From NCBI GenBank assembly GCA_963705255.1, contig OY970061.1, forward strand, positions 1,408,001 through 1,472,000: a stretch of 64,000 nt of DNA, read 5' to 3'. The translations under genes were made by a program, and so were the position numbers. Each line of letters begins with the position of its first letter. Position 1 is the stretch's first letter. Below, in pieces: positions 1-64,000 of this stretch. A model generated the notes under the pieces. The model had not been told where the DNA came from and did not search any database. It worked only from the letters and a program-made list of their open reading frames with translations. The stretch comes from an uncultured Methanoregulaceae archaeon (GTDB lineage Archaea; Halobacteriota; Methanomicrobia; Methanomicrobiales; Methanospirillaceae).

Positions 1-1193
1 TGGTCTGCATCGGACCAGGGCCGCTGTCGGAGAGGCTTGTCAGGACCGCACGCCGCCAGGCTGACCGCACGAATGCATCGTGGAGCGCGATCTATATAGA
101 AACACCATCCCACCACCGCCTGTCCAAGGAAGGAAAGGAACAACTCTGGCGCACCCTCCAGCTCGCGGAGAAACTCGGCGCCACGACTGCCACCGTCTTC
201 GGGCTCAACGTAGCGTCCACGGCCCTTGACTATGCCCGCAGGCACAATGTGACCAGGATCATTATCGGCAAGACCCTGCGGGCGCGGTGGAAGGAGTATC
301 TCTATGGTTCAGTTGTCGACCAGCTCATCCACAACAGCGGCCCCATTGACGTTTACGTGATCAGCAGCGGCAAGGACGTACAGGAAGAGCCGGTGGAGAT
401 GGAGCCGCTTCTCCCGGCAACCCCGCCAAAAGACTACATGGCAAGCTTTTTCCTGGTCGTAGGTGTCACCATCATCGGTTGGCTGATCCACTGGGTTATA
501 TCACCGACGAACCTTGCGATGCTTTACCTTCTGGCTGTCGTGGCGGTCGCGTGGCGGAGGGGTCTCCGCCCCGCCATCTTCACCAGTATCATCGGGGTCC
601 TCGCATTTGATTTCTTCTTCACCTCCCCCCACCTGGAATTCAGGATCTCGGACACTGAATACCTGATCACGTTTGCCGGGATGATTATTGTCGGCGCCGT
701 GGTCAGCCTTCTCGTTGCACGGGCCCGCGAACACGCTGATGCTGCCCAGATCCGGGAAAAAGAGACCGGCACGCTCTATGCCCTTTCCCAGGACCTCGCG
801 GTGGCTGTCACGACCGACGCGATAATCAACGCGGTCCGGAAACATATCACCGAGATCTTCCAGTGGGATTCGGTCTTTCTTCTCCCCCGGGAGAACCGCC
901 TGATAGTACATTCTGCCAGCGAGAGGCTGGTCCTCGACGGGGATGATATCGCCGTTGCGACATGGGCGTACCAGCACGGGGCCATTGCCGGTTACGATAC
1001 CGACACCCTCCATGGATCGCGGCTGCGGTACATCCCTCTCCAGGGCACCCAAGGGGTCGTCGGCATCATGGGCGTCAAACCCACCGAAGTGAACGGTGTC
1101 ATTACTCCTGAGCAGTCAAGGATCCTGACCGCCTTTGCCAACCAGACGGCTCTTGCCCTTGAGCGGGTGAACCTGACCATCACGAGGAGGTAG
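1..1193 (+). CDS. kdpD: KdpD-like osmosensor, 5'-truncated by window edge (Usp domain, 4-TM DUF4118-like region, GAF); no histidine kinase domain before the stop
   Basis: Frame is open from nt 3 (VCIGPGPLSERLVRTARR...DYARRHNVTRIIIGK), then LAFDFFF TM motif and a GAF-like region ending ALALER. Confidence 0.85.
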   Translation, partial: VCIGPGPLSERLVRTARRQADRTNASWSAIYIETPSHHRLSKEGKEQLWRTLQLAEKLGATTATVFGLNVASTALDYARRHNVTRIIIGKTLRARWKEYLYGSVVDQLIHNSGPIDVYVISSGKDVQEEPVEMEPLLPATPPKDYMASFFLVVGVTIIGWLIHWVISPTNLAMLYLLAVVAVAWRRGLRPAIFTSIIGVLAFDFFFTSPHLEFRISDTEYLITFAGMIIVGAVVSLLVARAREHADAAQIREKETGTLYALSQDLAVAVTTDAIINAVRKHITEIFQWDSVFLLPRENRLIVHSASERLVLDGDDIAVATWAYQHGAIAGYDTDTLHGSRLRYIPLQGTQGVVGIMGVKPTEVNGVITPEQSRILTAFANQTALALERVNLTITRR

Positions 1194-1343
1194 GAAAGCG
1201 GGGAAGTGGTGCATTCCACAGATCTTGTCTCAGGTTTCGATTTTTTTAAACGATGAAAAGGTTCGGCTCTTTAGAAATAATGAGGAACGAAATTTGAACC
1301 TGAATAATGAAAGTTACTGAAAAGATCGATATTTGCGACGGCT

Positions 1344-1518
1344 CCCCGCCTCAGGGCCCCTACGGGGACCGACGAAGGCGGTCGAGAAGAACTCGTCAGA
1401 GGTTCTTCGAGTCACGGCGGGGCAAGGAGTTTTTTCAGTCACTGATCCGCCGCGGGGAGTCAATCGTCGCATCAGCGAGGATTGGCTGAAGAAGAACTCA
1501 TCAGAGTTCTTCGATTGC
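1344..1518. repeat. Mosaic palindromic intergenic element, locus 1 (core hairpins at 1384-1410 and 1488-1514; module A at 1448-1518)
   Basis: GAGAAGAACTC-GTCA-GAGGTTCTTCGA and GAAGAACTC-ATCA-GAGTTCTTCGA; 1448-1518 matches the reverse complement of 9431-9500. Confidence 0.85.
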
Positions 1519-1575
1519 GGCGGCGTTCATCCCAAAGGATTACGGAGGAACTCTAAATCGAAAAAACACGATGAT

Positions 1576-1998
1576 CTACTCACTCTTTCCTGAATCCTGC
1601 GGGTGTTCACCGGGCACCCAGCGGTCCCCGTCCCTGCGGAGCTCTTTTTTCCAGATGGGAACTCCCTTTTTTATCTCCTCGATGATGTAGCGTGAACCCG
1701 CATACGCTTCCGGGCGGTGGCCGGCACTGACGACAATGATCAGGATGTTCTCTCCTACCGAAAGCCGGCCAATCCGGTGAATGATATCGACGTGGAAAAG
1801 GTCATGGAGCCTCGTTGCATCCTCCGCAATCTTCTCGAGTTCCCGGCGTGCGACCTCCTCGTACGCCTCGAGCTCCATCTCACGGATATCATCGTCACGG
1901 ACGACCCCGTCAAACACGACAACGGCCCCGGTACCCGCCCGCTTCGCGTCGTTGATCAGCCTGCCGATATCGACATCTTCGTGCTGGATGGCAATCAT
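1576..1998 (-). CDS. moaE: Molybdopterin synthase catalytic subunit MoaE
   Basis: GAVVVFDGVVR, HRIGRL, SAGHR, IKKGVPIWKKE motifs. Confidence 0.93.
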   Translation of the reverse strand: MIAIQHEDVDIGRLINDAKRAGTGAVVVFDGVVRDDDIREMELEAYEEVARRELEKIAEDATRLHDLFHVDIIHRIGRLSVGENILIIVVSAGHRPEAYAGSRYIIEEIKKGVPIWKKELRRDGDRWVPGEHPQDSGKSE

Positions 1999-2012
1999 GA
2001 TACCCCGGTTAT

Positions 2013-2291
2013 TCATCCCCCGGCGACAGGGGGGAATACCGCAATCTCGTCGCCATCTGTCACCGTAAGCGTGACTGCATCGGACGCCTCAAGCCGCTTC
2101 CCGTTCCGCATCAGGATGACGAACTCCCGGAAATTGCCGTTCCCGTCAAAGATGGCATCATATCCTTCGCTGTTCTTCTTTGCAATGTCCTTTACCAGAC
2201 TCGCAAAGACTGTCCCCCTCTCTGGTTCTGCAAGAATATCCGTCCCGAGCAGTTCCCGGAACCGGGCAAAAAACCGTACCTTGACTGTCAT
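2013..2291 (-). CDS. moaD: Ubiquitin-like sulfur carrier MoaD/SAMP1-type
   Basis: VKVRFFARFRE start, GDEIAVFPPVAGG C-terminal di-glycine. Confidence 0.9.
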   Translation of the reverse strand: MTVKVRFFARFRELLGTDILAEPERGTVFASLVKDIAKKNSEGYDAIFDGNGNFREFVILMRNGKRLEASDAVTLTVTDGDEIAVFPPVAGG

Positions 2292-3046
2292 CTCTTTCTC
2301 CCCGTTGTTGTCTTTCTGGTATTCTTCCCGCCGCATACCGGGCAGGCCGGGTTTCTCTCAACGCAGATCTCCTCCGCACGTGCTTCCAGGCCGTCCCAGA
2401 GGAAGAGCCGGTCTGTCAGGAGCCTGCCTTCGCGGGTGAGATATTTCAGTACTTCTGTTGCCTGCACCATCCCGATGAGCCCGGGGGTCACCCCTACCAC
2501 CGGGAAGACTTCCTTTGGTGGAGCGCTCGGGAAGATGCACCTGAGACACGGAGTCACCCCCGGGAGGATGGTCGTTGCCTGCCCGTATAACCCGCGTATC
2601 GCGCCATGGAAGAGCGGGATGTTCTTTGTTACTGCCGCTTCGTTGAGGAGGTAACGGGTGGGGAAATTGTCCATCGCGTCCACGATGCCATCGGCACTGC
2701 CGGCAAGACTGAGGACATTCGTTTCGTCGATTGTGGTATCGATGACCTTCACCCGGATATCCGGGTTGATCTCACGAAGTTTCTCTCCTGCAGAAGAGGT
2801 CTTCTTCTTCCCGATGTCCCGGTCATAGTGCAGGATCTGGCGGTTGAGATTGGTCTGGTCCACGACATCCATATCGGCAAGAGTGATCGTCCCGACGCCT
2901 GCAACCGCGAGGTAGATGGATATGGGACAGCCCAGTCCGCCGGCGCCAGCGATAAATATCTTTGATTTTTTCAGCTTTTCCTGCCCTTCTTCACCGAAGA
3001 GCAGGATCTGTCGTTTATACCGATCAAGTTCGCGTTGGGATAACAT
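2288..3046 (-). CDS. moeB: HesA/MoeB/ThiF-family E1-like adenylyltransferase (UbaA)
   Basis: RYKRQI, GAGGLG, DQTNLNRQ, CLRC and CPVC zinc motifs. Confidence 0.92.
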   Translation of the reverse strand: MLSQRELDRYKRQILLFGEEGQEKLKKSKIFIAGAGGLGCPISIYLAVAGVGTITLADMDVVDQTNLNRQILHYDRDIGKKKTSSAGEKLREINPDIRVKVIDTTIDETNVLSLAGSADGIVDAMDNFPTRYLLNEAAVTKNIPLFHGAIRGLYGQATTILPGVTPCLRCIFPSAPPKEVFPVVGVTPGLIGMVQATEVLKYLTREGRLLTDRLFLWDGLEARAEEICVERNPACPVCGGKNTRKTTTGRKR

Positions 3047-3258
3047 GTTTCACCTGACTTCAGCCGGGATGTCCGAAATTATTCCGGACGGGGCGTCCGG
3101 GTCAGTTTCCAGAGATCTTTGTTTCATCATTGCCGGGAGGATTATTTATTGAATTTCGTTTCGGCAAATTTTTCCTGGTCTTCGGCTTCACGATGATATG
3201 CTGCAAAATACCCTTCGGACGACGCAGGTGTATCACTCCACGGGAAACGATCCGGCAG

Positions 3259-3693
3259 CTAATGCTGGCAGGTCAGGTCTTCCTCGTGGTCGTGGGAATG
3301 CGGGTTCTTCTCCTCCCATTCGGGCAGCCCGTGTCTCTTCCGGTAATCGTTGATCGCCTTGTGGATGCCTTCCTCCGCAAGCACCGAACAGTGCATCTTG
3401 ATCGGCGGGAGTCCCTCGAGGGCTTCTGCCACCGCCTTGTTGGACACCTCCCATGCTTCCTCCAGGGTCTTTCCCCGGACCAGTTCGGTTGCCATGCTGC
3501 TGGACGCAATTGCAGCACCACACCCGAAGGTCTTGAATTTTGCGTCGGTGATGATATTATTCTCGATCTTCAGAAAGATCTTCATGATGTCCCCGCAGAC
3601 CGGGTTCCCGACTTCCCCGACTCCGTCAGGGTTCTCTATCTCGCCCACGTTGCGGGGGTTCTTGAAATGGTCCATGACCTTGTCACTGTACAT
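3259..3693 (-). CDS. iscU: Fe-S cluster scaffold IscU/NifU-N
   Basis: YSDKVMDHFKNPRNVG, GNPVCGD, FGCGAAIAS, LPPIKMHCS. Confidence 0.96.
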   Translation of the reverse strand: MYSDKVMDHFKNPRNVGEIENPDGVGEVGNPVCGDIMKIFLKIENNIITDAKFKTFGCGAAIASSSMATELVRGKTLEEAWEVSNKAVAEALEGLPPIKMHCSVLAEEGIHKAINDYRKRHGLPEWEEKNPHSHDHEEDLTCQH

Positions 3694-4882
3694 TGCAGCC
3701 TCCTTCCTTCCCGCTCTTCTGGTACAAGGGAGACATGTCCCTCAAACGGGATACAACCTTCGGAAGCACATCCAGCACGAAATCCACGTCTGCCTCCGTG
3801 TTCACGTTCCCGAGGGTAAGACGGAGAGACCCGTGGGATATCTCTAGCGGGAGACCGGTCGCCAGCAGGACGTGCGAGGGTTCGAGGGATCCTGACGTGC
3901 AGGCGCTGCCGGTCGAGGCACAGATCCCCTCGTCGTCCAGCCAGAGGAGCATCGACTCGCCTTCGATGAACTCGAAACTGATGTTGATATTCCCGGGCAA
4001 CCGTTTTTCCGGGTGGCCGTTGAGATAGGCATGAGGTATCTTTTCCATGATCCCCTTGAGGAGACGATCCCGCATTGCCCGGATCCGCCGGTTATGTCCC
4101 TCGATATCGGCCGTCGCAAGCTCGATGGCTCTTCCAAGCCCGACGATGCCGGCAATGTTTTCCGTACCGGCACGACGCCGGCGCTCCTGCCCGCCACCAT
4201 GGATCAGGTTGTCGATCCTCACCCCTTTCCGGATATAGAGGGACCCCACCCCTTTCGGGCCGTAGAACTTGTGGGCGGAGAGCGAGAGCAGGTCGATATT
4301 CTGGGCCCTGACGTCGACCGGAAGATTCCCGATGACCTGAACGGCATCGGTATGGAAATACACCTTGTGCCTGCGGGCAATTGCCACCAGTTCGGCGATG
4401 GGTTCGATGGTGCCGATCTCGTTGTTGGCATACATGATCGTGATGAGGATAGTCTTATCCGTGATGGCTTTTTCAAGTTCCGCAGGGTCGACAAGCCCGT
4501 ATTTGTCTACCGGCAGATAGGTAACGGCAAAACCTTCCTTTTCCAGGTACTCGCAGGTATGGAGAACAGCATGGTGTTCAATCTTGGTGGTGATGATATG
4601 GTTGCCCTTCTTCCGGTTGGCAAAGGCAATACCCTTGATGGCCCAGTTGTCGGATTCACTCCCGCAGGAGGTGAAGTAGATCTCGTCCGGGTCTGCGCCA
4701 AGCGCCTTTGCGACCTGCGCACGGGCAATGTCAATCGCATTTTTGGAAGCGCGTGCGATGCTGTAAATGGAGGAGGGATTGCCAAAGTTTTCCGCATGAT
4801 AGGGGATCATTGCGTCCAGTACTTCCTTCCGGGTGTACGTGGTCGCGGAGTGATCCATATAGACGAGGCGTTTTTCTCCCAT
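3683..4882 (-). CDS. iscS: Cysteine desulfurase IscS/NifS
   Basis: YMDHSATT, SAHKFYGPKG (PLP lysine), STGSACTSG (catalytic Cys). Confidence 0.96.
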   Translation of the reverse strand: MGEKRLVYMDHSATTYTRKEVLDAMIPYHAENFGNPSSIYSIARASKNAIDIARAQVAKALGADPDEIYFTSCGSESDNWAIKGIAFANRKKGNHIITTKIEHHAVLHTCEYLEKEGFAVTYLPVDKYGLVDPAELEKAITDKTILITIMYANNEIGTIEPIAELVAIARRHKVYFHTDAVQVIGNLPVDVRAQNIDLLSLSAHKFYGPKGVGSLYIRKGVRIDNLIHGGGQERRRRAGTENIAGIVGLGRAIELATADIEGHNRRIRAMRDRLLKGIMEKIPHAYLNGHPEKRLPGNINISFEFIEGESMLLWLDDEGICASTGSACTSGSLEPSHVLLATGLPLEISHGSLRLTLGNVNTEADVDFVLDVLPKVVSRLRDMSPLYQKSGKEGGCNVQ

Positions 4883-5051
4883 TCTCTTCTCCGTATACCT
4901 GATTATGTGCGCCGTTCGCGGAATTATTCTTTCCCTACACGCTGGCGCCGTGACCAGCCACCTTTCCGGCCGCTGCCTTGCGGGGACTCCCGGGGAATGC
5001 AATCCCCACCGGACGGAAATAAAGGGCAGGATTTATCTGCTGTCAGGATAA

Positions 5052-5112
5052 ATTCACAATTGTGAATACAATCTATTATGTCGGGATTGTAACAACATAA
5101 AGGTTGTGTTGT
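5052..5112. promoter_or_regulatory. Putative operator palindromes in the divergent iscS / HTH-regulator promoter region
   Basis: Perfect 16-bp palindrome ATTCACAATTGTGAAT (5052-5067) and ACAACA-N9-TGTTGT (5092-5112). Confidence 0.45.
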
Positions 5113-5113
5113 A

Positions 5114-5461
5114 ATGGAATCTCCTTGCCAGAAGATCGTTTGGGATGTCCTGCCCGCAATCCGGGCGGCAATCGCTGTGGAGCTTGTCAAGTGTGGCGTC
5201 TCCCAAGTGGAAGCGGCGCGGATGCTCGAGATTGCACCCTCCGCGGTGTCGCAGTACCTGTCGGGGAAACGCGGGTACCGGATCGAATTTGAGAATGAGG
5301 TGAAAAAGTCCATCGAGCAATTGGCGCAGGACCTCAGGGACGGCAGGAACGTGAACCTCGTCCAGCGCACCTGTGACATCTGCCACCAGTTGCGGGAAGG
5401 CGAGGAGAGCCAGTGCGGCAGCTCCTCAGAGGCACCATCCAGAGAACGGTGCGGTTCATAA
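5114..5461 (+). CDS. HTH transcriptional regulator (COG2522-like), Cys-rich
   Basis: PC..IV..VLPAIRA, SQVEAARMLEIAPSAVSQYLSGKRG HTH, C-terminal CDIC. Confidence 0.85.
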   Translation: MESPCQKIVWDVLPAIRAAIAVELVKCGVSQVEAARMLEIAPSAVSQYLSGKRGYRIEFENEVKKSIEQLAQDLRDGRNVNLVQRTCDICHQLREGEESQCGSSSEAPSRERCGS

Positions 5462-5505
5462 ATCCACTCTTTCCTCCCATCCGTTTTGCCGCGTGTGATG
5501 ACACC

Positions 5506-6306
5506 ATGAGCGTTTCAGAAAAAAAGCAGGTTCTCCTCGGGAATATCCGTAAACAGGGCTCGATGCTCGTAGCCTTTTCCGGGGGCGTCGACAGCACCCT
5601 CCTGGCAGCCCTTGCACAGCTGGTACTGGGAGAGCGAGCCCGTTGCGTGCTCCTCGACAGTCCCGTGGTTCCCCGGTCAGCGGTGGAACAGGCACAAAAG
5701 ATTGCCGGAGAACTGGGACTCGCGCTCGATATCATCCGCGTCCCGCAGCTGGATGATGAAGAATTCTGTAAAAATTCATCAGACCGGTGCTATTACTGTA
5801 AAAAAATCTCAGCTGAGTACCTGAAGAAACGGGCAGGAGAACTGGGCCTTGCATGTATTGCGGACGGGATCAATGTCTCTGACATGGGCGAGCACCGCCC
5901 GGGCCTCACCGCGTCTACCGAGGAGGGGATCCTCCACCCGTTCATAGAGTCGGGGATAACCAAACAGGATATCCGAGCCATCGCAAAAGCGTGCAGCCTC
6001 CCGGTCTGGCAGAAACCGTCGGCTGCCTGCTTATCGTCGCGTATTCCCTACGGGGACCTGATAACCCCGGAAAAACTCCGCAGGATCGAAGAGGCAGAAG
6101 CCTTTCTGGCAGGACTGGGGATTGGTCAGCTGAGGGTCCGCATGCACGGGAACATTGCCCGGATAGAAGTACATAAAGAGGATATGGGAAAAATACTGGA
6201 TCTGCAGAGCACCATTGCAGGAAAACTCCGGGCTATCGGGTTTTCCTACGTCACACTCGACCTCGAGGGTTATCGCAGCGGCAGCATGGATGAAGTCCTG
6301 AAATAA
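5506..6306 (+). CDS. larE: LarE-family ATP-dependent sulfur transferase ([4Fe-4S]-type motif)
   Basis: AFSGGVDS PP-loop, RCYYCK, RPG, AACLSSRIPYG, LDLEGYRSGS. Confidence 0.9.
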   Translation: MSVSEKKQVLLGNIRKQGSMLVAFSGGVDSTLLAALAQLVLGERARCVLLDSPVVPRSAVEQAQKIAGELGLALDIIRVPQLDDEEFCKNSSDRCYYCKKISAEYLKKRAGELGLACIADGINVSDMGEHRPGLTASTEEGILHPFIESGITKQDIRAIAKACSLPVWQKPSAACLSSRIPYGDLITPEKLRRIEEAEAFLAGLGIGQLRVRMHGNIARIEVHKEDMGKILDLQSTIAGKLRAIGFSYVTLDLEGYRSGSMDEVLK

Positions 6307-6352
6307 TGTACTGCTGATGCATTCCCCGGAGGATTACCTTACGGAATATATC

Positions 6353-7126
6353 ATGTTCAGACGATTGCCCTGTATCCGGGTCGATGGCGAAAAAGCCAAA
6401 AAAGGCTTCCACGAAGTGATCGAGGAGGTACCCATCGCCCTGTTCGTCAACGGGCGGCATGCGATGACCGCGATGATGAGCCCTGTTCAGCTCGAGGACT
6501 TTGTGACCGGCTACCTCTTCACCGAGCAGATCATCAAAGGCGTGGACGAGATCGAGTCGATCAAGATCGAGAAGAACCGGATGAGCGTCATCACGAAGAA
6601 TCTCTTCAAGGTGCTCGGCCCCAAGAAGACAATCCTCTCCGGCTGCGGCGGGAGCACGTCCTATATCGACACCGAAAAACTCCCGAAGATCCATTCCGGT
6701 TATACGATCAGCACTGCCGATATCTGGAACTCCGTCAAGGCGGTCCTGAACTCCGAGCTCCACGTCACCACGGGAGGGATACACATCGTTGCGCTGCTGG
6801 ACCGGGAGAAGATCCTTGCGGTCTCCGAGGACATCGGGCGGCACAATGCGCTCGACCGCGTCATTGGTTACGCCCTCCGGAATGGCATTGACCTCTCACG
6901 GACATACGTGATCGTATCAGGAAGGATTTCGTCCGAGATGGTGCGGAAATGTCTTGTCGCCGGCATCCCGATCATCGTCTCACGGGGTGCGACAACAACC
7001 CTCGCCGTGGAGACGGCAGAGAAGACCGGGCTGACCGTGGTGGGGTTTGCCCGGGGAGGGAAGATGGTGATCTACACGCACACGTACCGCATTGAAGGGA
7101 CAGAACCAGACCCGTCAGCCCAGTGA
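6353..7126 (+). CDS. fdhD: Formate dehydrogenase accessory sulfurtransferase FdhD
   Basis: SGCG, TGGIH, EDIGRHNALD, SGRISSEMVRK. Confidence 0.92.
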   Translation: MFRRLPCIRVDGEKAKKGFHEVIEEVPIALFVNGRHAMTAMMSPVQLEDFVTGYLFTEQIIKGVDEIESIKIEKNRMSVITKNLFKVLGPKKTILSGCGGSTSYIDTEKLPKIHSGYTISTADIWNSVKAVLNSELHVTTGGIHIVALLDREKILAVSEDIGRHNALDRVIGYALRNGIDLSRTYVIVSGRISSEMVRKCLVAGIPIIVSRGATTTLAVETAEKTGLTVVGFARGGKMVIYTHTYRIEGTEPDPSAQ

Positions 7127-8048
7127 TTGCCGGAGCTGGCAAAACTGGCAGATCTCGCCGCTGCAGGGCTCACCGCATTCCCGGCAGGAACGGATCGGTC
7201 CGGCCGGGGTTTCTTCACCGCAATACCCTTCGATCTTTCGTTTGCTCTCCATGAGGTGCAGCATGGTTCCCGGGTACTGGTATTCCAGCGTAGAGAGCAT
7301 AGCCCTCACCTCCCTCCTCAGGGCATGGAGGGTATACGGGCACTCGGGGAGATCCACCCATGCACCCTGGAGCATGAGATAGGTTGCAATCTCTTTTTCC
7401 GATACGAGGCCCAGGGGTTTTATCCTTGGAATGAACTGCCCGGAAGAATGATGGCTGCTGTCACGTACCAGGCGTGGCAGGTCGCCGCGGAGCAGGTTCA
7501 TCAGGACGGACTGCGCCTCGTCATCAAGGTTATGACCGGTCGCCAGTCTGGTTGCCCCCGCTCTCCGGGCTGCGACGATGAGCGCCTTCCTCCGCAGGAT
7601 ACCACAAACACTGCACGCCCCGGATTCGCCGGTCTTTGAGGATCTCATCAAGCGAACCGCCGAAAAGATCCGCAAATGAGATGCGGATATGATCGAGTCC
7701 GTACTTCCCGACCAGCCGTTCGGCCGAGCGGATGGTATCCTCGCGGTACCCGAGGATACCTTCATCGATGGTGAGGGCAGTGAGCCGGACATCATCCCAG
7801 GCCGGGAGGAGCCTGCAGAGGATCATCAGGAGTGCCGTGCTGTCCTTACCCCCGCTTAAGGCAACTGCCACCCGGTCCCCGGGCAGGATCATCTTCCGGG
7901 ACCGGATTGTCTCTGCCACCCTCTGTTCCAGATCGCTCATGAAATGGTTCCCGCAGAGGTGGCGGCCGGTTATTCTGTCCTGAAACACGGCCGGCTCTTT
8001 GCAGATCGAACACGGAGGAGTTTTTCCGGGCAGGGGATCGCGGGTCAA
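7115..8048 (-). CDS. ncsA: tRNA 2-thiolation protein NcsA/TtuA (TIGR00269-like); one frameshift near 7630, probable sequencing indel
   Basis: N-terminal CSIC..LCGNH and ALSGGKDS in one frame; ACSVCGILRR, TGHNLDD, ECPY and C-terminal CREC..CQFC in the next frame. Confidence 0.85.
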
Positions 8049-8051
8049 TCC

Positions 8052-8246
8052 TCACCCCCCGTGGGCAATCCGGATGACCCGGATCTCGTCACCGTTCTCC
8101 ACGATGGCATCTGCCGTCACAAGCGTCCCGTTCCGTAAGACAAGAACCTCAAGGGAGTTGATCCCGAGGTCCTGCAGGAACACGTCGACCGTCACCGGGG
8201 TGATTTCGGTCACCCTGCTTGTCTTATCCGGAAAAATGATCTTCAT
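8052..8246 (-). CDS. ThiS/SAMP2-like ubiquitin-like sulfur carrier
   Basis: 64 aa ending GDEIRVIRIAHGG, directly upstream of ncsA. Confidence 0.85.
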   Translation of the reverse strand: MKIIFPDKTSRVTEITPVTVDVFLQDLGINSLEVLVLRNGTLVTADAIVENGDEIRVIRIAHGG

Positions 8247-8377
8247 ACGCTTAACCAGGTACTGGGCAGGCTCATCGGATAAATATCCGGTCTGTTCAAC
8301 GAACTAGCCGGATCCCCACCGGCAGCGACGCTTTGATTAAAAAGGAGCGATGAATAGGATACAGGAGTTTTGAAAGC

Positions 8378-9288
8378 GTGCAGGACAGGACTGACATCAG
8401 GGAAGAGATCCTCCGGCTCAGGGAGGAGCGGCGCGCGATCATTCTTGCGCACAACTACCAGCCTCCTGAAGTTCAGGATATCGCTGACCTGACCGGTGAC
8501 TCCCTTGAACTTTCCCGCGCTGCCGCCGTGATGGAAGGGGAGGTCATCGTCTTCTGCGGCGTGGACTTCATGGCCGAAACTGCTGCAATTCTCTCACCGG
8601 AAAAGACCGTACTGCTTTCCGCGGAGGACGCCTGCTGCCCGATGGCACAGATGATCACGGCTGAAGAGCTCAGGCTCGTGAAATCCCGGTACCGGACGCT
8701 GGCGTCGTCTGCTACGTGAACACGACCGCGGAGGTGAAGGCTGAGAGCGATATCTGCTGCACCTCGTCGAATGCCATCAGGGTTGTCAATTCAGTGGATC
8801 AGGACCAGATCATATTTGTTCCGGACAAGAACCTCGCGCGCTATGCCCAGCGGTTCACCAAAAAAGAGATCCTGCCCTGGGAAGGATTCTGTATCGTTCA
8901 CGACCGGATCACGCCGGAGATGGTACGGAAAGCACGCGATGCCCACCCGGGCGCAGTCCTTCTGGTGCATCCCGAGTGCCGCCCGGAGGTCATCGATCTG
9001 GCGGACCATGTCGCCAGCACCTCAGGCATTGTCCGGCAGGTCTGCAGTTCGGAAGAACACGAGTTCATCATCGGGACCGAGGTCGGGATCCTGCACCGGC
9101 TTGCCCGGGAGTGCAAAGACAAACGCTGCTACCCCCTCTCCCCGGAAGCACTCTGCCGCAACATGAAAAAAACCGATCTGGTAAAAGTCCGGGACGCGCT
9201 TGCCACCCTCCAGCCCCGCATCATCGTGCCGGAAGAGATCGCCAGCCGTGCCCTGGGCGCCATCGAGCGGATGCTGGCGATCCCGTAA
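8378..9288 (+). CDS. nadA: Quinolinate synthase NadA; frameshift near 8695
   Basis: [26 protein letters not shown], then YVNT, CTSSNA, GFCIVH, VHPEC, GTE in the next frame. Confidence 0.92.
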
Positions 9289-9351
9289 ATTCGTCTTTGG
9301 TAACATGCCCATTTTTTTCTGAAAGAATCATCAGAAAACTCTCCTAACGCT

Positions 9352-9760
9352 ATTGGGGGAGACTGCTTTTCCCGAAGGGAAGAGCTGGCTGGAGAAGAAC
9401 CCGCAGGGTTCTTCGAACGGTATAGCCCTTGCAGTCGAAGAATTCTGGCGAATTCTTCTCCAATTAATCCTCGCTGATGCGACGATTAATTCCCCGCCGC
9501 TGCGGCAACCCCCATAATGCGATAGTCCCTCAGAAGGTTGGTGAAAAATCTCTGAAAAATAGGGAGAAGTAAAAAATCGGGGGTCAAGGGGATACTCCCC
9601 TTGCATTGCCTCCCCCTCCGGGGAGACTGCTGTTCCCGAAAGGAAGAGCTGGCTGGAGAATGTCTCGAACGTCATCAGACTTGAGACGGGAGAAGACCGT
9701 AGGTCTTCGATCGAACTTGTCAGAGTTCTTCGACTTGAAAGAGGGGGTCACCCTCATAAC
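9352..9760. repeat. Mosaic palindromic intergenic element, locus 2 (largest; modules B-C-A(rev)...B-D-E)
   Basis: Direct repeat GGGGAGACTGCT(T/G)TTCCCGAA(G/A)GGAAGAGCTGGCTGGAGAA at 9356-9396 and 9620-9660; core hairpins at 9392-9416, 9435-9460 (rev), 9690-9710, 9713-9733. Confidence 0.9.
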
Positions 9761-9900
9761 TGACAAATAATATACGAATTACAGGATGAAATAGGATTTT
9801 TAACGAGCCCGAAAATTATACTATCTGGCAATATTTACGAGACTCCTCCACCTCAGGGCCACTCCGGAATGAGGCGGGATAGAAAAAGTATACCCAAATC

Positions 9901-10149
9901 CTATTTCTGCGCCTTCGCATTCTTCCGCGCCATGATCCTGTTGTACATCTCTTCCCCTACGCACTCCTTCGCATGCCTGCACCACTGGACGCAGGACTCG
10001 ATATCGTTGTAGACCACAAAACCGCAGGTGCTGCACTTCACCGATATGTCGTTTGAGAAGATTTCGACTTCCCCGCCACACTGGGGGCACTTCTTGATTG
10101 AGAGCATAGGCGTGCGCAGGTTGGCAGCCCCGGGACAGTGATCGAGCAT
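9901..10149 (-). CDS. Small Cys-rich metal-binding protein
   Basis: CPG, CPQC, CSTC and CVQWCRHAKEC motifs in 82 aa. Confidence 0.75.
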   Translation of the reverse strand: MLDHCPGAANLRTPMLSIKKCPQCGGEVEIFSNDISVKCSTCGFVVYNDIESCVQWCRHAKECVGEEMYNRIMARKNAKAQK

Positions 10150-10152
10150 CGG

Positions 10153-10330
10153 TTACTCCGCCAACAATGTCTGCGTGCCGCCAGAAGAACCCAACGGTCG
10201 TACCATCCGTTCGTCATCTGCATTGGTTGAATTGACCAGCGGGGAGACGCGAACCATGGCCATCTCTTCGGCCGGGTACGGAACGGGAAGTTCTCCGGAT
10301 TCACCGGGTTGCAGGGACCCTGAAAGTCCA
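10153..10330 (-). pseudogene. C-terminal remnant of a SRAP (SOS-response-associated peptidase/HMCES-like) gene
   Basis: PYPAEEMAMVRVSPLVNSTNADDERMVRPL resembles the SRAP C-terminal PV(S)xxVN motif; no MCGR N-terminus seen. Confidence 0.5.
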
Positions 10331-10431
10331 GCGGTTCCTTCGACGTTCTTCTCAAGCCTGTAACGGCCCTTCCGGCCGTTACAGTCTTCCCAAAGATGTA
10401 ATATCGTCCGTGGCCAAGTAACCGGCAGGCA

Positions 10432-11934
10432 ATGAACAAGAAAAAGGTCCTCTCGACCGTACGATATGTGGCGAGCACAAAACCGGTTTTTTTCCTGTCG
10501 GAGATTACAGCGTATTTTGATGACCCAATGACCGTCAGCCGGATATATGGCATCATCAGACCGGAACTTACAAGACTCGGTCTTACGGCAAAAGAGAACG
10601 CCGGTGATGTCGAGATCTCGCGGATAGTTCTGCCGCAACCGTACCTCCTGAACAGGGAAGAGCAGGAACGGACGGAAGCATTTTTTACAGCACGGTCAAT
10701 CCCTGCAGCCCTTGATCGGGGCATCGGGTGCTACCTGTCAAAAAAAGTGGGAAAAGACTGGACGGATCCGGCCATTCTTGAGCGGCTCCGGAGGGCGATC
10801 GTTGCGCAGAAGGACGATTACTGGAAGGCATCCCACAAACGTTCCCTGAAGTACACCAAAGGCTACAGCGTCCTCGGCTACCTTGCATACCATTTCCCGG
10901 TCTATTTCATGCAGACCGAACGTCTCCTCGCCAAGCTCGCACGGGATGGCATGCTGAAAAATACCATGACCATCCTCGATGCCGGGACCGGGCCCGGGGT
11001 CGTCCCGCTCGCCATCGCTGATTTCTACTCACGGCTCGATAGTGCCCGGGCAACCGTCTGGTCGGTAGAGCGTTCGGAAGAACATCTCGAAGCGTTCACG
11101 TTTCTGGCCCGAGAATTTGTAAAAAAAAGCGCCGGCGTTGAGATCATGCCGCCGATAAAAGCGGATCTCAGGGACGTGAATATCTCTCACGTCCCTGAAA
11201 AGATCGATCTCCTGATCTTTTCCAATGTCCTCAATGAATTACCGGATTCGACCCTTGACACGCGGGCCGGCATTGTTGCACGGCTTGCAGAACGGCTGGC
11301 ACCTGATGGTTCTGTCCTCATCATCGAGCCTGCTGACGAGGAGAACGCCACACGGATGCGATCCCTTACGATCGCGCTGGCAACATACGGCCTTTCCATC
11401 CACGCCCCGTGCTCATTCATCTGGGGCACTCCCTGCACTGCCCCCCGCTGCTGGAGTTTTGAGTCCGCTCCGGCCATCAGGATGACAACCGTGATGGAGG
11501 CGCTTGCCCGCTGCGAGGACTCGTACCGGTACGTGAATACGGACATCAAGTACAGTTATGCAGTCCTGCGCAAGGACGGGCAGCGGCGGAGTACCTACCG
11601 GATCTCCCCGGGATCAAAATTCCTGCGGTTGTCCAGAATCCATCTGCACGTGGGAAAACGGGTCAATGTTGCCGGGTTGAAGATGAGCGGGGAACTCGGC
11701 GATGCCCGGAACCATGTATTCAAGATCTGCGACGGGACGGCAAGGACACCGGTGTACGCTGTGCTGCCTTCGTACCACATTACACCAAAAAACGACCTGA
11801 TCACCTCCGCCCCCTATGGAACGGTCCTCGAACTGCGGAACGTGCTGGTACGGTATAACAAGGGACACGATGCGTACAACCTGCTCGTGAGCAGGAATAC
11901 GGAGATACGGATACCGGATTCTGGCAACCGGTAA
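10432..11934 (+). CDS. Class I SAM-dependent methyltransferase, Rsm22/METTL17-like, with C-terminal OB-like extension
   Basis: YLAYHFP, ILDAGTGPG, FSNVLNEL, GSVLIIEP, HAPC..C..CWSF, KYSYAVLRK. Confidence 0.75.
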   Translation: MNKKKVLSTVRYVASTKPVFFLSEITAYFDDPMTVSRIYGIIRPELTRLGLTAKENAGDVEISRIVLPQPYLLNREEQERTEAFFTARSIPAALDRGIGCYLSKKVGKDWTDPAILERLRRAIVAQKDDYWKASHKRSLKYTKGYSVLGYLAYHFPVYFMQTERLLAKLARDGMLKNTMTILDAGTGPGVVPLAIADFYSRLDSARATVWSVERSEEHLEAFTFLAREFVKKSAGVEIMPPIKADLRDVNISHVPEKIDLLIFSNVLNELPDSTLDTRAGIVARLAERLAPDGSVLIIEPADEENATRMRSLTIALATYGLSIHAPCSFIWGTPCTAPRCWSFESAPAIRMTTVMEALARCEDSYRYVNTDIKYSYAVLRKDGQRRSTYRISPGSKFLRLSRIHLHVGKRVNVAGLKMSGELGDARNHVFKICDGTARTPVYAVLPSYHITPKNDLITSAPYGTVLELRNVLVRYNKGHDAYNLLVSRNTEIRIPDSGNR

Positions 11935-12026
11935 CGGGCGCCGGTCCGGTTGATTCCGTCAGGAACCTGTAGGGATTATTATGAGGGAGACATACAGTAA
12001 CTACAGATATACACCTGTGTGGTCCT

Positions 12027-13025
12027 ATGGATAACCTGAACCTGGGCAGCGATGAGTCCGTCATTCACACAACCCAGAAACTCATTATCAGCGGTGTCGG
12101 TTACATGGCAACCTTCACCGGCAGCCGGCTCATCCTTGTGGAAAGTGATTCAGGAAATCCCGCGGAGAGTATCCCCTATGCAACTATCGTGCTCGCTGTT
12201 GCCGGAACGAACAGGCTGCGTGAACCGGTCATACAACTCACGGTCGGTTCAGGGGAAAGGAGAACACGCGAGACTGAACTCATTTTTATTCATCTGGCTA
12301 CCGGCATGGATCTTCAGAACCGTGACAAATGCATCGCGATCCTCAGGGATCACGGGGTTCCGGTCAGGCTGGAACTGCATCGTGCCGCCTTTCCTTTACT
12401 TAGCAGGAAGGAGAGTATGGACGCTGGGACACGGGAGGTTGACAAACCTTCGGGCCGCCCTGAAGTCCCGGAATGGAGAATCTATGGCATAGCCCGGAAC
12501 ACCAAAAATCCTCTTCCGGAAGAACCGCCACCGGTTTCGCCGCTTCTTACGATCGTTGCTCTGATCCTTATCTTCGGAATCTGTATCGGGGGCATGATCA
12601 TGCTGATACCGGGACCGGTTGAAAAGCCGTCCCTCCCCCACCAGGCGATTACGAAACCTACGACCACCACGATACCGGCTCCCACAACGATCGCGACTCT
12701 CCAGCCTGTGGCAACTACCACACCAGCCGTGCTCTCCCTCCCGGCCCAGTACATTATTCCCAAAACCGGCGTCTGGGTGCGGGTCGATTACCCGGGGAAT
12801 TTTACCGGTCAGATCGCCGCGAACGGGATGGTCCGGGAAGTGAACAGTTCGGGTGATCAGTTCTACCAGATGTACATGAGCAGCGGAACGATCGACGGGT
12901 TCATCGAAAAAGGGGATGGATCCGTCAGGAACATGAGTATCCAGATCTATAAGGGCGGGACACTGGTCACCTACAGCAATACATCCACACCTCGGGGCAT
13001 AGCGGAGATCCATACGACGGTATAA
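12027..13025 (+). CDS. Single-pass membrane protein (N-terminal PH-like region, TM, Thr/Pro linker, extracellular beta domain)
   Basis: Long ORF, hydrophobic segment LLTIVALILIFGICIGGMIMLI, T/P-rich stalk. Confidence 0.65.
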   Translation: MDNLNLGSDESVIHTTQKLIISGVGYMATFTGSRLILVESDSGNPAESIPYATIVLAVAGTNRLREPVIQLTVGSGERRTRETELIFIHLATGMDLQNRDKCIAILRDHGVPVRLELHRAAFPLLSRKESMDAGTREVDKPSGRPEVPEWRIYGIARNTKNPLPEEPPPVSPLLTIVALILIFGICIGGMIMLIPGPVEKPSLPHQAITKPTTTTIPAPTTIATLQPVATTTPAVLSLPAQYIIPKTGVWVRVDYPGNFTGQIAANGMVREVNSSGDQFYQMYMSSGTIDGFIEKGDGSVRNMSIQIYKGGTLVTYSNTSTPRGIAEIHTTV

Positions 13026-13307
13026 GCGGAGTGTTTGTACCTGTTCAGACATGCATGGCGTTCCATCATCCTTTTTACCGCGATTTTGCACGAGAGGCTG
13101 CTTTTCCAATCGCGAGGGATTATTCGAAAGCCCCTTTAATAGCCCGTCATTCTGGCACATGGCCCGGAGAGTGTCAGAATAAGATTAATGTTCCAGATTA
13201 TTTCAGGAAAAATCAGGTGTTAATAGGGTAATTTACCCGGAGGTGTAGTGATTGACTGCTGAAGTCTTCTCTCTGGTGTCCGCTCATCACTCGGCCACTA
13301 TCCGGGA

Positions 13308-16082
13308 TCAATAGTACTTGAGGATGACGATCCCCTGGTAGCCGGCGCCACCGTTGGTGCCTGTCGTTCCGCTACCGCCACCGCCAGATCCATATCCCGT
13401 GGCAGACGATCCTGCCGCTTGAAGACCACCAGCACCGGCACCGGTGCAACCGGCACCGCCGGCTGTCCGCCCACCGCCAGAGGCTGCACCGCCACCGCCA
13501 CCACAGGAATACGTTATCGATGAGCCTGATATGGAAGATGCGGTTCCCGTGCCTCCTCCACCGCCGGCAGTAGTAGCAGCAGCAGTACCAGTAGCACCGG
13601 CGCCACCGCCACCGCCGCCAAGATAACTGCCTCCATTACTATTTCCGGCTCCACCATTGTTTCCACCCGTTGTGCCCGTTCCGCCAGCGTTTCCTGACCT
13701 TACGCCACCACCACCGGAACCTCCATTTGCTCCGGTATAATAAGTAGCATAATTACTGCCGCCACCGCCACCACCGGTTGCGGTAATCGTTCCAAATACC
13801 GAGTTGCCCCCATTGGTACCTCGAGTATTTATAGCTCGATGACCCGGCTCCACCGCCACCAACAGTTATCGTATAAGAACTGGATAAACCGGTTAATGTG
13901 CCGGTTAAGACTGCGCCAGCGCCTCCGCCGCCACCGTAGCGCCCTCCGCCACCGCCTCCTGCTACCACGAGGTAATCAACCTTAGTGGCGCCTGAGGGCA
14001 CGGTCGATGGACCCGATGAAGTGAACGTCTGGACGGTATAATAATCGTATTGGTCGCCAGATCCAGTTACGGATGTGCCGTTGGGGGTGGTGACGGTGAT
14101 GTCAACGATTCCGGCTGAACCGCCGGGGAGGTTGTTGTGAGAGTTGTACCGGTGTTTGTCAGGATGGGGGCCGTTGCGGTGCCAAACTTAACTGCAGTCG
14201 CCCCAATAAGGTTCGTCCCGGTGATCGTTACGGGTGTGCCTCCGGCTGACGGACCGGTTGTCGGTGAGATGCTGGTGACGGCCGGGACGGGATTGAATGT
14301 TGCCGAGATGGTATGGGCCGTTATCACGTTGGTGAAGGTATATGTGGCGATGATACCCTGCGATACGCCGTCTACAACGACATTGGCTATAGTATAGCCG
14401 GGGTTGCCGGTGGTCGGGAGTATCGAGTATGCCTGGTTCTGACCATAGACAACGCTTGTTGCACCCAAGGGGGAGATCGTACCGCCGGTTCCTGCCGAAG
14501 ACATGATGACCGGGTTCAATAAAAATGTTGCCGATATCGTGTGGTTCACCGTGACATTGAAGAACGTGTAACTGGTCGCGGTGCCGGTCGGCGATCCAAC
14601 GGGACTGCCGTCTACAAGGATAGTTGCAACATAATAACCGGTATTATTGGTGATGGTATACACCTGGTTGGCACCATAGTTTACGTTCACGACACCGGAT
14701 GGCGAGATCGTTCCGTTGGGGGTGGAGGCGGGGGCCGTTATCGTTAACGTGTTGATCGTAAACTGTGCATTTATCGCATGGCTCGCCGTCACCGGCGGGA
14801 AGGTGTAACTGTTCCCGGAAGGCGTGACATTCGACCCGTCGACGGTTACAAAACTGAGCTGGTAATTGGCATCCGGGGTGAAGGTAAATGACGGGGTGGC
14901 ACTGTAATTTACTGTTTGGATTATGCCGGGGCTTATCGCCCCATTGGCTCCTGCCGAGGGGGTTATCGTATACGTCAGACCCGCAAATGTTGCCGAGATC
15001 GTATGGTTTGCCTGCACGTTGGTAAATGTATAACCTGAAATGGAACCGTTCGGTACACCGTCCACGAGGACATTGGAGATAGAATAGCCGGTGGTATTGG
15101 TTATCGTGAAGCTCTGGTTGGCACCGGAGTTTACATTCACCATACCGGATGGCGAGATCGCTCCGTTGGAGCCGGCTGTGGCATTTATCGTATAGGTTTG
15201 GATCGCGAACCTTGCCGATATCGTATGGTTCGCTGTCACCGGCGGGAAGGTGTAACTGTTCCCGGAAGGTGTGACATTCGACCCGTCGACAGTTACAAAA
15301 CTGAGCTGGTAATTGGCATTCGGGGTGAAGGTAAATGACGGGGTGGCATTGTAATTCACCGTTTGTAGCGTGTTGGGGCTTATCGCCCCGTTGCCTATAG
15401 CCGACGGGGTTATCGTATACTGGTTAATCGCAAATGCTGCCGAGATCGAATGATCTGATGTGACACTCGGGAATGTGTAGGCTGGCACGGCCCCTACCGA
15501 ACTGCCGTCAACTGCCACATCCACAATATGATAACCGGTATTGGGGGTGATAGTGAATTGCTGGCTGTCACCGTAAATTACACCAACTGTGCCGTAGGGG
15601 GAGATCGTTCCTCCGGTCCCGGCTGTTGCCGTTATGGTACGGGATGCAAGGGGCATACCATTCTGCCCAAAATACGCAGAGGCTAATATGGCAGGCGAAG
15701 AAGCCCCGGTATACACGATCTGTACGCTTTTCGCTCCATTCGGGTTCGGGTCAACATAGGTCAGCGTCTCGCCGATGGACCAGGACTGCCATGAAGAATC
15801 CGTCCCTTTCTGAAATGGTTCCACAGTTCCATCGACAAGGATCTGTATGGCTGAACTCTGCAATGTATCCCCCCCGTTATGGTAGATTTGGATCGTGTGC
15901 CCGACGCTGGAGATGATTGCATCCAGAGCAGGGATGTTCACAGGAGTGGGCTGAGACAGCACCGCAACACCGATGACTGCTGCAGCAGTAACCCCGATCG
16001 AGATGAGCAGGACGGCGCCGATAACCTCTGACACGCCGGATTCACGGGTACTGGTCTTTTTCGATTGCTGCACGCGGTACAT
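13308..16082 (-). CDS. Giant type IV pilin-like adhesin (~920 aa): class III signal, tandem Ig-like repeats, IPT/TIG, C-terminal Gly-rich domain; two frameshifts (near 14125 and 13835)
   Basis: ESG/VSEVIGAVLLI pilin N-terminus; repeated YTITPSAGANGAISP...HTISATF units; PAVTSISPTTGPSAGGTPVTITG; downstream frames VDYLVVAGGGGGG...GYQGIVILKYY. Confidence 0.8.
14788..15348. repeat. Internal near-identical 114-nt duplication in the adhesin pilin (14788-14901 and 15235-15348, period 447 nt)
   Basis: GTCACCGGCGGGAAGGTGTAACTGTTCCCGGAAGG...GACGGGGTGGCA occurs twice with few mismatches. Confidence 0.85.
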
Positions 16083-16276
16083 CTCCCCGGATAACCGTTA
16101 TGCTATGTAAGGCATCCCGCTATCTTTAGTTTTTCTTTGGTTCTGATGCCGGTCGGGAGAGCGGAATATTCGGTAGGAGAAAACCTGCCACGTTGATGTA
16201 TCGGTACATTGTAGTATGAGCAGCACGAACCCGCCTTTCGGTGAGCCGTTGAATAAGGGGTGACCGGAAGAGGAGG

Positions 16277-16702
16277 TCACGGAGGTGTCGTGGTGGGGGG
16301 AACTCTCAGTAACTGGACAACGTCTCTGGAGGACCCGCTCGTATATACAACCTCGATGGAGCTCGGCAAAGCCTGGCCTTCTGGCACCTGGTACATGAGC
16401 ATGTCCCCGACTGCCCAGCCGGACCAGTTGCCTCCATTCATCAGGCTGAATGAATTCGTAAGATCGGTCCCGTCCACCAGGATCGACATCCCGGTTCTCT
16501 GAAGCGTATCACCTCCGGTATGGGTGATCAGTATCGTGCGGTTGACGAGGGTGATATCCGCTGTCAGCGAGGGGATAGTCTCCGGTGTCGGCTGTGAGAG
16601 GATCGCAATACCGACGAGTGCTACTGCGCCCCCTACAACAGCGATCAAAAGCATTGCGCCAAAGACATCGGATAACCCGTATTCGTATTCGGTCCGGTTC
16701 AC
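16277..16702 (-). CDS. Archaeal type IV pilin (DUF1628-like)
   Basis: YG/LSDVFGAMLLIAVV signal, HTGGDTL, WAVGD. Confidence 0.85.
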   Translation of the reverse strand: MNRTEYEYGLSDVFGAMLLIAVVGGAVALVGIAILSQPTPETIPSLTADITLVNRTILITHTGGDTLQRTGMSILVDGTDLTNSFSLMNGGNWSGWAVGDMLMYQVPEGQALPSSIEVVYTSGSSRDVVQLLRVPPTTTPP

Positions 16703-16705
16703 CGG

Positions 16706-18244
16706 CTATCCACCCACGCCATAAACCGCTGCGGTATAGGTGGCATTCGATGCAATCACGTTGATGCCATAGGTGTCTGTACCAAAGCCGGAGATGTTGA
16801 TAAAACTCTCGGTCGTGGTATTCCCGATGACCGTGCTGGAAGGCAGATCGGCGACCAGGGCGGAATAACTAAAATAATTTGTCCACATCGCCCGTGCCTG
16901 GTCATCGGTGGTATTGATGCCGATCCGGATCCATCTCGTGTTGGCTGTTCCTGTCGCATACGGGAAGATGTAAACAGAGTCGAGGGTTGTCTTGATCTGG
17001 ACAGGGCTGTTGCCTCCGACGGCACTGCCGCCATACGGGTCGGTAATGCTGACTGCATTGATATTCACAGTGATGATCTTATGCGCAGGATTCGACTCGT
17101 CGGTGGAGAATGAGATTTCCGGGGGTAGTTTATAGGTGTTGTTCCCCTGCAGCTGGGAGAGGAAGACACCCCCCATCTGGTAATAATAATTCTGGGAGAT
17201 CCAGTAATTGTTCTGTGCCTGGTATTCAATTGCCCCGAGGGGGATTGGGGTGATCGTATATGGTTCTTCAATAAAGTTGTAGGTGATATTACCGTTCCCG
17301 GTCACCGGGGACAAGGGGTGATCAACCGTGAGATTGATGAAGTCGAGAGCTGACGTCACCGAATTAAGGCCGTACGTGCTGTCCATCAGGTCAACAGAAT
17401 AGGTATTGCCGGGGACGACATTTTGGTACACGGGATAGTTTGTCATCGTAATGATGTTGCCCTTGGTGATACTGATGGTAAGATCCGTGCCGGTGTAGTT
17501 GTATTCGTTTATCGGTACGAGACACACGGGGTAAAAATTAAGAGATTGAACACTATTGATTGGAGTTCCATTCTGGTTTGCATTCGGTACGTCGCCACAA
17601 GGGTTATTGTAATTACAATTATTGGGACAACCGGAGTCGAGAATACTTACGTAGTCCTTATAGAGTGTCGATTGGGGCGTAAGATTTACGGTGGCAACCC
17701 ACCGGGTGGTATTCACGGTCATGCCGAAATTGTCAGTACGGTTAAGAACGAATGACGAGGGGATTGAGATATTGGCATACACGTGGTCCGGCGTGTAATT
17801 GGCCTGCGCCGGGAGACCGACTGAAGTACGTGCTGAAAGATTCAGGGGGTTCAGGATGAGCGACTGGGATGTGATATCCAGGGTCTCGGGATACGTGGTC
17901 CTCAGGTCGACCGAAAGAATACCCGTGGATTTTACAGGACTCATAATCGGGATAACGCTCATCGTCCCCTGGGTATACCCTCCCTCGGTCCCGAGGGTGA
18001 AGGAATTGCTCACGGTTGTCCCCACCTTATTATTGGTGAACAGAGAGTCAAGTCCGATTTTATAATCGACAAACTGGTCATTCACGGCATTCATCTGGAC
18101 GATCTCGTTCTCCCGTCCCTGGGCCGGGACACCATAGGTCAGATAGAGTGAGAACGCTGCTATGATAATTGCGATGATCAGGACAAACCCGATCACTTCA
18201 GACAGAGCATAATCCCCGTTTTGCCCTGCAGCACCATCTCTCAT
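16706..18244 (-). CDS. Large type IV pilin-like protein
   Basis: YA/LSEVIGFVLIIAII signal, VPAQGRENEI, NNYWISQNYYYQMGGVFL. Confidence 0.8.
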   Translation of the reverse strand: MRDGAAGQNGDYALSEVIGFVLIIAIIIAAFSLYLTYGVPAQGRENEIVQMNAVNDQFVDYKIGLDSLFTNNKVGTTVSNSFTLGTEGGYTQGTMSVIPIMSPVKSTGILSVDLRTTYPETLDITSQSLILNPLNLSARTSVGLPAQANYTPDHVYANISIPSSFVLNRTDNFGMTVNTTRWVATVNLTPQSTLYKDYVSILDSGCPNNCNYNNPCGDVPNANQNGTPINSVQSLNFYPVCLVPINEYNYTGTDLTISITKGNIITMTNYPVYQNVVPGNTYSVDLMDSTYGLNSVTSALDFINLTVDHPLSPVTGNGNITYNFIEEPYTITPIPLGAIEYQAQNNYWISQNYYYQMGGVFLSQLQGNNTYKLPPEISFSTDESNPAHKIITVNINAVSITDPYGGSAVGGNSPVQIKTTLDSVYIFPYATGTANTRWIRIGINTTDDQARAMWTNYFSYSALVADLPSSTVIGNTTTESFINISGFGTDTYGINVIASNATYTAAVYGVGG

Positions 18245-18429
18245 AATCTATTAACTCGTGTATTGTTTAGGTTATAAAGATGTTAGTACATAATCCATCG
18301 GATATTCGGGTAGACACTCTGCCGGCAGGATATACTGCTGGGTCTGGTCCCATTCTAACTACGAAGGATCTCGCGTCTGTTGGATGCAACTTGCTCACTC
18401 AGATGCCCCGGGGGAATTCGGCATGTTGA

Positions 18430-18515
18430 ATCTCGAAGAGATGAGACATGAGAAGAACCCGCAGGGTTCTTCGAACAAAGGCTCCGCGGTCGAAGAATTC
18501 TGATGAATTATTTTT
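18430..18515. repeat. Mosaic palindromic intergenic element, locus 3 (inverted core-hairpin doublet)
   Basis: 18450-18476 is identical to 9392-9418 (GAGAAGAACCCGCAGGGTTCTTCGAAC), followed by an inverted hairpin TCGAAGAATTCTGATGAATT as at 9435. Confidence 0.85.
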
Positions 18516-18634
18516 AGGCACGTTTATCTACAGAGCGGCAGCCGGGCCTAAGAAGAGTTTTGAATTACGGACACCTAATAGTAAGATTACTTTTCAGGAC
18601 CGACCGCCTTCCGGTCCGGAAACAGGTGCAAACC

Positions 18635-19627
18635 GTGACGCTGTCAAAAGGCTGCATTCTCTGCCACCAGGGCGCGAAGATGGTACTCTTTGTTACGGGA
18701 CGCTGCCACCGTTCCTGCTGGTACTGCCCGCTCTCCTCTGAGAGAAAAGGGACCGACACGGTGTATGCAAATGAGCACCCGGTCGACATTCCGTCACAGA
18801 TACTTGAGGAGGCAGAGAACATGAGTGCTCTCGGGACCGGCGTCACGGGCGGCGAACCGCTCCTTTGCCTCGACAGGGTGACGGAGTACTGCCGGATGCT
18901 CAAAGGTCATTTCGGCCCGGAACACCAGATCCATCTGTATACCGCAAAAGCTCCCACGGACGACGAGCTCGGCCAGATGACAGGGCTCGTCGATGAGATC
19001 CGGCTCCACCCGCCCCGCGAGTGCTGGGAAACGATCCTCGAGTCAGACTTCATCCGATCTGCACAGCGGGCAAAGGAGATAGGATTCGATATCGGGATCG
19101 AAGTCCCGTCACTTCCCGGGCTTGAGCTGCTCATCCCCGCACTCCCGTTCCTTGACTTTCTCAATGTCAATGAGCTGGAATGGGGCGAGACCAACGCATG
19201 CCAGATGCGGGAGCGGGGCTACGAGCTTGCCGACGAGCTGCACAATGCCATTGACGGAGCGAAGGGCTGGGCAGTGGAGCTGTCCCGGCACGGGAAGGTG
19301 CACTGGTGCTCATCCGCGTTTAAGGATTCGGTGCAGCTGAGGGAGCGGCTGAAACGGGTAGCGGATAACACCGCAAGGCCGTTTGATGAGATCACCGATG
19401 ACGGCACCATCGTGTACGGGGTCCTTGAGCCCCTGCCGGAACTTCACCAGGCATCGGTTCAGTTCTGCCGGGAAAAGATGGAGCCGGATAGTTTCGAGGA
19501 CTGTGGTGAACGGATTGAGATGGCATGGTGGCTGCTTGAGAAATATGCAGACGATGTTCCCGGAAAAAAATACGTTCTCGAGCGATATCCCAACGGAGGG
19601 ATGATCGTGGAGGTGACGCCCGTATGA
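18635..19627 (+). CDS. Radical SAM protein (archaeal COG2108-like)
   Basis: GCILC, CHRSCWYC, TGGEPL, NVNELE. Confidence 0.88.
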   Translation: MTLSKGCILCHQGAKMVLFVTGRCHRSCWYCPLSSERKGTDTVYANEHPVDIPSQILEEAENMSALGTGVTGGEPLLCLDRVTEYCRMLKGHFGPEHQIHLYTAKAPTDDELGQMTGLVDEIRLHPPRECWETILESDFIRSAQRAKEIGFDIGIEVPSLPGLELLIPALPFLDFLNVNELEWGETNACQMRERGYELADELHNAIDGAKGWAVELSRHGKVHWCSSAFKDSVQLRERLKRVADNTARPFDEITDDGTIVYGVLEPLPELHQASVQFCREKMEPDSFEDCGERIEMAWWLLEKYADDVPGKKYVLERYPNGGMIVEVTPV

Positions 19628-20391
19628 TCTTCCGCAATCTCCTCGAACCCGTGTACGAGCGCTACCTTCGCATCCAGTGCAGGCATGTACCCAATCATAT
19701 CGCCATCATCCAGGACGGCAACCGCAGGTACGCAAAACTCCTTGGCATCGATGCGGCGGGGGGGCACCGGGCCGGCGCTGACAGGACAGAAGAGATGCTT
19801 GACTGGGCCCATGAACTGGGTATCAGGCACATCACCCTCTATACGTTCTCAACGGAAAATTTTTCCCGGACGAAAGAGGAGATCGATCATCTTTTCAGCC
19901 TGTTCCGGGAGAAATTCACCAGCGTGGTCACCGATGAACGTGTGAAAAGGTACCGGATCCGGGTGCAGATGGTCGGCGACCGGTCGATGCTTCCCGATGA
20001 CCTCAGATCTGCAATTGACGCAGCGGAAGAGGCCACGAGAGACCATGACGGCTTCTATCTCAATATCGCCCTTGCGTACGGCGGAAGAAATGAGATCGTG
20101 CTCGCTGCCCGGCAGATCCTCAAAGAGGTTGCGGAGATGCAGATCAGCCCTGAGGCAATCGATGTCCAGATGGTCGAGCGCCACCTCCATGGTGGAAAAT
20201 GGATACCACCTGTCGACCTTATTATCAGGACGGGGAACGAATACCGCACCTCGAATTTCCTGCCCTGGCTTGCAAACGGCCATGAATCGGCAGTGTATTT
20301 CTGTGCCCCGTACTGGCCGCTGTTCAGGAAGATCGATCTTCTCCGGGCCATCCGTATCTATGACCAGCGCGTCTCGGAAAAACCCTGCTGA
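19624..20391 (+). CDS. uppS: cis-prenyltransferase, catalytic (UppS/DHDDS-like) subunit
   Basis: HIAIIQDGNRRYA, FSTENF, YGGRNEI, IRTGNEYRTSNFL; lacks C-terminal RxG. Confidence 0.92.
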   Translation: MIFRNLLEPVYERYLRIQCRHVPNHIAIIQDGNRRYAKLLGIDAAGGHRAGADRTEEMLDWAHELGIRHITLYTFSTENFSRTKEEIDHLFSLFREKFTSVVTDERVKRYRIRVQMVGDRSMLPDDLRSAIDAAEEATRDHDGFYLNIALAYGGRNEIVLAARQILKEVAEMQISPEAIDVQMVERHLHGGKWIPPVDLIIRTGNEYRTSNFLPWLANGHESAVYFCAPYWPLFRKIDLLRAIRIYDQRVSEKPC

Positions 20392-20458
20392 ATACGCAGC
20401 GGGTCTTCCCGCACGATAGGATCGCGTACTATATTTCTTTTGACGGACAGATCAAGAG

Positions 20459-21157
20459 ATGGTGGGCCATGACGGGAAAAAAGGAACGGGTGCAGGATGG
20501 CGCCATGTTACCGTAGCCGTGAGGGAGGATATTTTCCTCCCGGCGAATGAAGCCGGTCTCGATATCTCTGATATATGCAACCGTGCACTGGCTGATCTGG
20601 TCGGCGTCGATTACTGCCAGCAGCAGATCAGTAGACAACCGGTCCCGCCGCCGGTCATCATCGCTGCGGAGAGCCCCGTTGCAGGAACGCGGGGTGATGC
20701 TCCGAAAATCACGCCGGTATCCCGGGCTCCGGTCATAAACGCTGACGACCCGTCCGCAGTGACAAAGGCGATGCGATCAAAACGTCAGCCGACAGTTAAA
20801 CCTGCACCGGAAGTACCCGTGCCGCCTGTGCCGGATGCCGGAAAAGATGCCCGGCAGTTGTCCGCGTTGCCAGGTCAGGGTTCGCTGAAAAAAAGTCAGA
20901 AAGGGGTCCCGAAAAAGCGTGAAGCCGGCGGGGCGCTGAAAAAATTTGTCGCCGCAAAAATAGCACGTATCGAGGCTGATGATGCCATCATCTCCAAGGA
21001 TGAATTGTACCAGACGTTCGGCCGCTGGTGCCGTGAGCAGAAGATAACACCGGTCCCTGACCGGAAGGTGGTTTCGGTTGCGCTGAAAAACCAGTTTGCA
21101 CTTCAGGAGAGAACCGCAGACGGTGTCCCGTCCTGGGTGAATATCCGTCTGAAATAA
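20459..21157 (+). CDS. Hypothetical DNA-binding protein (CcdA/RHH-like N-terminus, Pro-rich linker, winged-helix-like C-terminus)
   Basis: VTVAVREDI...LDISDICNRAL; ISKDELYQTFGRWCREQ...WVNIRLK. Confidence 0.6.
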   Translation: MVGHDGKKGTGAGWRHVTVAVREDIFLPANEAGLDISDICNRALADLVGVDYCQQQISRQPVPPPVIIAAESPVAGTRGDAPKITPVSRAPVINADDPSAVTKAMRSKRQPTVKPAPEVPVPPVPDAGKDARQLSALPGQGSLKKSQKGVPKKREAGGALKKFVAAKIARIEADDAIISKDELYQTFGRWCREQKITPVPDRKVVSVALKNQFALQERTADGVPSWVNIRLK

Positions 21158-21217
21158 TATCGTTTTTAACTCTGTAGAAACCTTGTTTTATCGTGTGATT
21201 CGTTTATATCTTTGATG

Positions 21218-21477
21218 GTTATGAGTGTGACCCCTCTCTCAAGTTGAAGAACCCTCCTGGTTCTGAGCGGTTCATCAGAACCTCTAAGACGAGAAGAGTT
21301 CATCAGAACTCTTAGAACTCTTCTCCAGCCTGTTCTTCCCTTCGGGAACCTGAAAGGTTCATCAGAATGTCGAAGGTCGAGCCTTTGCCTCCCTTCTCAT
21401 TCTCGGGATTTGTTAACCCCTCGAACCTTGAAGGAGAGAAGAATTCGTCAGAATTCTTCGAACAGCAGTCTCCCCCA
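21218..21477. repeat. Mosaic palindromic intergenic element, locus 4 (module E rev; module B rev split by module F)
   Basis: 21218-21253 matches the reverse complement of 9723-9760; 21320-21349 plus 21464-21477 rebuild the reverse complement of module B; 21351-21461 matches 44288-44401. Confidence 0.9.
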
Positions 21478-21522
21478 AGAGCACCCATGAGGAAAGCCGA
21501 TGATTTCTCCAGCGCCTCGTTT

Positions 21523-22149
21523 TTATCTTCCGAAGCGGCGTATCCGCGCCTGATAGTCCCGCAGGATCCGCAGGAAATCCACTTTCCGGAAAAATTTCCA
21601 GTTAACATCGGAGAAGAAGAGCTCGGAGTACACCGACTGCCAGATCAGAAAATCGGTCAGGTGATCCCCCCCGCTCTTGATGACAACATCGGGGGTGTAC
21701 TGGAAGGTCAGGCAGGACTCGATGAGCCTTTCGTTGACAGAATCCGGAGGGACATGATCCTTTGCCATTTTCCTGATGCACCCGGTAATCTCTTCCCTGC
21801 CGCTTTTACCAGCGGCAACAACAACTTCCATGCCTGTTCCGGTAATCTCCTCCCTGTCACCGACATGCACGGCGAGATGTGCTATTGTACCGATTTTGCG
21901 GATTTCCTCCAGATACTCAAGGTTTTCAGGAGTGGTTGTAGCAATATGGAAGACAAGGCTGTGGATCCCCGGACAGGGCGGCGAAGTGCACCGGGATACG
22001 TATGACGAAATCTCGTTGCACCACGACGTGACTTTGTAGAGGTTCCCTGGTGCATCGGCCATGTCCTGCCCGCTGATCATGAAGCATACATGCCCGGGGA
22101 GTTCCGTTATCCGTCGCATGAGCATGCGCTCGTAGAGCCAGTAAATCAT
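21523..22149 (-). CDS. cis-prenyltransferase-like non-catalytic (Nus1/NgBR-like) subunit
   Basis: PDVVIKSG, LTDFLIWQSVYSELFF, C-terminal RRFGR; the DGNRR motif is replaced by ISGQD. Confidence 0.8.
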   Translation of the reverse strand: MIYWLYERMLMRRITELPGHVCFMISGQDMADAPGNLYKVTSWCNEISSYVSRCTSPPCPGIHSLVFHIATTTPENLEYLEEIRKIGTIAHLAVHVGDREEITGTGMEVVVAAGKSGREEITGCIRKMAKDHVPPDSVNERLIESCLTFQYTPDVVIKSGGDHLTDFLIWQSVYSELFFSDVNWKFFRKVDFLRILRDYQARIRRFGR

Positions 22150-22426
22150 CTCTACCCACCTATTGACGGTCAAAGGTAAATATCCTTGAGGGTCGGGATA
22201 CCGGCCCGCGCTAGGCCCATCACCCAAACCATAAACGTCATGTCCGGAGGCAGGCAGTGTCCGCTGCATTCGTCTGCCATTGTCCTCGTCCTGTCTGTTT
22301 CCTGCGTATCCCCAAGAACGGCCATTTTCCGGCAACCGGGGGCGAAAATCGCCCATTTTTACCCCGGTTCCCCTGGCCGGTAAATAGGAGCCATTATAAA
22401 CCTTCTGACGAAATAATCACCAGCAA

Positions 22427-23134
22427 ATGTACTCTTATAAGACGGGAATCGCACTCATAGACGAGGTGAGCGGAGGCTTCGACGCAGGGATCAATGTCCT
22501 CATCCTTGCACCAGCTATGAGCTATGCCGATCAACTCGCCTACGCCCTTGCGAAACCGTTGCAGGGTGAGTACGCTATCGTTCTCTCCACCAACGAACGT
22601 GCTGCTGAAGTGATCGACGCGTTCAAGCTCGCCGGTGCAGACAAGAGGTTCACCGGCGTCATTGACGCCATCACAAAAAGCTCGACCCCGGGCATCATGG
22701 ATACCCAGAGAATGATGTTCGTATCAAGTCCTACGGACCTCACGGGGATTGGCATCAAATTTTCCAACATGATCGAGACTATTTTCGAGGGGGATTTTTC
22801 CGAGGGCGAAACGGGCCTCTTTCCTCCGCCAATCAGGTTATGCGTAAATTCAATTTCAACATTACTGATGTACCGCAGGCTTGAGGTCCTGTACCAGTTC
22901 CTTCATGTCCTCATCGCCAAGCTGAAAAAGATCGAGGGGGTCGGCATCTACCTGCTCAACAGCGAATCGTTCGATGACAAGACGCTCTCCCTGATCAAAC
23001 AGCTGATGAACTGCGTCATTGAAGTCAAGCTCGAACATAACATCAGCTACCTGCGGATCCAGGGGATACGCGGCGTCAACGGGGAATGGCGGAAGTTCAC
23101 CATTACCAAAGGCCAGGTGACTCTCCTGGAATGA
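22427..23134 (+). CDS. RAD55/KaiC-like RecA-fold protein with degenerate Walker A
   Basis: KTGIALIDEVSGG, APAMSYAD at the P-loop position, VSSPTDLTGIGI, NSISTLLMY. Confidence 0.75.
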   Translation: MYSYKTGIALIDEVSGGFDAGINVLILAPAMSYADQLAYALAKPLQGEYAIVLSTNERAAEVIDAFKLAGADKRFTGVIDAITKSSTPGIMDTQRMMFVSSPTDLTGIGIKFSNMIETIFEGDFSEGETGLFPPPIRLCVNSISTLLMYRRLEVLYQFLHVLIAKLKKIEGVGIYLLNSESFDDKTLSLIKQLMNCVIEVKLEHNISYLRIQGIRGVNGEWRKFTITKGQVTLLE

Positions 23135-24291
23135 TCTCGACCGGAATAAACGGCCTTGACGAGATGGTCGGTGGAGGAATTCCCAAGAACGGCAGGGTGC
23201 TCTACAGTCTTGACCCGGGTGTCGACGGCCGGCTTTTCATGATCTCGGCACTCTCGTCCGCACTTGCACAAGGGGCGTCCTGCCTCGTGATCCTCCCCCA
23301 CACAACGGTTGAGGCGTTCGGGAATGATGCGGCCCGGATGCATGGCACAGGACTGGACTGTGCGCCAAAACAACCCGTGTTTCTTGATACCTTTGACAGG
23401 GAAAGAATCCAGAGAATCTTCCCTTCGCAGGAGGCAAGAAAACGTGAATGGGTGAGACGAATACAAAAAGTCTGCAGGGACAACCGGGTGGAGGTCATCT
23501 TCGCCTACTTCGACCTCCTCTATGAGGATTTCGGCCTTGAAACCGGCCTGGAAATCCTTGAGTCGGCAAAGGACTCAGGAACGTCAACATTTATTCTCGA
23601 ACTCCTGAATTTTGAGGGTGCGCCGCTTCTGGAACGGTTTGTACGCGAGTTTTCATTTGACCTTGTACTCCGGGCCAGATCGTCGCTCCACCCGCCTCCA
23701 CAGTTCACCTTCTTCACCCTTGTCCATACGTCCTGGTCCCCGCACTATTGCCGTTCCGTCCCGTTCACTATTTCAGAGGGCCGTGTCGTCCCGTACGTCC
23801 CGAAGATCCTGGTGACCGGGCCCCCCGGTTCCGGTAAATCCACGTTTGTCACCAGTGCATGCAGGAACGAAGGACAGGAAGATACCGGAGTAACCTGCAG
23901 GAATGGGAAGAACCAGGAGATCGATTTTTGCTGGCTCCACTGGAATGACTTTGGTATTACCCTATACGGGACACCGGGGCATACCGCGTTTGATCCTCGT
24001 ATCCTGCCTTCGCTCAGGCATGCCATGGGAGTAGTCCTTGTTATCGATGCCACAAGAGCGGGCCTGCTTCCGTGCGCCCGGCAACTCATCGAGAAGCTAG
24101 CGTGCCGGAGGATTCCGTTCGTGGTTGCCGCCAACAAGAGGGATCTGCCCGGCAGCATGGACGAGCAGGAGATCAGGAAGTCCTTCGGGATCCCGACGGA
24201 TATCCCGGTATTTGCGATCTCCGCGATACGAAAACCGGATGTCCGGTTCGTCCTCGAATCGCTTGTGGATTCTATCGCGCAGGTATCCTAG
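23131..24291 (+). CDS. Fusion of degenerate KaiC/RAD55-like domain and small GTPase (MglA/Arf-like)
   Basis: STGINGLDEMVGGGIP N-terminus; C-terminal GPPGSGKST, LYGTPGH, NKRD, ISA. Confidence 0.8.
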   Translation: MISTGINGLDEMVGGGIPKNGRVLYSLDPGVDGRLFMISALSSALAQGASCLVILPHTTVEAFGNDAARMHGTGLDCAPKQPVFLDTFDRERIQRIFPSQEARKREWVRRIQKVCRDNRVEVIFAYFDLLYEDFGLETGLEILESAKDSGTSTFILELLNFEGAPLLERFVREFSFDLVLRARSSLHPPPQFTFFTLVHTSWSPHYCRSVPFTISEGRVVPYVPKILVTGPPGSGKSTFVTSACRNEGQEDTGVTCRNGKNQEIDFCWLHWNDFGITLYGTPGHTAFDPRILPSLRHAMGVVLVIDATRAGLLPCARQLIEKLACRRIPFVVAANKRDLPGSMDEQEIRKSFGIPTDIPVFAISAIRKPDVRFVLESLVDSIAQVS

Positions 24292-24344
24292 AAAAACGGG
24301 GATTGTAGGGGACAAGGGGTGTATCCTGAAATCATGGAGAGGCC

Positions 24345-25095
24345 ATGCTGACCTTCATCGGGCTCGGACTGTACGATAAGAAAGATATCTCGGAAAAAGG
24401 GCTGAACTGCATCAGGAATGCAGACTACGTCTACCTTGAATGCTACACCTCACGGCTCATGGGTTCATCGCGTGAAGATCTCGAACAGTACTGATGGAAA
24501 ACCGGTCCACCCGCTCTATCGTGAGGACGTGGAGCAGCACCCCGATGCGATCCTTGAGCAGTCAGGGAACGGGAACGTGGCGTTTCTCTGTGCCGGGGAC
24601 CCGATGGTATCGACCACCCATGCAGACCTCCGGATCCGGGCTGCAGAGCGGGGGATAAAGACCGGGATCGTACATGCTTCCTCCATCTCCAGTGCGGTCT
24701 GCGACCTCACCGGGCTCCAGAACTACCGGTTCGGCAAGTCCTGCTCCGTCCCGTTCCCGCAGAAGAACTGGTCCCCGACAACAGCAATCGACGTGATCCT
24801 GCAGAACCGGGCGCTCCGGCTGCACACGCTCGTGTACCTCGATATCCAGGATGACCGGTACATGACAGTGCCCGATGCCGTCTCGCTTCTGGAGAGGATG
24901 GCAGAGGAAAAAGAGCTCATGATTCCCCTGTACGTGGGCATTGCACGGGCCGGTTCGGATGAACCGGTCGTCAGGGCCGGACCGGCAGATACGATAACCG
25001 CGACAGATTTTGGCCCGCCGCTCCATATCCTGGTCGTCCCGGGGGACCTGCATGACATGGAACGGGAATACCTTGAGAGGTTTGCAGGGCTATGA
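24345..25095 (+). CDS. dph5: Diphthine synthase Dph5; single-base frameshift near 24493
   Basis: [11 protein letters not shown]...YLECYTS then [34 protein letters not shown]. Confidence 0.92.
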
Positions 25096-25671
25096 AGTCT
25101 CCGGGAATGCCAGGCTCTCCTCTCACGCTCTCTTTCCGTTGCCCGCATCCTCGTCCCTGATGAGAGTTCAATCGGGCGGACTGCAGCGTCCATCCTGATG
25201 ATGGCGGAAGCCTATAAGAGCGACGGGAAAACATTCTTCGACTCCGGTGATCCGGTCAATGCCCTCGCCAGCTACTGGTACGGGTTCGGCTGGCTGCACT
25301 TCGGCGTGGCATACGGGCTGCTGGCTGCCGGTCCGGGAAAAGCGGATTGCCCGTTCTCCGAAGCCTGCGAGATCCTTCCCGCAACACAGGGCGACCGGCT
25401 GAGGGAGAAGACCCTGCGCTACCAGCGACTGCTTGAGACTGCAAGGATATCGGTCCGATGCGCCCCGGACCCTTCAGCCCCGGTATACGAATTTGCCGTA
25501 CGGATCCTCTTTATCGCTGCAGTGTATGCCCACCAGGGTGACGGGTTCCTGCGGAAGGGGCTGCCTGAAGATGCCCTTGCCTGTTTCAGTTACGGCCACG
25601 GCTGGATCGATGCCGCTGTCAGGGCCGGGCTCTTCTCCATCATTGCGGAACGGGAACTCTTCACGATCTGA
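25092..25671 (+). CDS. DUF357-like protein (two domains); probable extra A after the start codon
   Basis: AYKSDG...[13 protein letters not shown] and YAHQG...[14 protein letters not shown]; usual dph5 neighbour. Confidence 0.75.
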
Positions 25672-26256
25672 CCCGGAATTTCCGGAGACGGTTTTCATGA
25701 CCGGACATTGGTATAAACGCGTTTAAAATTCAGTCAACTGTTCCAAATTCCGGTCCTGTTTCCGGACAAAAAAATGTACATTAAACGGTAAAATGGGCAT
25801 TCTTTTCAATTGGCCCTCCTGGTCCTGCTGCGTTGGCGGTTGACGGGATAACTTTAACAGGCTGAAAAAATCAGTCATCAACCGCAGACGTAGCAGGACC
25901 GTTGCTGAGTTGTTGATACGCAACAACCCGGGTAGCTTCATCTGAGGATTTCACCAAAGCCCAAATTCAGTTAATCTGAATTAAAGAAAAGGGCCAGAGG
26001 AAGACCGGGTGGAGAACGCGGAAAAGGAACACCGGGGAGGGAACCGGATTTTCCAGGTCAACGTATCAGTCTTTACCTGGCATGAAGAGACGTTTAATCT
26101 CTCTCAGGGATCAACGCTTATCATACCAGGATATACTGTGAACACCAGGGCATTCGGGTTCGGCAGCCGTCCCTTACGGATCATTGGTTTGATAGGTGAC
26201 CCGCCCCGTCTCCTCAGGAATGGGGGCGGCGAAAGCTTTTCCGGGAGAGAATCTTC

Positions 26257-27375
26257 ATGAGCAAACAGTCCCGGTATTTTTTCTACGGCATCGTTTTTAT
26301 CCTTGTTTTCGCAGCATCATCCCTATATTTCGGGGGTCTTCTCGGTCCAAAAGACCTGGTTATCACTCCGCATATCGATCCCGTTGCCCAGACATCCCCC
26401 CAGCTCGTGGCAAACCATTCCTTTCCCTTCGAAGGTGCCACGCTCGTGGTCACGGTCCCGATCAACAACTCGGTCTACGAGGGAGCCCGACAGGCTGACC
26501 AGAAAATAACTGTGTACGGGAATGTTTCAGAGAACACCTGGCTTGCCGACAGTTATCGTGCCATGATAACTGACCCTGCACAGGATGATTTCTACCGTGA
26601 CCTCACCGGGGAGCTCAACAAGATCCGGGTGAATAACGGTCTCTCCGATGATGAATACCTTGAACTGATGGCAGTCTACGTCCAGTCTCTGCAGTATGAG
26701 GTAAATACGGATACTCCCGCCAGGTACCCCATCGAGACGGTCATGGACGGTGCCGGTGACTGCGAGGATAAGACCTCCTTCTCGCCGCCCTGCTCTCACA
26801 CGAAGGCTACCGGGTCGCTCTCTTCTCGTTTGGTCCGGAGGATCACATGGCCGTAGGTGTCGGGTCGGACAGACTCCCTCTACAAGAACACCGGGTACGC
26901 GTTCGTCGAGACGACCGTCTACTCTTATGTAGGCGTCCCGACAACAACCCTTGCAGGAGGAGTGGTACTCCGGTCCGATCCACTCGTGATACCCATCGGT
27001 GATGGCACAAAAGAGTACACGAGTGGAAACGAGACCAGATTTCTTGAAGACTCTGTAACCCTCACTGAGAAACGGATCGAAGAGCTGGAGCCGCAGTTGA
27101 ATGCCAGCGCACAGGACCTCAATGCAAAACAAGCGAGGATCGGCAGCCTTGAGGCCCAGATGACATCGATGAGAAATGGCGGAGACCTCCGGGGATATAA
27201 TTCACAGGTATCGGCCCACGACGCGCTTGTGACAGCCTACAACACAGAACTTGCCGGCTACCGGCAGACCCTTGCCCTGTACCAAAACTATGTGCAGATC
27301 CACAACTATATCGTATTGAATGCCTTCGACCGAAAGGGGGTGTACCAGTACGCGAAACAGAATCTGGTAACGTAA
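26257..27375 (+). CDS. Membrane-anchored transglutaminase-like protein with C-terminal coiled coil; frameshift(s) near 26780-26860
   Basis: N-terminal TM, YVQSLQY, RYPIETV, GDCEDK, YAFVETT. Confidence 0.7.
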
Positions 27376-27687
27376 ATTTCCCGGCCTTGGAGATGCAGAT
27401 TATCCGAAGACATATGCCTGCAGAATGAGGAATCACAGGATTCATGCTCCTTTTTCATGCCTGTTCTTCAATGTGAATAAAGAAACAGGTATGCTGGACC
27501 GCCCGGGCCGGTTGCCGATGTGAAACAGAACGGGAGGACGATCGGCCTTTTTCGCCCAACACCTCAGGACCGATCCGGGCTATCAGGTGTTCATGGTTCC
27601 GGTTAAAGGTCAATACCGGTTCTGCAAAGCCAAAAGGTTCATGAACTTCTATAGAAAAATTTTCTCATTAGTGCTAAAGGGTAATCC

Positions 27688-28587
27688 ATGAAAAAACTTA
27701 TTGCAAGTGCCATTATCTTCATGCTGTTCTGTGTCACTGCCGCGTGGGCCGCCCCTGTCGGCATGGCGGCAGGAGGTAGTTACCTGCAGGATAACCAGCA
27801 GGGACACGGAATCATGGCTGATGTTCATGATGTGGTTGTTCCTTCTGATACCATCCGGGAACAACGCCATGATATTCGTGAAAACCTGACGATGGGACAT
27901 GAAGGTGTCCAGGATCAGCGGCAGGCTCTGCAGCAGGATCTCCAGGAGAATCGTGAGGCTTTCAGAAACAATGATACAACGATGAATGAGGCGCGGGAGA
28001 ACCTGTACGAAAACCTGACCGCCGGCTATGAGGCCATACAGCAGGAGCACCAGGGCATGCTGGCATACGTCCACCAGAGCGGGATCGCGATCGCCGACAA
28101 TGTGACGGCCCTGAGAGCGCAGATCCAGGCCGAACGTCAGACCGATCAGGCGCAGATTGCCAATCTTACGGCTGTGCAGAGGGAGCATCTCATGAACGGG
28201 TATGATGTCCAGATCGCCGCTCATTCACTGATGGCAATGGAGAACCTTACCGGGGAGATCGGCCCGCGGGTTGTCGGGATCGCGGAGGAGATCAATGCAT
28301 CGGAGAGTAACATCACGCCTCTCGAACAGCGGATTGAGAACGGAAATTCCCTTTTCCGGTTTATGTTTGGTGGCGACAAGGCGGCCGCGAACCAGATTGA
28401 TGATCAGGTTGCACTAAACCAGCAGAGGATCCAGACTCTCGAACAGCTGATGCAGAATTCCACCCTGCAACCCGATGTCGAGCAGGCAATGCAGGAACAG
28501 ATCACGGTGCTGCAGCAGGAGCAGGACCGGCTTGCAAATCTTACTGCCACAGAACGAAATACCACCGGGTTGTTCTGGTGGATTTGA
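27688..28587 (+). CDS. Secreted coiled-coil protein
   Basis: Signal peptide MKKLIASAIIFMLFCVTAAWA, Q/E-rich helices, FMFGGD, GLFWWI end. Confidence 0.7.
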   Translation: MKKLIASAIIFMLFCVTAAWAAPVGMAAGGSYLQDNQQGHGIMADVHDVVVPSDTIREQRHDIRENLTMGHEGVQDQRQALQQDLQENREAFRNNDTTMNEARENLYENLTAGYEAIQQEHQGMLAYVHQSGIAIADNVTALRAQIQAERQTDQAQIANLTAVQREHLMNGYDVQIAAHSLMAMENLTGEIGPRVVGIAEEINASESNITPLEQRIENGNSLFRFMFGGDKAAANQIDDQVALNQQRIQTLEQLMQNSTLQPDVEQAMQEQITVLQQEQDRLANLTATERNTTGLFWWI

Positions 28588-28888
28588 GGATACATTTAAT
28601 TTTTTGGGTTCAGTTCCTGTCTGTTACCATAGCTTCGTGAATTGGTCCATAGCGAAGTATCTTTTCCAAAGTCCCGTCATCGTATCAGAACCATGTGCGG
28701 GGTTCCGGTGCATCGTTAAGGACTCTCATATCGTCTTCCAAAATAGTTCCTGAAGAACCCCGTCCGTTCTGAAACCCCGGGCAGCAGGTTCTCAGGGTTC
28801 CGTGCCATGCCACGACAACGCACCTGAATCGCATATACCAAGGTTATTCATTGTTAAAAAAATAAAATTACACGATAACAGGATTGCT

Positions 28889-29970
28889 ATGATCTCCGTA
28901 TTATACGTAGATGACGATACTGCTCTCCTCATAAGTTGCAAACTTTTCCTTGAGCGGCGGGGTGAATTTTCGGTAAGTACAGAATCCTCACCCGGAAAAG
29001 CGCTGGATACTTTAAGGAGTGGAGGTTATGATGCGGTTGTCTCCGATTACCAGATGCCGGAGATGGACGGCATCGAATTCTTACAACGGCTCCGGAAAGA
29101 ACACCCGGCGCTCCCGTTCATCATTTTCACGGGGAAAGGACGGGAAGAGATCGCAATTGCGGCATTTGAGAACGGTGCTGATTTCTATATCCAGAAAGGC
29201 GGCGATCCGGTTGCCCGGTTCGCCGAACTCTCCCATAAAATCCGGAAATCCGTAGAACAACGTAAGGCCATGGAGGATGAATTCCGGAAGAAGAACGCCG
29301 AAGAGGCGCTCCGGATGACGAACAGGAAGCTGCACTCCTCTTCAGTATCACCCGTCACGATATCCGGAACCAGGTTCTTGCGCTCCGGAGTGCTCTCGAT
29401 CTCATCGATACCGATCCCTTGGATCTGGATACGCGGAAATTAATCGGTATCGCTTTAAAAGCCGCGGAAACGATCGATGGTCAGATCGGGTTTACGAAGG
29501 AGTACGAGCGCCTTGGCGTCAAAGAACCCCGATGGCAGAACATCAGAGAGGTCTTCCGGCATGCGACGCACAACTTCCTGATGTGCGATATTTCCCTTGA
29601 TCTGCCGGCAGACGGGTACGAAATATTTGCGGATCCGCTCCTTGAGAAAGTATTCTACAACCTGCTTGACAATGCACTCCGGCATGGCGGCGATGTGACC
29701 CGCATCAGCCTGTCCTGCCGTGAGATGGATGGCGGTCTCAAGATCTTCATGCAGGATAACGGCCAGGGTGTACCAGATGAGAATAAACTGCTTATCTTCG
29801 AACAGAACTTCGGCAGGAATACCGGGCTCGGGCTCTTCCTCTCCCGGGAAATCCTCTCAATAACAGGGATCTCCATTGCGGAAACGGGCAGATTCGGGGA
29901 CGGGGCACAGTTCGAGTTCACCGTGCCGAAAGGAACCTATAAATTTACCGGTTCTGGCGCACCTTCGTAG
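28889..29970 (+). CDS. Receiver-domain histidine kinase; frameshift near 29335
   Basis: SVLYVDDD, SDYQMPEMDG, FTGKGREE; ITRHDIRNQ; ADPLLEKVFYNLLDNALRHG, GLGLFL. Confidence 0.85.
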
Positions 29971-30223
29971 TGTTACCGCATATTCTCCATCGCAGACTCC
30001 ATCACAACGTCACGACAACACACAAGAACAGTTCTCCCCGTTTCAAACAGTGACATTGGAAAGATCCCCCCTCTGGCATAAAAAAGCGATATAAGGCCAG
30101 ACAAAAACCCGCAAAACGTACCACAAAGACAAATGGTCGTATCAAAAAAAGAGAATGAACCGGACGATACCACAAGACTCCGGGAGAAATGCCCGAAGAT
30201 CACATTCACAGGAATTGTTTCCA

Positions 30224-31409
30224 CTATCCGAAATACCTGATGAGAGCAAGAACCGCTATCACGAGTATGATCGGTGAATGGGCGGTGGCATCAGTGAAAT
30301 GAAATGCCAGTGGGGCGACGCCTGCCGTCAGGTCTGCGGTGAATAAGGCGACCAGAAGTGAGGGGAAAAATTCCCGGATCCGGTTGTACCTCTAACCAGC
30401 GACATAGATATAATTGTTCGCGTTCACCGAAATACCACCGGTATTCTCGAACTGGCCGTTGCCAATACCTCCGGCACCCCACTGCGTCACATACGTTCCG
30501 TCCGGTGTGAACACCTGGACCCGGTTGTTTCCCCAGTCAGCGACATAGACATTGCCGTCAGCGTCCACGGATATGCCCCCGGGATTTTCGAACTGGCCAT
30601 TGCCGGTACCCCCGGCACCCCACTGCGTCACATACGTTCCGTCCGGTGTGAACACCTGGACCCGGTTGTTTCCCCAGTCAACGACATAGACAGAGCCGCT
30701 CGCGTTCACCGCTATTCCATCAGGATACCAGAACCGGCCGTTGGCAGTACCGCCAGAACCCCACTGCGTCACATACGTTCCGTCTGGCGTGAACACCTGG
30801 ACCCGGTGATTAAAGGTATCAGCGACATAGACAGAGCCGCTCGCGTTCACCCCTATGCCCTGAGGATACAGGAACTGGCCGTTGCCAATACCTCCGGCAC
30901 CCCACTGCGTCACATACGTCCCGTCTGGTGTGAACACCTGGACCCGGTGATTGTAGGTATCAGCGACATAGACAGAGCCGCTTGCATTCACCGCTATCCC
31001 ATCAGGATACAGGAACTGGTTGTTGCCAATACCGCCCGCACCCCATTGCGTCACGTACGTCCCGTTTGACATGAACTCCCCGATCCGGTTATTCCCGGTG
31101 TCAACGACATAGACAGAGCCACTTGCATTCACCGCAATGCCCTCAGGATACTGGAACCGGCCTTTGCCAACACCGACACCGCCCCACTGCGTCACGTACG
31201 TCCCGTCTGGCGTGAACTTCCATACACTGTTGGTGTACCCGTCCGTTGCATAGACAAAGCCTGCGCTGTCCACGGCAACAGAGGTGGGGTGCACCCCGGA
31301 CAGGGAGGGAATCGCCGGCTGGGATGCAGGTGACATGTCTGCTGATACGAACCCGCCCACTAGGGCGGATGCAAGCAGGAAGCTGAAAAAGGGTAAGGAG
31401 GCCTTTCAT
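30224..31409 (-). CDS. Secreted NHL-repeat beta-propeller protein; extra T in the signal peptide, in-frame TAG at 30392-30394, then a partial PKD-like segment and hydrophobic tail
   Basis: 47-aa repeats PxGIAVNASGSVYVADTxNHRVQVFTPDGTYVTQWG; frame stays open past the TAG to 30224. Confidence 0.75.
30400..31290. repeat. Tandem 141-nt NHL coding repeats
   Basis: CCCCACTGCGTCACATACGTTCCGTC recurs with 141-nt period (e.g. 30477, 30618). Confidence 0.9.
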
Positions 31410-31776
31410 CAGATCAGCAATCCGGAAAACTATTCATCGACCCATTCATTTTTCCTGGTAATATAGCTGACTGAACGGGAAACTGCCCGGTCTGTTGTTT
31501 GAAGTTATGGATTTGATCACGTTTCCTGCCGGTGCGCATCCCGGGAAAGTTACCGGGACACTTCTCGCACAGAATAAATCCCTGAACTCGATCCGATAAA
31601 AAAGGGGGCATCCCGACTGTGCTGATTGTTCGGAAAATGGCGCAGGTTAGTGATATGCGGAAACGGATCCGCAATCAAGGCAGTCCCGATTGCAGGTAGA
31701 ATGCTGAACAGACCCGCGCAACCGGGAACGGGGATGGTAATGGGATACAGCAGATTGTGAGATCCTTTAAAATACC

Positions 31777-33312
31777 TCACGCAACCCGGACGATTGCGCC
31801 GTGGTTGCTGGCCGTGGTGAGAAGGGTTGTTCCGTCGCAGGCCTGCTCTGCCATGAATGTCCGTGCTGCCCGCTCGAGGTCCTGCATTCCCGTATCCCCG
31901 ATGGCGTAGACCGCAGGGCCGAACGAGCTCATACCTGCCCCGGCGGCGCCGCCCTCGCGCAGGGTGGAGAGAAGGGCGGTGACAAGAGGCGACTGAAAGC
32001 TCGAGCTCGACTTTCTTGAACCCGAGGCCCTGGATGGTATTGATGGAGGAGCCGAAAAGGTCGAGGTCGCGCTCGACAATACCGGGGAGCATCCGCATCA
32101 TCACCTCGTGGGTGAGGGCCCGGACCTCGTCGAGCGGGACCGGACAGAACCGCCGGAAGATATCCGCTTCATGGCCCCCGCTGGCGCCGGCCGGGAGGTC
32201 GGGGATGGCGAGCAAGATCTTCCAGTCGGCCGGCATCTCATGGCGGACGATAACCGGCGGGGGGCTGACACCCCGCGAAGCGGATGACGGGCGGAAATCT
32301 AATTTCTCCCCCCTGCCCCGAACCGGTGCCCCCCATCGATGATGAAACCCCCGTGATCGAATGCCGCGGTGCCGATGCCGGAGGTCCCGCCCCGGCCCGT
32401 GAGCCGGGCGAGTTCCCGTGTAGTGAGCTGCCGTCCGTGGAGCTCGGCGATCGCCCGGGCCACAGCAAGCGAGAGCTGCGACCCGCTCCCGAGGCCGACA
32501 TGGGAGGGGTACATCTTCCTGACCGTGATCGCAACGCTTCCGCCCAGCCCCAGTTCCTGCAGTATGCCCGCTGCAACCTGCCCGATCCGCTCCCGCGTGG
32601 CCGGGTCACAACCGCACACAGTCAGGACCGGGGAGAGCTCTGCTTCCAGCAGGATACCGGGTTCGTCGAGAGTGATGCCGATGCCGCCGTCAACCCGGCC
32701 CGATCCGCCGTGCATGTCGATGAGCGATACGTGGACCCGCGAGGGCGTGTTCACGACAACCCGCCGCCGGTCGAGGAACCGGTTGTAGGGGAACTGCTCC
32801 TCGATGAAGATGAGCGGTTTGCCGCCGTGGATGATCTGGTACTGGCGGGAGAGGAGCGGTTCGTTCCTGCAGATGGAGAATACCCTGCCGGCCTCTTCCG
32901 TGGCAGGTAGGACGCGGGCAGTAAGGATCTCCCGCCGTGCCTCGATGTTGTGCTGCCTGATGATCTTTCCGATGGGGATGTCCGCCTTCATCAGGTCGTC
33001 CTTGAAGTCCGGGGAGAGACGCCGGACGGGCGTGTGGGATATCGCGTAGATGAGCACCTCCCCGCTCTCTTCCGTTGAGATCTCCACGATCCGGAAGTTG
33101 ACCGGGTCGCCCTCGGCAATGTTCAGGTTGCCGGCAGCAGTGCCGTCAGCAGGGACGATCTCCTGAACGAGAGTCCTGATGACGACTTTTTTTCCGGTGA
33201 TCGATTCGAGGATCTGGGTGACCGAACCGTCCGTGCCGAGAAGAAATTTCTGGACGGGCGAGATCCTGCCCACCTGTGCCTCCATCTCCCGGATTGCCTC
33301 TGCGATGTCCAT
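31777..33312 (-). CDS. mptG: Fusion of UbiC-like chorismate lyase (DUF98) and beta-RFAP synthase MptG; several frameshifts in the 3' part
   Basis: LLGTDGSVT, ADIPIGKI, FIEEQFP; then TPSRVH, RVDGGIG, HVGLGSGSQ, GRGGTSGIG, GMSSFGP. Confidence 0.85.
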
Positions 33313-33403
33313 CCCAAGAACCTTATCACGGGAAATAATAAGGATGCTGATGCACCACTGCCCATTCCGCGAAAAACAAAAAAATTCCGGAACGATCCGC
33401 TGT

Positions 33404-33787
33404 TCACTGCATCTTCCGGGACCTGCCGGGCCGCCGGGCCGCTGCGGGGCCGGGAAGCACGGCTGCCGGCACCCGTGCGGTGATCTCCGCAAAGGATTCT
33501 GTGGTGAGCCGCCCTTTTTTGCCGATCACCGCGCCGCTCCGGAGGCAGATTACCCGTGATGTCATCACGTAACTCTCGCCAAAGAGGTCGAGACCCCCGG
33601 TAGCAAAATCGTCGATGGAGAGTGGCAGGCTGGGCGCATCGGACGGCGGCTTGCTGCTGACCGGGCAGACATGGATCCTGCCGGGCTCTTCTGTCCGGAT
33701 CACCACCACCGGCCGTGTCTTTGGCGCGGTCCGGTCATCCAGTGCAACGGAAGCAAGGAGGACATCGCCCTTCACGTACTGCCCCAT
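33404..33787 (-). CDS. PemK/MazF-like protein
   Basis: KGDVLL, PKTRPVVVI, VCPVSS, GGL...SYV, KKGRL. Confidence 0.75.
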   Translation of the reverse strand: MGQYVKGDVLLASVALDDRTAPKTRPVVVIRTEEPGRIHVCPVSSKPPSDAPSLPLSIDDFATGGLDLFGESYVMTSRVICLRSGAVIGKKGRLTTESFAEITARVPAAVLPGPAAARRPGRSRKMQ

Positions 33788-34237
33788 GGATAAATATCCG
33801 GCATGGTACGGCATAAGGGGTTGGGTTGCAGCTGCAGAGGTCCGGCAGAGCAGATCCTGGTAACGGGGATCGTGATACCCTCTGGAGGTCGTGGCCAGGG
33901 TCTTCGGGAATAGTACTCAAATAAGGCCGATACGCTCTCTGTTGGGTAATCCGGCGATCCCGTTCTCCGGCTGCACAGGAAATGCTGTCCACGCGCAAGG
34001 AAAATCCTGAAAATTACCAGTATTTTTCGAAAATGACTTCAAAATAGAACCGGAGAACCTGCAAAATAGCGGCCCGCAGGCAGCCCCCGTTTCTGCAACA
34101 GGGTACAGCAGGTCCGGAAGAACCGGAGGCCGATCTTCCGGATCACCCCGGACCAGAAGGGGGCAGCCGGCTCCATCCCGCCCACCTGGGTGGCAGGATG
34201 CAGAATACTTTATCCGAAGAATATCATAGGGAAATTC

Positions 34238-34570
34238 ATGACGCGCTGCGATCACTGCGGCAACGAGACTGCACTGCCGTATACCTGCCAGCACTGCGGG
34301 GGGAAATTCTGCGCTGACTGCCGGCTCCCGCCAAACCATGCCTGTACGGGAATCGGCAGCTGGAACAGAAAACCCCGGCCTGCGGTTGGCATGAACTACA
34401 GCCGGGGCGGCGGGGTGACAGCAACCGGAGGGGGCGCCGCAGAACCCCGGCGCGGGACAGTGAAAAAAGCGGCCGGGGAGATCCCATCCCTGAAGATCAC
34501 TGCGCTCATCATTGCCGTGATCCTGCTGGGGCTCGCGTGGCTCGTGCTCAGCGGGTACCGGTTCGGATGA
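34238..34570 (+). CDS. AN1-type zinc finger protein with C-terminal TM helix
   Basis: CDHCG, PYTCQHCGGKFCADCRLPPNHAC. Confidence 0.8.
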   Translation: MTRCDHCGNETALPYTCQHCGGKFCADCRLPPNHACTGIGSWNRKPRPAVGMNYSRGGGVTATGGGAAEPRRGTVKKAAGEIPSLKITALIIAVILLGLAWLVLSGYRFG

Positions 34571-34734
34571 GGATGCAGTCTCCGTCTACATCATGAGGAT
34601 GAAGAAGATCACCCGGATCCTTCGTTCGATACCAATTTCGATACGGTTGAAGGGATCGCCCGGTTGTTCTCATGAGAATGAGTATTCCATCTCCCTCTTA
34701 ACCCCCGCCGCCCTATCTCCTGAGCAGGAATACC

Positions 34735-35403
34735 ATGAAGATCCTCGCCATTCACGGAAGCCCCCGGACGATCCGGAGCATGACGCGAAAACTTGCCGGC
34801 TTTGTACTTGAAGGAGCGGCGGAGCAGGGTGCGGAGACGGAGATGATCGACCTCTGCGATTACCGGGTCACGCCCTGCACGGCCTGCGAAGGCTGCTCGT
34901 TCAACGGGATATGTGTATTCGACGACGATGTCCTGGCCATCGTTGAGAGGATGAAGGAAGCGGACGGGATCGTCTTCGCATCACCGGTGTATATCGACAA
35001 TGTCTCCGGCCAGATGAAGGTCTTCTTCGACCGGCTCGCGGACGCGATCCACTACCAGCTGCTCTCCGGAAAATACGGGTGCTCGGTCGCCACCACGCAC
35101 GAGTCCGGCGGCAACGAGGTGGTCTCGTACCTGAACCATGTCCAGAACTATCTGGGGGTGATTTCCGTCGGGGGGCTCAGGGTTGCCACGGGCGGGAACC
35201 CGGAGACCGTGGATGCACACGAGCCGGCAGCACGGGCCCTCGGCAGGAAACTCGCGGATGCGATCTCGGTCGGGTACTCTGATCCAGGCCAGGAGGCGAT
35301 CCTTGCAGATAACCGGGCGTATTTCAGGACGCTCGTGGAAGAGAACAAGGATCTCCGCCCCGTGGAGTATGAGCGGTGGGTGCGGATGGGCTGGATCACG
35401 TAA
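34735..35403 (+). CDS. Iron-sulfur flavoprotein (Isf) / flavodoxin-family protein
   Basis: HGSPR, CTACEGC...C, ADGIVFASPVY. Confidence 0.88.
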   Translation: MKILAIHGSPRTIRSMTRKLAGFVLEGAAEQGAETEMIDLCDYRVTPCTACEGCSFNGICVFDDDVLAIVERMKEADGIVFASPVYIDNVSGQMKVFFDRLADAIHYQLLSGKYGCSVATTHESGGNEVVSYLNHVQNYLGVISVGGLRVATGGNPETVDAHEPAARALGRKLADAISVGYSDPGQEAILADNRAYFRTLVEENKDLRPVEYERWVRMGWIT

Positions 35404-35492
35404 ACACGCGGATAACCTGCCGGGCCGGATCCTGCCCGCGAAAGGAAACCGGAAAACCGGTACCCGTATCGGAATTTATTTCGAAAAAGGAG

Positions 35493-36065
35493 TCAGTAGT
35501 TTTCTGCCACCAGCTCGAAGTACGCCTGCGGGTGATCGCAGACCGGGCACTTCGCAGGTGCGATCTTCCCGTCATGGACAAACCCGCAGTTCCGGCAGTA
35601 CCATTTCGAGGGCATCTCGGATTTGAAGACGGTTCCGTTTACCAGGTTCGCATGCAGTTTCACGTACCGCGCCTCGTGGTGGACCTCCACTTCCGCGACC
35701 ATCTTGAAGAGATAGGCGATCTCCCCGAATCCCTCTTTCTTCGCGGTTGCTGCAAATGCGGGGTAGAGCGTGCCCCACTCCATCTGTTCGCCCGCGGCTG
35801 CTGCCGCGAGGTTCTCCTTCGTGATCCCGATCATACCGGCAGGATAGGCCGCAGTGATCTCCACCGCGCCGCCTTTGAGCTGTTTGAAGAAGAGTTTCCC
35901 ATGCTCTTTCTCCTCTTCTGCGGTCTGCTGGAAGATCGCCGCGATCTGCTCGTAGCCCTCCTTCCGTGCTGCACTTGCAAAGAACGTGTACCGGTTCCGT
36001 GCCTGTGACTCGCCGGCAAATGCCGCAAGCAGGTTCTTTTCCGTCATACTCCCGTGGAACTTCAT
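35493..36065 (-). CDS. rbr: Rubrerythrin
   Basis: [27 protein letters not shown] and CPVC rubredoxin domain. Confidence 0.93.
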
Positions 36066-36257
36066 GGTAAAATCTCCGGTGGGATCTTTTTTTCCGGGAA
36101 GATATACCCAGCGGTCAGCGCATAGCCGGGTCCAGTAGCCAGGTTCTGGTATCAGGGCCTGGTCCCGGGACGGAAGGTTACCTCCGCGAAGCGTTGAGGG
36201 CAACCCCCGGCGTCCCGATCCATGCCTTTATCATGCCTGCCGCCGGAAATCCGGTAG

Positions 36258-36449
36258 ATGTCAAAAAAAGAGCATGTTATGAAGATGGTAGATGAGTCAA
36301 CAGGACTCATGGAGTGCCTTGTCTGCGGTGAACGGCGCCACGCGGTCATGAAAGCGGGGCCTGACGGGAAATTCCTCCCTGAGAACTGGGAATGCGTGAA
36401 CAAGTGCAGACTGATCCGGGACGATGCCGGCGCAGGAAAAAAGAAGTAA
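36258..36449 (+). CDS. Small CxxC protein
   Basis: 63 aa with CLVCG and ECVNKC. Confidence 0.55.
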   Translation: MSKKEHVMKMVDESTGLMECLVCGERRHAVMKAGPDGKFLPENWECVNKCRLIRDDAGAGKKK

Positions 36450-36577
36450 CTCCTCTTTTCTGTCTCTGTCCGGGCCGGCTTCCAGTACCCGGAGATCACT
36501 CTCTTTCGGGGCCGGCCCGGAGAGGGAGTGGTAATGGTTCATCCCCTTCGCCGGATACCCGGCCGGTCTCCGGTCAG

Positions 36578-39500
36578 TTACCGGGGTTCTTTCCCGCTCC
36601 TGTATGCTCCTTTCGGCACCGTGATCTCGAACCGGGCGCCTTTGCCATGGGTCCCCGTCTCGTGGATGAATATACCAGTGATAGCCAGGATCTCCCGGGC
36701 AAGGAAGAGGCCAAACCCCGTATTCTTGCCATATCCTTTCTCAAAGATCTTCTGTTTCACGTCGAGCGGGATCCCGATGCCGTTGTCCTGGACAGTTATC
36801 ACCATCTCTTCGCCCTCGATCCCGCACCTGACCGTGATTGCTGTCACCCGCTGCCCGTGCCGGACCGCATTGTCGAAGAGGTTGAAAAAAACCTTCTCGA
36901 GCATCGGGTCGGCGAATATCTCATAACTCCCGCAGGAGTAGGTAACGGCCAGGTTCTGGGGTTCAGCGGCTTTGACAACATCCCTGATCCGGTACCATGC
37001 AGGGGTCTCGACCCCCAGTTCCTGGTAGGTCCGCGTAAACTCGATCTGCCGCTGGATCATGCTTACTGCTTTCTCGATCTTGGCAAGGAACCCCGCAATG
37101 ACAGGATCGGGCCTGGTGTGCTGGGAGAGCTGGGTATACCCGAGCACGATGGTGAGCTGGTTTGCAACATCGTGGCGGGTGATGCTGTTGAGGAGGTTCA
37201 GTTTCTCGTTGGCCCGGTGGAGGGCTTCTTCAGCCTGCTTCCTGCCGGTCATATCCCGGAGAGCGACAATATTTGCCGGATCTCCCTGGTACTGGATCTT
37301 CGTACCGATCGATTCGATCCAGATGCCCTTTCCATCCGGAGCCCACGCCCGGTAGGTCTGGAGGTAGCTGTCGGTTCCCGAGATGACATTCTGCATGTCC
37401 CGGATAACAGTATCCCGGTATTCCGGTGAGATGAAATCAAGGATATTTTTCCCGATCACGAGCGCCGGGTCCGGTATCCCGAACATCCGGAGGATACTTG
37501 GGTTCACGTAGAGGATCTTCCCCGTGAAGTCCTGGATGAGAACACCGTCGAATGCAAAGTCCGTGAGGATCCGGTAGCGCTCCTCGCTCTCCTGCAGGTT
37601 TTTCTCAATGGCGCGGCGGCCGGAAATATCCCGGCACAGGGTGATGATCCGGCCGATCCCGCCCTCGCGGATAAGCGTTGCATTGATCTCGACCGGCGTA
37701 ATATGGCCCGCGGCGTCCACATAATCGATCTCAAAATTCCTTATGAGCCCGTCACGGACGCATTGCTGTACCGCAGCGGTATTTTTCTCCCTCTCGTAAC
37801 CGGCTGTCCAGTCAAGTACGCTCCGCCCGAGGATCTCTTCAAGATCCGTATGGCCGGTCAGGGCGACATACCTGGCATTGGCATCGAGCACCTTCCCCTC
37901 ATTATCGATAATCACGTAGCCGGTATCTGTCGTTTCGACGAGGGAGCGGTACTTTTCCTCGCTTGCCCTGAGTGCCTCGCCGCTATGCGCCAGATTCTCA
38001 TACTGCTGCCGGAGCTCTTCTTCCACCGCGGTAAGCTGTTCATAGGCTTCCTTCAGCCGGGACTCGCTCTCTTTCCTCGAGGTGATGTCAAAGATGACCC
38101 CCGAGAATATCAGTTCGTTTCCATGGACGACCGGGCTTGACATGGCCTGGAACCAGATCGTCTCTCCGGTGGGTTTGACGAACCGCCCCTCGAAATTCCA
38201 CTTTTCAGGGTCTTTCACCACGTGAGCGACAGTCTCCATGAACCGCGGCAGGTCGTCTGGATGGACATGGCTTACAAACCACGGGAAGAAATCGGTGATG
38301 GTCTGGTCAACCCCGAAGATCTCCCCGGAACGGGCACTCACGTACGATAGCCCCATGCTCCCGTCGGGCCTGGCAAAGAACTGGTAGATAACCCCCGGCA
38401 CGTTGGCTGCAATCTCCTCCAGCTGCTGCTGCCGCTTCCGTACCTCCTGCTCGCTCCTCACGAGTTCCTCGGTACTGGCCGCGGAGCTCTTCCTCGGCAG
38501 CCATCAGCTGCTCGTTTGCGACCCGCAGTTCGTCCTCGGTCTGCTTCTGCTCCGTAATGTCCCGGATGGACTGGATGGCGCCGGCAACCTCACCCTTCTC
38601 ATTGCAGAGCGCCCGTGCCTTGCACCACAGATCGACACGGTGCCCGTTCAGGACCGCATTGTCGGTTTCCGCAGTCAGGGTATTGCCGGATTTTTTTATG
38701 GAGATGTACATCTTTTCCGCTTCGTCATCCGGCCTGAGGAGATGGTCGGCAAGGATGGGCCTCCGGACACCGTAGAACGGGACCGCATAGTCATAGTCCC
38801 CCTTCCCGATCATGTCTGCCGCGGGTATGCCGGTCATCTCTTCGATGGCATGGTTCCATGCGATGACATGGCCGCTCGTATCGATTGCAAACGTAGCATC
38901 GGGAAGGAAGTCGATGATCTCTGCCAGCCTTTTCTCTGATTCATGGAGTGCCTGTTCCGCCTGCTTCTGCCGGGTGTTGTCTATAAAGGTCTCGAGGAGG
39001 CAGGCTCGCCCCTGAAGGTCGATCGGGACGACGTACTTGATGATGGATACGCTGGACCCGTCAGCGGTCAGGAGGACGCGTTCGCTGTTGTCCACTGCCT
39101 GGCCCATATCTGAAACCGGGCACTTTCCCTGTTCAGCCGGGCAGATAAACTGGTGGCAGGGTTTCCCGATGAGGTTCTCTTTCTTCCCCCGGTACATCCT
39201 GACCGCCGAAGGATTGAGATCGAGGATCTCGTGGGTCGCTGCATCGATGATGGCGATCCCTGCCTGCACGGCTCCAAAAATGCGCTTGAGATACTCCTCG
39301 CTTGCCTTCAGGCTCTGTTCGCTCTCCCTGAGCGCCTGTTCTGCCCTCCTCCGGGACACGACCTGCCGTACCTGGTGGGCCAGTTCAGCGAACTGAACAT
39401 CCGGGTCGCCACCTTTCTGCAGGTAAAAGTCCGCGCCGTTGTTGATCGCCTCGATGACCACCTCTTCACGCCCCCGGCCGGTGAAGAGGATGAACGGTAT

Positions 39501-39722
39501 ATCTCCAAATGAGCGGCGTACGTTCTTCAGGAGCTCGATGCCGTCCATCCCCGGCATCTGGTAATCGGCAATGATGGCATCGTACGGTTTTTTTGCCAGT
39601 TCGGCAAGTGCCTCCTCCCCAGACAGGACGGTCCTGACATTGAACTCCCCGGTACTTTCGAGGAAGATCTGGCCGATCTCGAGCAGGTTCGGCTCGTCAT
39701 CAACATACAGGAGGGAAAACAT
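36578..39722 (-). CDS. Receiver-PAS(x5)-histidine kinase; frameshift near 38472
   Basis: LLYVDDE receiver, several PAS/PAC repeats, ITRHDVANQ, ADPMLEKVFFNLFDNA, GFGLFL. Confidence 0.9.
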
Positions 39723-39848
39723 TTCATGGCCCCGGGCGGTGCGTCAGGCAGGTTGTCTGTCGAAGATGCAATTGTCTTGATAAAAGATGAATGTTCCGAG
39801 TTGCGGAGCCGGGTTGCATACCGGTGGGAAAAACAGGACCGGCCCGAA

Positions 39849-40091
39849 ATGAACAGGCCCCCGGGCCTGATCGACATGGGGATGATTGCGTCCATCTTCC
39901 TCCTCTCCTCCGCGTTCCAGAAAGGGCTCCCGCAGAAGCAGCTCCCGCCTTACATCCTCCTCGCGGTCCTGCTCATCTCCTTTCTCATCCCCCTTGCGGT
40001 CTTCATTACCCGGGGAATCAGTTTTGCATCCCTGGTCACGCTGCTCAACTTCTTTGGCTGCGGGTCGCTCGTCACCACCGGGAGTTTTTAA
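39849..40091 (+). CDS. Small hydrophobic hypothetical protein or fragment
   Basis: Hydrophobic segments only. Confidence 0.3.
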   Translation: MNRPPGLIDMGMIASIFLLSSAFQKGLPQKQLPPYILLAVLLISFLIPLAVFITRGISFASLVTLLNFFGCGSLVTTGSF

Positions 40092-40378
40092 GGATATCGT
40101 CATAGAGAACCGTGATCTCCGCCCCGATGACTACGAGGGGTGGGTGCGGTTGGGATGGATCGGATGAATCAAAACGGATTATCATTCAGGCAGACGGGAA
40201 GGGAGAGCAGGGAACTGACTGTCCCGGATCAGCCAGGGACCCAGGGTGATTGTTCCGTTTCACCCTTCTCCTTTTCAAGCCTTTGTTGACCGGTACGTTG
40301 CACTGACCCTCCGGTAACACCATTGCGAACAATTAAGTGCGGCTGCCCTTACCATTCAGATAGGTACACGGGTTTACC

Positions 40379-42149
40379 ATGAATGACATCCAGCGCCTTT
40401 TTATCCTGTGGAAGGATTACCGGAAGGTACCTACTCCTCTCAATCCTCCTCACGATTGGCGGGGCGATCGGCACGCTCGCCATCCCCGCCCTCTCGCAGG
40501 CCCTGATCGATCAGGGCATCCGCAACAGCGACCTCCCCCTGGTCATCCGGTACGGGGGGTACATGTTCGTCCTCACGCTCGTTGCCGCAGCCTGCCAGGT
40601 TCTCAATACGATCATCGCGGTGCGATTCTCCGAAGAGACCGCCGATTACCTACGGACCGGCGCGTACGACCGGGTCCAGCAGCTCTCGTTCGGCAACCTT
40701 GATCGTTTCCGGTCAAGTGACCTCCTCGTCCGGCTCACGAACGATATCCAGAACATCAAGATTGCCATCCAGCAGGGGATCCTTAACCTGCCGCTCGTGC
40801 CGGTCATGCTCGTCATCACTATCCTGCTGATTGCCCTCCGCTCTCCGGCCCTGATCTGGCTCATGATCGTGCTCCTCGTCGTGTTTGCCGCTCTACTCGG
40901 GGCATACCTCTGGGTCGTGCTCGCGATCTTCGCGGACCGGGAGGAGAAGGTCGACGCGATGAGCGGGGCGCTGCAGGAGAGCATGACCGGGATCCGGGTG
41001 GTCAAGGCATTCGTGCGCCAGACGTTCGAGAACCAACGGTTCGCCCGGTCGGCCGGGGAAGTGAAAGCCGTCTCGGTCCATGCCCAGACCTGGATCGCCG
41101 TCCTGATCCCGGCAATGCTGCTGGCGGTCAACCTTGCGGTTGTCGCGATCTTCTGGGTCGGGGGATTTGCGGCTTTGTCCGGGGCGGGTTTTTCAACCGG
41201 CGAGGTGATTGCGTCCGTACAGTACCTCTTCCTCCTCATCATGCCGTTTATGATTCTCGGGACGGTCCTGCCGGCGATCTCGGCCGCACGCCCCTCCCTT
41301 GGGAGGATCTTCGAAGTCCTCGATACGCAGGCTGACGTGACCGACAGCGACCATCCCGTCGCCCCGGACCCGGCATCGGTACAGGGCAGGCTCGTCTTCG
41401 ACGGGGTGAGCTTCGGGTACCGGGAGAGCGACGGGACGCCGGGCCCGCTCGTCCTGCAGGAGATCAGTTTCACTGCAGGGCCCGGCGAGACGATCGGCTT
41501 TCTGGGCCCCACCGGTTCCGGCAAGTCGACGCTCGTGCACCTCGTCCCCCGGTTCTATGACCGCACCGCGGGGAGTATAACGATCGACGGCATCGATATC
41601 CGGCAGATCCCGCAGGATACGCTCCGGGAGATCGTGGGGATCTGCCTCCAGCAGCCGACCCTCTTCTTCGGCACGATCCGGGAGAACCTCCTCTTTGCGG
41701 CAAAAGACCAGTCTGACGAGAATATGATCGCAGCCGCAACCGATGCGGATGCAGACGGGTTCATCCGGAACATCCCCCTGCAGTACGACGACACCGTTGC
41801 CCGGCACGGCACGAACTTCTCCGGCGGCCAGCGGCAGCGCCTCGCGATCACCCGCACGCTTGCCGCACAGCCCAGGATCCTGATCCTTGACGACAGCACC
41901 AGCGCCTGCGATGTCGCTACCGAGGCGAGGATCCAGGATGCGATCAACCGCCGGTTCTCGAAGGTCACCAAGCTCCTCGTGGCGCAGCGGATCAGCACCG
42001 TCATCGCAGCGGACCGGATCATCCTGTTGGAGAACGGTAGGATCGCGACCTCCGGCACCCACGAGGAGCTCCTGCGCACGAGCTCCCAGTACCGGGAGAT
42101 CTACGATTCCCAGCTCGGGAAAGGCGTGACCGCCGGGGGTGCGCCATGA
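40379..42149 (+). CDS. Heterodimeric ABC exporter subunit 1 (TMD+NBD, degenerate DD site); N-terminal frameshift
   Basis: GPTGSGKST, FSGGQRQR, ILDDSTSA; true start MNDIQRLF at 40379. Confidence 0.9.
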
Positions 42150-43946
42150 GCGGCAGGCTGGCGAAGCGTGACGGCGAGACCATGCCCCCGATCATCCCCA
42201 CGACCGTGAGGTTCCTCCGGTACCTTGCCCCGTACCGGCTGAAACTTGCCGTCGTGATCCTCCTCATGGCCGTCTTCGCCCTGACGAACGCGGTCTTCTC
42301 CCTCGAACTCGGGACCGCCACCAATATCATTTCTGCAGGACGGGGGCCGACCGGGCCGCTGGAACAGGTAGTCCTCCTCCTCGCCGCTGCATCGGTCGTC
42401 ATCTGGGTATCGGGCACGGTCTCGCAGAAGCTCCTCTCCGGTATCTCGCAGGAGGCACTTCTCCGGCTCCGGACCGAACTCTTCAGCCACATCCAGACGC
42501 TCTCGCTCGACTTCTTCGACCGGCGGCCCATCGGCGAGCTGAATGAGCAGGGTTACGAACGACACCCAAGTGATCGAACAGTTCATCAACATCGGGATGC
42601 TCCAGACCGGGCAGGAGGTTATGACGATCGTCGTTACCAGCATCATCATGCTCGTTGTCAGCCCGGAACTGACGCTCCTCTCGTATATTGTCGTCTTCGC
42701 GCTCGTCGGGGTCTCCTGGCTGATCACGAGGACCTCCGGCCCTGCATTTGTCCTGTTGCAGGAGAAGACCGAGGACCTGAACGGCTTTGCGGAAGAGTGG
42801 CTGTCCGGCGCAAAGACGGTGATCGCATGCCGGCGTCAGGGTGAGGCATCGCGCAGGTTCGGGGCGATGAGCGGCAGGGTTGCAAAGACGGGCGTGAAGG
42901 CGCAGTTCTCCTCGCTCATCAGCCAGCAGGTCTCGAATGTCTTCACCACGGTCCTGATCGTCGTCCTCCTCGTCTTTGGCGGCATCATGGTCATGGAGGG
43001 GATGGCCGAGATCGGGATGCTGATCGCGTTCATTGCGTTCTCGTTCAACCTGCTGAACGCGTTCACGACCATCTTCTCGGTCTACGGCCAGATCCTGAAC
43101 GCGATCGTGGGAGCTGCCAGAGTCTTCGAGGTCCTTGACGAAGAGCCGACGGTAGCGGACCGGAAGGACGCCCCCGCGATGCCCCCCGTTGCCGGGGATG
43201 TGGTCTTCGACAACGTGGACTTCTCGTACATCCCGGGCCGCCGGGTGCTCTCAGGTAATTCGTTCCACACGAAGCCGGGACAGGTCTTCGGGCTCTGCGG
43301 GCCGACCGGCGCCGGCAAGAGCACCATCATCAATATCCTGACCCGGTACTACGATATCGCGGGGGGCTCGATTGCGGTCGATGGGAACGACGTGCGGTCC
43401 GTGAAACAGGACACCCTCCGTATCCAGATCGCCCAGGTGCTGCAGGAGCCGTTCCTCTTCTCGGACACCATCATGGCCAACCTGAAATATGCCCGGGAAG
43501 GGGCGACGGACGAGGAGTGTATCCAAGCGGCACGACAAGCGAACGCCCACGGATTCATCCTGCAGCAGCCGAAGGGATATAAGACCGTGCTCGTGGACGG
43601 GGGGGCGAACCTCTCGCAGGGCCAGCGTCAGATGCTCACCATCGCCCGGGCTATCGTGGCGAACCCCCGGATGCTGATCCTTGACGAAGCGACGTCCAAC
43701 GTGGATACCCGTACCGAGAAACTGATCCAGGAAGACCTCCTCGCGCTCCAGAAGGACAAGACCTCGTTCATTATCGCCCACCGGCTTTCCACGATCAGTC
43801 ACGCCGACCAGATCCTCGTCATCGACAAGGGGAGGATCATCGAACAGGGTACACACGCAGAACTGATGGGGAAGAAAGGATTCTATTACGAGCTCTACAT
43901 GAGCCAGTTCCGCGGGAAACTTGAAGGGGTCGTCAGAATAGAGTGA
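42146..43946 (+). CDS. Heterodimeric ABC exporter subunit 2 (TMD+NBD); frameshift near 42542
   Basis: GPTGAGKST, LSQGQRQ, ILDEATS, IAHRLST. Confidence 0.9.
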
Positions 43947-44103
43947 ACAGGAAATAACCACGACTTTTTTTAAGAACAACTGCCCACGGAAAGCAGGTTC
44001 ATGGGGCCTGATGTACGCTACCGGGATCTTCTGATCGCATCCGCCGCATCGCTGCCGGAAGGATGTACGTGAAAGCGTCTTGTCAGAAGAAAAATACGGA
44101 AAA

Positions 44104-44177
44104 CGGGCCTGAAGGGATTTGAACCCTTGACCTGCGGATTAAGAGTCCGCCGCTATGCCGAACTAAGTGACAGACCC
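44104..44177 (-). tRNA. tRNA-Lys (anticodon CTT)
   Basis: GGGTCTG/CAGGCCC acceptor stem, GCGGA-CTCTTAA-TCCGC anticodon arm, AAGGG-TTCAAAT-CCCTT T arm. Confidence 0.9.
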
Positions 44178-44236
44178 AAGCCAGTTAGACCTAATAATGT
44201 GGTCGATAATGCCGAATAAATGTTTTGGAATGGGGA

Positions 44237-44401
44237 GGGTCATCAGACCCGACCCAGGAGAAGACCGAAGGTCTTCGACCAAGCGGTTGAAAGTGAGGGT
44301 CATCAGGATGTCGAAGGTCGGCTTCTGCCTCCCTTCTCCTTCTCGGGGTTTGATAACCCCTCGAACCTTGAGGATAAGAAGAACTCATCAGAGTTCTTCG
44401 A
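44237..44401. repeat. Mosaic palindromic intergenic element, locus 5 (modules D and F)
   Basis: GTCATCAGAC...GGAGAAGACCGAAGGTCTTCGA matches 9671-9710; 44288-44401 matches 21351-21461. Confidence 0.9.
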
Positions 44402-44469
44402 TTGGCCGAATTGCATATTGACGTTTCCATTGGAATCCCTTAATATCCTGCAATGTACACTTCTGTATC

Positions 44470-45939
44470 ATGCCTCAGGAGACCCCGCTCGGGCCGTCGG
44501 GACCGGCAAAATACTGTATTTTCGGGTGCGGGACAACCGGCTACAACATCATCCTCGAGCTGGCAAAGGAGAACGAGGGCGTGGTGATGGTGGACAGAGA
44601 CGAATCACGGGTCCGGCACCTCCGCGACCAGAAATACGACGCCTACCAGCGTGACCTTACGTCCCCCGACCTCCTCACAGGGCTCCCCGTCTTCGAGATC
44701 GCGTTCGTCATGACCGGGGACCCGGACGCGAACCTCACGGCCGTCCTCACGATCAAGAAACGCTACCCGTCCGTGCAGATCGTTGCCCGCGCCATCGACC
44801 CGGTGAGCGGCCAGAAACTCACCGCCGCCGGGGCAGATTTTGTCCTCTACCCGCAGGAGGTGGTCGCCCGCTCCGCCGTCCTCCAGATCCGGAAGCAGCA
44901 CTCGAGCCGGATTTCCCAGCGGCTCTTCACCATGCTCGCCGGCTGGGAGGGGACGTTCGGGATCATCACCCACAAGAACCCGGATCCCGATGCCATCTCC
45001 TCTGCCATGGCCCTCGCGGAGATCGCAAAGCACGCAAACCCCAAAACCCTCACTCCCCGGATCTTTTACGAGGGCAACATCGGCCACCAGGAGAACCGGA
45101 CCTTCGTCAACCTGCTCGATATCAAGATGGAGCACCTGACCCCCGAGGCGCTCTCGGCATGCACCTACCTCGCCATTGTCGACTGTTCCGCTCCCGGCGC
45201 AAACAACGACATCCCGCCCCAGACGAAGATCAATGTCGTCATCGACCACCACAAGGAGGGCAGGCACGTGGCGTCTCAGGGCATGTTTGTCGATATCCGT
45301 CCCGGTGTCGGGGCGACGGCGAGCATCATGACCCAGTACCTGCAGGAACTCGACGTGCCGGTCGACAAACGGGTGGCGACCGCCCTCCTCTACGGAATCC
45401 GAACGGACACCAAAGAGTTCACGCGCAACGTGACGCCGCAGGACCTCAACTACGCGGGTTTCCTCCTGCCGCTGACCGATGCCGACCTTCTCGACAAGAT
45501 CATGTCGCCGTCGATGTCGCAGGAGACGCTCGACGTTATCGGCAAGGCGATCCACGAGCGGAAGGTCCAGAGCGGGTACCTCTTCGCGAACGTCGGGTAC
45601 GTGATGAACCGCGATGCCCTCCCGCAGGCGGCCGATCTCCTCATCACGCTCGAGGGCGTGAACACGGCGCTTGTCTACGGGATCACGGACAACGCGATCG
45701 TGATCTCGGCCCGAAACCGCGACATCCGCCTCCACATCGGCAATGCGCTCTCCGAGGCGTTCGGGGAGATGGGCGACGCGGGTGGCCACCCGAACATGGC
45801 CGCCGCCACCCTCCCGCTCCACTATTTCGGCAGAGTGGAGAACAAGGCCCAGCTGCTCGAGATCGTGATCGAGCCTATCCTCAAGAAGTTCAAGAACCTC
45901 GTGGGGCTGGAGAACGAGGGCAAAAAGAATGGGACCTGA
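44470..45939 (+). CDS. TrkA-N (RCK) + DHH/DHHA1 phosphoesterase
   Basis: IFGCGTTG, HKNPDPDAISS, VIDHH, AGGH. Confidence 0.88.
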   Translation: MPQETPLGPSGPAKYCIFGCGTTGYNIILELAKENEGVVMVDRDESRVRHLRDQKYDAYQRDLTSPDLLTGLPVFEIAFVMTGDPDANLTAVLTIKKRYPSVQIVARAIDPVSGQKLTAAGADFVLYPQEVVARSAVLQIRKQHSSRISQRLFTMLAGWEGTFGIITHKNPDPDAISSAMALAEIAKHANPKTLTPRIFYEGNIGHQENRTFVNLLDIKMEHLTPEALSACTYLAIVDCSAPGANNDIPPQTKINVVIDHHKEGRHVASQGMFVDIRPGVGATASIMTQYLQELDVPVDKRVATALLYGIRTDTKEFTRNVTPQDLNYAGFLLPLTDADLLDKIMSPSMSQETLDVIGKAIHERKVQSGYLFANVGYVMNRDALPQAADLLITLEGVNTALVYGITDNAIVISARNRDIRLHIGNALSEAFGEMGDAGGHPNMAAATLPLHYFGRVENKAQLLEIVIEPILKKFKNLVGLENEGKKNGT

Positions 45940-46078
45940 ATCCCGGCAGTTCGTTCCGTGTCCGCGAACACCGGCAAGGGACCCGGGTGCAGGGATGGAA
46001 GCAGGCGGGGAGTTCCATGCAATTCGCTGATACGAAACACCATCAGGTGTTGAGGATCGAGAAATTCATGAGGCAATC

Positions 46079-46699
46079 ATGAATTTTGAAGTGTGGGAGC
46101 CCCACTACCTCAAGATCCTCGACTACTTCGGGTTCGACCGGGCAGGGGACGAGGAAGCAGCCCGGCTCCTCGCCTCGCTCATGACCCGGGACAACCTCCT
46201 CTCCCTCGCAGCTCTCACCTGCGGCAACGAGGTCACCGTGTGCGGGAACGCCCCGTGCCTGAAAGATGAGCTCGGCAAAGTCCGGGGGATCGTTTTTGCC
46301 GCCGATGCCGCTGCCTACGTGCTCGATACCCATGGCATCCGCCCTGACGCGGTCTTCACCGACCTTGACGGGGCCACGGACCGGCTCCCTGAACTGAACC
46401 GGGAGGGGACGATCGTTGTAGTCCATGCGCACGGCGATAACATCCCGCTCCTGAAGTACTGGGTGCCGAGGTTCCCCGGGCCGCTCGTGGCCACCACCCA
46501 GGCCGCTCCTCTCCCGCACGTCCACAACTTCGGGGGGTTCACGGACGGCGACCGGGCCGTGTTTGCAGCAGACGAGCTCGGGGCCTCCTCCGTCACGCTT
46601 GCCGGCTTTGATCTCGATGACCGGAACGTCGACCCGCTCAAGCAGGGCAAACTCTTCTGGGCCCGGAAACTCCTTGCCCTGATCGGCCACCGCGTATGA
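46079..46699 (+). CDS. mptE: 6-hydroxymethyl-7,8-dihydropterin pyrophosphokinase MptE
   Basis: VFTDLDG, VHAHGDN, NFGGFTDGDRA, KLFWA. Confidence 0.88.
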   Translation: MNFEVWEPHYLKILDYFGFDRAGDEEAARLLASLMTRDNLLSLAALTCGNEVTVCGNAPCLKDELGKVRGIVFAADAAAYVLDTHGIRPDAVFTDLDGATDRLPELNREGTIVVVHAHGDNIPLLKYWVPRFPGPLVATTQAAPLPHVHNFGGFTDGDRAVFAADELGASSVTLAGFDLDDRNVDPLKQGKLFWARKLLALIGHRV

Positions 46700-48338
46700 G
46701 CCCGGACGCGTTCATCCTCGACGGGTACGTGGACGAGCCCGCATGCCTCGGCGTCCCGCCCTACCTCTCGCCCTATATCCGCACGGTGGCGGGGGCACTC
46801 ATCGGGCACGGGTATACGGTCAGCTACCTTACCATCGACCAGCTCCGCTCCGACCCGCAGCAGGTCAACCGGATGAACCGGGCCGACCTGTTCGTGATGA
46901 TCGCGGGTGTCACCGTGCCGGGAAAATATCTCGGCGGCACACCGGCAACGCTGACCGAGATCCAGCAGGTCGGGCAGATGGTGAGGGGGCCGGAGAAACT
47001 GGTCGGTGGCCCGATCGGGTTCGGGTACGCTGCCGAAGGCGGGCAGCGGGCGGTCCGGCAGGTGATTGCCGGATTCGATGCCCTGCTGACCGGAGAACCG
47101 GCGATAGCTCTCGACAACTATCTCGCCGGAAATGATCCGGACGGCATGCTGGACTATTCTCGTACCGACCCGTGGAGTGTTACGGGGAGCAGCATCATCC
47201 GGCAGCACCCGGACTACCCGTACGTGATGTGCGAGCTCGAGACCGCCCGGGGCTGCGCCCACGGGGTGACGGGCGGATGTTCGTTCTGCACCGAGCCGTT
47301 CTACGGGGTGCCGAAATACCGGGAGATCCGCGGGATCGCGTCAGAAGTTGCAGCGCTCCACGCCTACGGCGCCCGGCACTTCCGGGTCGGGCGGCAGCCG
47401 GACATTCTCACCTACGGCGCCGGTGCCGGAGAGTACCCGTACCCCGCCCTGACCTGCTCGAGGAACTCTTCTCTTCGATCCGTGCTGCGGCCCCGGACCT
47501 GAAGACTCTCCACATCGACAATACCAACCCGGCGACCATTGCCCGGCACGAGGAGGAGAGCCAGGAAGCACTGCGGGCGATCATCCGCCACCATACCCCC
47601 GGGGATGTAGCGGCGTTCGGGATGGAGACGGCCGATCCCGCCGTTGTGGCGGCCAACAATCTCAAGGCCGGGCCGGATGAGGTCTTCCGGGCGATACGGA
47701 TCGTCAATGAACTGGGGGGTGGCCGCCGTGACAATGTGCCCGAGCTCCTGCCGGGGCTCAACTTCGTCTGCGGGCTCACCGGAGAGACCGGGAAGACCTA
47801 CGAGCTGAACGAGCAGTTCCTCGTACGGGTCCGGGATGCGGGCCTTGCGGTGCGGCGGGTGAATATCCGGCAGGTGATGCCGTTTGAAGGCACCCCTGCC
47901 TTCATGGACAACACCCTCGGGAAATACGAACGCCGGTTCCGGGTGTTCAAGGAGTTCGTCCGGACGAAGATCGACCTCCCGATGCTCCAGCGGGTCTTCC
48001 CCATCGGCACCGTGCTCCGCGAGGTGAGAATCGAGGTGTCAGGGAACCTCTCGTTCGGGCGCCAGATGGGGTCGTACCCCATTCTCGTCGGCATCCCCCT
48101 CAGTCTTGACCGGGGGACCGTGACCGATGCCGTGGTCGTGGACTGGGGCATGCGGTCGCTCACGGCCCTGCCGGTGCCGGTGAAGATAAACACGCTGCCG
48201 GCGTCTGCCATCAGGTGGCTGCCGGGCGTGGGAAAGAAGCGGGTGGCCGCCATCATCGCGAAGCGGCCATTCAGGGATCTTGAAGCGTACCGGAAGGTGG
48301 CGGGGACAACAGCGATTGATTCCCATCTCGTATTCTGA
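46696..48338 (+). CDS. Radical SAM protein with C-terminal HhH (COG1031-like); frameshift near 47450
   Basis: DGYVDEPACLGVPPY, ETARGC...GGCSFC, HIDNTNP, RRVNIRQV, LPGVGKK. Confidence 0.85.
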
Positions 48339-48404
48339 AAAAGTAGTCCGGGTTCATTTTACTCTTTGCTCACATTGTCAACAGTAAAAAAGGGGGATAT
48401 GGTA

Positions 48405-49151
48405 TCATGGTATACTCTGGGCATGGTCTTCAGGATCCAGCTCCGGGGAGATCTTCCGGTACTCCAATCCACGTGCCAGAAAGACAAAGCCAATGGCCGG
48501 CAGTAAAATTGCCCCGTAGAAAAGACCAACGAGCATTATCAGCACATCGGCCGGATTGAAGTTCATGAAATTGTCATGATACGGTGATGTTGGAGGCGGG
48601 ACATAGGTAATCATGTACCAAAGCAGACCGACCAAAAAAGCAAGTCCGATGATCCCGATCGCTGATGATACCCTGATAATCGTAGCGGATATACTGCCAC
48701 AGGTTTTTCTCCAATAGTTCAGGAAATATGCCGCACAGGCAGGCAGCGCCGCGTACGCGAGTATCGCTCCGATGATTGCGGATATCAGGGATCTTCTCGC
48801 CGGGTCTGAAGGTTCATAAAAAGTGTAGATGACAAGCAGGACGCCAATGATACCCATCACAAAACAAAGGGGAAGCCCATCCTGCCAGCGCAGGGATCGT
48901 TTCTTCATCCTCCTGACCAGAAGGACACTCCCGGCAAACGAGACGATCATAAGGACTGCATAGAAAAATGTGCCATTGAAAATATACATGAAACCGGACT
49001 CCGGAAAAAAGAGCATCTTTGTTCCCGGAATCATATCAGCAAAAATTCCCGCTGCCAGGAAAATATACAGGCCAAAGAACACTGCCGACACGAGGATAAA
49101 CGGTGTGGAAAAATCGCGACAATCTGTCAGAGGCTTTCCGCTCATATCCAT
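48405..49151 (-). CDS. Polytopic membrane hypothetical protein (lower GC)
   Basis: About six hydrophobic segments. Confidence 0.6.
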   Translation of the reverse strand: MDMSGKPLTDCRDFSTPFILVSAVFFGLYIFLAAGIFADMIPGTKMLFFPESGFMYIFNGTFFYAVLMIVSFAGSVLLVRRMKKRSLRWQDGLPLCFVMGIIGVLLVIYTFYEPSDPARRSLISAIIGAILAYAALPACAAYFLNYWRKTCGSISATIIRVSSAIGIIGLAFLVGLLWYMITYVPPPTSPYHDNFMNFNPADVLIMLVGLFYGAILLPAIGFVFLARGLEYRKISPELDPEDHAQSIP

Positions 49152-49274
49152 TATAAACAAAGAGCGTCCCCTTAATTTAAATATTTTTTGAAATATTTTT
49201 TACAACTAATAGTATATTGCTGGAAGAGATCTTCTCTGTGCCAGGTCCGATCCCTATCCAGATTACCCATGAGC

Positions 49275-50408
49275 CTAGATCTGCTTCAGTTCCGTGACCT
49301 TGAGGATATCCGTCCGGGTCACGATCCCGAGGATCTTCCCGTCCAGCACGACCGGGATCCTGCCGATGTTCCGTGCCGACATGATCCGCAGGGCATCAAT
49401 GACCGGAGCGGTCGGCGGGAGCGTGATCGGGTCGCGGGACATGATGTCCCGGACCTGCATGGCCTCGCGGTCGATCGACGATGTCCGGTTCACATCGGCG
49501 AGGGTGACCATGCCGATCAGCGTGTCCCGTTCGACAACCGGGAAGCCGAGGTGCTTGCTCGTGTACATCATCCCGATCACCTGGCTCACCGGGATGGTGG
49601 GGGGGACCGTGGTGACCGGCCTGCTCATCATGTCGCCCACCGTGACGTCCTGCAGGAGGTGGCTGTATTTTACCGCCGTGGACTCCATGTTCGCCCCGAT
49701 GTAGATGAAGAGCGCGATCAGGATCAGGAACGGTGAGAAGGCAAAAAGGCCGATGATCCCAAACAGGATGGCAAACCCCTTGCCCACATCGGCCGCGATC
49801 TTGGTTGCACGGTGAAGCGGCATCCGCTTGGCAAGCCATGCCCGGAGTACCCTGCCCCCGTCCATGGGAAATGCCGGCAGGAGGTTGAAGAAACAGAGGA
49901 TGATGTTGAGCATGCCGAGGTAGCCGAACAGGAAGACCAGCACACCGGCGGTCCCCGGGCTCATGGAAAAGGACGGGACTGCATACATGATCCCGGTGCA
50001 GACGATACCTACGACGAGGCTTGCGATCGGGCCCACGAGCGCCATCGGGAGCTCGATCTTCGGGTCGGGCACACCCTCTTCCATCGTGGCAATACCGCCG
50101 AAGATCATGAGCGTGATACTGTTGATCGCGATCCCTTTCCTTTTTGCAACGAGCGAATGGGCGAGTTCGTGCACGAGCACGCCGGCAAAGAGGCCGAAGG
50201 CTACGATCGTACCGAGGATATAAGGTATAAATCCTGCCGTGATCAGCGAGGTATCGATCGGCACCTGGAACACCTCGGTAAGCATACCCGTGGTCAGCGT
50301 AATCTGGCTGCCGATGATCCAGGCAAAGAGGGGGATGACGAGCAGGAATGTGTAGTGAATCAGGATCGGAATCCCAAATAAGTGCCCGATCCGAAAAGAC
50401 CCGTCCAT
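49275..50408 (-). CDS. Site-2 protease (M50) with CBS pair
   Basis: HELAH, FNLLPAFPMDGGR, two CBS domains. Confidence 0.92.
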   Translation of the reverse strand: MDGSFRIGHLFGIPILIHYTFLLVIPLFAWIIGSQITLTTGMLTEVFQVPIDTSLITAGFIPYILGTIVAFGLFAGVLVHELAHSLVAKRKGIAINSITLMIFGGIATMEEGVPDPKIELPMALVGPIASLVVGIVCTGIMYAVPSFSMSPGTAGVLVFLFGYLGMLNIILCFFNLLPAFPMDGGRVLRAWLAKRMPLHRATKIAADVGKGFAILFGIIGLFAFSPFLILIALFIYIGANMESTAVKYSHLLQDVTVGDMMSRPVTTVPPTIPVSQVIGMMYTSKHLGFPVVERDTLIGMVTLADVNRTSSIDREAMQVRDIMSRDPITLPPTAPVIDALRIMSARNIGRIPVVLDGKILGIVTRTDILKVTELKQI

Positions 50409-50459
50409 AACAAAGGATTATCTTTTTAACTCTTAAGTATATACTTTCATCTGATAACG

Positions 50460-50723
50460 ATGGAAACCCAGATTACCGAGTTGTTCGGGCTCCAGATCTA
50501 CACGGACAAAGGCATGTTTATTGGCGAAGTCGAGGATGTTGTCATTGACGTGGACCAGAAAAAGATTGAAGTTATCGTCGTGGGAAAGGTCAATGAGGAG
50601 CTCTTCGAGATGAAGAACTTCAAAGGCCTTAAGATCCCGTACCGCATCATCAGTGCAATCGACGACATCGTCCTGATCCGCCACCTCCCCGGGGCTTTCA
50701 CGAGCGGAAGCGCGGAAGAGTAA
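50460..50723 (+). CDS. PRC-barrel protein (CdpB-like)
   Basis: IYTDKGMFIGEVEDVVID, IPYRIISAIDDIVLI. Confidence 0.85.
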   Translation: METQITELFGLQIYTDKGMFIGEVEDVVIDVDQKKIEVIVVGKVNEELFEMKNFKGLKIPYRIISAIDDIVLIRHLPGAFTSGSAEE

Positions 50724-50786
50724 CGCAGCGGACGAGGAACAGCGGGATCCCATCCATATTGTCCTGTACTCCCGCATGGTCATCCT

Positions 50787-51519
50787 ATGGAAAACCGGGA
50801 AATATTTTCAGCCATCTCCGCCATTCCTCCTGTTTTTGTCCGGCTTGACGGCCGGGCATTCCACCGGCTCGTGGAGAACCTCGGGCTCGAGAAACCCTTC
50901 GACGAATTCTTCAACAACGCGATGGTCACGGCCTGCACGACGCTGGTTTCGGAAAGTGGGCTCAACCCGGACTTTGCCTTCACCTTCTCGGACGAGATCA
51001 ACCTCTGGTTCAGCCGCCTTCCCTTCAGCGCACGGGTGGAGAAGATCGATTCGGTGGCCGCATCGTTCGCCGCAAGTTCCCTTACCCTCGCCCTTGGCGG
51101 CACGTCCATCCTCTCGTTCGACGCCCGCGTTATCCCGGCAACACCGGAGTACGCGATGGAATATCTCGCAGACCGGCAGAACGAGGCGTGGCGCAATCAC
51201 CTGAACGGCTACTGCCAGCAGGCCCTGATCGAGGAAGGCCTGAGCGCAAAAGAGGTCTGCGGCACAGCTCAAAGGACTGCCATCAAAGAACCTCCACGAG
51301 ATGATGCACGCGAAGGGTTTCAACCTCGCCATGACCCCGGCGTGGCAGCGCAGGGGGGTCCTGGTCTACAAGAAACTCAAGGAGAAGGAGGGGTTCAATC
51401 CCGTCACGCAGGAGAGCGTGGTCACGGAGCGGAGTGCGGTGACCGTGGACTACGATCTCCCGCTCTTCTCGAGCCCGGAAGGGAAGGAATTTTTGAAGAA
51501 GGTGATCTCAACTGGCTGA
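50787..51519 (+). CDS. thg1: tRNA(His) guanylyltransferase Thg1-like protein; frameshift near 51257
   Basis: VRLDGRAFH, FSDEIN, SFDAR, RQNEAWRN, PAWQRRG. Confidence 0.88.
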
Positions 51520-51789
51520 TTTTTGTAGTCTTTCTCAATCGTATTATCTGGTTTTTTATCATCTTTAAGATCCGTTTCGACGATGGGGCAGATGGCTCGA
51601 TCTCCCCGGCAAGGATAGATGCCTCCGCCTCGAAGGATCCTTTCGGTTCTTCCGGGCCTTATTCCTGTCGCGATTGCGGAAGCAGCCAGAAATGTAATGC
51701 CGGGTGATTACCGTCATAAACTTTTGAATAGCGCTGATAATATGCATTTAAACAAAATTCAAACAAGAATTTGACGATATTTAAAAATC

Positions 51790-51803
51790 AAAAATATTAA
51801 ATA
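51790..51803 (+). promoter_or_regulatory. Putative BRE/TATA promoter
   Basis: AAAAATATTAAATA in an AT-rich stretch upstream of GGAGGTGATC. Confidence 0.4.
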
Positions 51804-51825
51804 CATTGAAAGATTATTATCAAAT

Positions 51826-51981
51826 AACCTGTTAAGGGAGGTGATCAACTGATTGACTGGGTGGTATTCTTGAAAATCGACAGAGCAATCCTCCAGGGTA
51901 TCGTGCAGAACCTGCCACCCATATAACCGGACGGCCGGATGCTTCGGGATAAATTCACCTCCTCACCTCCACACCTCTTTT
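51826..51981 (+). ncRNA. Candidate small transcript (SD + 25-codon ORF at 51849-51926 + triple anti-SD + T-tract)
   Basis: GGAGGTGATC at 51837; TCACCTCC TCACCTCC ACACCTC TTTT at 51955-51981. Confidence 0.35.
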
Positions 51982-52199
51982 CGATTCGTGGACCGGTTCA
52001 TATAACCCAAAATCCCACCGGTTTTCCGCAGGCATGCCGGCCATTGAACAAAGAACAAGGCAATGATGCCGGACTGAACGATGAATTTCCTGCCCCTTTA
52101 CCCGGGCCCGGGTTGTGCAGGACTCATGACGGTACCTGACCGCTAGGCTTTGAAATTCCAGAGAACGGAATATCCACTGAAAAAGAGACTGACAGGATT

Positions 52200-55100
52200 T
52201 TATTCTGTCTTTGCAATCCCGATCGTCATCGCCACGCCCTCGACGTCCCATTCCTTCACGGACGTGTAGCGGGCAGGGTCCGGCTGTGTCCCGTCCCTGC
52301 TGAACCCGAAGAATGTTGCCCGGACCTCGTCGCTGATCATCGCTATGATCTCGTTGTCGAGAAGGAGGGTGAGGACCCGCTTGTCGTTCACCGCAACTTC
52401 CACGTTGATGAAGTCCTCGACCGCGAGGTCGAGCTGCCGCCGGGTCTCCTGGATCCTCCGGATCACTTCGCGGCCGTAGCCTTCCGCCTCGAGATCGGGG
52501 GTGAGGGAGACGTCCACGTACACGGTCGCATCGGTCATGGGGGCCGAGAAGATGTCCGCGGGGAGTTTCTCGGAAAATGTAACGTAGTCCGATCCAATCT
52601 CGAAGTCTGTGTTGCCGAGCTTCACGATCCCCCCCTCGATATCGATCTTTGCCTTGAGACGGTCCCCGTCCTCCTTCTCAATAAGTCCCTTGACCGTGAA
52701 GGAATCCTTGCCGAACCGTTTACCGAGCGCCTTCATTACGGGTTCCACCTTCCACCCGATCCGCTCCCACCTGCCCATGACCACCGAGACCTTCCGGGCA
52801 TTTGCCCGGTCCATGCAGACCGGGTTGAGGCGCTCGATCGCGTCTTTCACCGGCTCTGAGTCCGTCACAACGACCACCTCGGAGACCGGCCAGCGGAGTT
52901 TCCGTTTGCCGGCCTGGCGGGCGTTGGCGCATGCCTCGTCGAACGAGCGGACGATCCCGACTGCCTCTTCCAGCGCCCTGTCCACGAGCAGCGGCTCGCC
53001 GGCGTCCCAGTCGAGGAGGTGGACGCTGGGCAGGTCGTTCCGGCACCGCAGGTTCCCGTAGATCTCCTCGGTGATATGCGGGCAGAACGGGGCGAGGAGC
53101 TGGCTGAGCCGGCGCATGACATAGTAGATCGTCTCGTACGCGAAGACCTTCTGCTCCGACTCGCCCTCGAGCCACATGCGGGGGCGGACGAGCTGGACGT
53201 ACCAGCGCGAGAGGTCCTCGAGGATGAAGCTGACCAGCTCGCGGGTGGCCCGGTGGAGCTGGCACTCCTTCATCGCGGCATCGACGAGCGCGGCGACCGA
53301 GTTGACCCGGGAGATGATGAACCGGTCCTCGTCGGGCATCTGCCGGAGGTGCGCCCTGATGTACGCATCGTCCCAGACCCCTTCCTTCGAGGCCGGTTCG
53401 AACCTGTCGAGGATCATGTAGGGGAGCGGGAAACGGTACACGTTCCAGAGGATGTTGACCGCCCGGTTGATGGTGCCCACGCCCTCCCAGTTGAACTTGA
53501 GGTCGTCCCACGGGGCGGAAGAGGAGAGGACGTAGAGCCGGAGGACGTCGACCCCGACCTTTTCGATCACGTCCGTGGGGTTCACCACGTTGCCGAGGCT
53601 CTTGGACATCTTTTTGCCCTCAGCATCGAGGGCAAAACCGTGCATGCAGACGCTTTTGTAGGGCGCCTTTCCGAATGCGATCGTGCTCGCGCCCAGCTGG
53701 GAATAGAACCACCCGCGGGTCTGGTCCTGCCCTTCGGTGATGAAATCGGCGGGCCAGAGCTTCTCGAAGTCCTCCGTCTTCCCCGGGTAGCCGAGCGTGG
53801 CCCACGAGGCCACCGCTGAGTCGAACCAGACATCGAAGATGTCCTCGACCCGCTTCATCGTGCCGCCGCACGGGCACGGGATGGTCACGCCGTCCACGTA
53901 CGGGCGGTGGGGATCCTCGAGCGGCCTCCCGCTCCGCTCCTCGAGCTCGCGGATCGTGCCGATGACCCGGTACGAGTCGCACTTCGGGCAGACCCAGACC
54001 GGGATCGGGATACCCCAGTAGCGCTGGCGGGAGATGCACCAGTCGCGGGCCTCCTTGATCCAGTCGTAGAACCGTGCGCTTCCCGCCCAGTCGGGATACC
54101 ACGTCACCTTCTCCACTTCCGAGAGCATCAGGTCCCGCATCTCGGAGGCTTTCAGGAACCACTGCGAGGTGGCACGGAAGATGATCGGGGTCTTGCAGCG
54201 CCAGCAGTGCCCGTAGCGGTGGGTGACCGTCTCCTTCGCAAAGAGGTGATCACCCAGGGCCTGAAGGACGTTCACGTTCGAGTCCCGCACGTACTGGCCG
54301 GCGAACGCTCCTGCCTCTTCCCGGAATTTTCCTGCGCCGTCCACCGGGCAGACAATGGCGAGCCCTTCTTTGGTCCCGAGCACGAAGTCGTCCCACCCGT
54401 GGCCGGGCGCAATGTGGACCATGCCGGTGTTTTCGAGAGCGACAAAGTCCGCGGTCACGACCTTGTGGCTGATCTCCCGCTGGAGCGGGACGCAGGATGC
54501 GAGCGGGGACTCGTACTCCCACCCCGCGAGCTCGGCACCCCTCTTCGTCTCAAGCAGGGTGAAGTCCCTGCACCGCCCCTTCTTGAGCACCGCCTTCACG
54601 AGAGGCTCCGCGATCCAGAGGATCGCCTCATTCTCGCCCTTCTTTGCGAGCACCTTTGCGTACACGAAATCCCTGGCCACCGCGACCGCGACGTTTGCCG
54701 GCAGCGTCCACGGCGTTGTCGTCCAGATGAGGAGGAACTCGTTCGTCCTGCCCTTGAGGGGGAACCTGACGAAGACCGAGGGGTCGTTCTCGTCCCAGTA
54801 CTCCACCTCTGCGTCCGCGATCGCCGTCTCGCAGCGGGGGCACCAGTTCACGACCCGGTGCCCGCGTTCGAGCATCCCGCGGTCCTCGGCCCGGGCGAGC
54901 GTCCACCACGCCGCTTCGATGTATTCCCGCTTGACGGTCTGGTATGCTCCCGGGAAATCGAGCCAGACGCCGAGGGCAGCGAACTGGTCGTCCATCAGTT
55001 TCTTGTTCGTCACCGCGAACTCGCGGCACTTCTCGATGAAGGGCTGGATGCCGAACTTCTCGATATCCTTTTTTGACGCGAACCCGAGGGCCTGCTCGAC

Positions 55101-55382
55101 CTTCACCTCGATCGGCAGCCCGTGCATGTCGTACCCCGCACGGTCGATGACATGCCTGCCGCCCATCCGGTGGTAGCGCAGGATGCTGTCCTTTAAAATC
55201 TTGTTCCATGCCGTCCCGAGGTGGATATGCCCGGTGGTATACGGCGGGCCGTCCACGAAAAAGAACGGTTTTCCTGCGCTGCGGTGCTTCCTGACCGCCT
55301 GGTAGGTGTCGTGGGTGCGCCAGTATTCCTGCACCTCACGCTCGATCTCCTTTGCACTGAAGTTCGCGGTGACTTCCTTCAC
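52200..55382 (-). CDS. ileS: Isoleucine-tRNA ligase
   Basis: DGPPY, HLGT (HIGH), WTTTPWTLP, DWCISRQRYWG, KMSKS. Confidence 0.97.
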   Translation of the reverse strand: MKEVTANFSAKEIEREVQEYWRTHDTYQAVRKHRSAGKPFFFVDGPPYTTGHIHLGTAWNKILKDSILRYHRMGGRHVIDRAGYDMHGLPIEVKVEQALGFASKKDIEKFGIQPFIEKCREFAVTNKKLMDDQFAALGVWLDFPGAYQTVKREYIEAAWWTLARAEDRGMLERGHRVVNWCPRCETAIADAEVEYWDENDPSVFVRFPLKGRTNEFLLIWTTTPWTLPANVAVAVARDFVYAKVLAKKGENEAILWIAEPLVKAVLKKGRCRDFTLLETKRGAELAGWEYESPLASCVPLQREISHKVVTADFVALENTGMVHIAPGHGWDDFVLGTKEGLAIVCPVDGAGKFREEAGAFAGQYVRDSNVNVLQALGDHLFAKETVTHRYGHCWRCKTPIIFRATSQWFLKASEMRDLMLSEVEKVTWYPDWAGSARFYDWIKEARDWCISRQRYWGIPIPVWVCPKCDSYRVIGTIRELEERSGRPLEDPHRPYVDGVTIPCPCGGTMKRVEDIFDVWFDSAVASWATLGYPGKTEDFEKLWPADFITEGQDQTRGWFYSQLGASTIAFGKAPYKSVCMHGFALDAEGKKMSKSLGNVVNPTDVIEKVGVDVLRLYVLSSSAPWDDLKFNWEGVGTINRAVNILWNVYRFPLPYMILDRFEPASKEGVWDDAYIRAHLRQMPDEDRFIISRVNSVAALVDAAMKECQLHRATRELVSFILEDLSRWYVQLVRPRMWLEGESEQKVFAYETIYYVMRRLSQLLAPFCPHITEEIYGNLRCRNDLPSVHLLDWDAGEPLLVDRALEEAVGIVRSFDEACANARQAGKRKLRWPVSEVVVVTDSEPVKDAIERLNPVCMDRANARKVSVVMGRWERIGWKVEPVMKALGKRFGKDSFTVKGLIEKEDGDRLKAKIDIEGGIVKLGNTDFEIGSDYVTFSEKLPADIFSAPMTDATVYVDVSLTPDLEAEGYGREVIRRIQETRRQLDLAVEDFINVEVAVNDKRVLTLLLDNEIIAMISDEVRATFFGFSRDGTQPDPARYTSVKEWDVEGVAMTIGIAKTE

Positions 55383-55604
55383 AAGACCCCTCACTGTACG
55401 ATGGCGGGATGCCTGAAACGTATGGACACATGTTGGCGCCCCGGCACAAAGTAGTTTTTCTCGCATCCTGGCCCGGCCATGCCGGTATCGGCCCGGAGCT
55501 GGTAATGGGGAAAGCCCGTTACGGGCAGGCCCGAGGGTTGAGGGCAGGGCGTACCGCGCCCATCCAAACGTTTATGGCACCAGAGGAGAGAGCGCTCAAC
55601 TGTT

Positions 55605-57774
55605 GTGTCCGGACCTGACAACCGTTTTACCCACATCCCCCCGCGGCTCTCGGGGCTCGTCGAGGCTCGCGTACAACCTCTGGTGGAGCTGGCACCCCGA
55701 GGCACGCGTCCTGTTCAAGCAGCTGAACCAGGTGGCATGGAAAACCAGCGTCCACAACCCCGTGCGGATGCTCCGGGACGCCCCTGTGGAGTTTTTTGAG
55801 ACCGCGGGGAAGAATGCGGAATATCTCCGCCGGTACGAGATCGTGATGAACCGGTTCCGGCGCTACATGAGCGCCCGGACCGGCTGGTTCCGGGAGCAGT
55901 ACCCCGAGGGCCGCACCCTCACCATCGCGTATTTTTCGGCAGAATACGGGCTCCACCATTCCCTTCCCATGTATGCAGGGGGGCTCGGGTTCCTTGCAGG
56001 GGACTTTCTCAAGGAGTGCAGCGACCTTGGCGTCCCGCTGGTGGCCGTGGGGTTCATGTACTCTGAGGGCTACCTCCACCAGCATATCAGGGCGGACGGA
56101 TGGCAGGAAGGGATCCGGGAGACCCTTGACCGGGACGCCGCACCGGTCAAGCGCGTGCTGAATGAATCCGGCGAGCAGCTGGTGATCCAGGTTCCCCAGA
56201 TCGAGCCCCCGATCTCGGTTGCCGTATGGAAAGTGGACGTTGGGAGGGTTCCCCTCTACCTCCTCGACACCGACATCCCCCTCAACGACCCGGCCAGCTC
56301 GCCGGATATCCTCGAACCTGTACACGTCCGACCAGGAGGACCGGTTGAAGCAGGAGATCGTGCTGGGCATCGGCGGCCGGAAGGTCCTGCACTCGCTCGG
56401 CATCCTGTACAGTGCCGTCCACCTCAATGAGGGACACCCGGCCTTCGCCCTGCTGGAACGGATCCGGGAACGCGTGGAGCGGGGGATCCCGTTCGGGGAG
56501 GCCCTCTGCCAGGTGCAGGTCACGTCGGTCTTCACCACCCATACCCCCGTCGCGGCCGGGCACGATGTCTTCCCGGAAGAGCTGATGGACCGCTACTTCA
56601 GCACCTATTACCCGGCGCTCGGGATCGACCGGGAGACCTTCTTCCGTCTCGGGGCGCACCCGGACTTCCCGGGCGAAGGCTTCAACATGACCGTCCTTGC
56701 CATGCGCCTCTCCGCCTGCCATAATGCCGTCTCCCGCAGGCACGGGGAACTCGCCCGCCAGATGTGGCGGAACCTCTGGAAGGACCTGCCCTATGACCGC
56801 ATCCCGATCGATGCGATAACCAATGGTGTCCACCTTCCATCGTGGATGAACCCGAGGATCGAGGATCTCATCGACACGTACGTCTACCCCGTCACTCCGA
56901 ACTGGCAGCAGGAGCATGACGATGAGACCATCTGGGACCTCATTGACGAGATCCCGGACGAGAAGCTCTGGGACCTCCATTTCGACCTCAAGATCAAGCT
57001 GATCAACCGTATCCGTGAGCGCAAGCGGATACAATGGGCAAAAGGGCAGGAGGACCCGCGTACCCTGGTCACCGGGGGCCTGCTCCTGAACCCTTCCACC
57101 CTCACTATCGGGTTCGCACGGCGATTTGCCACCTACAAGCGGGCGGGCCTGATCTTCTCGGACATGGACCGGCTCCGGCGTCTCCTCACCGACCGCTGGC
57201 GGCCGGTCCAGATCATCTTTGCGGGCAAGGCCCACCCGTCCGATGATGACGGGAAACGGGTATCCAGCAGATCTACCAGATCGCACAACTCCCCGAGTTC
57301 GAGGGGAGGATCGCGTTCGTGGAAGACTACAGCGAGCAGAGTGCGCAGTACCTGGTGCACGGCGTCGATGTCTGGCTCAATAACCCCCTCCCCCCCATGG
57401 AGGCCAGCGGGACGAGCGGGATGAAAGCCGCCCTGAACGGGGTGATCAACCTGAGCATCCTCGACGGCTGGTGGCTGGAAGGGTACAATGGGAGGAACGG
57501 CTGGGCGTTCGGGAGCGATGCGGCTGTTGACAACCGTGATGAGGAGGACGCCCGGGCCATCTACGACCTGCTGGAAAACGAGGTCGTTCCGCTCTACTAC
57601 TCGTCCGCGCTTGACGGTATCCCGCACGGCTGGGTGAGGATGATGAAGGAATCGATCAAGAGCAACGCCCCGCGGTTCTCCGCCCGGCGGATGGTCAAGG
57701 AGTACGTCTCCCGCTACTATCCCGAGCTGATGTCGGGCGCCGATGTGGCCTACTCGTGCGTGCTGAAACAGTAA
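55605..57774 (+). CDS. glgP: Alpha-glucan phosphorylase; about three frameshifts
   Basis: LAYNLWWSW, YFSAEYG, GGLGFLAGD, HLNEGH, ITNGVH, FARRFATYKR, EASGTSGMK. Confidence 0.92.
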
Positions 57775-57911
57775 TCGCCCCGCCGTTTTCAGGGACGCTG
57801 TCATCTTCCGCTCACGGTTGTTCTTTTTAAAAACTGCTGGCGGGGGATGTACCCGGACCTGGCACCCGGCCAGTATCTGGTTTTATGAGGTGCCGGCCCA
57901 AGGTTACCTGC

Positions 57912-58394
57912 ATGCAGATCGCGGTGATTGGTGCTGCCGATGCCACACCGGAGGAGTCCGGGGCTGCACATGCCGTCGGAAGCCTGGTTGCCGGAGCCGG
58001 CGCGATACTCATCTGCGGGGGACTCGGCGGCGTTATGGAGGCGGCGTGCAAAGGTGCACACGAGGCGGGCGGGAAAACCGTCGGCATCGTGCCGGATACC
58101 AGGCAGGGCAACCCGTTCCTTGGCATCATCATCCGTTCCGGGCTCGGCCACGCGAGGAACGTGCTCGTCTCCCAGTCGGCGGACGCGGTGATCGCCATCG
58201 GCGGAAGGTACGGGACCCTCTCGGAGATCGCGATAGCGCTGAAGACGGGGCGCCCGGTGTTCGGTCTCTCCACTTGGGAGATCCCTGGGGTAATACCGTG
58301 CGCCACCCCGGAAGAAGCGGTGGGGATGGCGGTCCGGGCCGCACGGGAGGCCAGCCACCCGAAGGGCCAAAAGGCCAAGGGCATGGAGCCATGA
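57912..58394 (+). CDS. TIGR00725/LOG-like Rossmann protein
   Basis: CGGLGGVMEAACKGA, ARNVLV, GGRYGTLSEI. Confidence 0.85.
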   Translation: MQIAVIGAADATPEESGAAHAVGSLVAGAGAILICGGLGGVMEAACKGAHEAGGKTVGIVPDTRQGNPFLGIIIRSGLGHARNVLVSQSADAVIAIGGRYGTLSEIAIALKTGRPVFGLSTWEIPGVIPCATPEEAVGMAVRAAREASHPKGQKAKGMEP

Positions 58395-58561
58395 GCGGGT
58401 ACACGCTTCCTCAGGTGCGCCCCCCTGCCCGTGCCCGGAACATACCGGGATGGCCTGAGGCCAACGGACAACCCGGACCATTTCCCGTGGCAGCTGCTCT
58501 CCTCCCTACCCGTTTTCCCTACGGAGCGGATGGCGGGGCTGGAACCGCCCGGTTAAAAAAA

Positions 58562-58738
58562 TTACTTGAAGCAGCCCAGCTGGCAGGCACGGATCTTGAT
58601 TTTGTGCGAGTTGCAGTACTCGCTGACATCGCTTTTCGTGATCTTGTGCTTTTTCGCAATGGCAAATGCCTGCGGGCAGGTGATCTCCCGGTCGATCCCC
58701 TCTTCGAGGAAGATCTTCTCCACTTTTTTGGCGTCCAT
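58562..58738 (-). CDS. Small Cys-containing protein ending CQLGCF
   Basis: ITCPQAFAIA...IKIRACQLGCFK. Confidence 0.7.
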   Translation of the reverse strand: MDAKKVEKIFLEEGIDREITCPQAFAIAKKHKITKSDVSEYCNSHKIKIRACQLGCFK

Positions 58739-58833
58739 GGTAACACTGTTTTGTGTACTTGCGTATAGGGTTAACGCCTCAGCGGGCAGAAACTGGAACA
58801 CCCTTAATCGTCCGGAACGACAATGATTCCGTG

Positions 58834-60151
58834 ATGAGGATCGCGCTCGTCAGTTCCCGGCAGGACAAGGCAGGGCAGAACATCCGGCACCATATCGTTC
58901 AACTGCTCGGCAGCGGCAGCCATGACGGCCAGGCGGCGGGCGGCCACACCTACGAGTTCATCGACGTGGAGGAACGGCTGATCCACGCGGGGCGGGTCGA
59001 TGCGGGGTCCGATGCCGATCTCGTTATCTTCCTCTCCCGCCATGCCAGCGTCAACCCTCTCCCCGTTCTTACCGTGCACGTGACCGGGAACTTCAGGGAA
59101 GCGGAACTTGGCGGGGAACCGCGGACGCTCGCACCCGCTGCCCCGGCGATGATGCAGGCCACGCTCCGGGCGCTCGCCCGGCACTGCCCGGAAGGCTACC
59201 GGGTCTCGGTACGAGGTGACCCACCACGGCCCGACCGCGCTCTGCCATCCCTCGTTCTTTGTCGAGATCGGGAGCACCGAGAAGGAGTGGACCGACCCGG
59301 TCGCCGGACGGGCGGTGGCCGAGAGCGTGCTCTCCGCCGTGCCGATCGATCCGGTGCCGCTGATCGGGTTCGGCGGGACCCATTACGCGGCCCGTGAGAC
59401 GGAGATCGCCCTGATGTCCCGCGGGGCATTCGGCCACATCGCCCACACCCGCGAGATACCTGCACTGAATAAAGAGATGGTCCTTGCCATGATGGAGAAG
59501 AGCGGTGCCGTTGCCGCGTACATCGACCGGAAAGCGCTCGCCCGCGAAGACCTTGGCCGGTTGTCCGGGGTGCTGGCGGAGCTCGCGATACCGCGGTTGT
59601 CGGAGAGCGAGATTGCTGCCATCGGGCACCTCTCGTGGGAGACGTACTGTGCCGTCAGGGAGATGGCCGGGAAAGTCTCCCCGGGCGCCCGCTGCTACGT
59701 CCACGACCTTTCCGGTTCCGGAAACCTCTGCCTCGTCCGGGCAAATCCGGTTTTAATTGCCGAAACGGTAAAATCGGACGAGCCGGGGCTGATAAAAGAT
59801 CTCGACAGATTACCGGTCGTTCACCTTTCCACGGCCGCAAATCGGCTGCTTCCCGAATTTATCATGTATGAGGAACATTCTTCTCGGATAATACATGATT
59901 TAAATACCTTGTGCGTAAAAATCATACGTAATAAAGAGATCACTGCAACGGAGAGCGATCACCTGATCATAACCAAGGTACGGTTTGACCCCGGAAAAGC
60001 GCGCGAACTGGGGGTACCACCCGGACCTTTTTACCAACGCCTTTCAGCAGGTCAGGCTATTGAGATCAACGGCAGGGTGATCACACCCGACATGGTATCT
60101 TCCTGCAGTGAGACTGACATCCATATCCCGGGGTTGGAGAAGTTTCCATGA
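58834..60151 (+). CDS. dtdA: Archaeal D-aminoacyl-tRNA deacylase (DTD2); frameshift near 59208
   Basis: [36 protein letters not shown]. Confidence 0.9.
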
Positions 60152-61239
60152 GGTCAATTGTTGAAGAGGCACTAACCAAGGCGAGGGACGAGACCGTATC
60201 GCCCACGCAGAATAACGAAGACCTTGACCAGATCCTTGCCGAGCTCAAGACGGAGATAACGGTGATCGGGTGCGGGGGCGGCGGGTCGAACACTATCTCC
60301 CGCATGATGGAGGAGGGCATCCACGGGGCGAAGCTCATCGCCATAAACACCGACGCCCAGCACCTGATCCGCACCCACGCGGACCAGCGGATCCTCGTCG
60401 GCCGCCAGCGTACCCGCGGCCTCGGGGCCGGCTCCATCCCGCAGATCGGCGAGGAGGCGGCCCTCGAGAACGAGCAGGAGATCCGTGCCGTGGTCTCCGG
60501 CTGCGACATGGTCTTCATCACGGTCGGGCTCGGCGGCGGTACCGGGACCGGCGTGGCCCCGGTCGTGGCGAAGGCAGCCCGGGAGGAGGGGGCGCTCACG
60601 ATCGCGATCGTCACCCTGCCGTTCGCTGCGGAAGGTGCCATCCGCATGGAAAATGCAGAGGCCGGCCTCGAACGCCTCCGGGACGTGGCGGACACGGTCA
60701 TTGTCGTGCCCAATGACAAGCTCCTCGAGGTCGTGCCGAAACTCCCGCTCTATGCGGCGTTCAAGGTAGCCGATGAAGTCCTGATGCGTGCGGTCAAGGG
60801 AATCACCGAACTGATCACGATGCCCGGGCTCGTGAACCTGGACTTTGCCGATGTACGCACGGTCATGGAGCGCGGCGGCGTGGCCATGATCGGGATGGGC
60901 GAGAGCGACAGCGAGGACAAGGCGGCAGACTCGGTCAAGAAGGCGATCCGGTCGCCGCTCCTCGACGTGGATATCTCCGGCGCGACCGCCGCGCTCGTCA
61001 ACGTGGTTGGCGGCCCGGACATGACCATGGAAGAAGCGGAAGGTGTCGTGCAGGAGGTCTACAACCGCGTAGACCCGAATGCGCGTATCATCTGGGGTGC
61101 CCAGATCGACCCGGGGATGGAGAACAAGATGCGCACCCTGCTGGTGGTCACGGGCGTACGGTCGCCACAAATATATGGTCGTAATGAGAAGCTTACCCCC
61201 AAAGTACAGAAACAGTTTGAGATCGATTTTCTCAAGTGA
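60148..61239 (+). CDS. ftsZ: Cell division protein FtsZ
   Basis: [24 protein letters not shown]. Confidence 0.97.
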
Positions 61240-61245
61240 GCGGAT

Positions 61246-61455
61246 ATGGAAATTTCAAAGCCTGACTTCAAAACAGACGTATTACACGAGGAGCTGCTCC
61301 GCAAATACCTGCGGGTGCTCAAACTCGCGCGCACCCCCACCCGGGAAGAGTTTACCAAGATCGCGACCGTTGCGGCAGCCGGGGTCCTCCTTGTCGGACT
61401 GATCGGTTTCATCATCTATGTCTTCTTCGATCACAAGGCCCTGCTGGGATTCTAG
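61246..61455 (+). CDS. secE: Protein translocase SecE/Sec61-gamma
   Basis: YLRVLKLARTPTREEF plus TM; ftsZ-secE-spt5 synteny. Confidence 0.92.
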   Translation: MEISKPDFKTDVLHEELLRKYLRVLKLARTPTREEFTKIATVAAAGVLLVGLIGFIIYVFFDHKALLGF

Positions 61456-61470
61456 GCCGGCCCGATGCTT

Positions 61471-62001
61471 ATGACACAGCCAACCAGTCCCGCACCCAAT
61501 ACCGCCCCCGCGGTGGCACCCGCAGCTCCTGAGGTCTTCGTCAACCGGATATTTGCCATCAAGACGACATCGAAGCAGGAGCGGACGGTCGCGGACAACA
61601 TCCTCAAGGCGATCGATACCAAGGCAACGGACGTCAAGGTCACGGCCATCATCGTGCCCAACGAACTGCAGGGCTACGTGCTCGTGGAGACCCCGGAGAA
61701 GATGAACCGGATCGAGCAGCTCGTGGAGAAAGTTGCCCATGCACGGTCGGTGATCAAGGGCGAGACTACCCTTGCCGAGGTCGGCCACTTCCTCATCCCG
61801 AAACCGGTCGTCTCCGGTATCGAGGAAGGCACCATCGTCGAACTGATCGCCGGTCCCTTCAAGGGCGAGAAAGCAGTGGTCAAGCGCGTGGACTCGGCGA
61901 AGGAGGAGATCACGGTCGAGCTCTACGAGAGCGTGGTCCCGATCCCGATCACGGTCCGGGGCGACAACGTCCGGGTCGTCGAGAAGTTCAGCGACCGGTA
62001 A
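61471..62001 (+). CDS. spt5: Transcription elongation factor Spt5/NusG
   Basis: KTTSKQE, LQGYVLVE, KOW motif GPFKGEKAVV. Confidence 0.95.
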   Translation: MTQPTSPAPNTAPAVAPAAPEVFVNRIFAIKTTSKQERTVADNILKAIDTKATDVKVTAIIVPNELQGYVLVETPEKMNRIEQLVEKVAHARSVIKGETTLAEVGHFLIPKPVVSGIEEGTIVELIAGPFKGEKAVVKRVDSAKEEITVELYESVVPIPITVRGDNVRVVEKFSDR

Positions 62002-62029
62002 AGCTCAACTCTTTTTTAGTACCGCTGCA

Positions 62030-62275
62030 GGACAAATCGGCACTTTCAAAACTCAGTGGTGCATGGCGGGATGTTCCGAGAGCGCACAAAGGTAGTCAGG
62101 AGCTTTGATAGTTCAATTGGTGCAATGGAACTTACGGCAGGAATGCAGACGTATTACAACTACATCCGCCCCTCAGGGAATCGGCGGGTTGACACCAGCG
62201 CAGATGGCAAATATCCCGATCAATCTGATGAGGAACCGATGGGAGACGATGATTGGGTTGGTGGTAAAATAAATT
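62030..62275 (+). mobile_element. Degraded C-terminal fragment of a DDE transposase/integrase (IS6-like)
   Basis: FRERTKVVRSF...YYNYIRP, then after a frameshift QGIGGLTPAQMANI...NRWETMI. Confidence 0.6.
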
Positions 62276-62576
62276 ATTTTTGGTCTTTCTTCTGATTGCT
62301 TTCGAATTCTTCAAGTATTTTTACCTGGCCGCTCATCCATTCGATCACTTTTTGGTACATTTCACGTGTCATTCTAATCTCAATTGTAAAAGTTCGTTTA
62401 ATTGTTTTAATATTTAATGAGGCATCCGGGTTAAATTCTGGTTCGATTATATCATCGAAAAACATAATTGTCCCTGCGTTACTATTCACCCATGTATATA
62501 TGCCATCAGCGTTTATTACTTTGAAATCCGATGATTTTGCAGAGATTAATTTAGGTGGTTTTGGTGCCTCTGTCAT
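62274..62576 (-). CDS. Hypothetical protein (DUF3467-like fold suspected), AT-rich islet
   Basis: FKVINADG, IMFF, IEIRMT pattern; 2-nt gap after the upstream wHTH gene. Confidence 0.55.
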   Translation of the reverse strand: MTEAPKPPKLISAKSSDFKVINADGIYTWVNSNAGTIMFFDDIIEPEFNPDASLNIKTIKRTFTIEIRMTREMYQKVIEWMSGQVKILEEFESNQKKDQK

Positions 62577-62578
62577 TT

Positions 62579-63103
62579 TTACGCCTCGGTTTGTAATATA
62601 TGAGTACTTTTCGTCAATTCTATCGTTGCTGGATTACCACCAGCAGGATTGCTTAATTGGGGTGGGTTTATCTTATTAAATAATCCTAAACTCAAGGAAA
62701 CACTGACATTACCACTCGCATTAATATTATTCGGTTGTGGATATGTGATTGGTAAGTTATCCATTCCCAGCATTACGCCCTTGTATAATGATCTCATAAC
62801 CGATTTTCCTAAGTATGATGGGTGATAAATGGCAATCTCGGTCTCTCCAATATCTTCCAAAAATTCTGCTTTTTTAGAGATTATCCCAGCTTTAACCAAG
62901 GATTTTAATGGATGGTTAATATCTTCTGAATGAACTGTTTTGAATAAAGCTTTTAACTCTCCAAAGCGCATCCGTTCGTTTTTTAATAATGCAATAAAGA
63001 TCGCTTGGCTATTCTTGTTGGATAATGGTGAAATTGCATCAAACACTTCTGAAGGTACTTCAGATAAGAACGAGTTCATAATATCTTTATCAAGCATTAT
63101 CAC
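62579..63103 (-). CDS. Winged-helix (ArsR/HxlR-like) regulator, AT-rich islet
   Basis: AIFIALLKNERMRFGELK...INHPLKSLVKAGII...YHPSYLG. Confidence 0.65.
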   Translation of the reverse strand: MIMLDKDIMNSFLSEVPSEVFDAISPLSNKNSQAIFIALLKNERMRFGELKALFKTVHSEDINHPLKSLVKAGIISKKAEFLEDIGETEIAIYHPSYLGKSVMRSLYKGVMLGMDNLPITYPQPNNINASGNVSVSLSLGLFNKINPPQLSNPAGGNPATIELTKSTHILQTEA

Positions 63104-63131
63104 ACCTCGACGAGTTTACTGTATGTACATA

Positions 63132-63190
63132 GTCAAATATCATTTGACCAGTAATAATTCTTTGTATCATGTTGTCAAATATCATTTGTC
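63132..63190. promoter_or_regulatory. Twin palindromic operators GTCAAAT-ATC-ATTTG(A/T)C
   Basis: Copies at 63132-63148 and 63174-63190, 42 bp apart, between divergent genes. Confidence 0.65.
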
Positions 63191-63227
63191 TATATTCATT
63201 ATCTTAAACCAAATCAAATAAATTTTT

Positions 63228-63767
63228 GTGGGATTATATTTTGATTCCTTAGATATAGAAGCTATAACCGGTGATATTAAAAAACGTATTTCCATCGGGA
63301 TATGTGGATCTTTTACTGAACCTAATAAACCAATATTAGAGGGACTGAAAAGATATCTTAAAGAAAAAGGATATGTCCATGTTTTTACAGCGGATGATTT
63401 TCCATGCGATAAAACACCGATTAACAGCGGTGACGCAAAATATGGGTTTACTTACGAGAAATGCATGGAAATGGTGAATAATTGTGATATTGTTATTATT
63501 TTTTTATTGAACTCCGTTCAAGATTCCGAAATAAATCAATCAGCAATTGCAGAACTCCAAGAATTATGTAGCAAATGTAAACGAAATGTAATTGTTTTAA
63601 CCGAGGAAGGATTTAAATTTCGAAGTATGGTAAAGGGTGTTAAATATAGATCTGTTAAATGGTGGACTTGGCAAGAGTTTTCAATAAATGAAATTGTGGA
63701 TTGTTACCAATATGTGAAGCAATCTTGCCACAATTTAATTTTAGAACGATTTGTTAGAAGGGGATAA
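63228..63767 (+). CDS. Nucleoside 2-deoxyribosyltransferase/TIR-like flavodoxin-fold protein
   Basis: IGICGSF, LKRYLKEKGY, CDIVIIF, SAIAEL (putative catalytic Glu). Confidence 0.55.
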   Translation: MGLYFDSLDIEAITGDIKKRISIGICGSFTEPNKPILEGLKRYLKEKGYVHVFTADDFPCDKTPINSGDAKYGFTYEKCMEMVNNCDIVIIFLLNSVQDSEINQSAIAELQELCSKCKRNVIVLTEEGFKFRSMVKGVKYRSVKWWTWQEFSINEIVDCYQYVKQSCHNLILERFVRRG

Positions 63768-63827
63768 ATAAGTCCCGCCACATATCATGCGTGATCAAAA
63801 GTCCCGAATTCCCGCGATCCTATCAGA

Positions 63828-63911
63828 ACCAAAGAAGGGGTCCTGGAACTGAACGTGTCCAAGAAAGAGCCAAAACCGGAAGCAAAGACGCGGAAGATCG
63901 AATTGAAGTAG
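63828..63911 (+). pseudogene. Hsp20 C-terminal remnant
   Basis: EGVLELNVSKKEPKPEAKTRKIELK* (GVL motif and IxI/L tail) with an in-frame stop upstream and no start codon. Confidence 0.55.
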
Positions 63912-64000
63912 ATCTTGCTGTCTTTTTTCTCTTTCAGGTCAAAGAGTCAGAATCGGACTATACGTAATTGGTCTCAATAAAAAAGGTTAGACCGGTGCAG

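Follow-up and report, generated by a model that had tools for sequence, protein, structure and literature searches.

Hairpin repeats at five intergenic loci

The window analysed here is the whole 64 000-nucleotide stretch of contig OY970061.1 from an uncultured Methanoregulaceae archaeon (genome G000). Five loci in it carry hairpin repeats and, as the original prediction had stated, all five lie between genes. Comparison of orthologous loci with the sister genome G089, which is about 4% diverged, revealed that the copies are not fixed: four of the five loci differ. The loci are made up of scaffolds and cassettes, as follows.

1265..1530, plus strand: alpha scaffold with a TIR-like left end (1265) and a conserved core (1344-1530) that offers two cassette slots; a right TIR was not found; present in G089
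1368..1412, plus strand: cassette, 45 nt; absent in G089, which has a clean empty site without duplication; also skipped by 2 contigs of run X6
1458..1516, plus strand: cassette, 59 nt; G089 carries 58 nt extra here, an additional cassette
9293..9810, minus strand: beta scaffold (IS5-family MITE) with decayed TIRs
9360..9418, plus strand: cassette, 59 nt; replaced in G089
9433..9491, minus strand: cassette, 59 nt, copy of module A; replaced in G089; DNA fold z = -7.0
9624..9735, plus strand: older cassette, its second hairpin split after GAGAA by a later insertion; full and empty versions of the same split occur at G000 1759017 and 1902482
9661..9712, plus strand: cassette, 52 nt, nested in 9624..9735; in G089 another cassette, of 49 nt, stands 5' of it at this point
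18424..18476, plus strand: free cassette, 53 nt; also present in G089
18488..18516, minus strand: decayed second hairpin of an opposed cassette
21168..21516, plus strand: beta MITE with TIRs and an exact 8-bp duplication (21160-21167 = 21517-21524); its flanking genes are convergent, with 12-23 nt between them in 22 of 27 other genomes
21240..21350, interval without a single strand: split reverse-strand cassette; the nested plus-strand cassette at about 21262-21318 is absent in G089
21351..21463, plus strand: cassette, its first hairpin interrupted by the reverse-strand cassette 21368..21425
21368..21425, minus strand: reverse-strand cassette, 58 nt; absent in G089, with 3-nt microhomology
44233..44403, plus strand: two plus-strand cassettes in a free stack close to tRNA-Lys; in G089 the locus is 118 nt shorter and holds a single chimeric cassette, the crossover lying in the shared AGAAGA
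44309..44365, minus strand: reverse-strand cassette lying within hairpin 1 of the second 44233..44403 cassette (module F)

Seven matches to the core GAGAAGA-N4-16-TCTTCGA were found in the window and none in 100 shuffles. The roughly 12 cores of the original prediction are all present, 7 of them exactly. The other five are imperfect: those at 1488 and 44376 begin AAGAAG instead of GAGAAGA, those at 18490 and 21291 are decayed, and that at 9713 is the right half of the hairpin split by the insertion 9661-9712. With the first G dropped, the looser core matched 186 times in the 2.6-Mb genome (reversed control, one match), making the family genome-wide. Crude gene calls span 74% of the genome, and only five of the 186 fall inside them. 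Perfect stems of at least 7 bp, where the pattern itself forces 5 bp, occur in 158 of the 186 cores, and this is the unbiased figure for pairing; a covariation count on 46 distinct 22-nt hairpins is partly circular because these had been picked for pairing. The predicted non-autonomous, intergenic, mosaic hairpin family in a methanogen is supported.

Two layers explain the mosaics

The mosaics are explained by two layers, an outer one of old scaffolds and an inner one of 45-62-nt cassettes with two hairpins. Modules A to F, into which the repeats had been divided, do recur with partial identity (A 58/70, B 39/41, C 54/66, D 34/40, E 32/36, F 92/107), but they are overlapping bits of cassettes and scaffolds rather than natural units. 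The reverse copy of module B, proposed as one stretch at 21320-21477, turned out to be two pieces (26/28 and 25/29), while the reverse-strand cassettes at 21368-21425 and 44309-44365 had been missed, as had the scaffolds. The notion of one single family was not supported: module E and the flanks of module B are the interior of an IS5-family MITE, and in that layer alone modules match an IS or MITE, which the original prediction had named as counting against it. No Rfam family reached its gathering score on the repeats; only tRNA matched. On the beta interior, Clostridiales-2 scored 24.6 bits, below the 58.6 needed.

The beta scaffold is a MITE of an IS5-family element that is intact in relatives. 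Its TIR pairs have at most two mismatches over 8 nt in 15 of 22 cases, and autonomous elements with the beta TIR (L420, L421 and L424) measure 1005-1007 bp and carry an 8-bp duplication; L420 and L424 score 215 bits on NCBIfam NF033579 (cut-off 140). G019 and G117 carry a 1.0-kb IS5 element whose TIR and 8-bp duplication are those of the beta scaffold. Compared with IS5-family MITEs, the beta interior here is a set of exchangeable cassette slots. The ends of the alpha scaffold are tentative, with a TIR-like left end in 9 of 54 copies and two pairs that have at most two mismatches.

The cassette is a two-hairpin unit with strand polarity

The mobile unit is a non-coding cassette of 45-62 nt (50-60 nt in 142 of 163) with two adjacent hairpins. 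It runs from hairpin 1, which starts at base 1, through NGA to hairpin 2 (GAAG..CTTC) and ends in GA plus two bases; units begin with TC, TG or AG, and the hairpin foot is NGA. Hairpin 1 lies directly 5' of hairpin 2 in 163 of 224 cases, compared with 12 in shuffled sequence, and its stem usually has a tandem GA/GA loop (117 of 163 cassettes).

GNA/RNNA loops and tandem GA pairs are confined to one strand. The hairpin-1 loop reads R-N(N)-A in 99 of 121 on the cassette strand and in 0 of 121 on the opposite one; the corresponding numbers in other genomes are 129 versus 1 of 180. The bases that close the GA/GA of hairpin 2 pair with each other in 333 of 593, where 206 are expected. These signatures are of the DNA type. 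No ORF lies between orphan second hairpins and a first hairpin, and GC skew is flat.

Precise turnover and neutral decay

Among 41 testable cassettes, 18 were absent or replaced in G089, a turnover of 44%. About 16 single-cassette indels, read by eye, each consisted of one hairpin 1 and one hairpin 2 on the same strand, and were precise with no duplication longer than 3 nt. Clean indels at G000 1591896 and 2132832 fall at unique sites without flanking homology; at the empty site 2132832, the predicted boundary is missed by 2 nt at both ends. Crossover between shared cores accounts for three indels. Two genomes cannot separate gain from loss, and we infer the direction of each event. Shared copies decay at the neutral rate and show no selection in place: of 386 stem positions, 13 (3.4%) differ, compared with 3.8% in unique intergenic DNA, and 11 of these 13 differences break a pair. 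Across the family, cassette structure is intact despite this decay.

Insertion favours sites with a T at -7

A T occupies position -7 from the joint in 32 of 37 site clusters; other genomes show it in 53 of 72 non-tandem clusters, and pooling gives 68% of 123 non-redundant sites, so that about a third are without it. The target motif at -8 to -5 is loose and positions -4 to -1 are variable. The T at -7 echoes the 3' end of the cassette itself, and as a result cassettes stack and nest. Where a new cassette joins an older one, it enters on the 5' side at the identical base (window 9661; G000 1268302 and 1622650). Once stacked cassettes had been removed, no signal was found 3' of the site.

Other target rules fared poorly. 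A ban on G at -8 failed out of sample (12 of 72). A purely structural target, the foot of a hairpin, explains 16 of the 123 sites versus 3 in shuffled sequence, other offsets giving 4-10. A crossover of the integron or IS110 type inside a CTT motif was rejected because empty sites retain the target's own bases after the motif.

A model for cassette movement

We consider it probable that the cassette is non-autonomous, resembles PATEs and REPINs, and moves as single-stranded DNA through an enzyme acting in trans. The cassette would fold on one DNA strand as a nicked dumbbell and be cut out as a single-stranded circle, closed end to start. A putative strand-transfer enzyme acting in trans would then rejoin it 4 nt behind a loose (C/T)-T-(T/G)-(C/G) motif, like the cassette's own 3' end, which would result in no duplication, head-to-tail stacks, nesting in older cassettes and fixed slots in IS5-family MITEs. 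These MITEs may then ferry cassettes to new places, and crossover at a shared GAGAAG would swap hairpins and collapse stacks.

Alternatively, there may be no dedicated mover today, and an ancient seeding would have been followed by gene conversion between scaffolds, slippage at GAGAAG and hitch-hiking on IS5 MITEs. Gene conversion can fill or empty scaffold slots, 126 of the 224 cassettes sit inside scaffolds (98 outside), three indels are the core crossovers described above, five whole beta MITEs occur in only one of G000 and G089, and our search brought up no enzyme. We nevertheless think this unlikely, given the clean indels at unique sites, the target bias across 123 sites and a structure that persists while copies decay in place. 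Core and alpha counts are also uncoupled: the alpha scaffold is missing from G046 and G052, which have 98 and 59 cores; G043 and G044 hold 58 and 80 copies of it and 0 and 5 cores.

Distribution and the search for an enzyme

Copy number is bimodal, with 21 of 108 genus genomes in the high-copy class. Expansions recur across the order, the core occurs in three archaeal families, and look-alikes are found in three bacterial genomes. Close relatives with and without the expansion are paired in G087/G088 and in G019 and G058/G059; G059 and G088, close kin of high-copy genomes, hold only a few relic cassettes. Three viral scans gave 5, 0 and 37 loci, none with cassette anatomy.

Across the 108 genomes, no known mover family (Y1, DUF559, GIY-YIG, TnpB or IS5) matches the cassette distribution. 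The RAYT/Y1 enzymes suggested by the original prediction were not supported: Y1_Tnp (PF01797) is missing from G000 and occurs in 5 of 108 genus genomes and 0 of 21 high-copy ones (controls matched; many genomes are incomplete), it is found in one of five other core carriers, and the RAYT model NF047646 matched 0 of 5 genomes tested. TnpB-like genes occur in 80 of 108 genomes, with no cassette in their G000 flanks, and DUF559 in 19 of 108 (2 of 21 high-copy). IS5 transposase occurs in 68 of 108, comprising 14 of 21 high-copy genomes and 54 of 87 others, and G000 has fragments only. GIY-YIG (PF01541) is present in 100 of 108, nearly all with one long frame each and a few with extra short matches; no short GIY-YIG gene is common to high-copy genomes and none lies beside L371. 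IS903-type DDE (weak control) and IS110 were each found in 0 of 5 genomes; a search for IS91 Y2 also gave 0 of 5, its control being silent too, which is no evidence of absence. Reverse transcriptase was found in one of 5, a Drt4-like gene. A multicopy Hjc-like family occurs in 100 of 108 genus genomes and was unmatched with the same query in f3 and f5, both core carriers. Recurrent neighbours in 260 loci (clustered) yielded no candidate enzyme, and the repeat-flanked genes in G000 are housekeeping or small toxin-antitoxin-like genes. Clean circle junctions were absent from the contigs of four runs.

A housekeeping enzyme, for instance a type IA topoisomerase or a structure-specific nuclease with a ligase, could also move the dumbbells, copy number then depending on whether a lineage ever acquired the cassette. 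Type IA topoisomerases join single-stranded DNA without duplication; that no mobile enzyme family tracks the high-copy genomes, and that three archaeal families and three bacterial genomes share the core, agrees with this. It appears quite improbable to us, as the few relics in G059 and G088 fit loss of a trans factor better. The sole tyrosine recombinase in G000 scores as archaeal XerA, whose dif-like site is unlike the cassette targets, and there is no integron integrase.

We think it very unlikely that the hairpins act as RNA (terminators, stabilisers or protein-binding sites) kept for the host: convergent gene gaps hold 36 of 113 core clusters versus 265 of 1293 large gaps and some cassettes lie behind tRNA genes, but the neutral, pair-breaking decay, the turnover between sister genomes, an orientation not tied to the adjacent gene, the GNA triloops, whose stability is a trait of DNA hairpins, and the lack of an Rfam family at gathering score argue against it.

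Relation to known repeat families

PATEs of Haloquadratum walsbyi, in the part of their description drawn on here (PMC3119063), include 52-bp terminal-only forms, with strain-specific insertions even where TnpA genes are broken. Like PATEs and SMR-A as portrayed in that part, the cassettes are archaeal and enzyme-free, have two palindromes, insert strain-specifically without duplicating the target and enter the palindromes of other elements; a 5' targeting motif may be a further shared trait. Further PATE traits in the cassette are the lack of a TIR, the near-terminal position of the palindromes and the non-coding sequence. Unlike in PATEs, no IS200/IS605 parent was found, the target motif is a loose one with a 4-nt offset, the hairpins abut and differ, and the hosts are IS5 MITEs and older cassettes; unlike SMR-A, cassettes are without terminal inverted repeats. 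It is hardly plausible that they are PATEs of an IS200/IS605 element with an only transiently visiting TnpA, even if size, lack of TIR and duplication, and 5' motif are as in the 52-bp forms of that excerpt (PMC3119063): no cassette end lies beside nine Y1 loci (0 cores), 30 TnpB loci hold one core, and the conserved target bases are found 5-8 nt away from the joint and not next to it.

With REP, BIME and REPIN elements, as treated in the sections cited (PMC3333891, PMC6006769), the cassettes share high-copy extragenic hairpins, clustered mosaics and patchy lineage-specific expansion, and the single-stranded excision-insertion model fits. Membership of the REP/REPIN group, as originally proposed, did not hold up: neither a GTAG nor a CGTC tag stands at the hairpin foot, the cassette is not an inverted pair of one REP, and high-copy genomes have no RAYT/Y1. 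In those sections Quentin et al. list archaea only with the IS200 subclass (PMC3333891, PMC6006769). Like CGTC-tagged REPs (PMC3733652) and NTS-Ssn (PMC11893778), in the portions used, cassettes are hairpin repeats without RAYT, presumably cut a few bases outside the hairpin; unlike them, they have no CGTC tag and no shared short GIY-YIG gene. The Ssn main text, in the same portion, does not mention archaea (PMC11893778).

More tentatively, the cassettes may form a class of minimal 45-62-nt single-stranded DNA dumbbell transposons. They would be read via sheared-GA hairpins, insert at sequences resembling their own 3' end, invade other mobile elements and span Methanomicrobiales and some gut bacteria; the mover would lie outside the Y1, Y2, DDE, DEDD, RT and tyrosine-recombinase families, as a new family or a co-opted host enzyme. 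The spread of RAYT-less hairpin repeats (CGTC REPs, haloarchaeal SMRs) is stated as open in the passages cited (PMC3733652, PMC3119063). The present family makes it testable: its units have exactly defined ends and a target rule, full and empty sites number in the dozens, and paired relatives are available for gene-content searches. If no enzyme exists, this is selfish repeat DNA of unusually regular build; if the reading is true, a scarless inserter of 50-nt folded DNA whose stem sequence is free would represent new chemistry and might serve as a tool.

Our literature search found no published description of the cassette family. Some first hairpins bear a GAGCGAAGCGA-type motif, which we take to resemble NTS/CGTC-REP systems. 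Streptococcal BOX elements and integron attC sites have modular interiors, take up new units at a fixed point and keep their structure while the sequence drifts. The cassettes are like them in all three respects; unlike them, they are without ORFs or an integron integrase and insert at free sites too.

A mobile, two-layered repeat family

The repeat family is real, mobile and built in two layers: an inner cassette of 45-62 nt (hairpin 1, an NGA linker, hairpin 2 of the form GAAG..CTTC, then GA and two bases) and outer scaffolds, termed alpha and beta. The window spans G000:C1:1408001-1472000. The core hairpin, GAGAAGA-N4-16-TCTTCGA, was matched exactly seven times in the window and not once in 100 shuffles; of the 12 copies originally listed these seven stood, while the other five were decayed or split. 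Modules A-F, described as shuffled between loci, could be aligned between them at 82-95%. In the whole source genome (G000; 2.6 Mb, single contig, 89.5% complete), the core without its first G gave 186 matches in 113 clusters, against one for the reversed control. Of these 186, 158 had stems perfectly paired over 7 bp or more, in 38 variants, and five lay within crude gene calls, in agreement with the predicted intergenic restriction. Rfam returned tRNA-Lys as the sole match at gathering score, and none to the repeat family. Among the loci listed (80 of 109), public records with the core and a name came mostly from Methanoregula.

Cassettes carry strand-specific hairpin signatures

With a looser grammar, G000 was found to contain 224 second hairpins, of which 98 stand free; beta houses 85, alpha 36, and 5 belong to both. 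A first hairpin lies directly upstream of 163, compared with 12 after shuffling. Cassettes there were mostly 50-60 nt long, and first hairpins were paired with many second hairpins. The loops read R-N-A or R-N-N-A, and C-G is the usual closing pair; loops of this kind made up 81 of 152 triloops inside repeats, compared with 18 of 200 outside them, and 136 of 283 tetraloops, compared with 34 of 252. In hairpin 1, these loops occurred on the GA/GA strand 99 times and never on the opposite strand (n=121, G000), a bias repeated in other genomes (129 versus 1, n=180). In hairpin 2, the bases outside GA/GA pair in 333 of 593 cases, against 206 predicted from base frequencies. In DNA, GNA triloops as well as tandem sheared GA pairs have unusually high stability. 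DNA folding of five longer or shorter window cassettes gave two adjacent hairpins in four; z was below -3.8 for three, and two folded no better than shuffles.

Separately, an indel of 47 nt (G000:C1:1340105-1340152), missing from the sister genome G089, consists of two hairpins with GAA loops; it lacks the GAGAAG core and is possibly a second cassette class.

The target resembles the cassette 3' end

In G000, 32 of 37 clusters, one of which chains 84 sites, had a T at -7 of the 5' flank, as did 53 of 72 non-tandem clusters in other genomes. Over 123 pooled sites, the share with T was 68% at -7, 48% at -8 and 51% at -6; the motif is loose, and the 3' side of insertion sites gave no signal. The target T is spaced as in the end of the cassette itself, where CTTC is followed by GA and two bases. 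This resemblance would explain why cassettes stack, insert after GAGAA in older cassettes and join at one base 5' of older units. Same-strand neighbours within 70 nt numbered 18, of which 15 lay at 50-58 nt. At G000:C1:1622556-1622752, cassettes enter at one base directly behind a tRNA gene, and G089 has one extra cassette there, 5' of the shared one.

Cassettes turn over between sister genomes

We compared G000 with G089 over 800 kb in 40 regions (about 30% of G089), of which 605 kb aligned. Both genomes have all five window loci, with cassette content unlike at four, and copies are not fixed at orthologous loci; two window differences were seen again in contigs of public runs. Of the G000 cassettes, 41 could be anchored uniquely at either side, and 18 of these were absent or replaced in G089. 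In part of these 18 the whole MITE went along, and three further indels were crossovers between shared cores. That conversion and hitch-hiking produced all such differences is unlikely. Inspection by eye of about 16 indels of a single cassette (38-64 nt) showed no duplication longer than 3 nt, and one of these indels lay 2 nt away from the predicted ends.

Stems of 23 shared cassettes differed by 3.4%, against 3.8% for unique intergenic DNA, and 11 of the 13 changes were pair-breaking. Cassette structure is therefore maintained by whatever copies cassettes, not by selection in place.

Other window features were also noted:
14067-16082, gene with repeats of about 447 nt; G089 is short of one whole unit
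30392-31360, at least five 141-nt repeats coding for a beta-propeller-like protein, presumably NHL-type
44103-44178, tRNA-Lys(CTT); two adjacent bases near the 5' end differ from G089, where DNA past the 3' end is unrelated

Scaffolds

Motif mapping resolved alpha and beta as two scaffolds of fixed internal order. Judged by its ends, beta is an ordinary MITE, because it has terminal inverted repeats (15 of 22 pairs with at most two mismatches) and an 8-bp duplication; G019 and G117 carry an intact element of 1.0 kb that shares these repeats and this duplication, both G019 transposases scoring above the IS5 family cut-off; G000 and G089 differ by five whole beta elements, each found in just one of the two; and the genes flanking window locus 4 lie 12-23 nt apart in 22 of 27 other genomes with both genes in the locus. 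In G000, the search for the 1.0-kb element found fragments only.

Alpha, whose ends are putative, was present in 89 of the 108 genomes of the genus. Three loci (L001, L002 and L017, in G048, G042 and G044) have alpha copies in facing pairs 0.6-1.6 kb apart, the L001 pair surrounding an unannotated 301-aa gene. In the window, a decayed alpha-like stub (9845-9880) lies directly outside a beta MITE, and a beta interior (9571-9646) weakly resembles Rfam Clostridiales-2 (24.6 bits, E 0.002), a name absent from the main-text passages of PMC5737381.

Distribution

Core counts were 29-193 in 21 of 108 genus genomes, 14 in one and at most 10 in the remainder. A tree of one gene in the 30 best-matching genomes needed at least three changes of copy-number label, and low-copy kin retained a few relic cassettes. 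Among 301 genomes drawn from the order, expansions recurred in other genera of family f1 and in f3 and f5; no genome of f4 (39) or f6 (54) exceeded six matches. Three bacterial assemblies (G124-G126, titled bacterium, Lachnospiraceae and Sarcina) had 71, 15 and 6 matches. These look-alikes (L077, L109, L079, L082 and others) share core, linker and upstream hairpin, mostly within a longer constant repeat with inverted subterminal arms.

Mechanism and candidate movers

Cassettes are probably moved by a putative trans-acting enzyme, and this mover is the most interesting part of the finding. Their exact boundaries, the absence of a duplication, the hairpin signatures on one strand and a target resembling the 3' end fit the logic of peel-and-paste elements, in which target and right end are recognized alike (PMC6006769), and of the single-stranded BIME circle model (PMC3333891). 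The REP/BIME/REPIN-like label held for behaviour but not for membership: the cassette works like REPINs, PATEs and SMRs (PMC6006769, PMC3333891 and PMC3119063) but fails tests that define them. Comparison extended to passages of PMC3733652 (CGTC REPs) and PMC11893778 (NTS-Ssn); the generic REP counts in the part of PMC12306157 consulted include six archaea, none from Methanomicrobiales. No published description was found in searches of the openly accessible literature. The cassette family belongs with the known enzyme-free hairpin elements, as a form apparently not yet described.

Each enzyme family tested either did not track high-copy genomes or was absent from the five checked, in a set where many genomes are incomplete and kin are not independent. 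A host enzyme as mover is rather doubtful, slightly more so than conversion and hitch-hiking; that the hairpins function as RNA, or that an IS200/IS605 parent went unseen, is in either case very improbable.

Several genes were noted alongside the search for the putative enzyme. The sole tyrosine recombinase of G000 (C1:2539628-2540609, L368) is archaeal XerA by NCBIfam, with the genome's one perfect 11-6-11 dif-like palindrome just upstream. An unannotated family of about 115 aa (L366:2677-3063; 13-14 copies in G000, and more than one copy in 100 of the 108 genomes of the genus) is, as a lead from Atlas, a candidate Hjc/Mrr-like nuclease; its gene belongs to a 2.6-kb module with near-identical duplicates at G000 2058180 and 2467829. 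An unannotated 167-aa family (L366:3744-4244 and paralogues) has an opposite-strand cassette about 45-55 nt upstream in four of six full G000 copies, and is the commonest non-housekeeping recurrent neighbour in other genomes (7 loci). A Drt4-like reverse transcriptase (L369, G000:C1:315961-317547; 238 bits, cut-off 450) lies in an AT-rich island. Two short TnpB-like genes of about 250 aa (G000:C1:2543266-2544018 and 2035084-2035863) look domesticated, and most of the genus has one or two copies of a similar gene.
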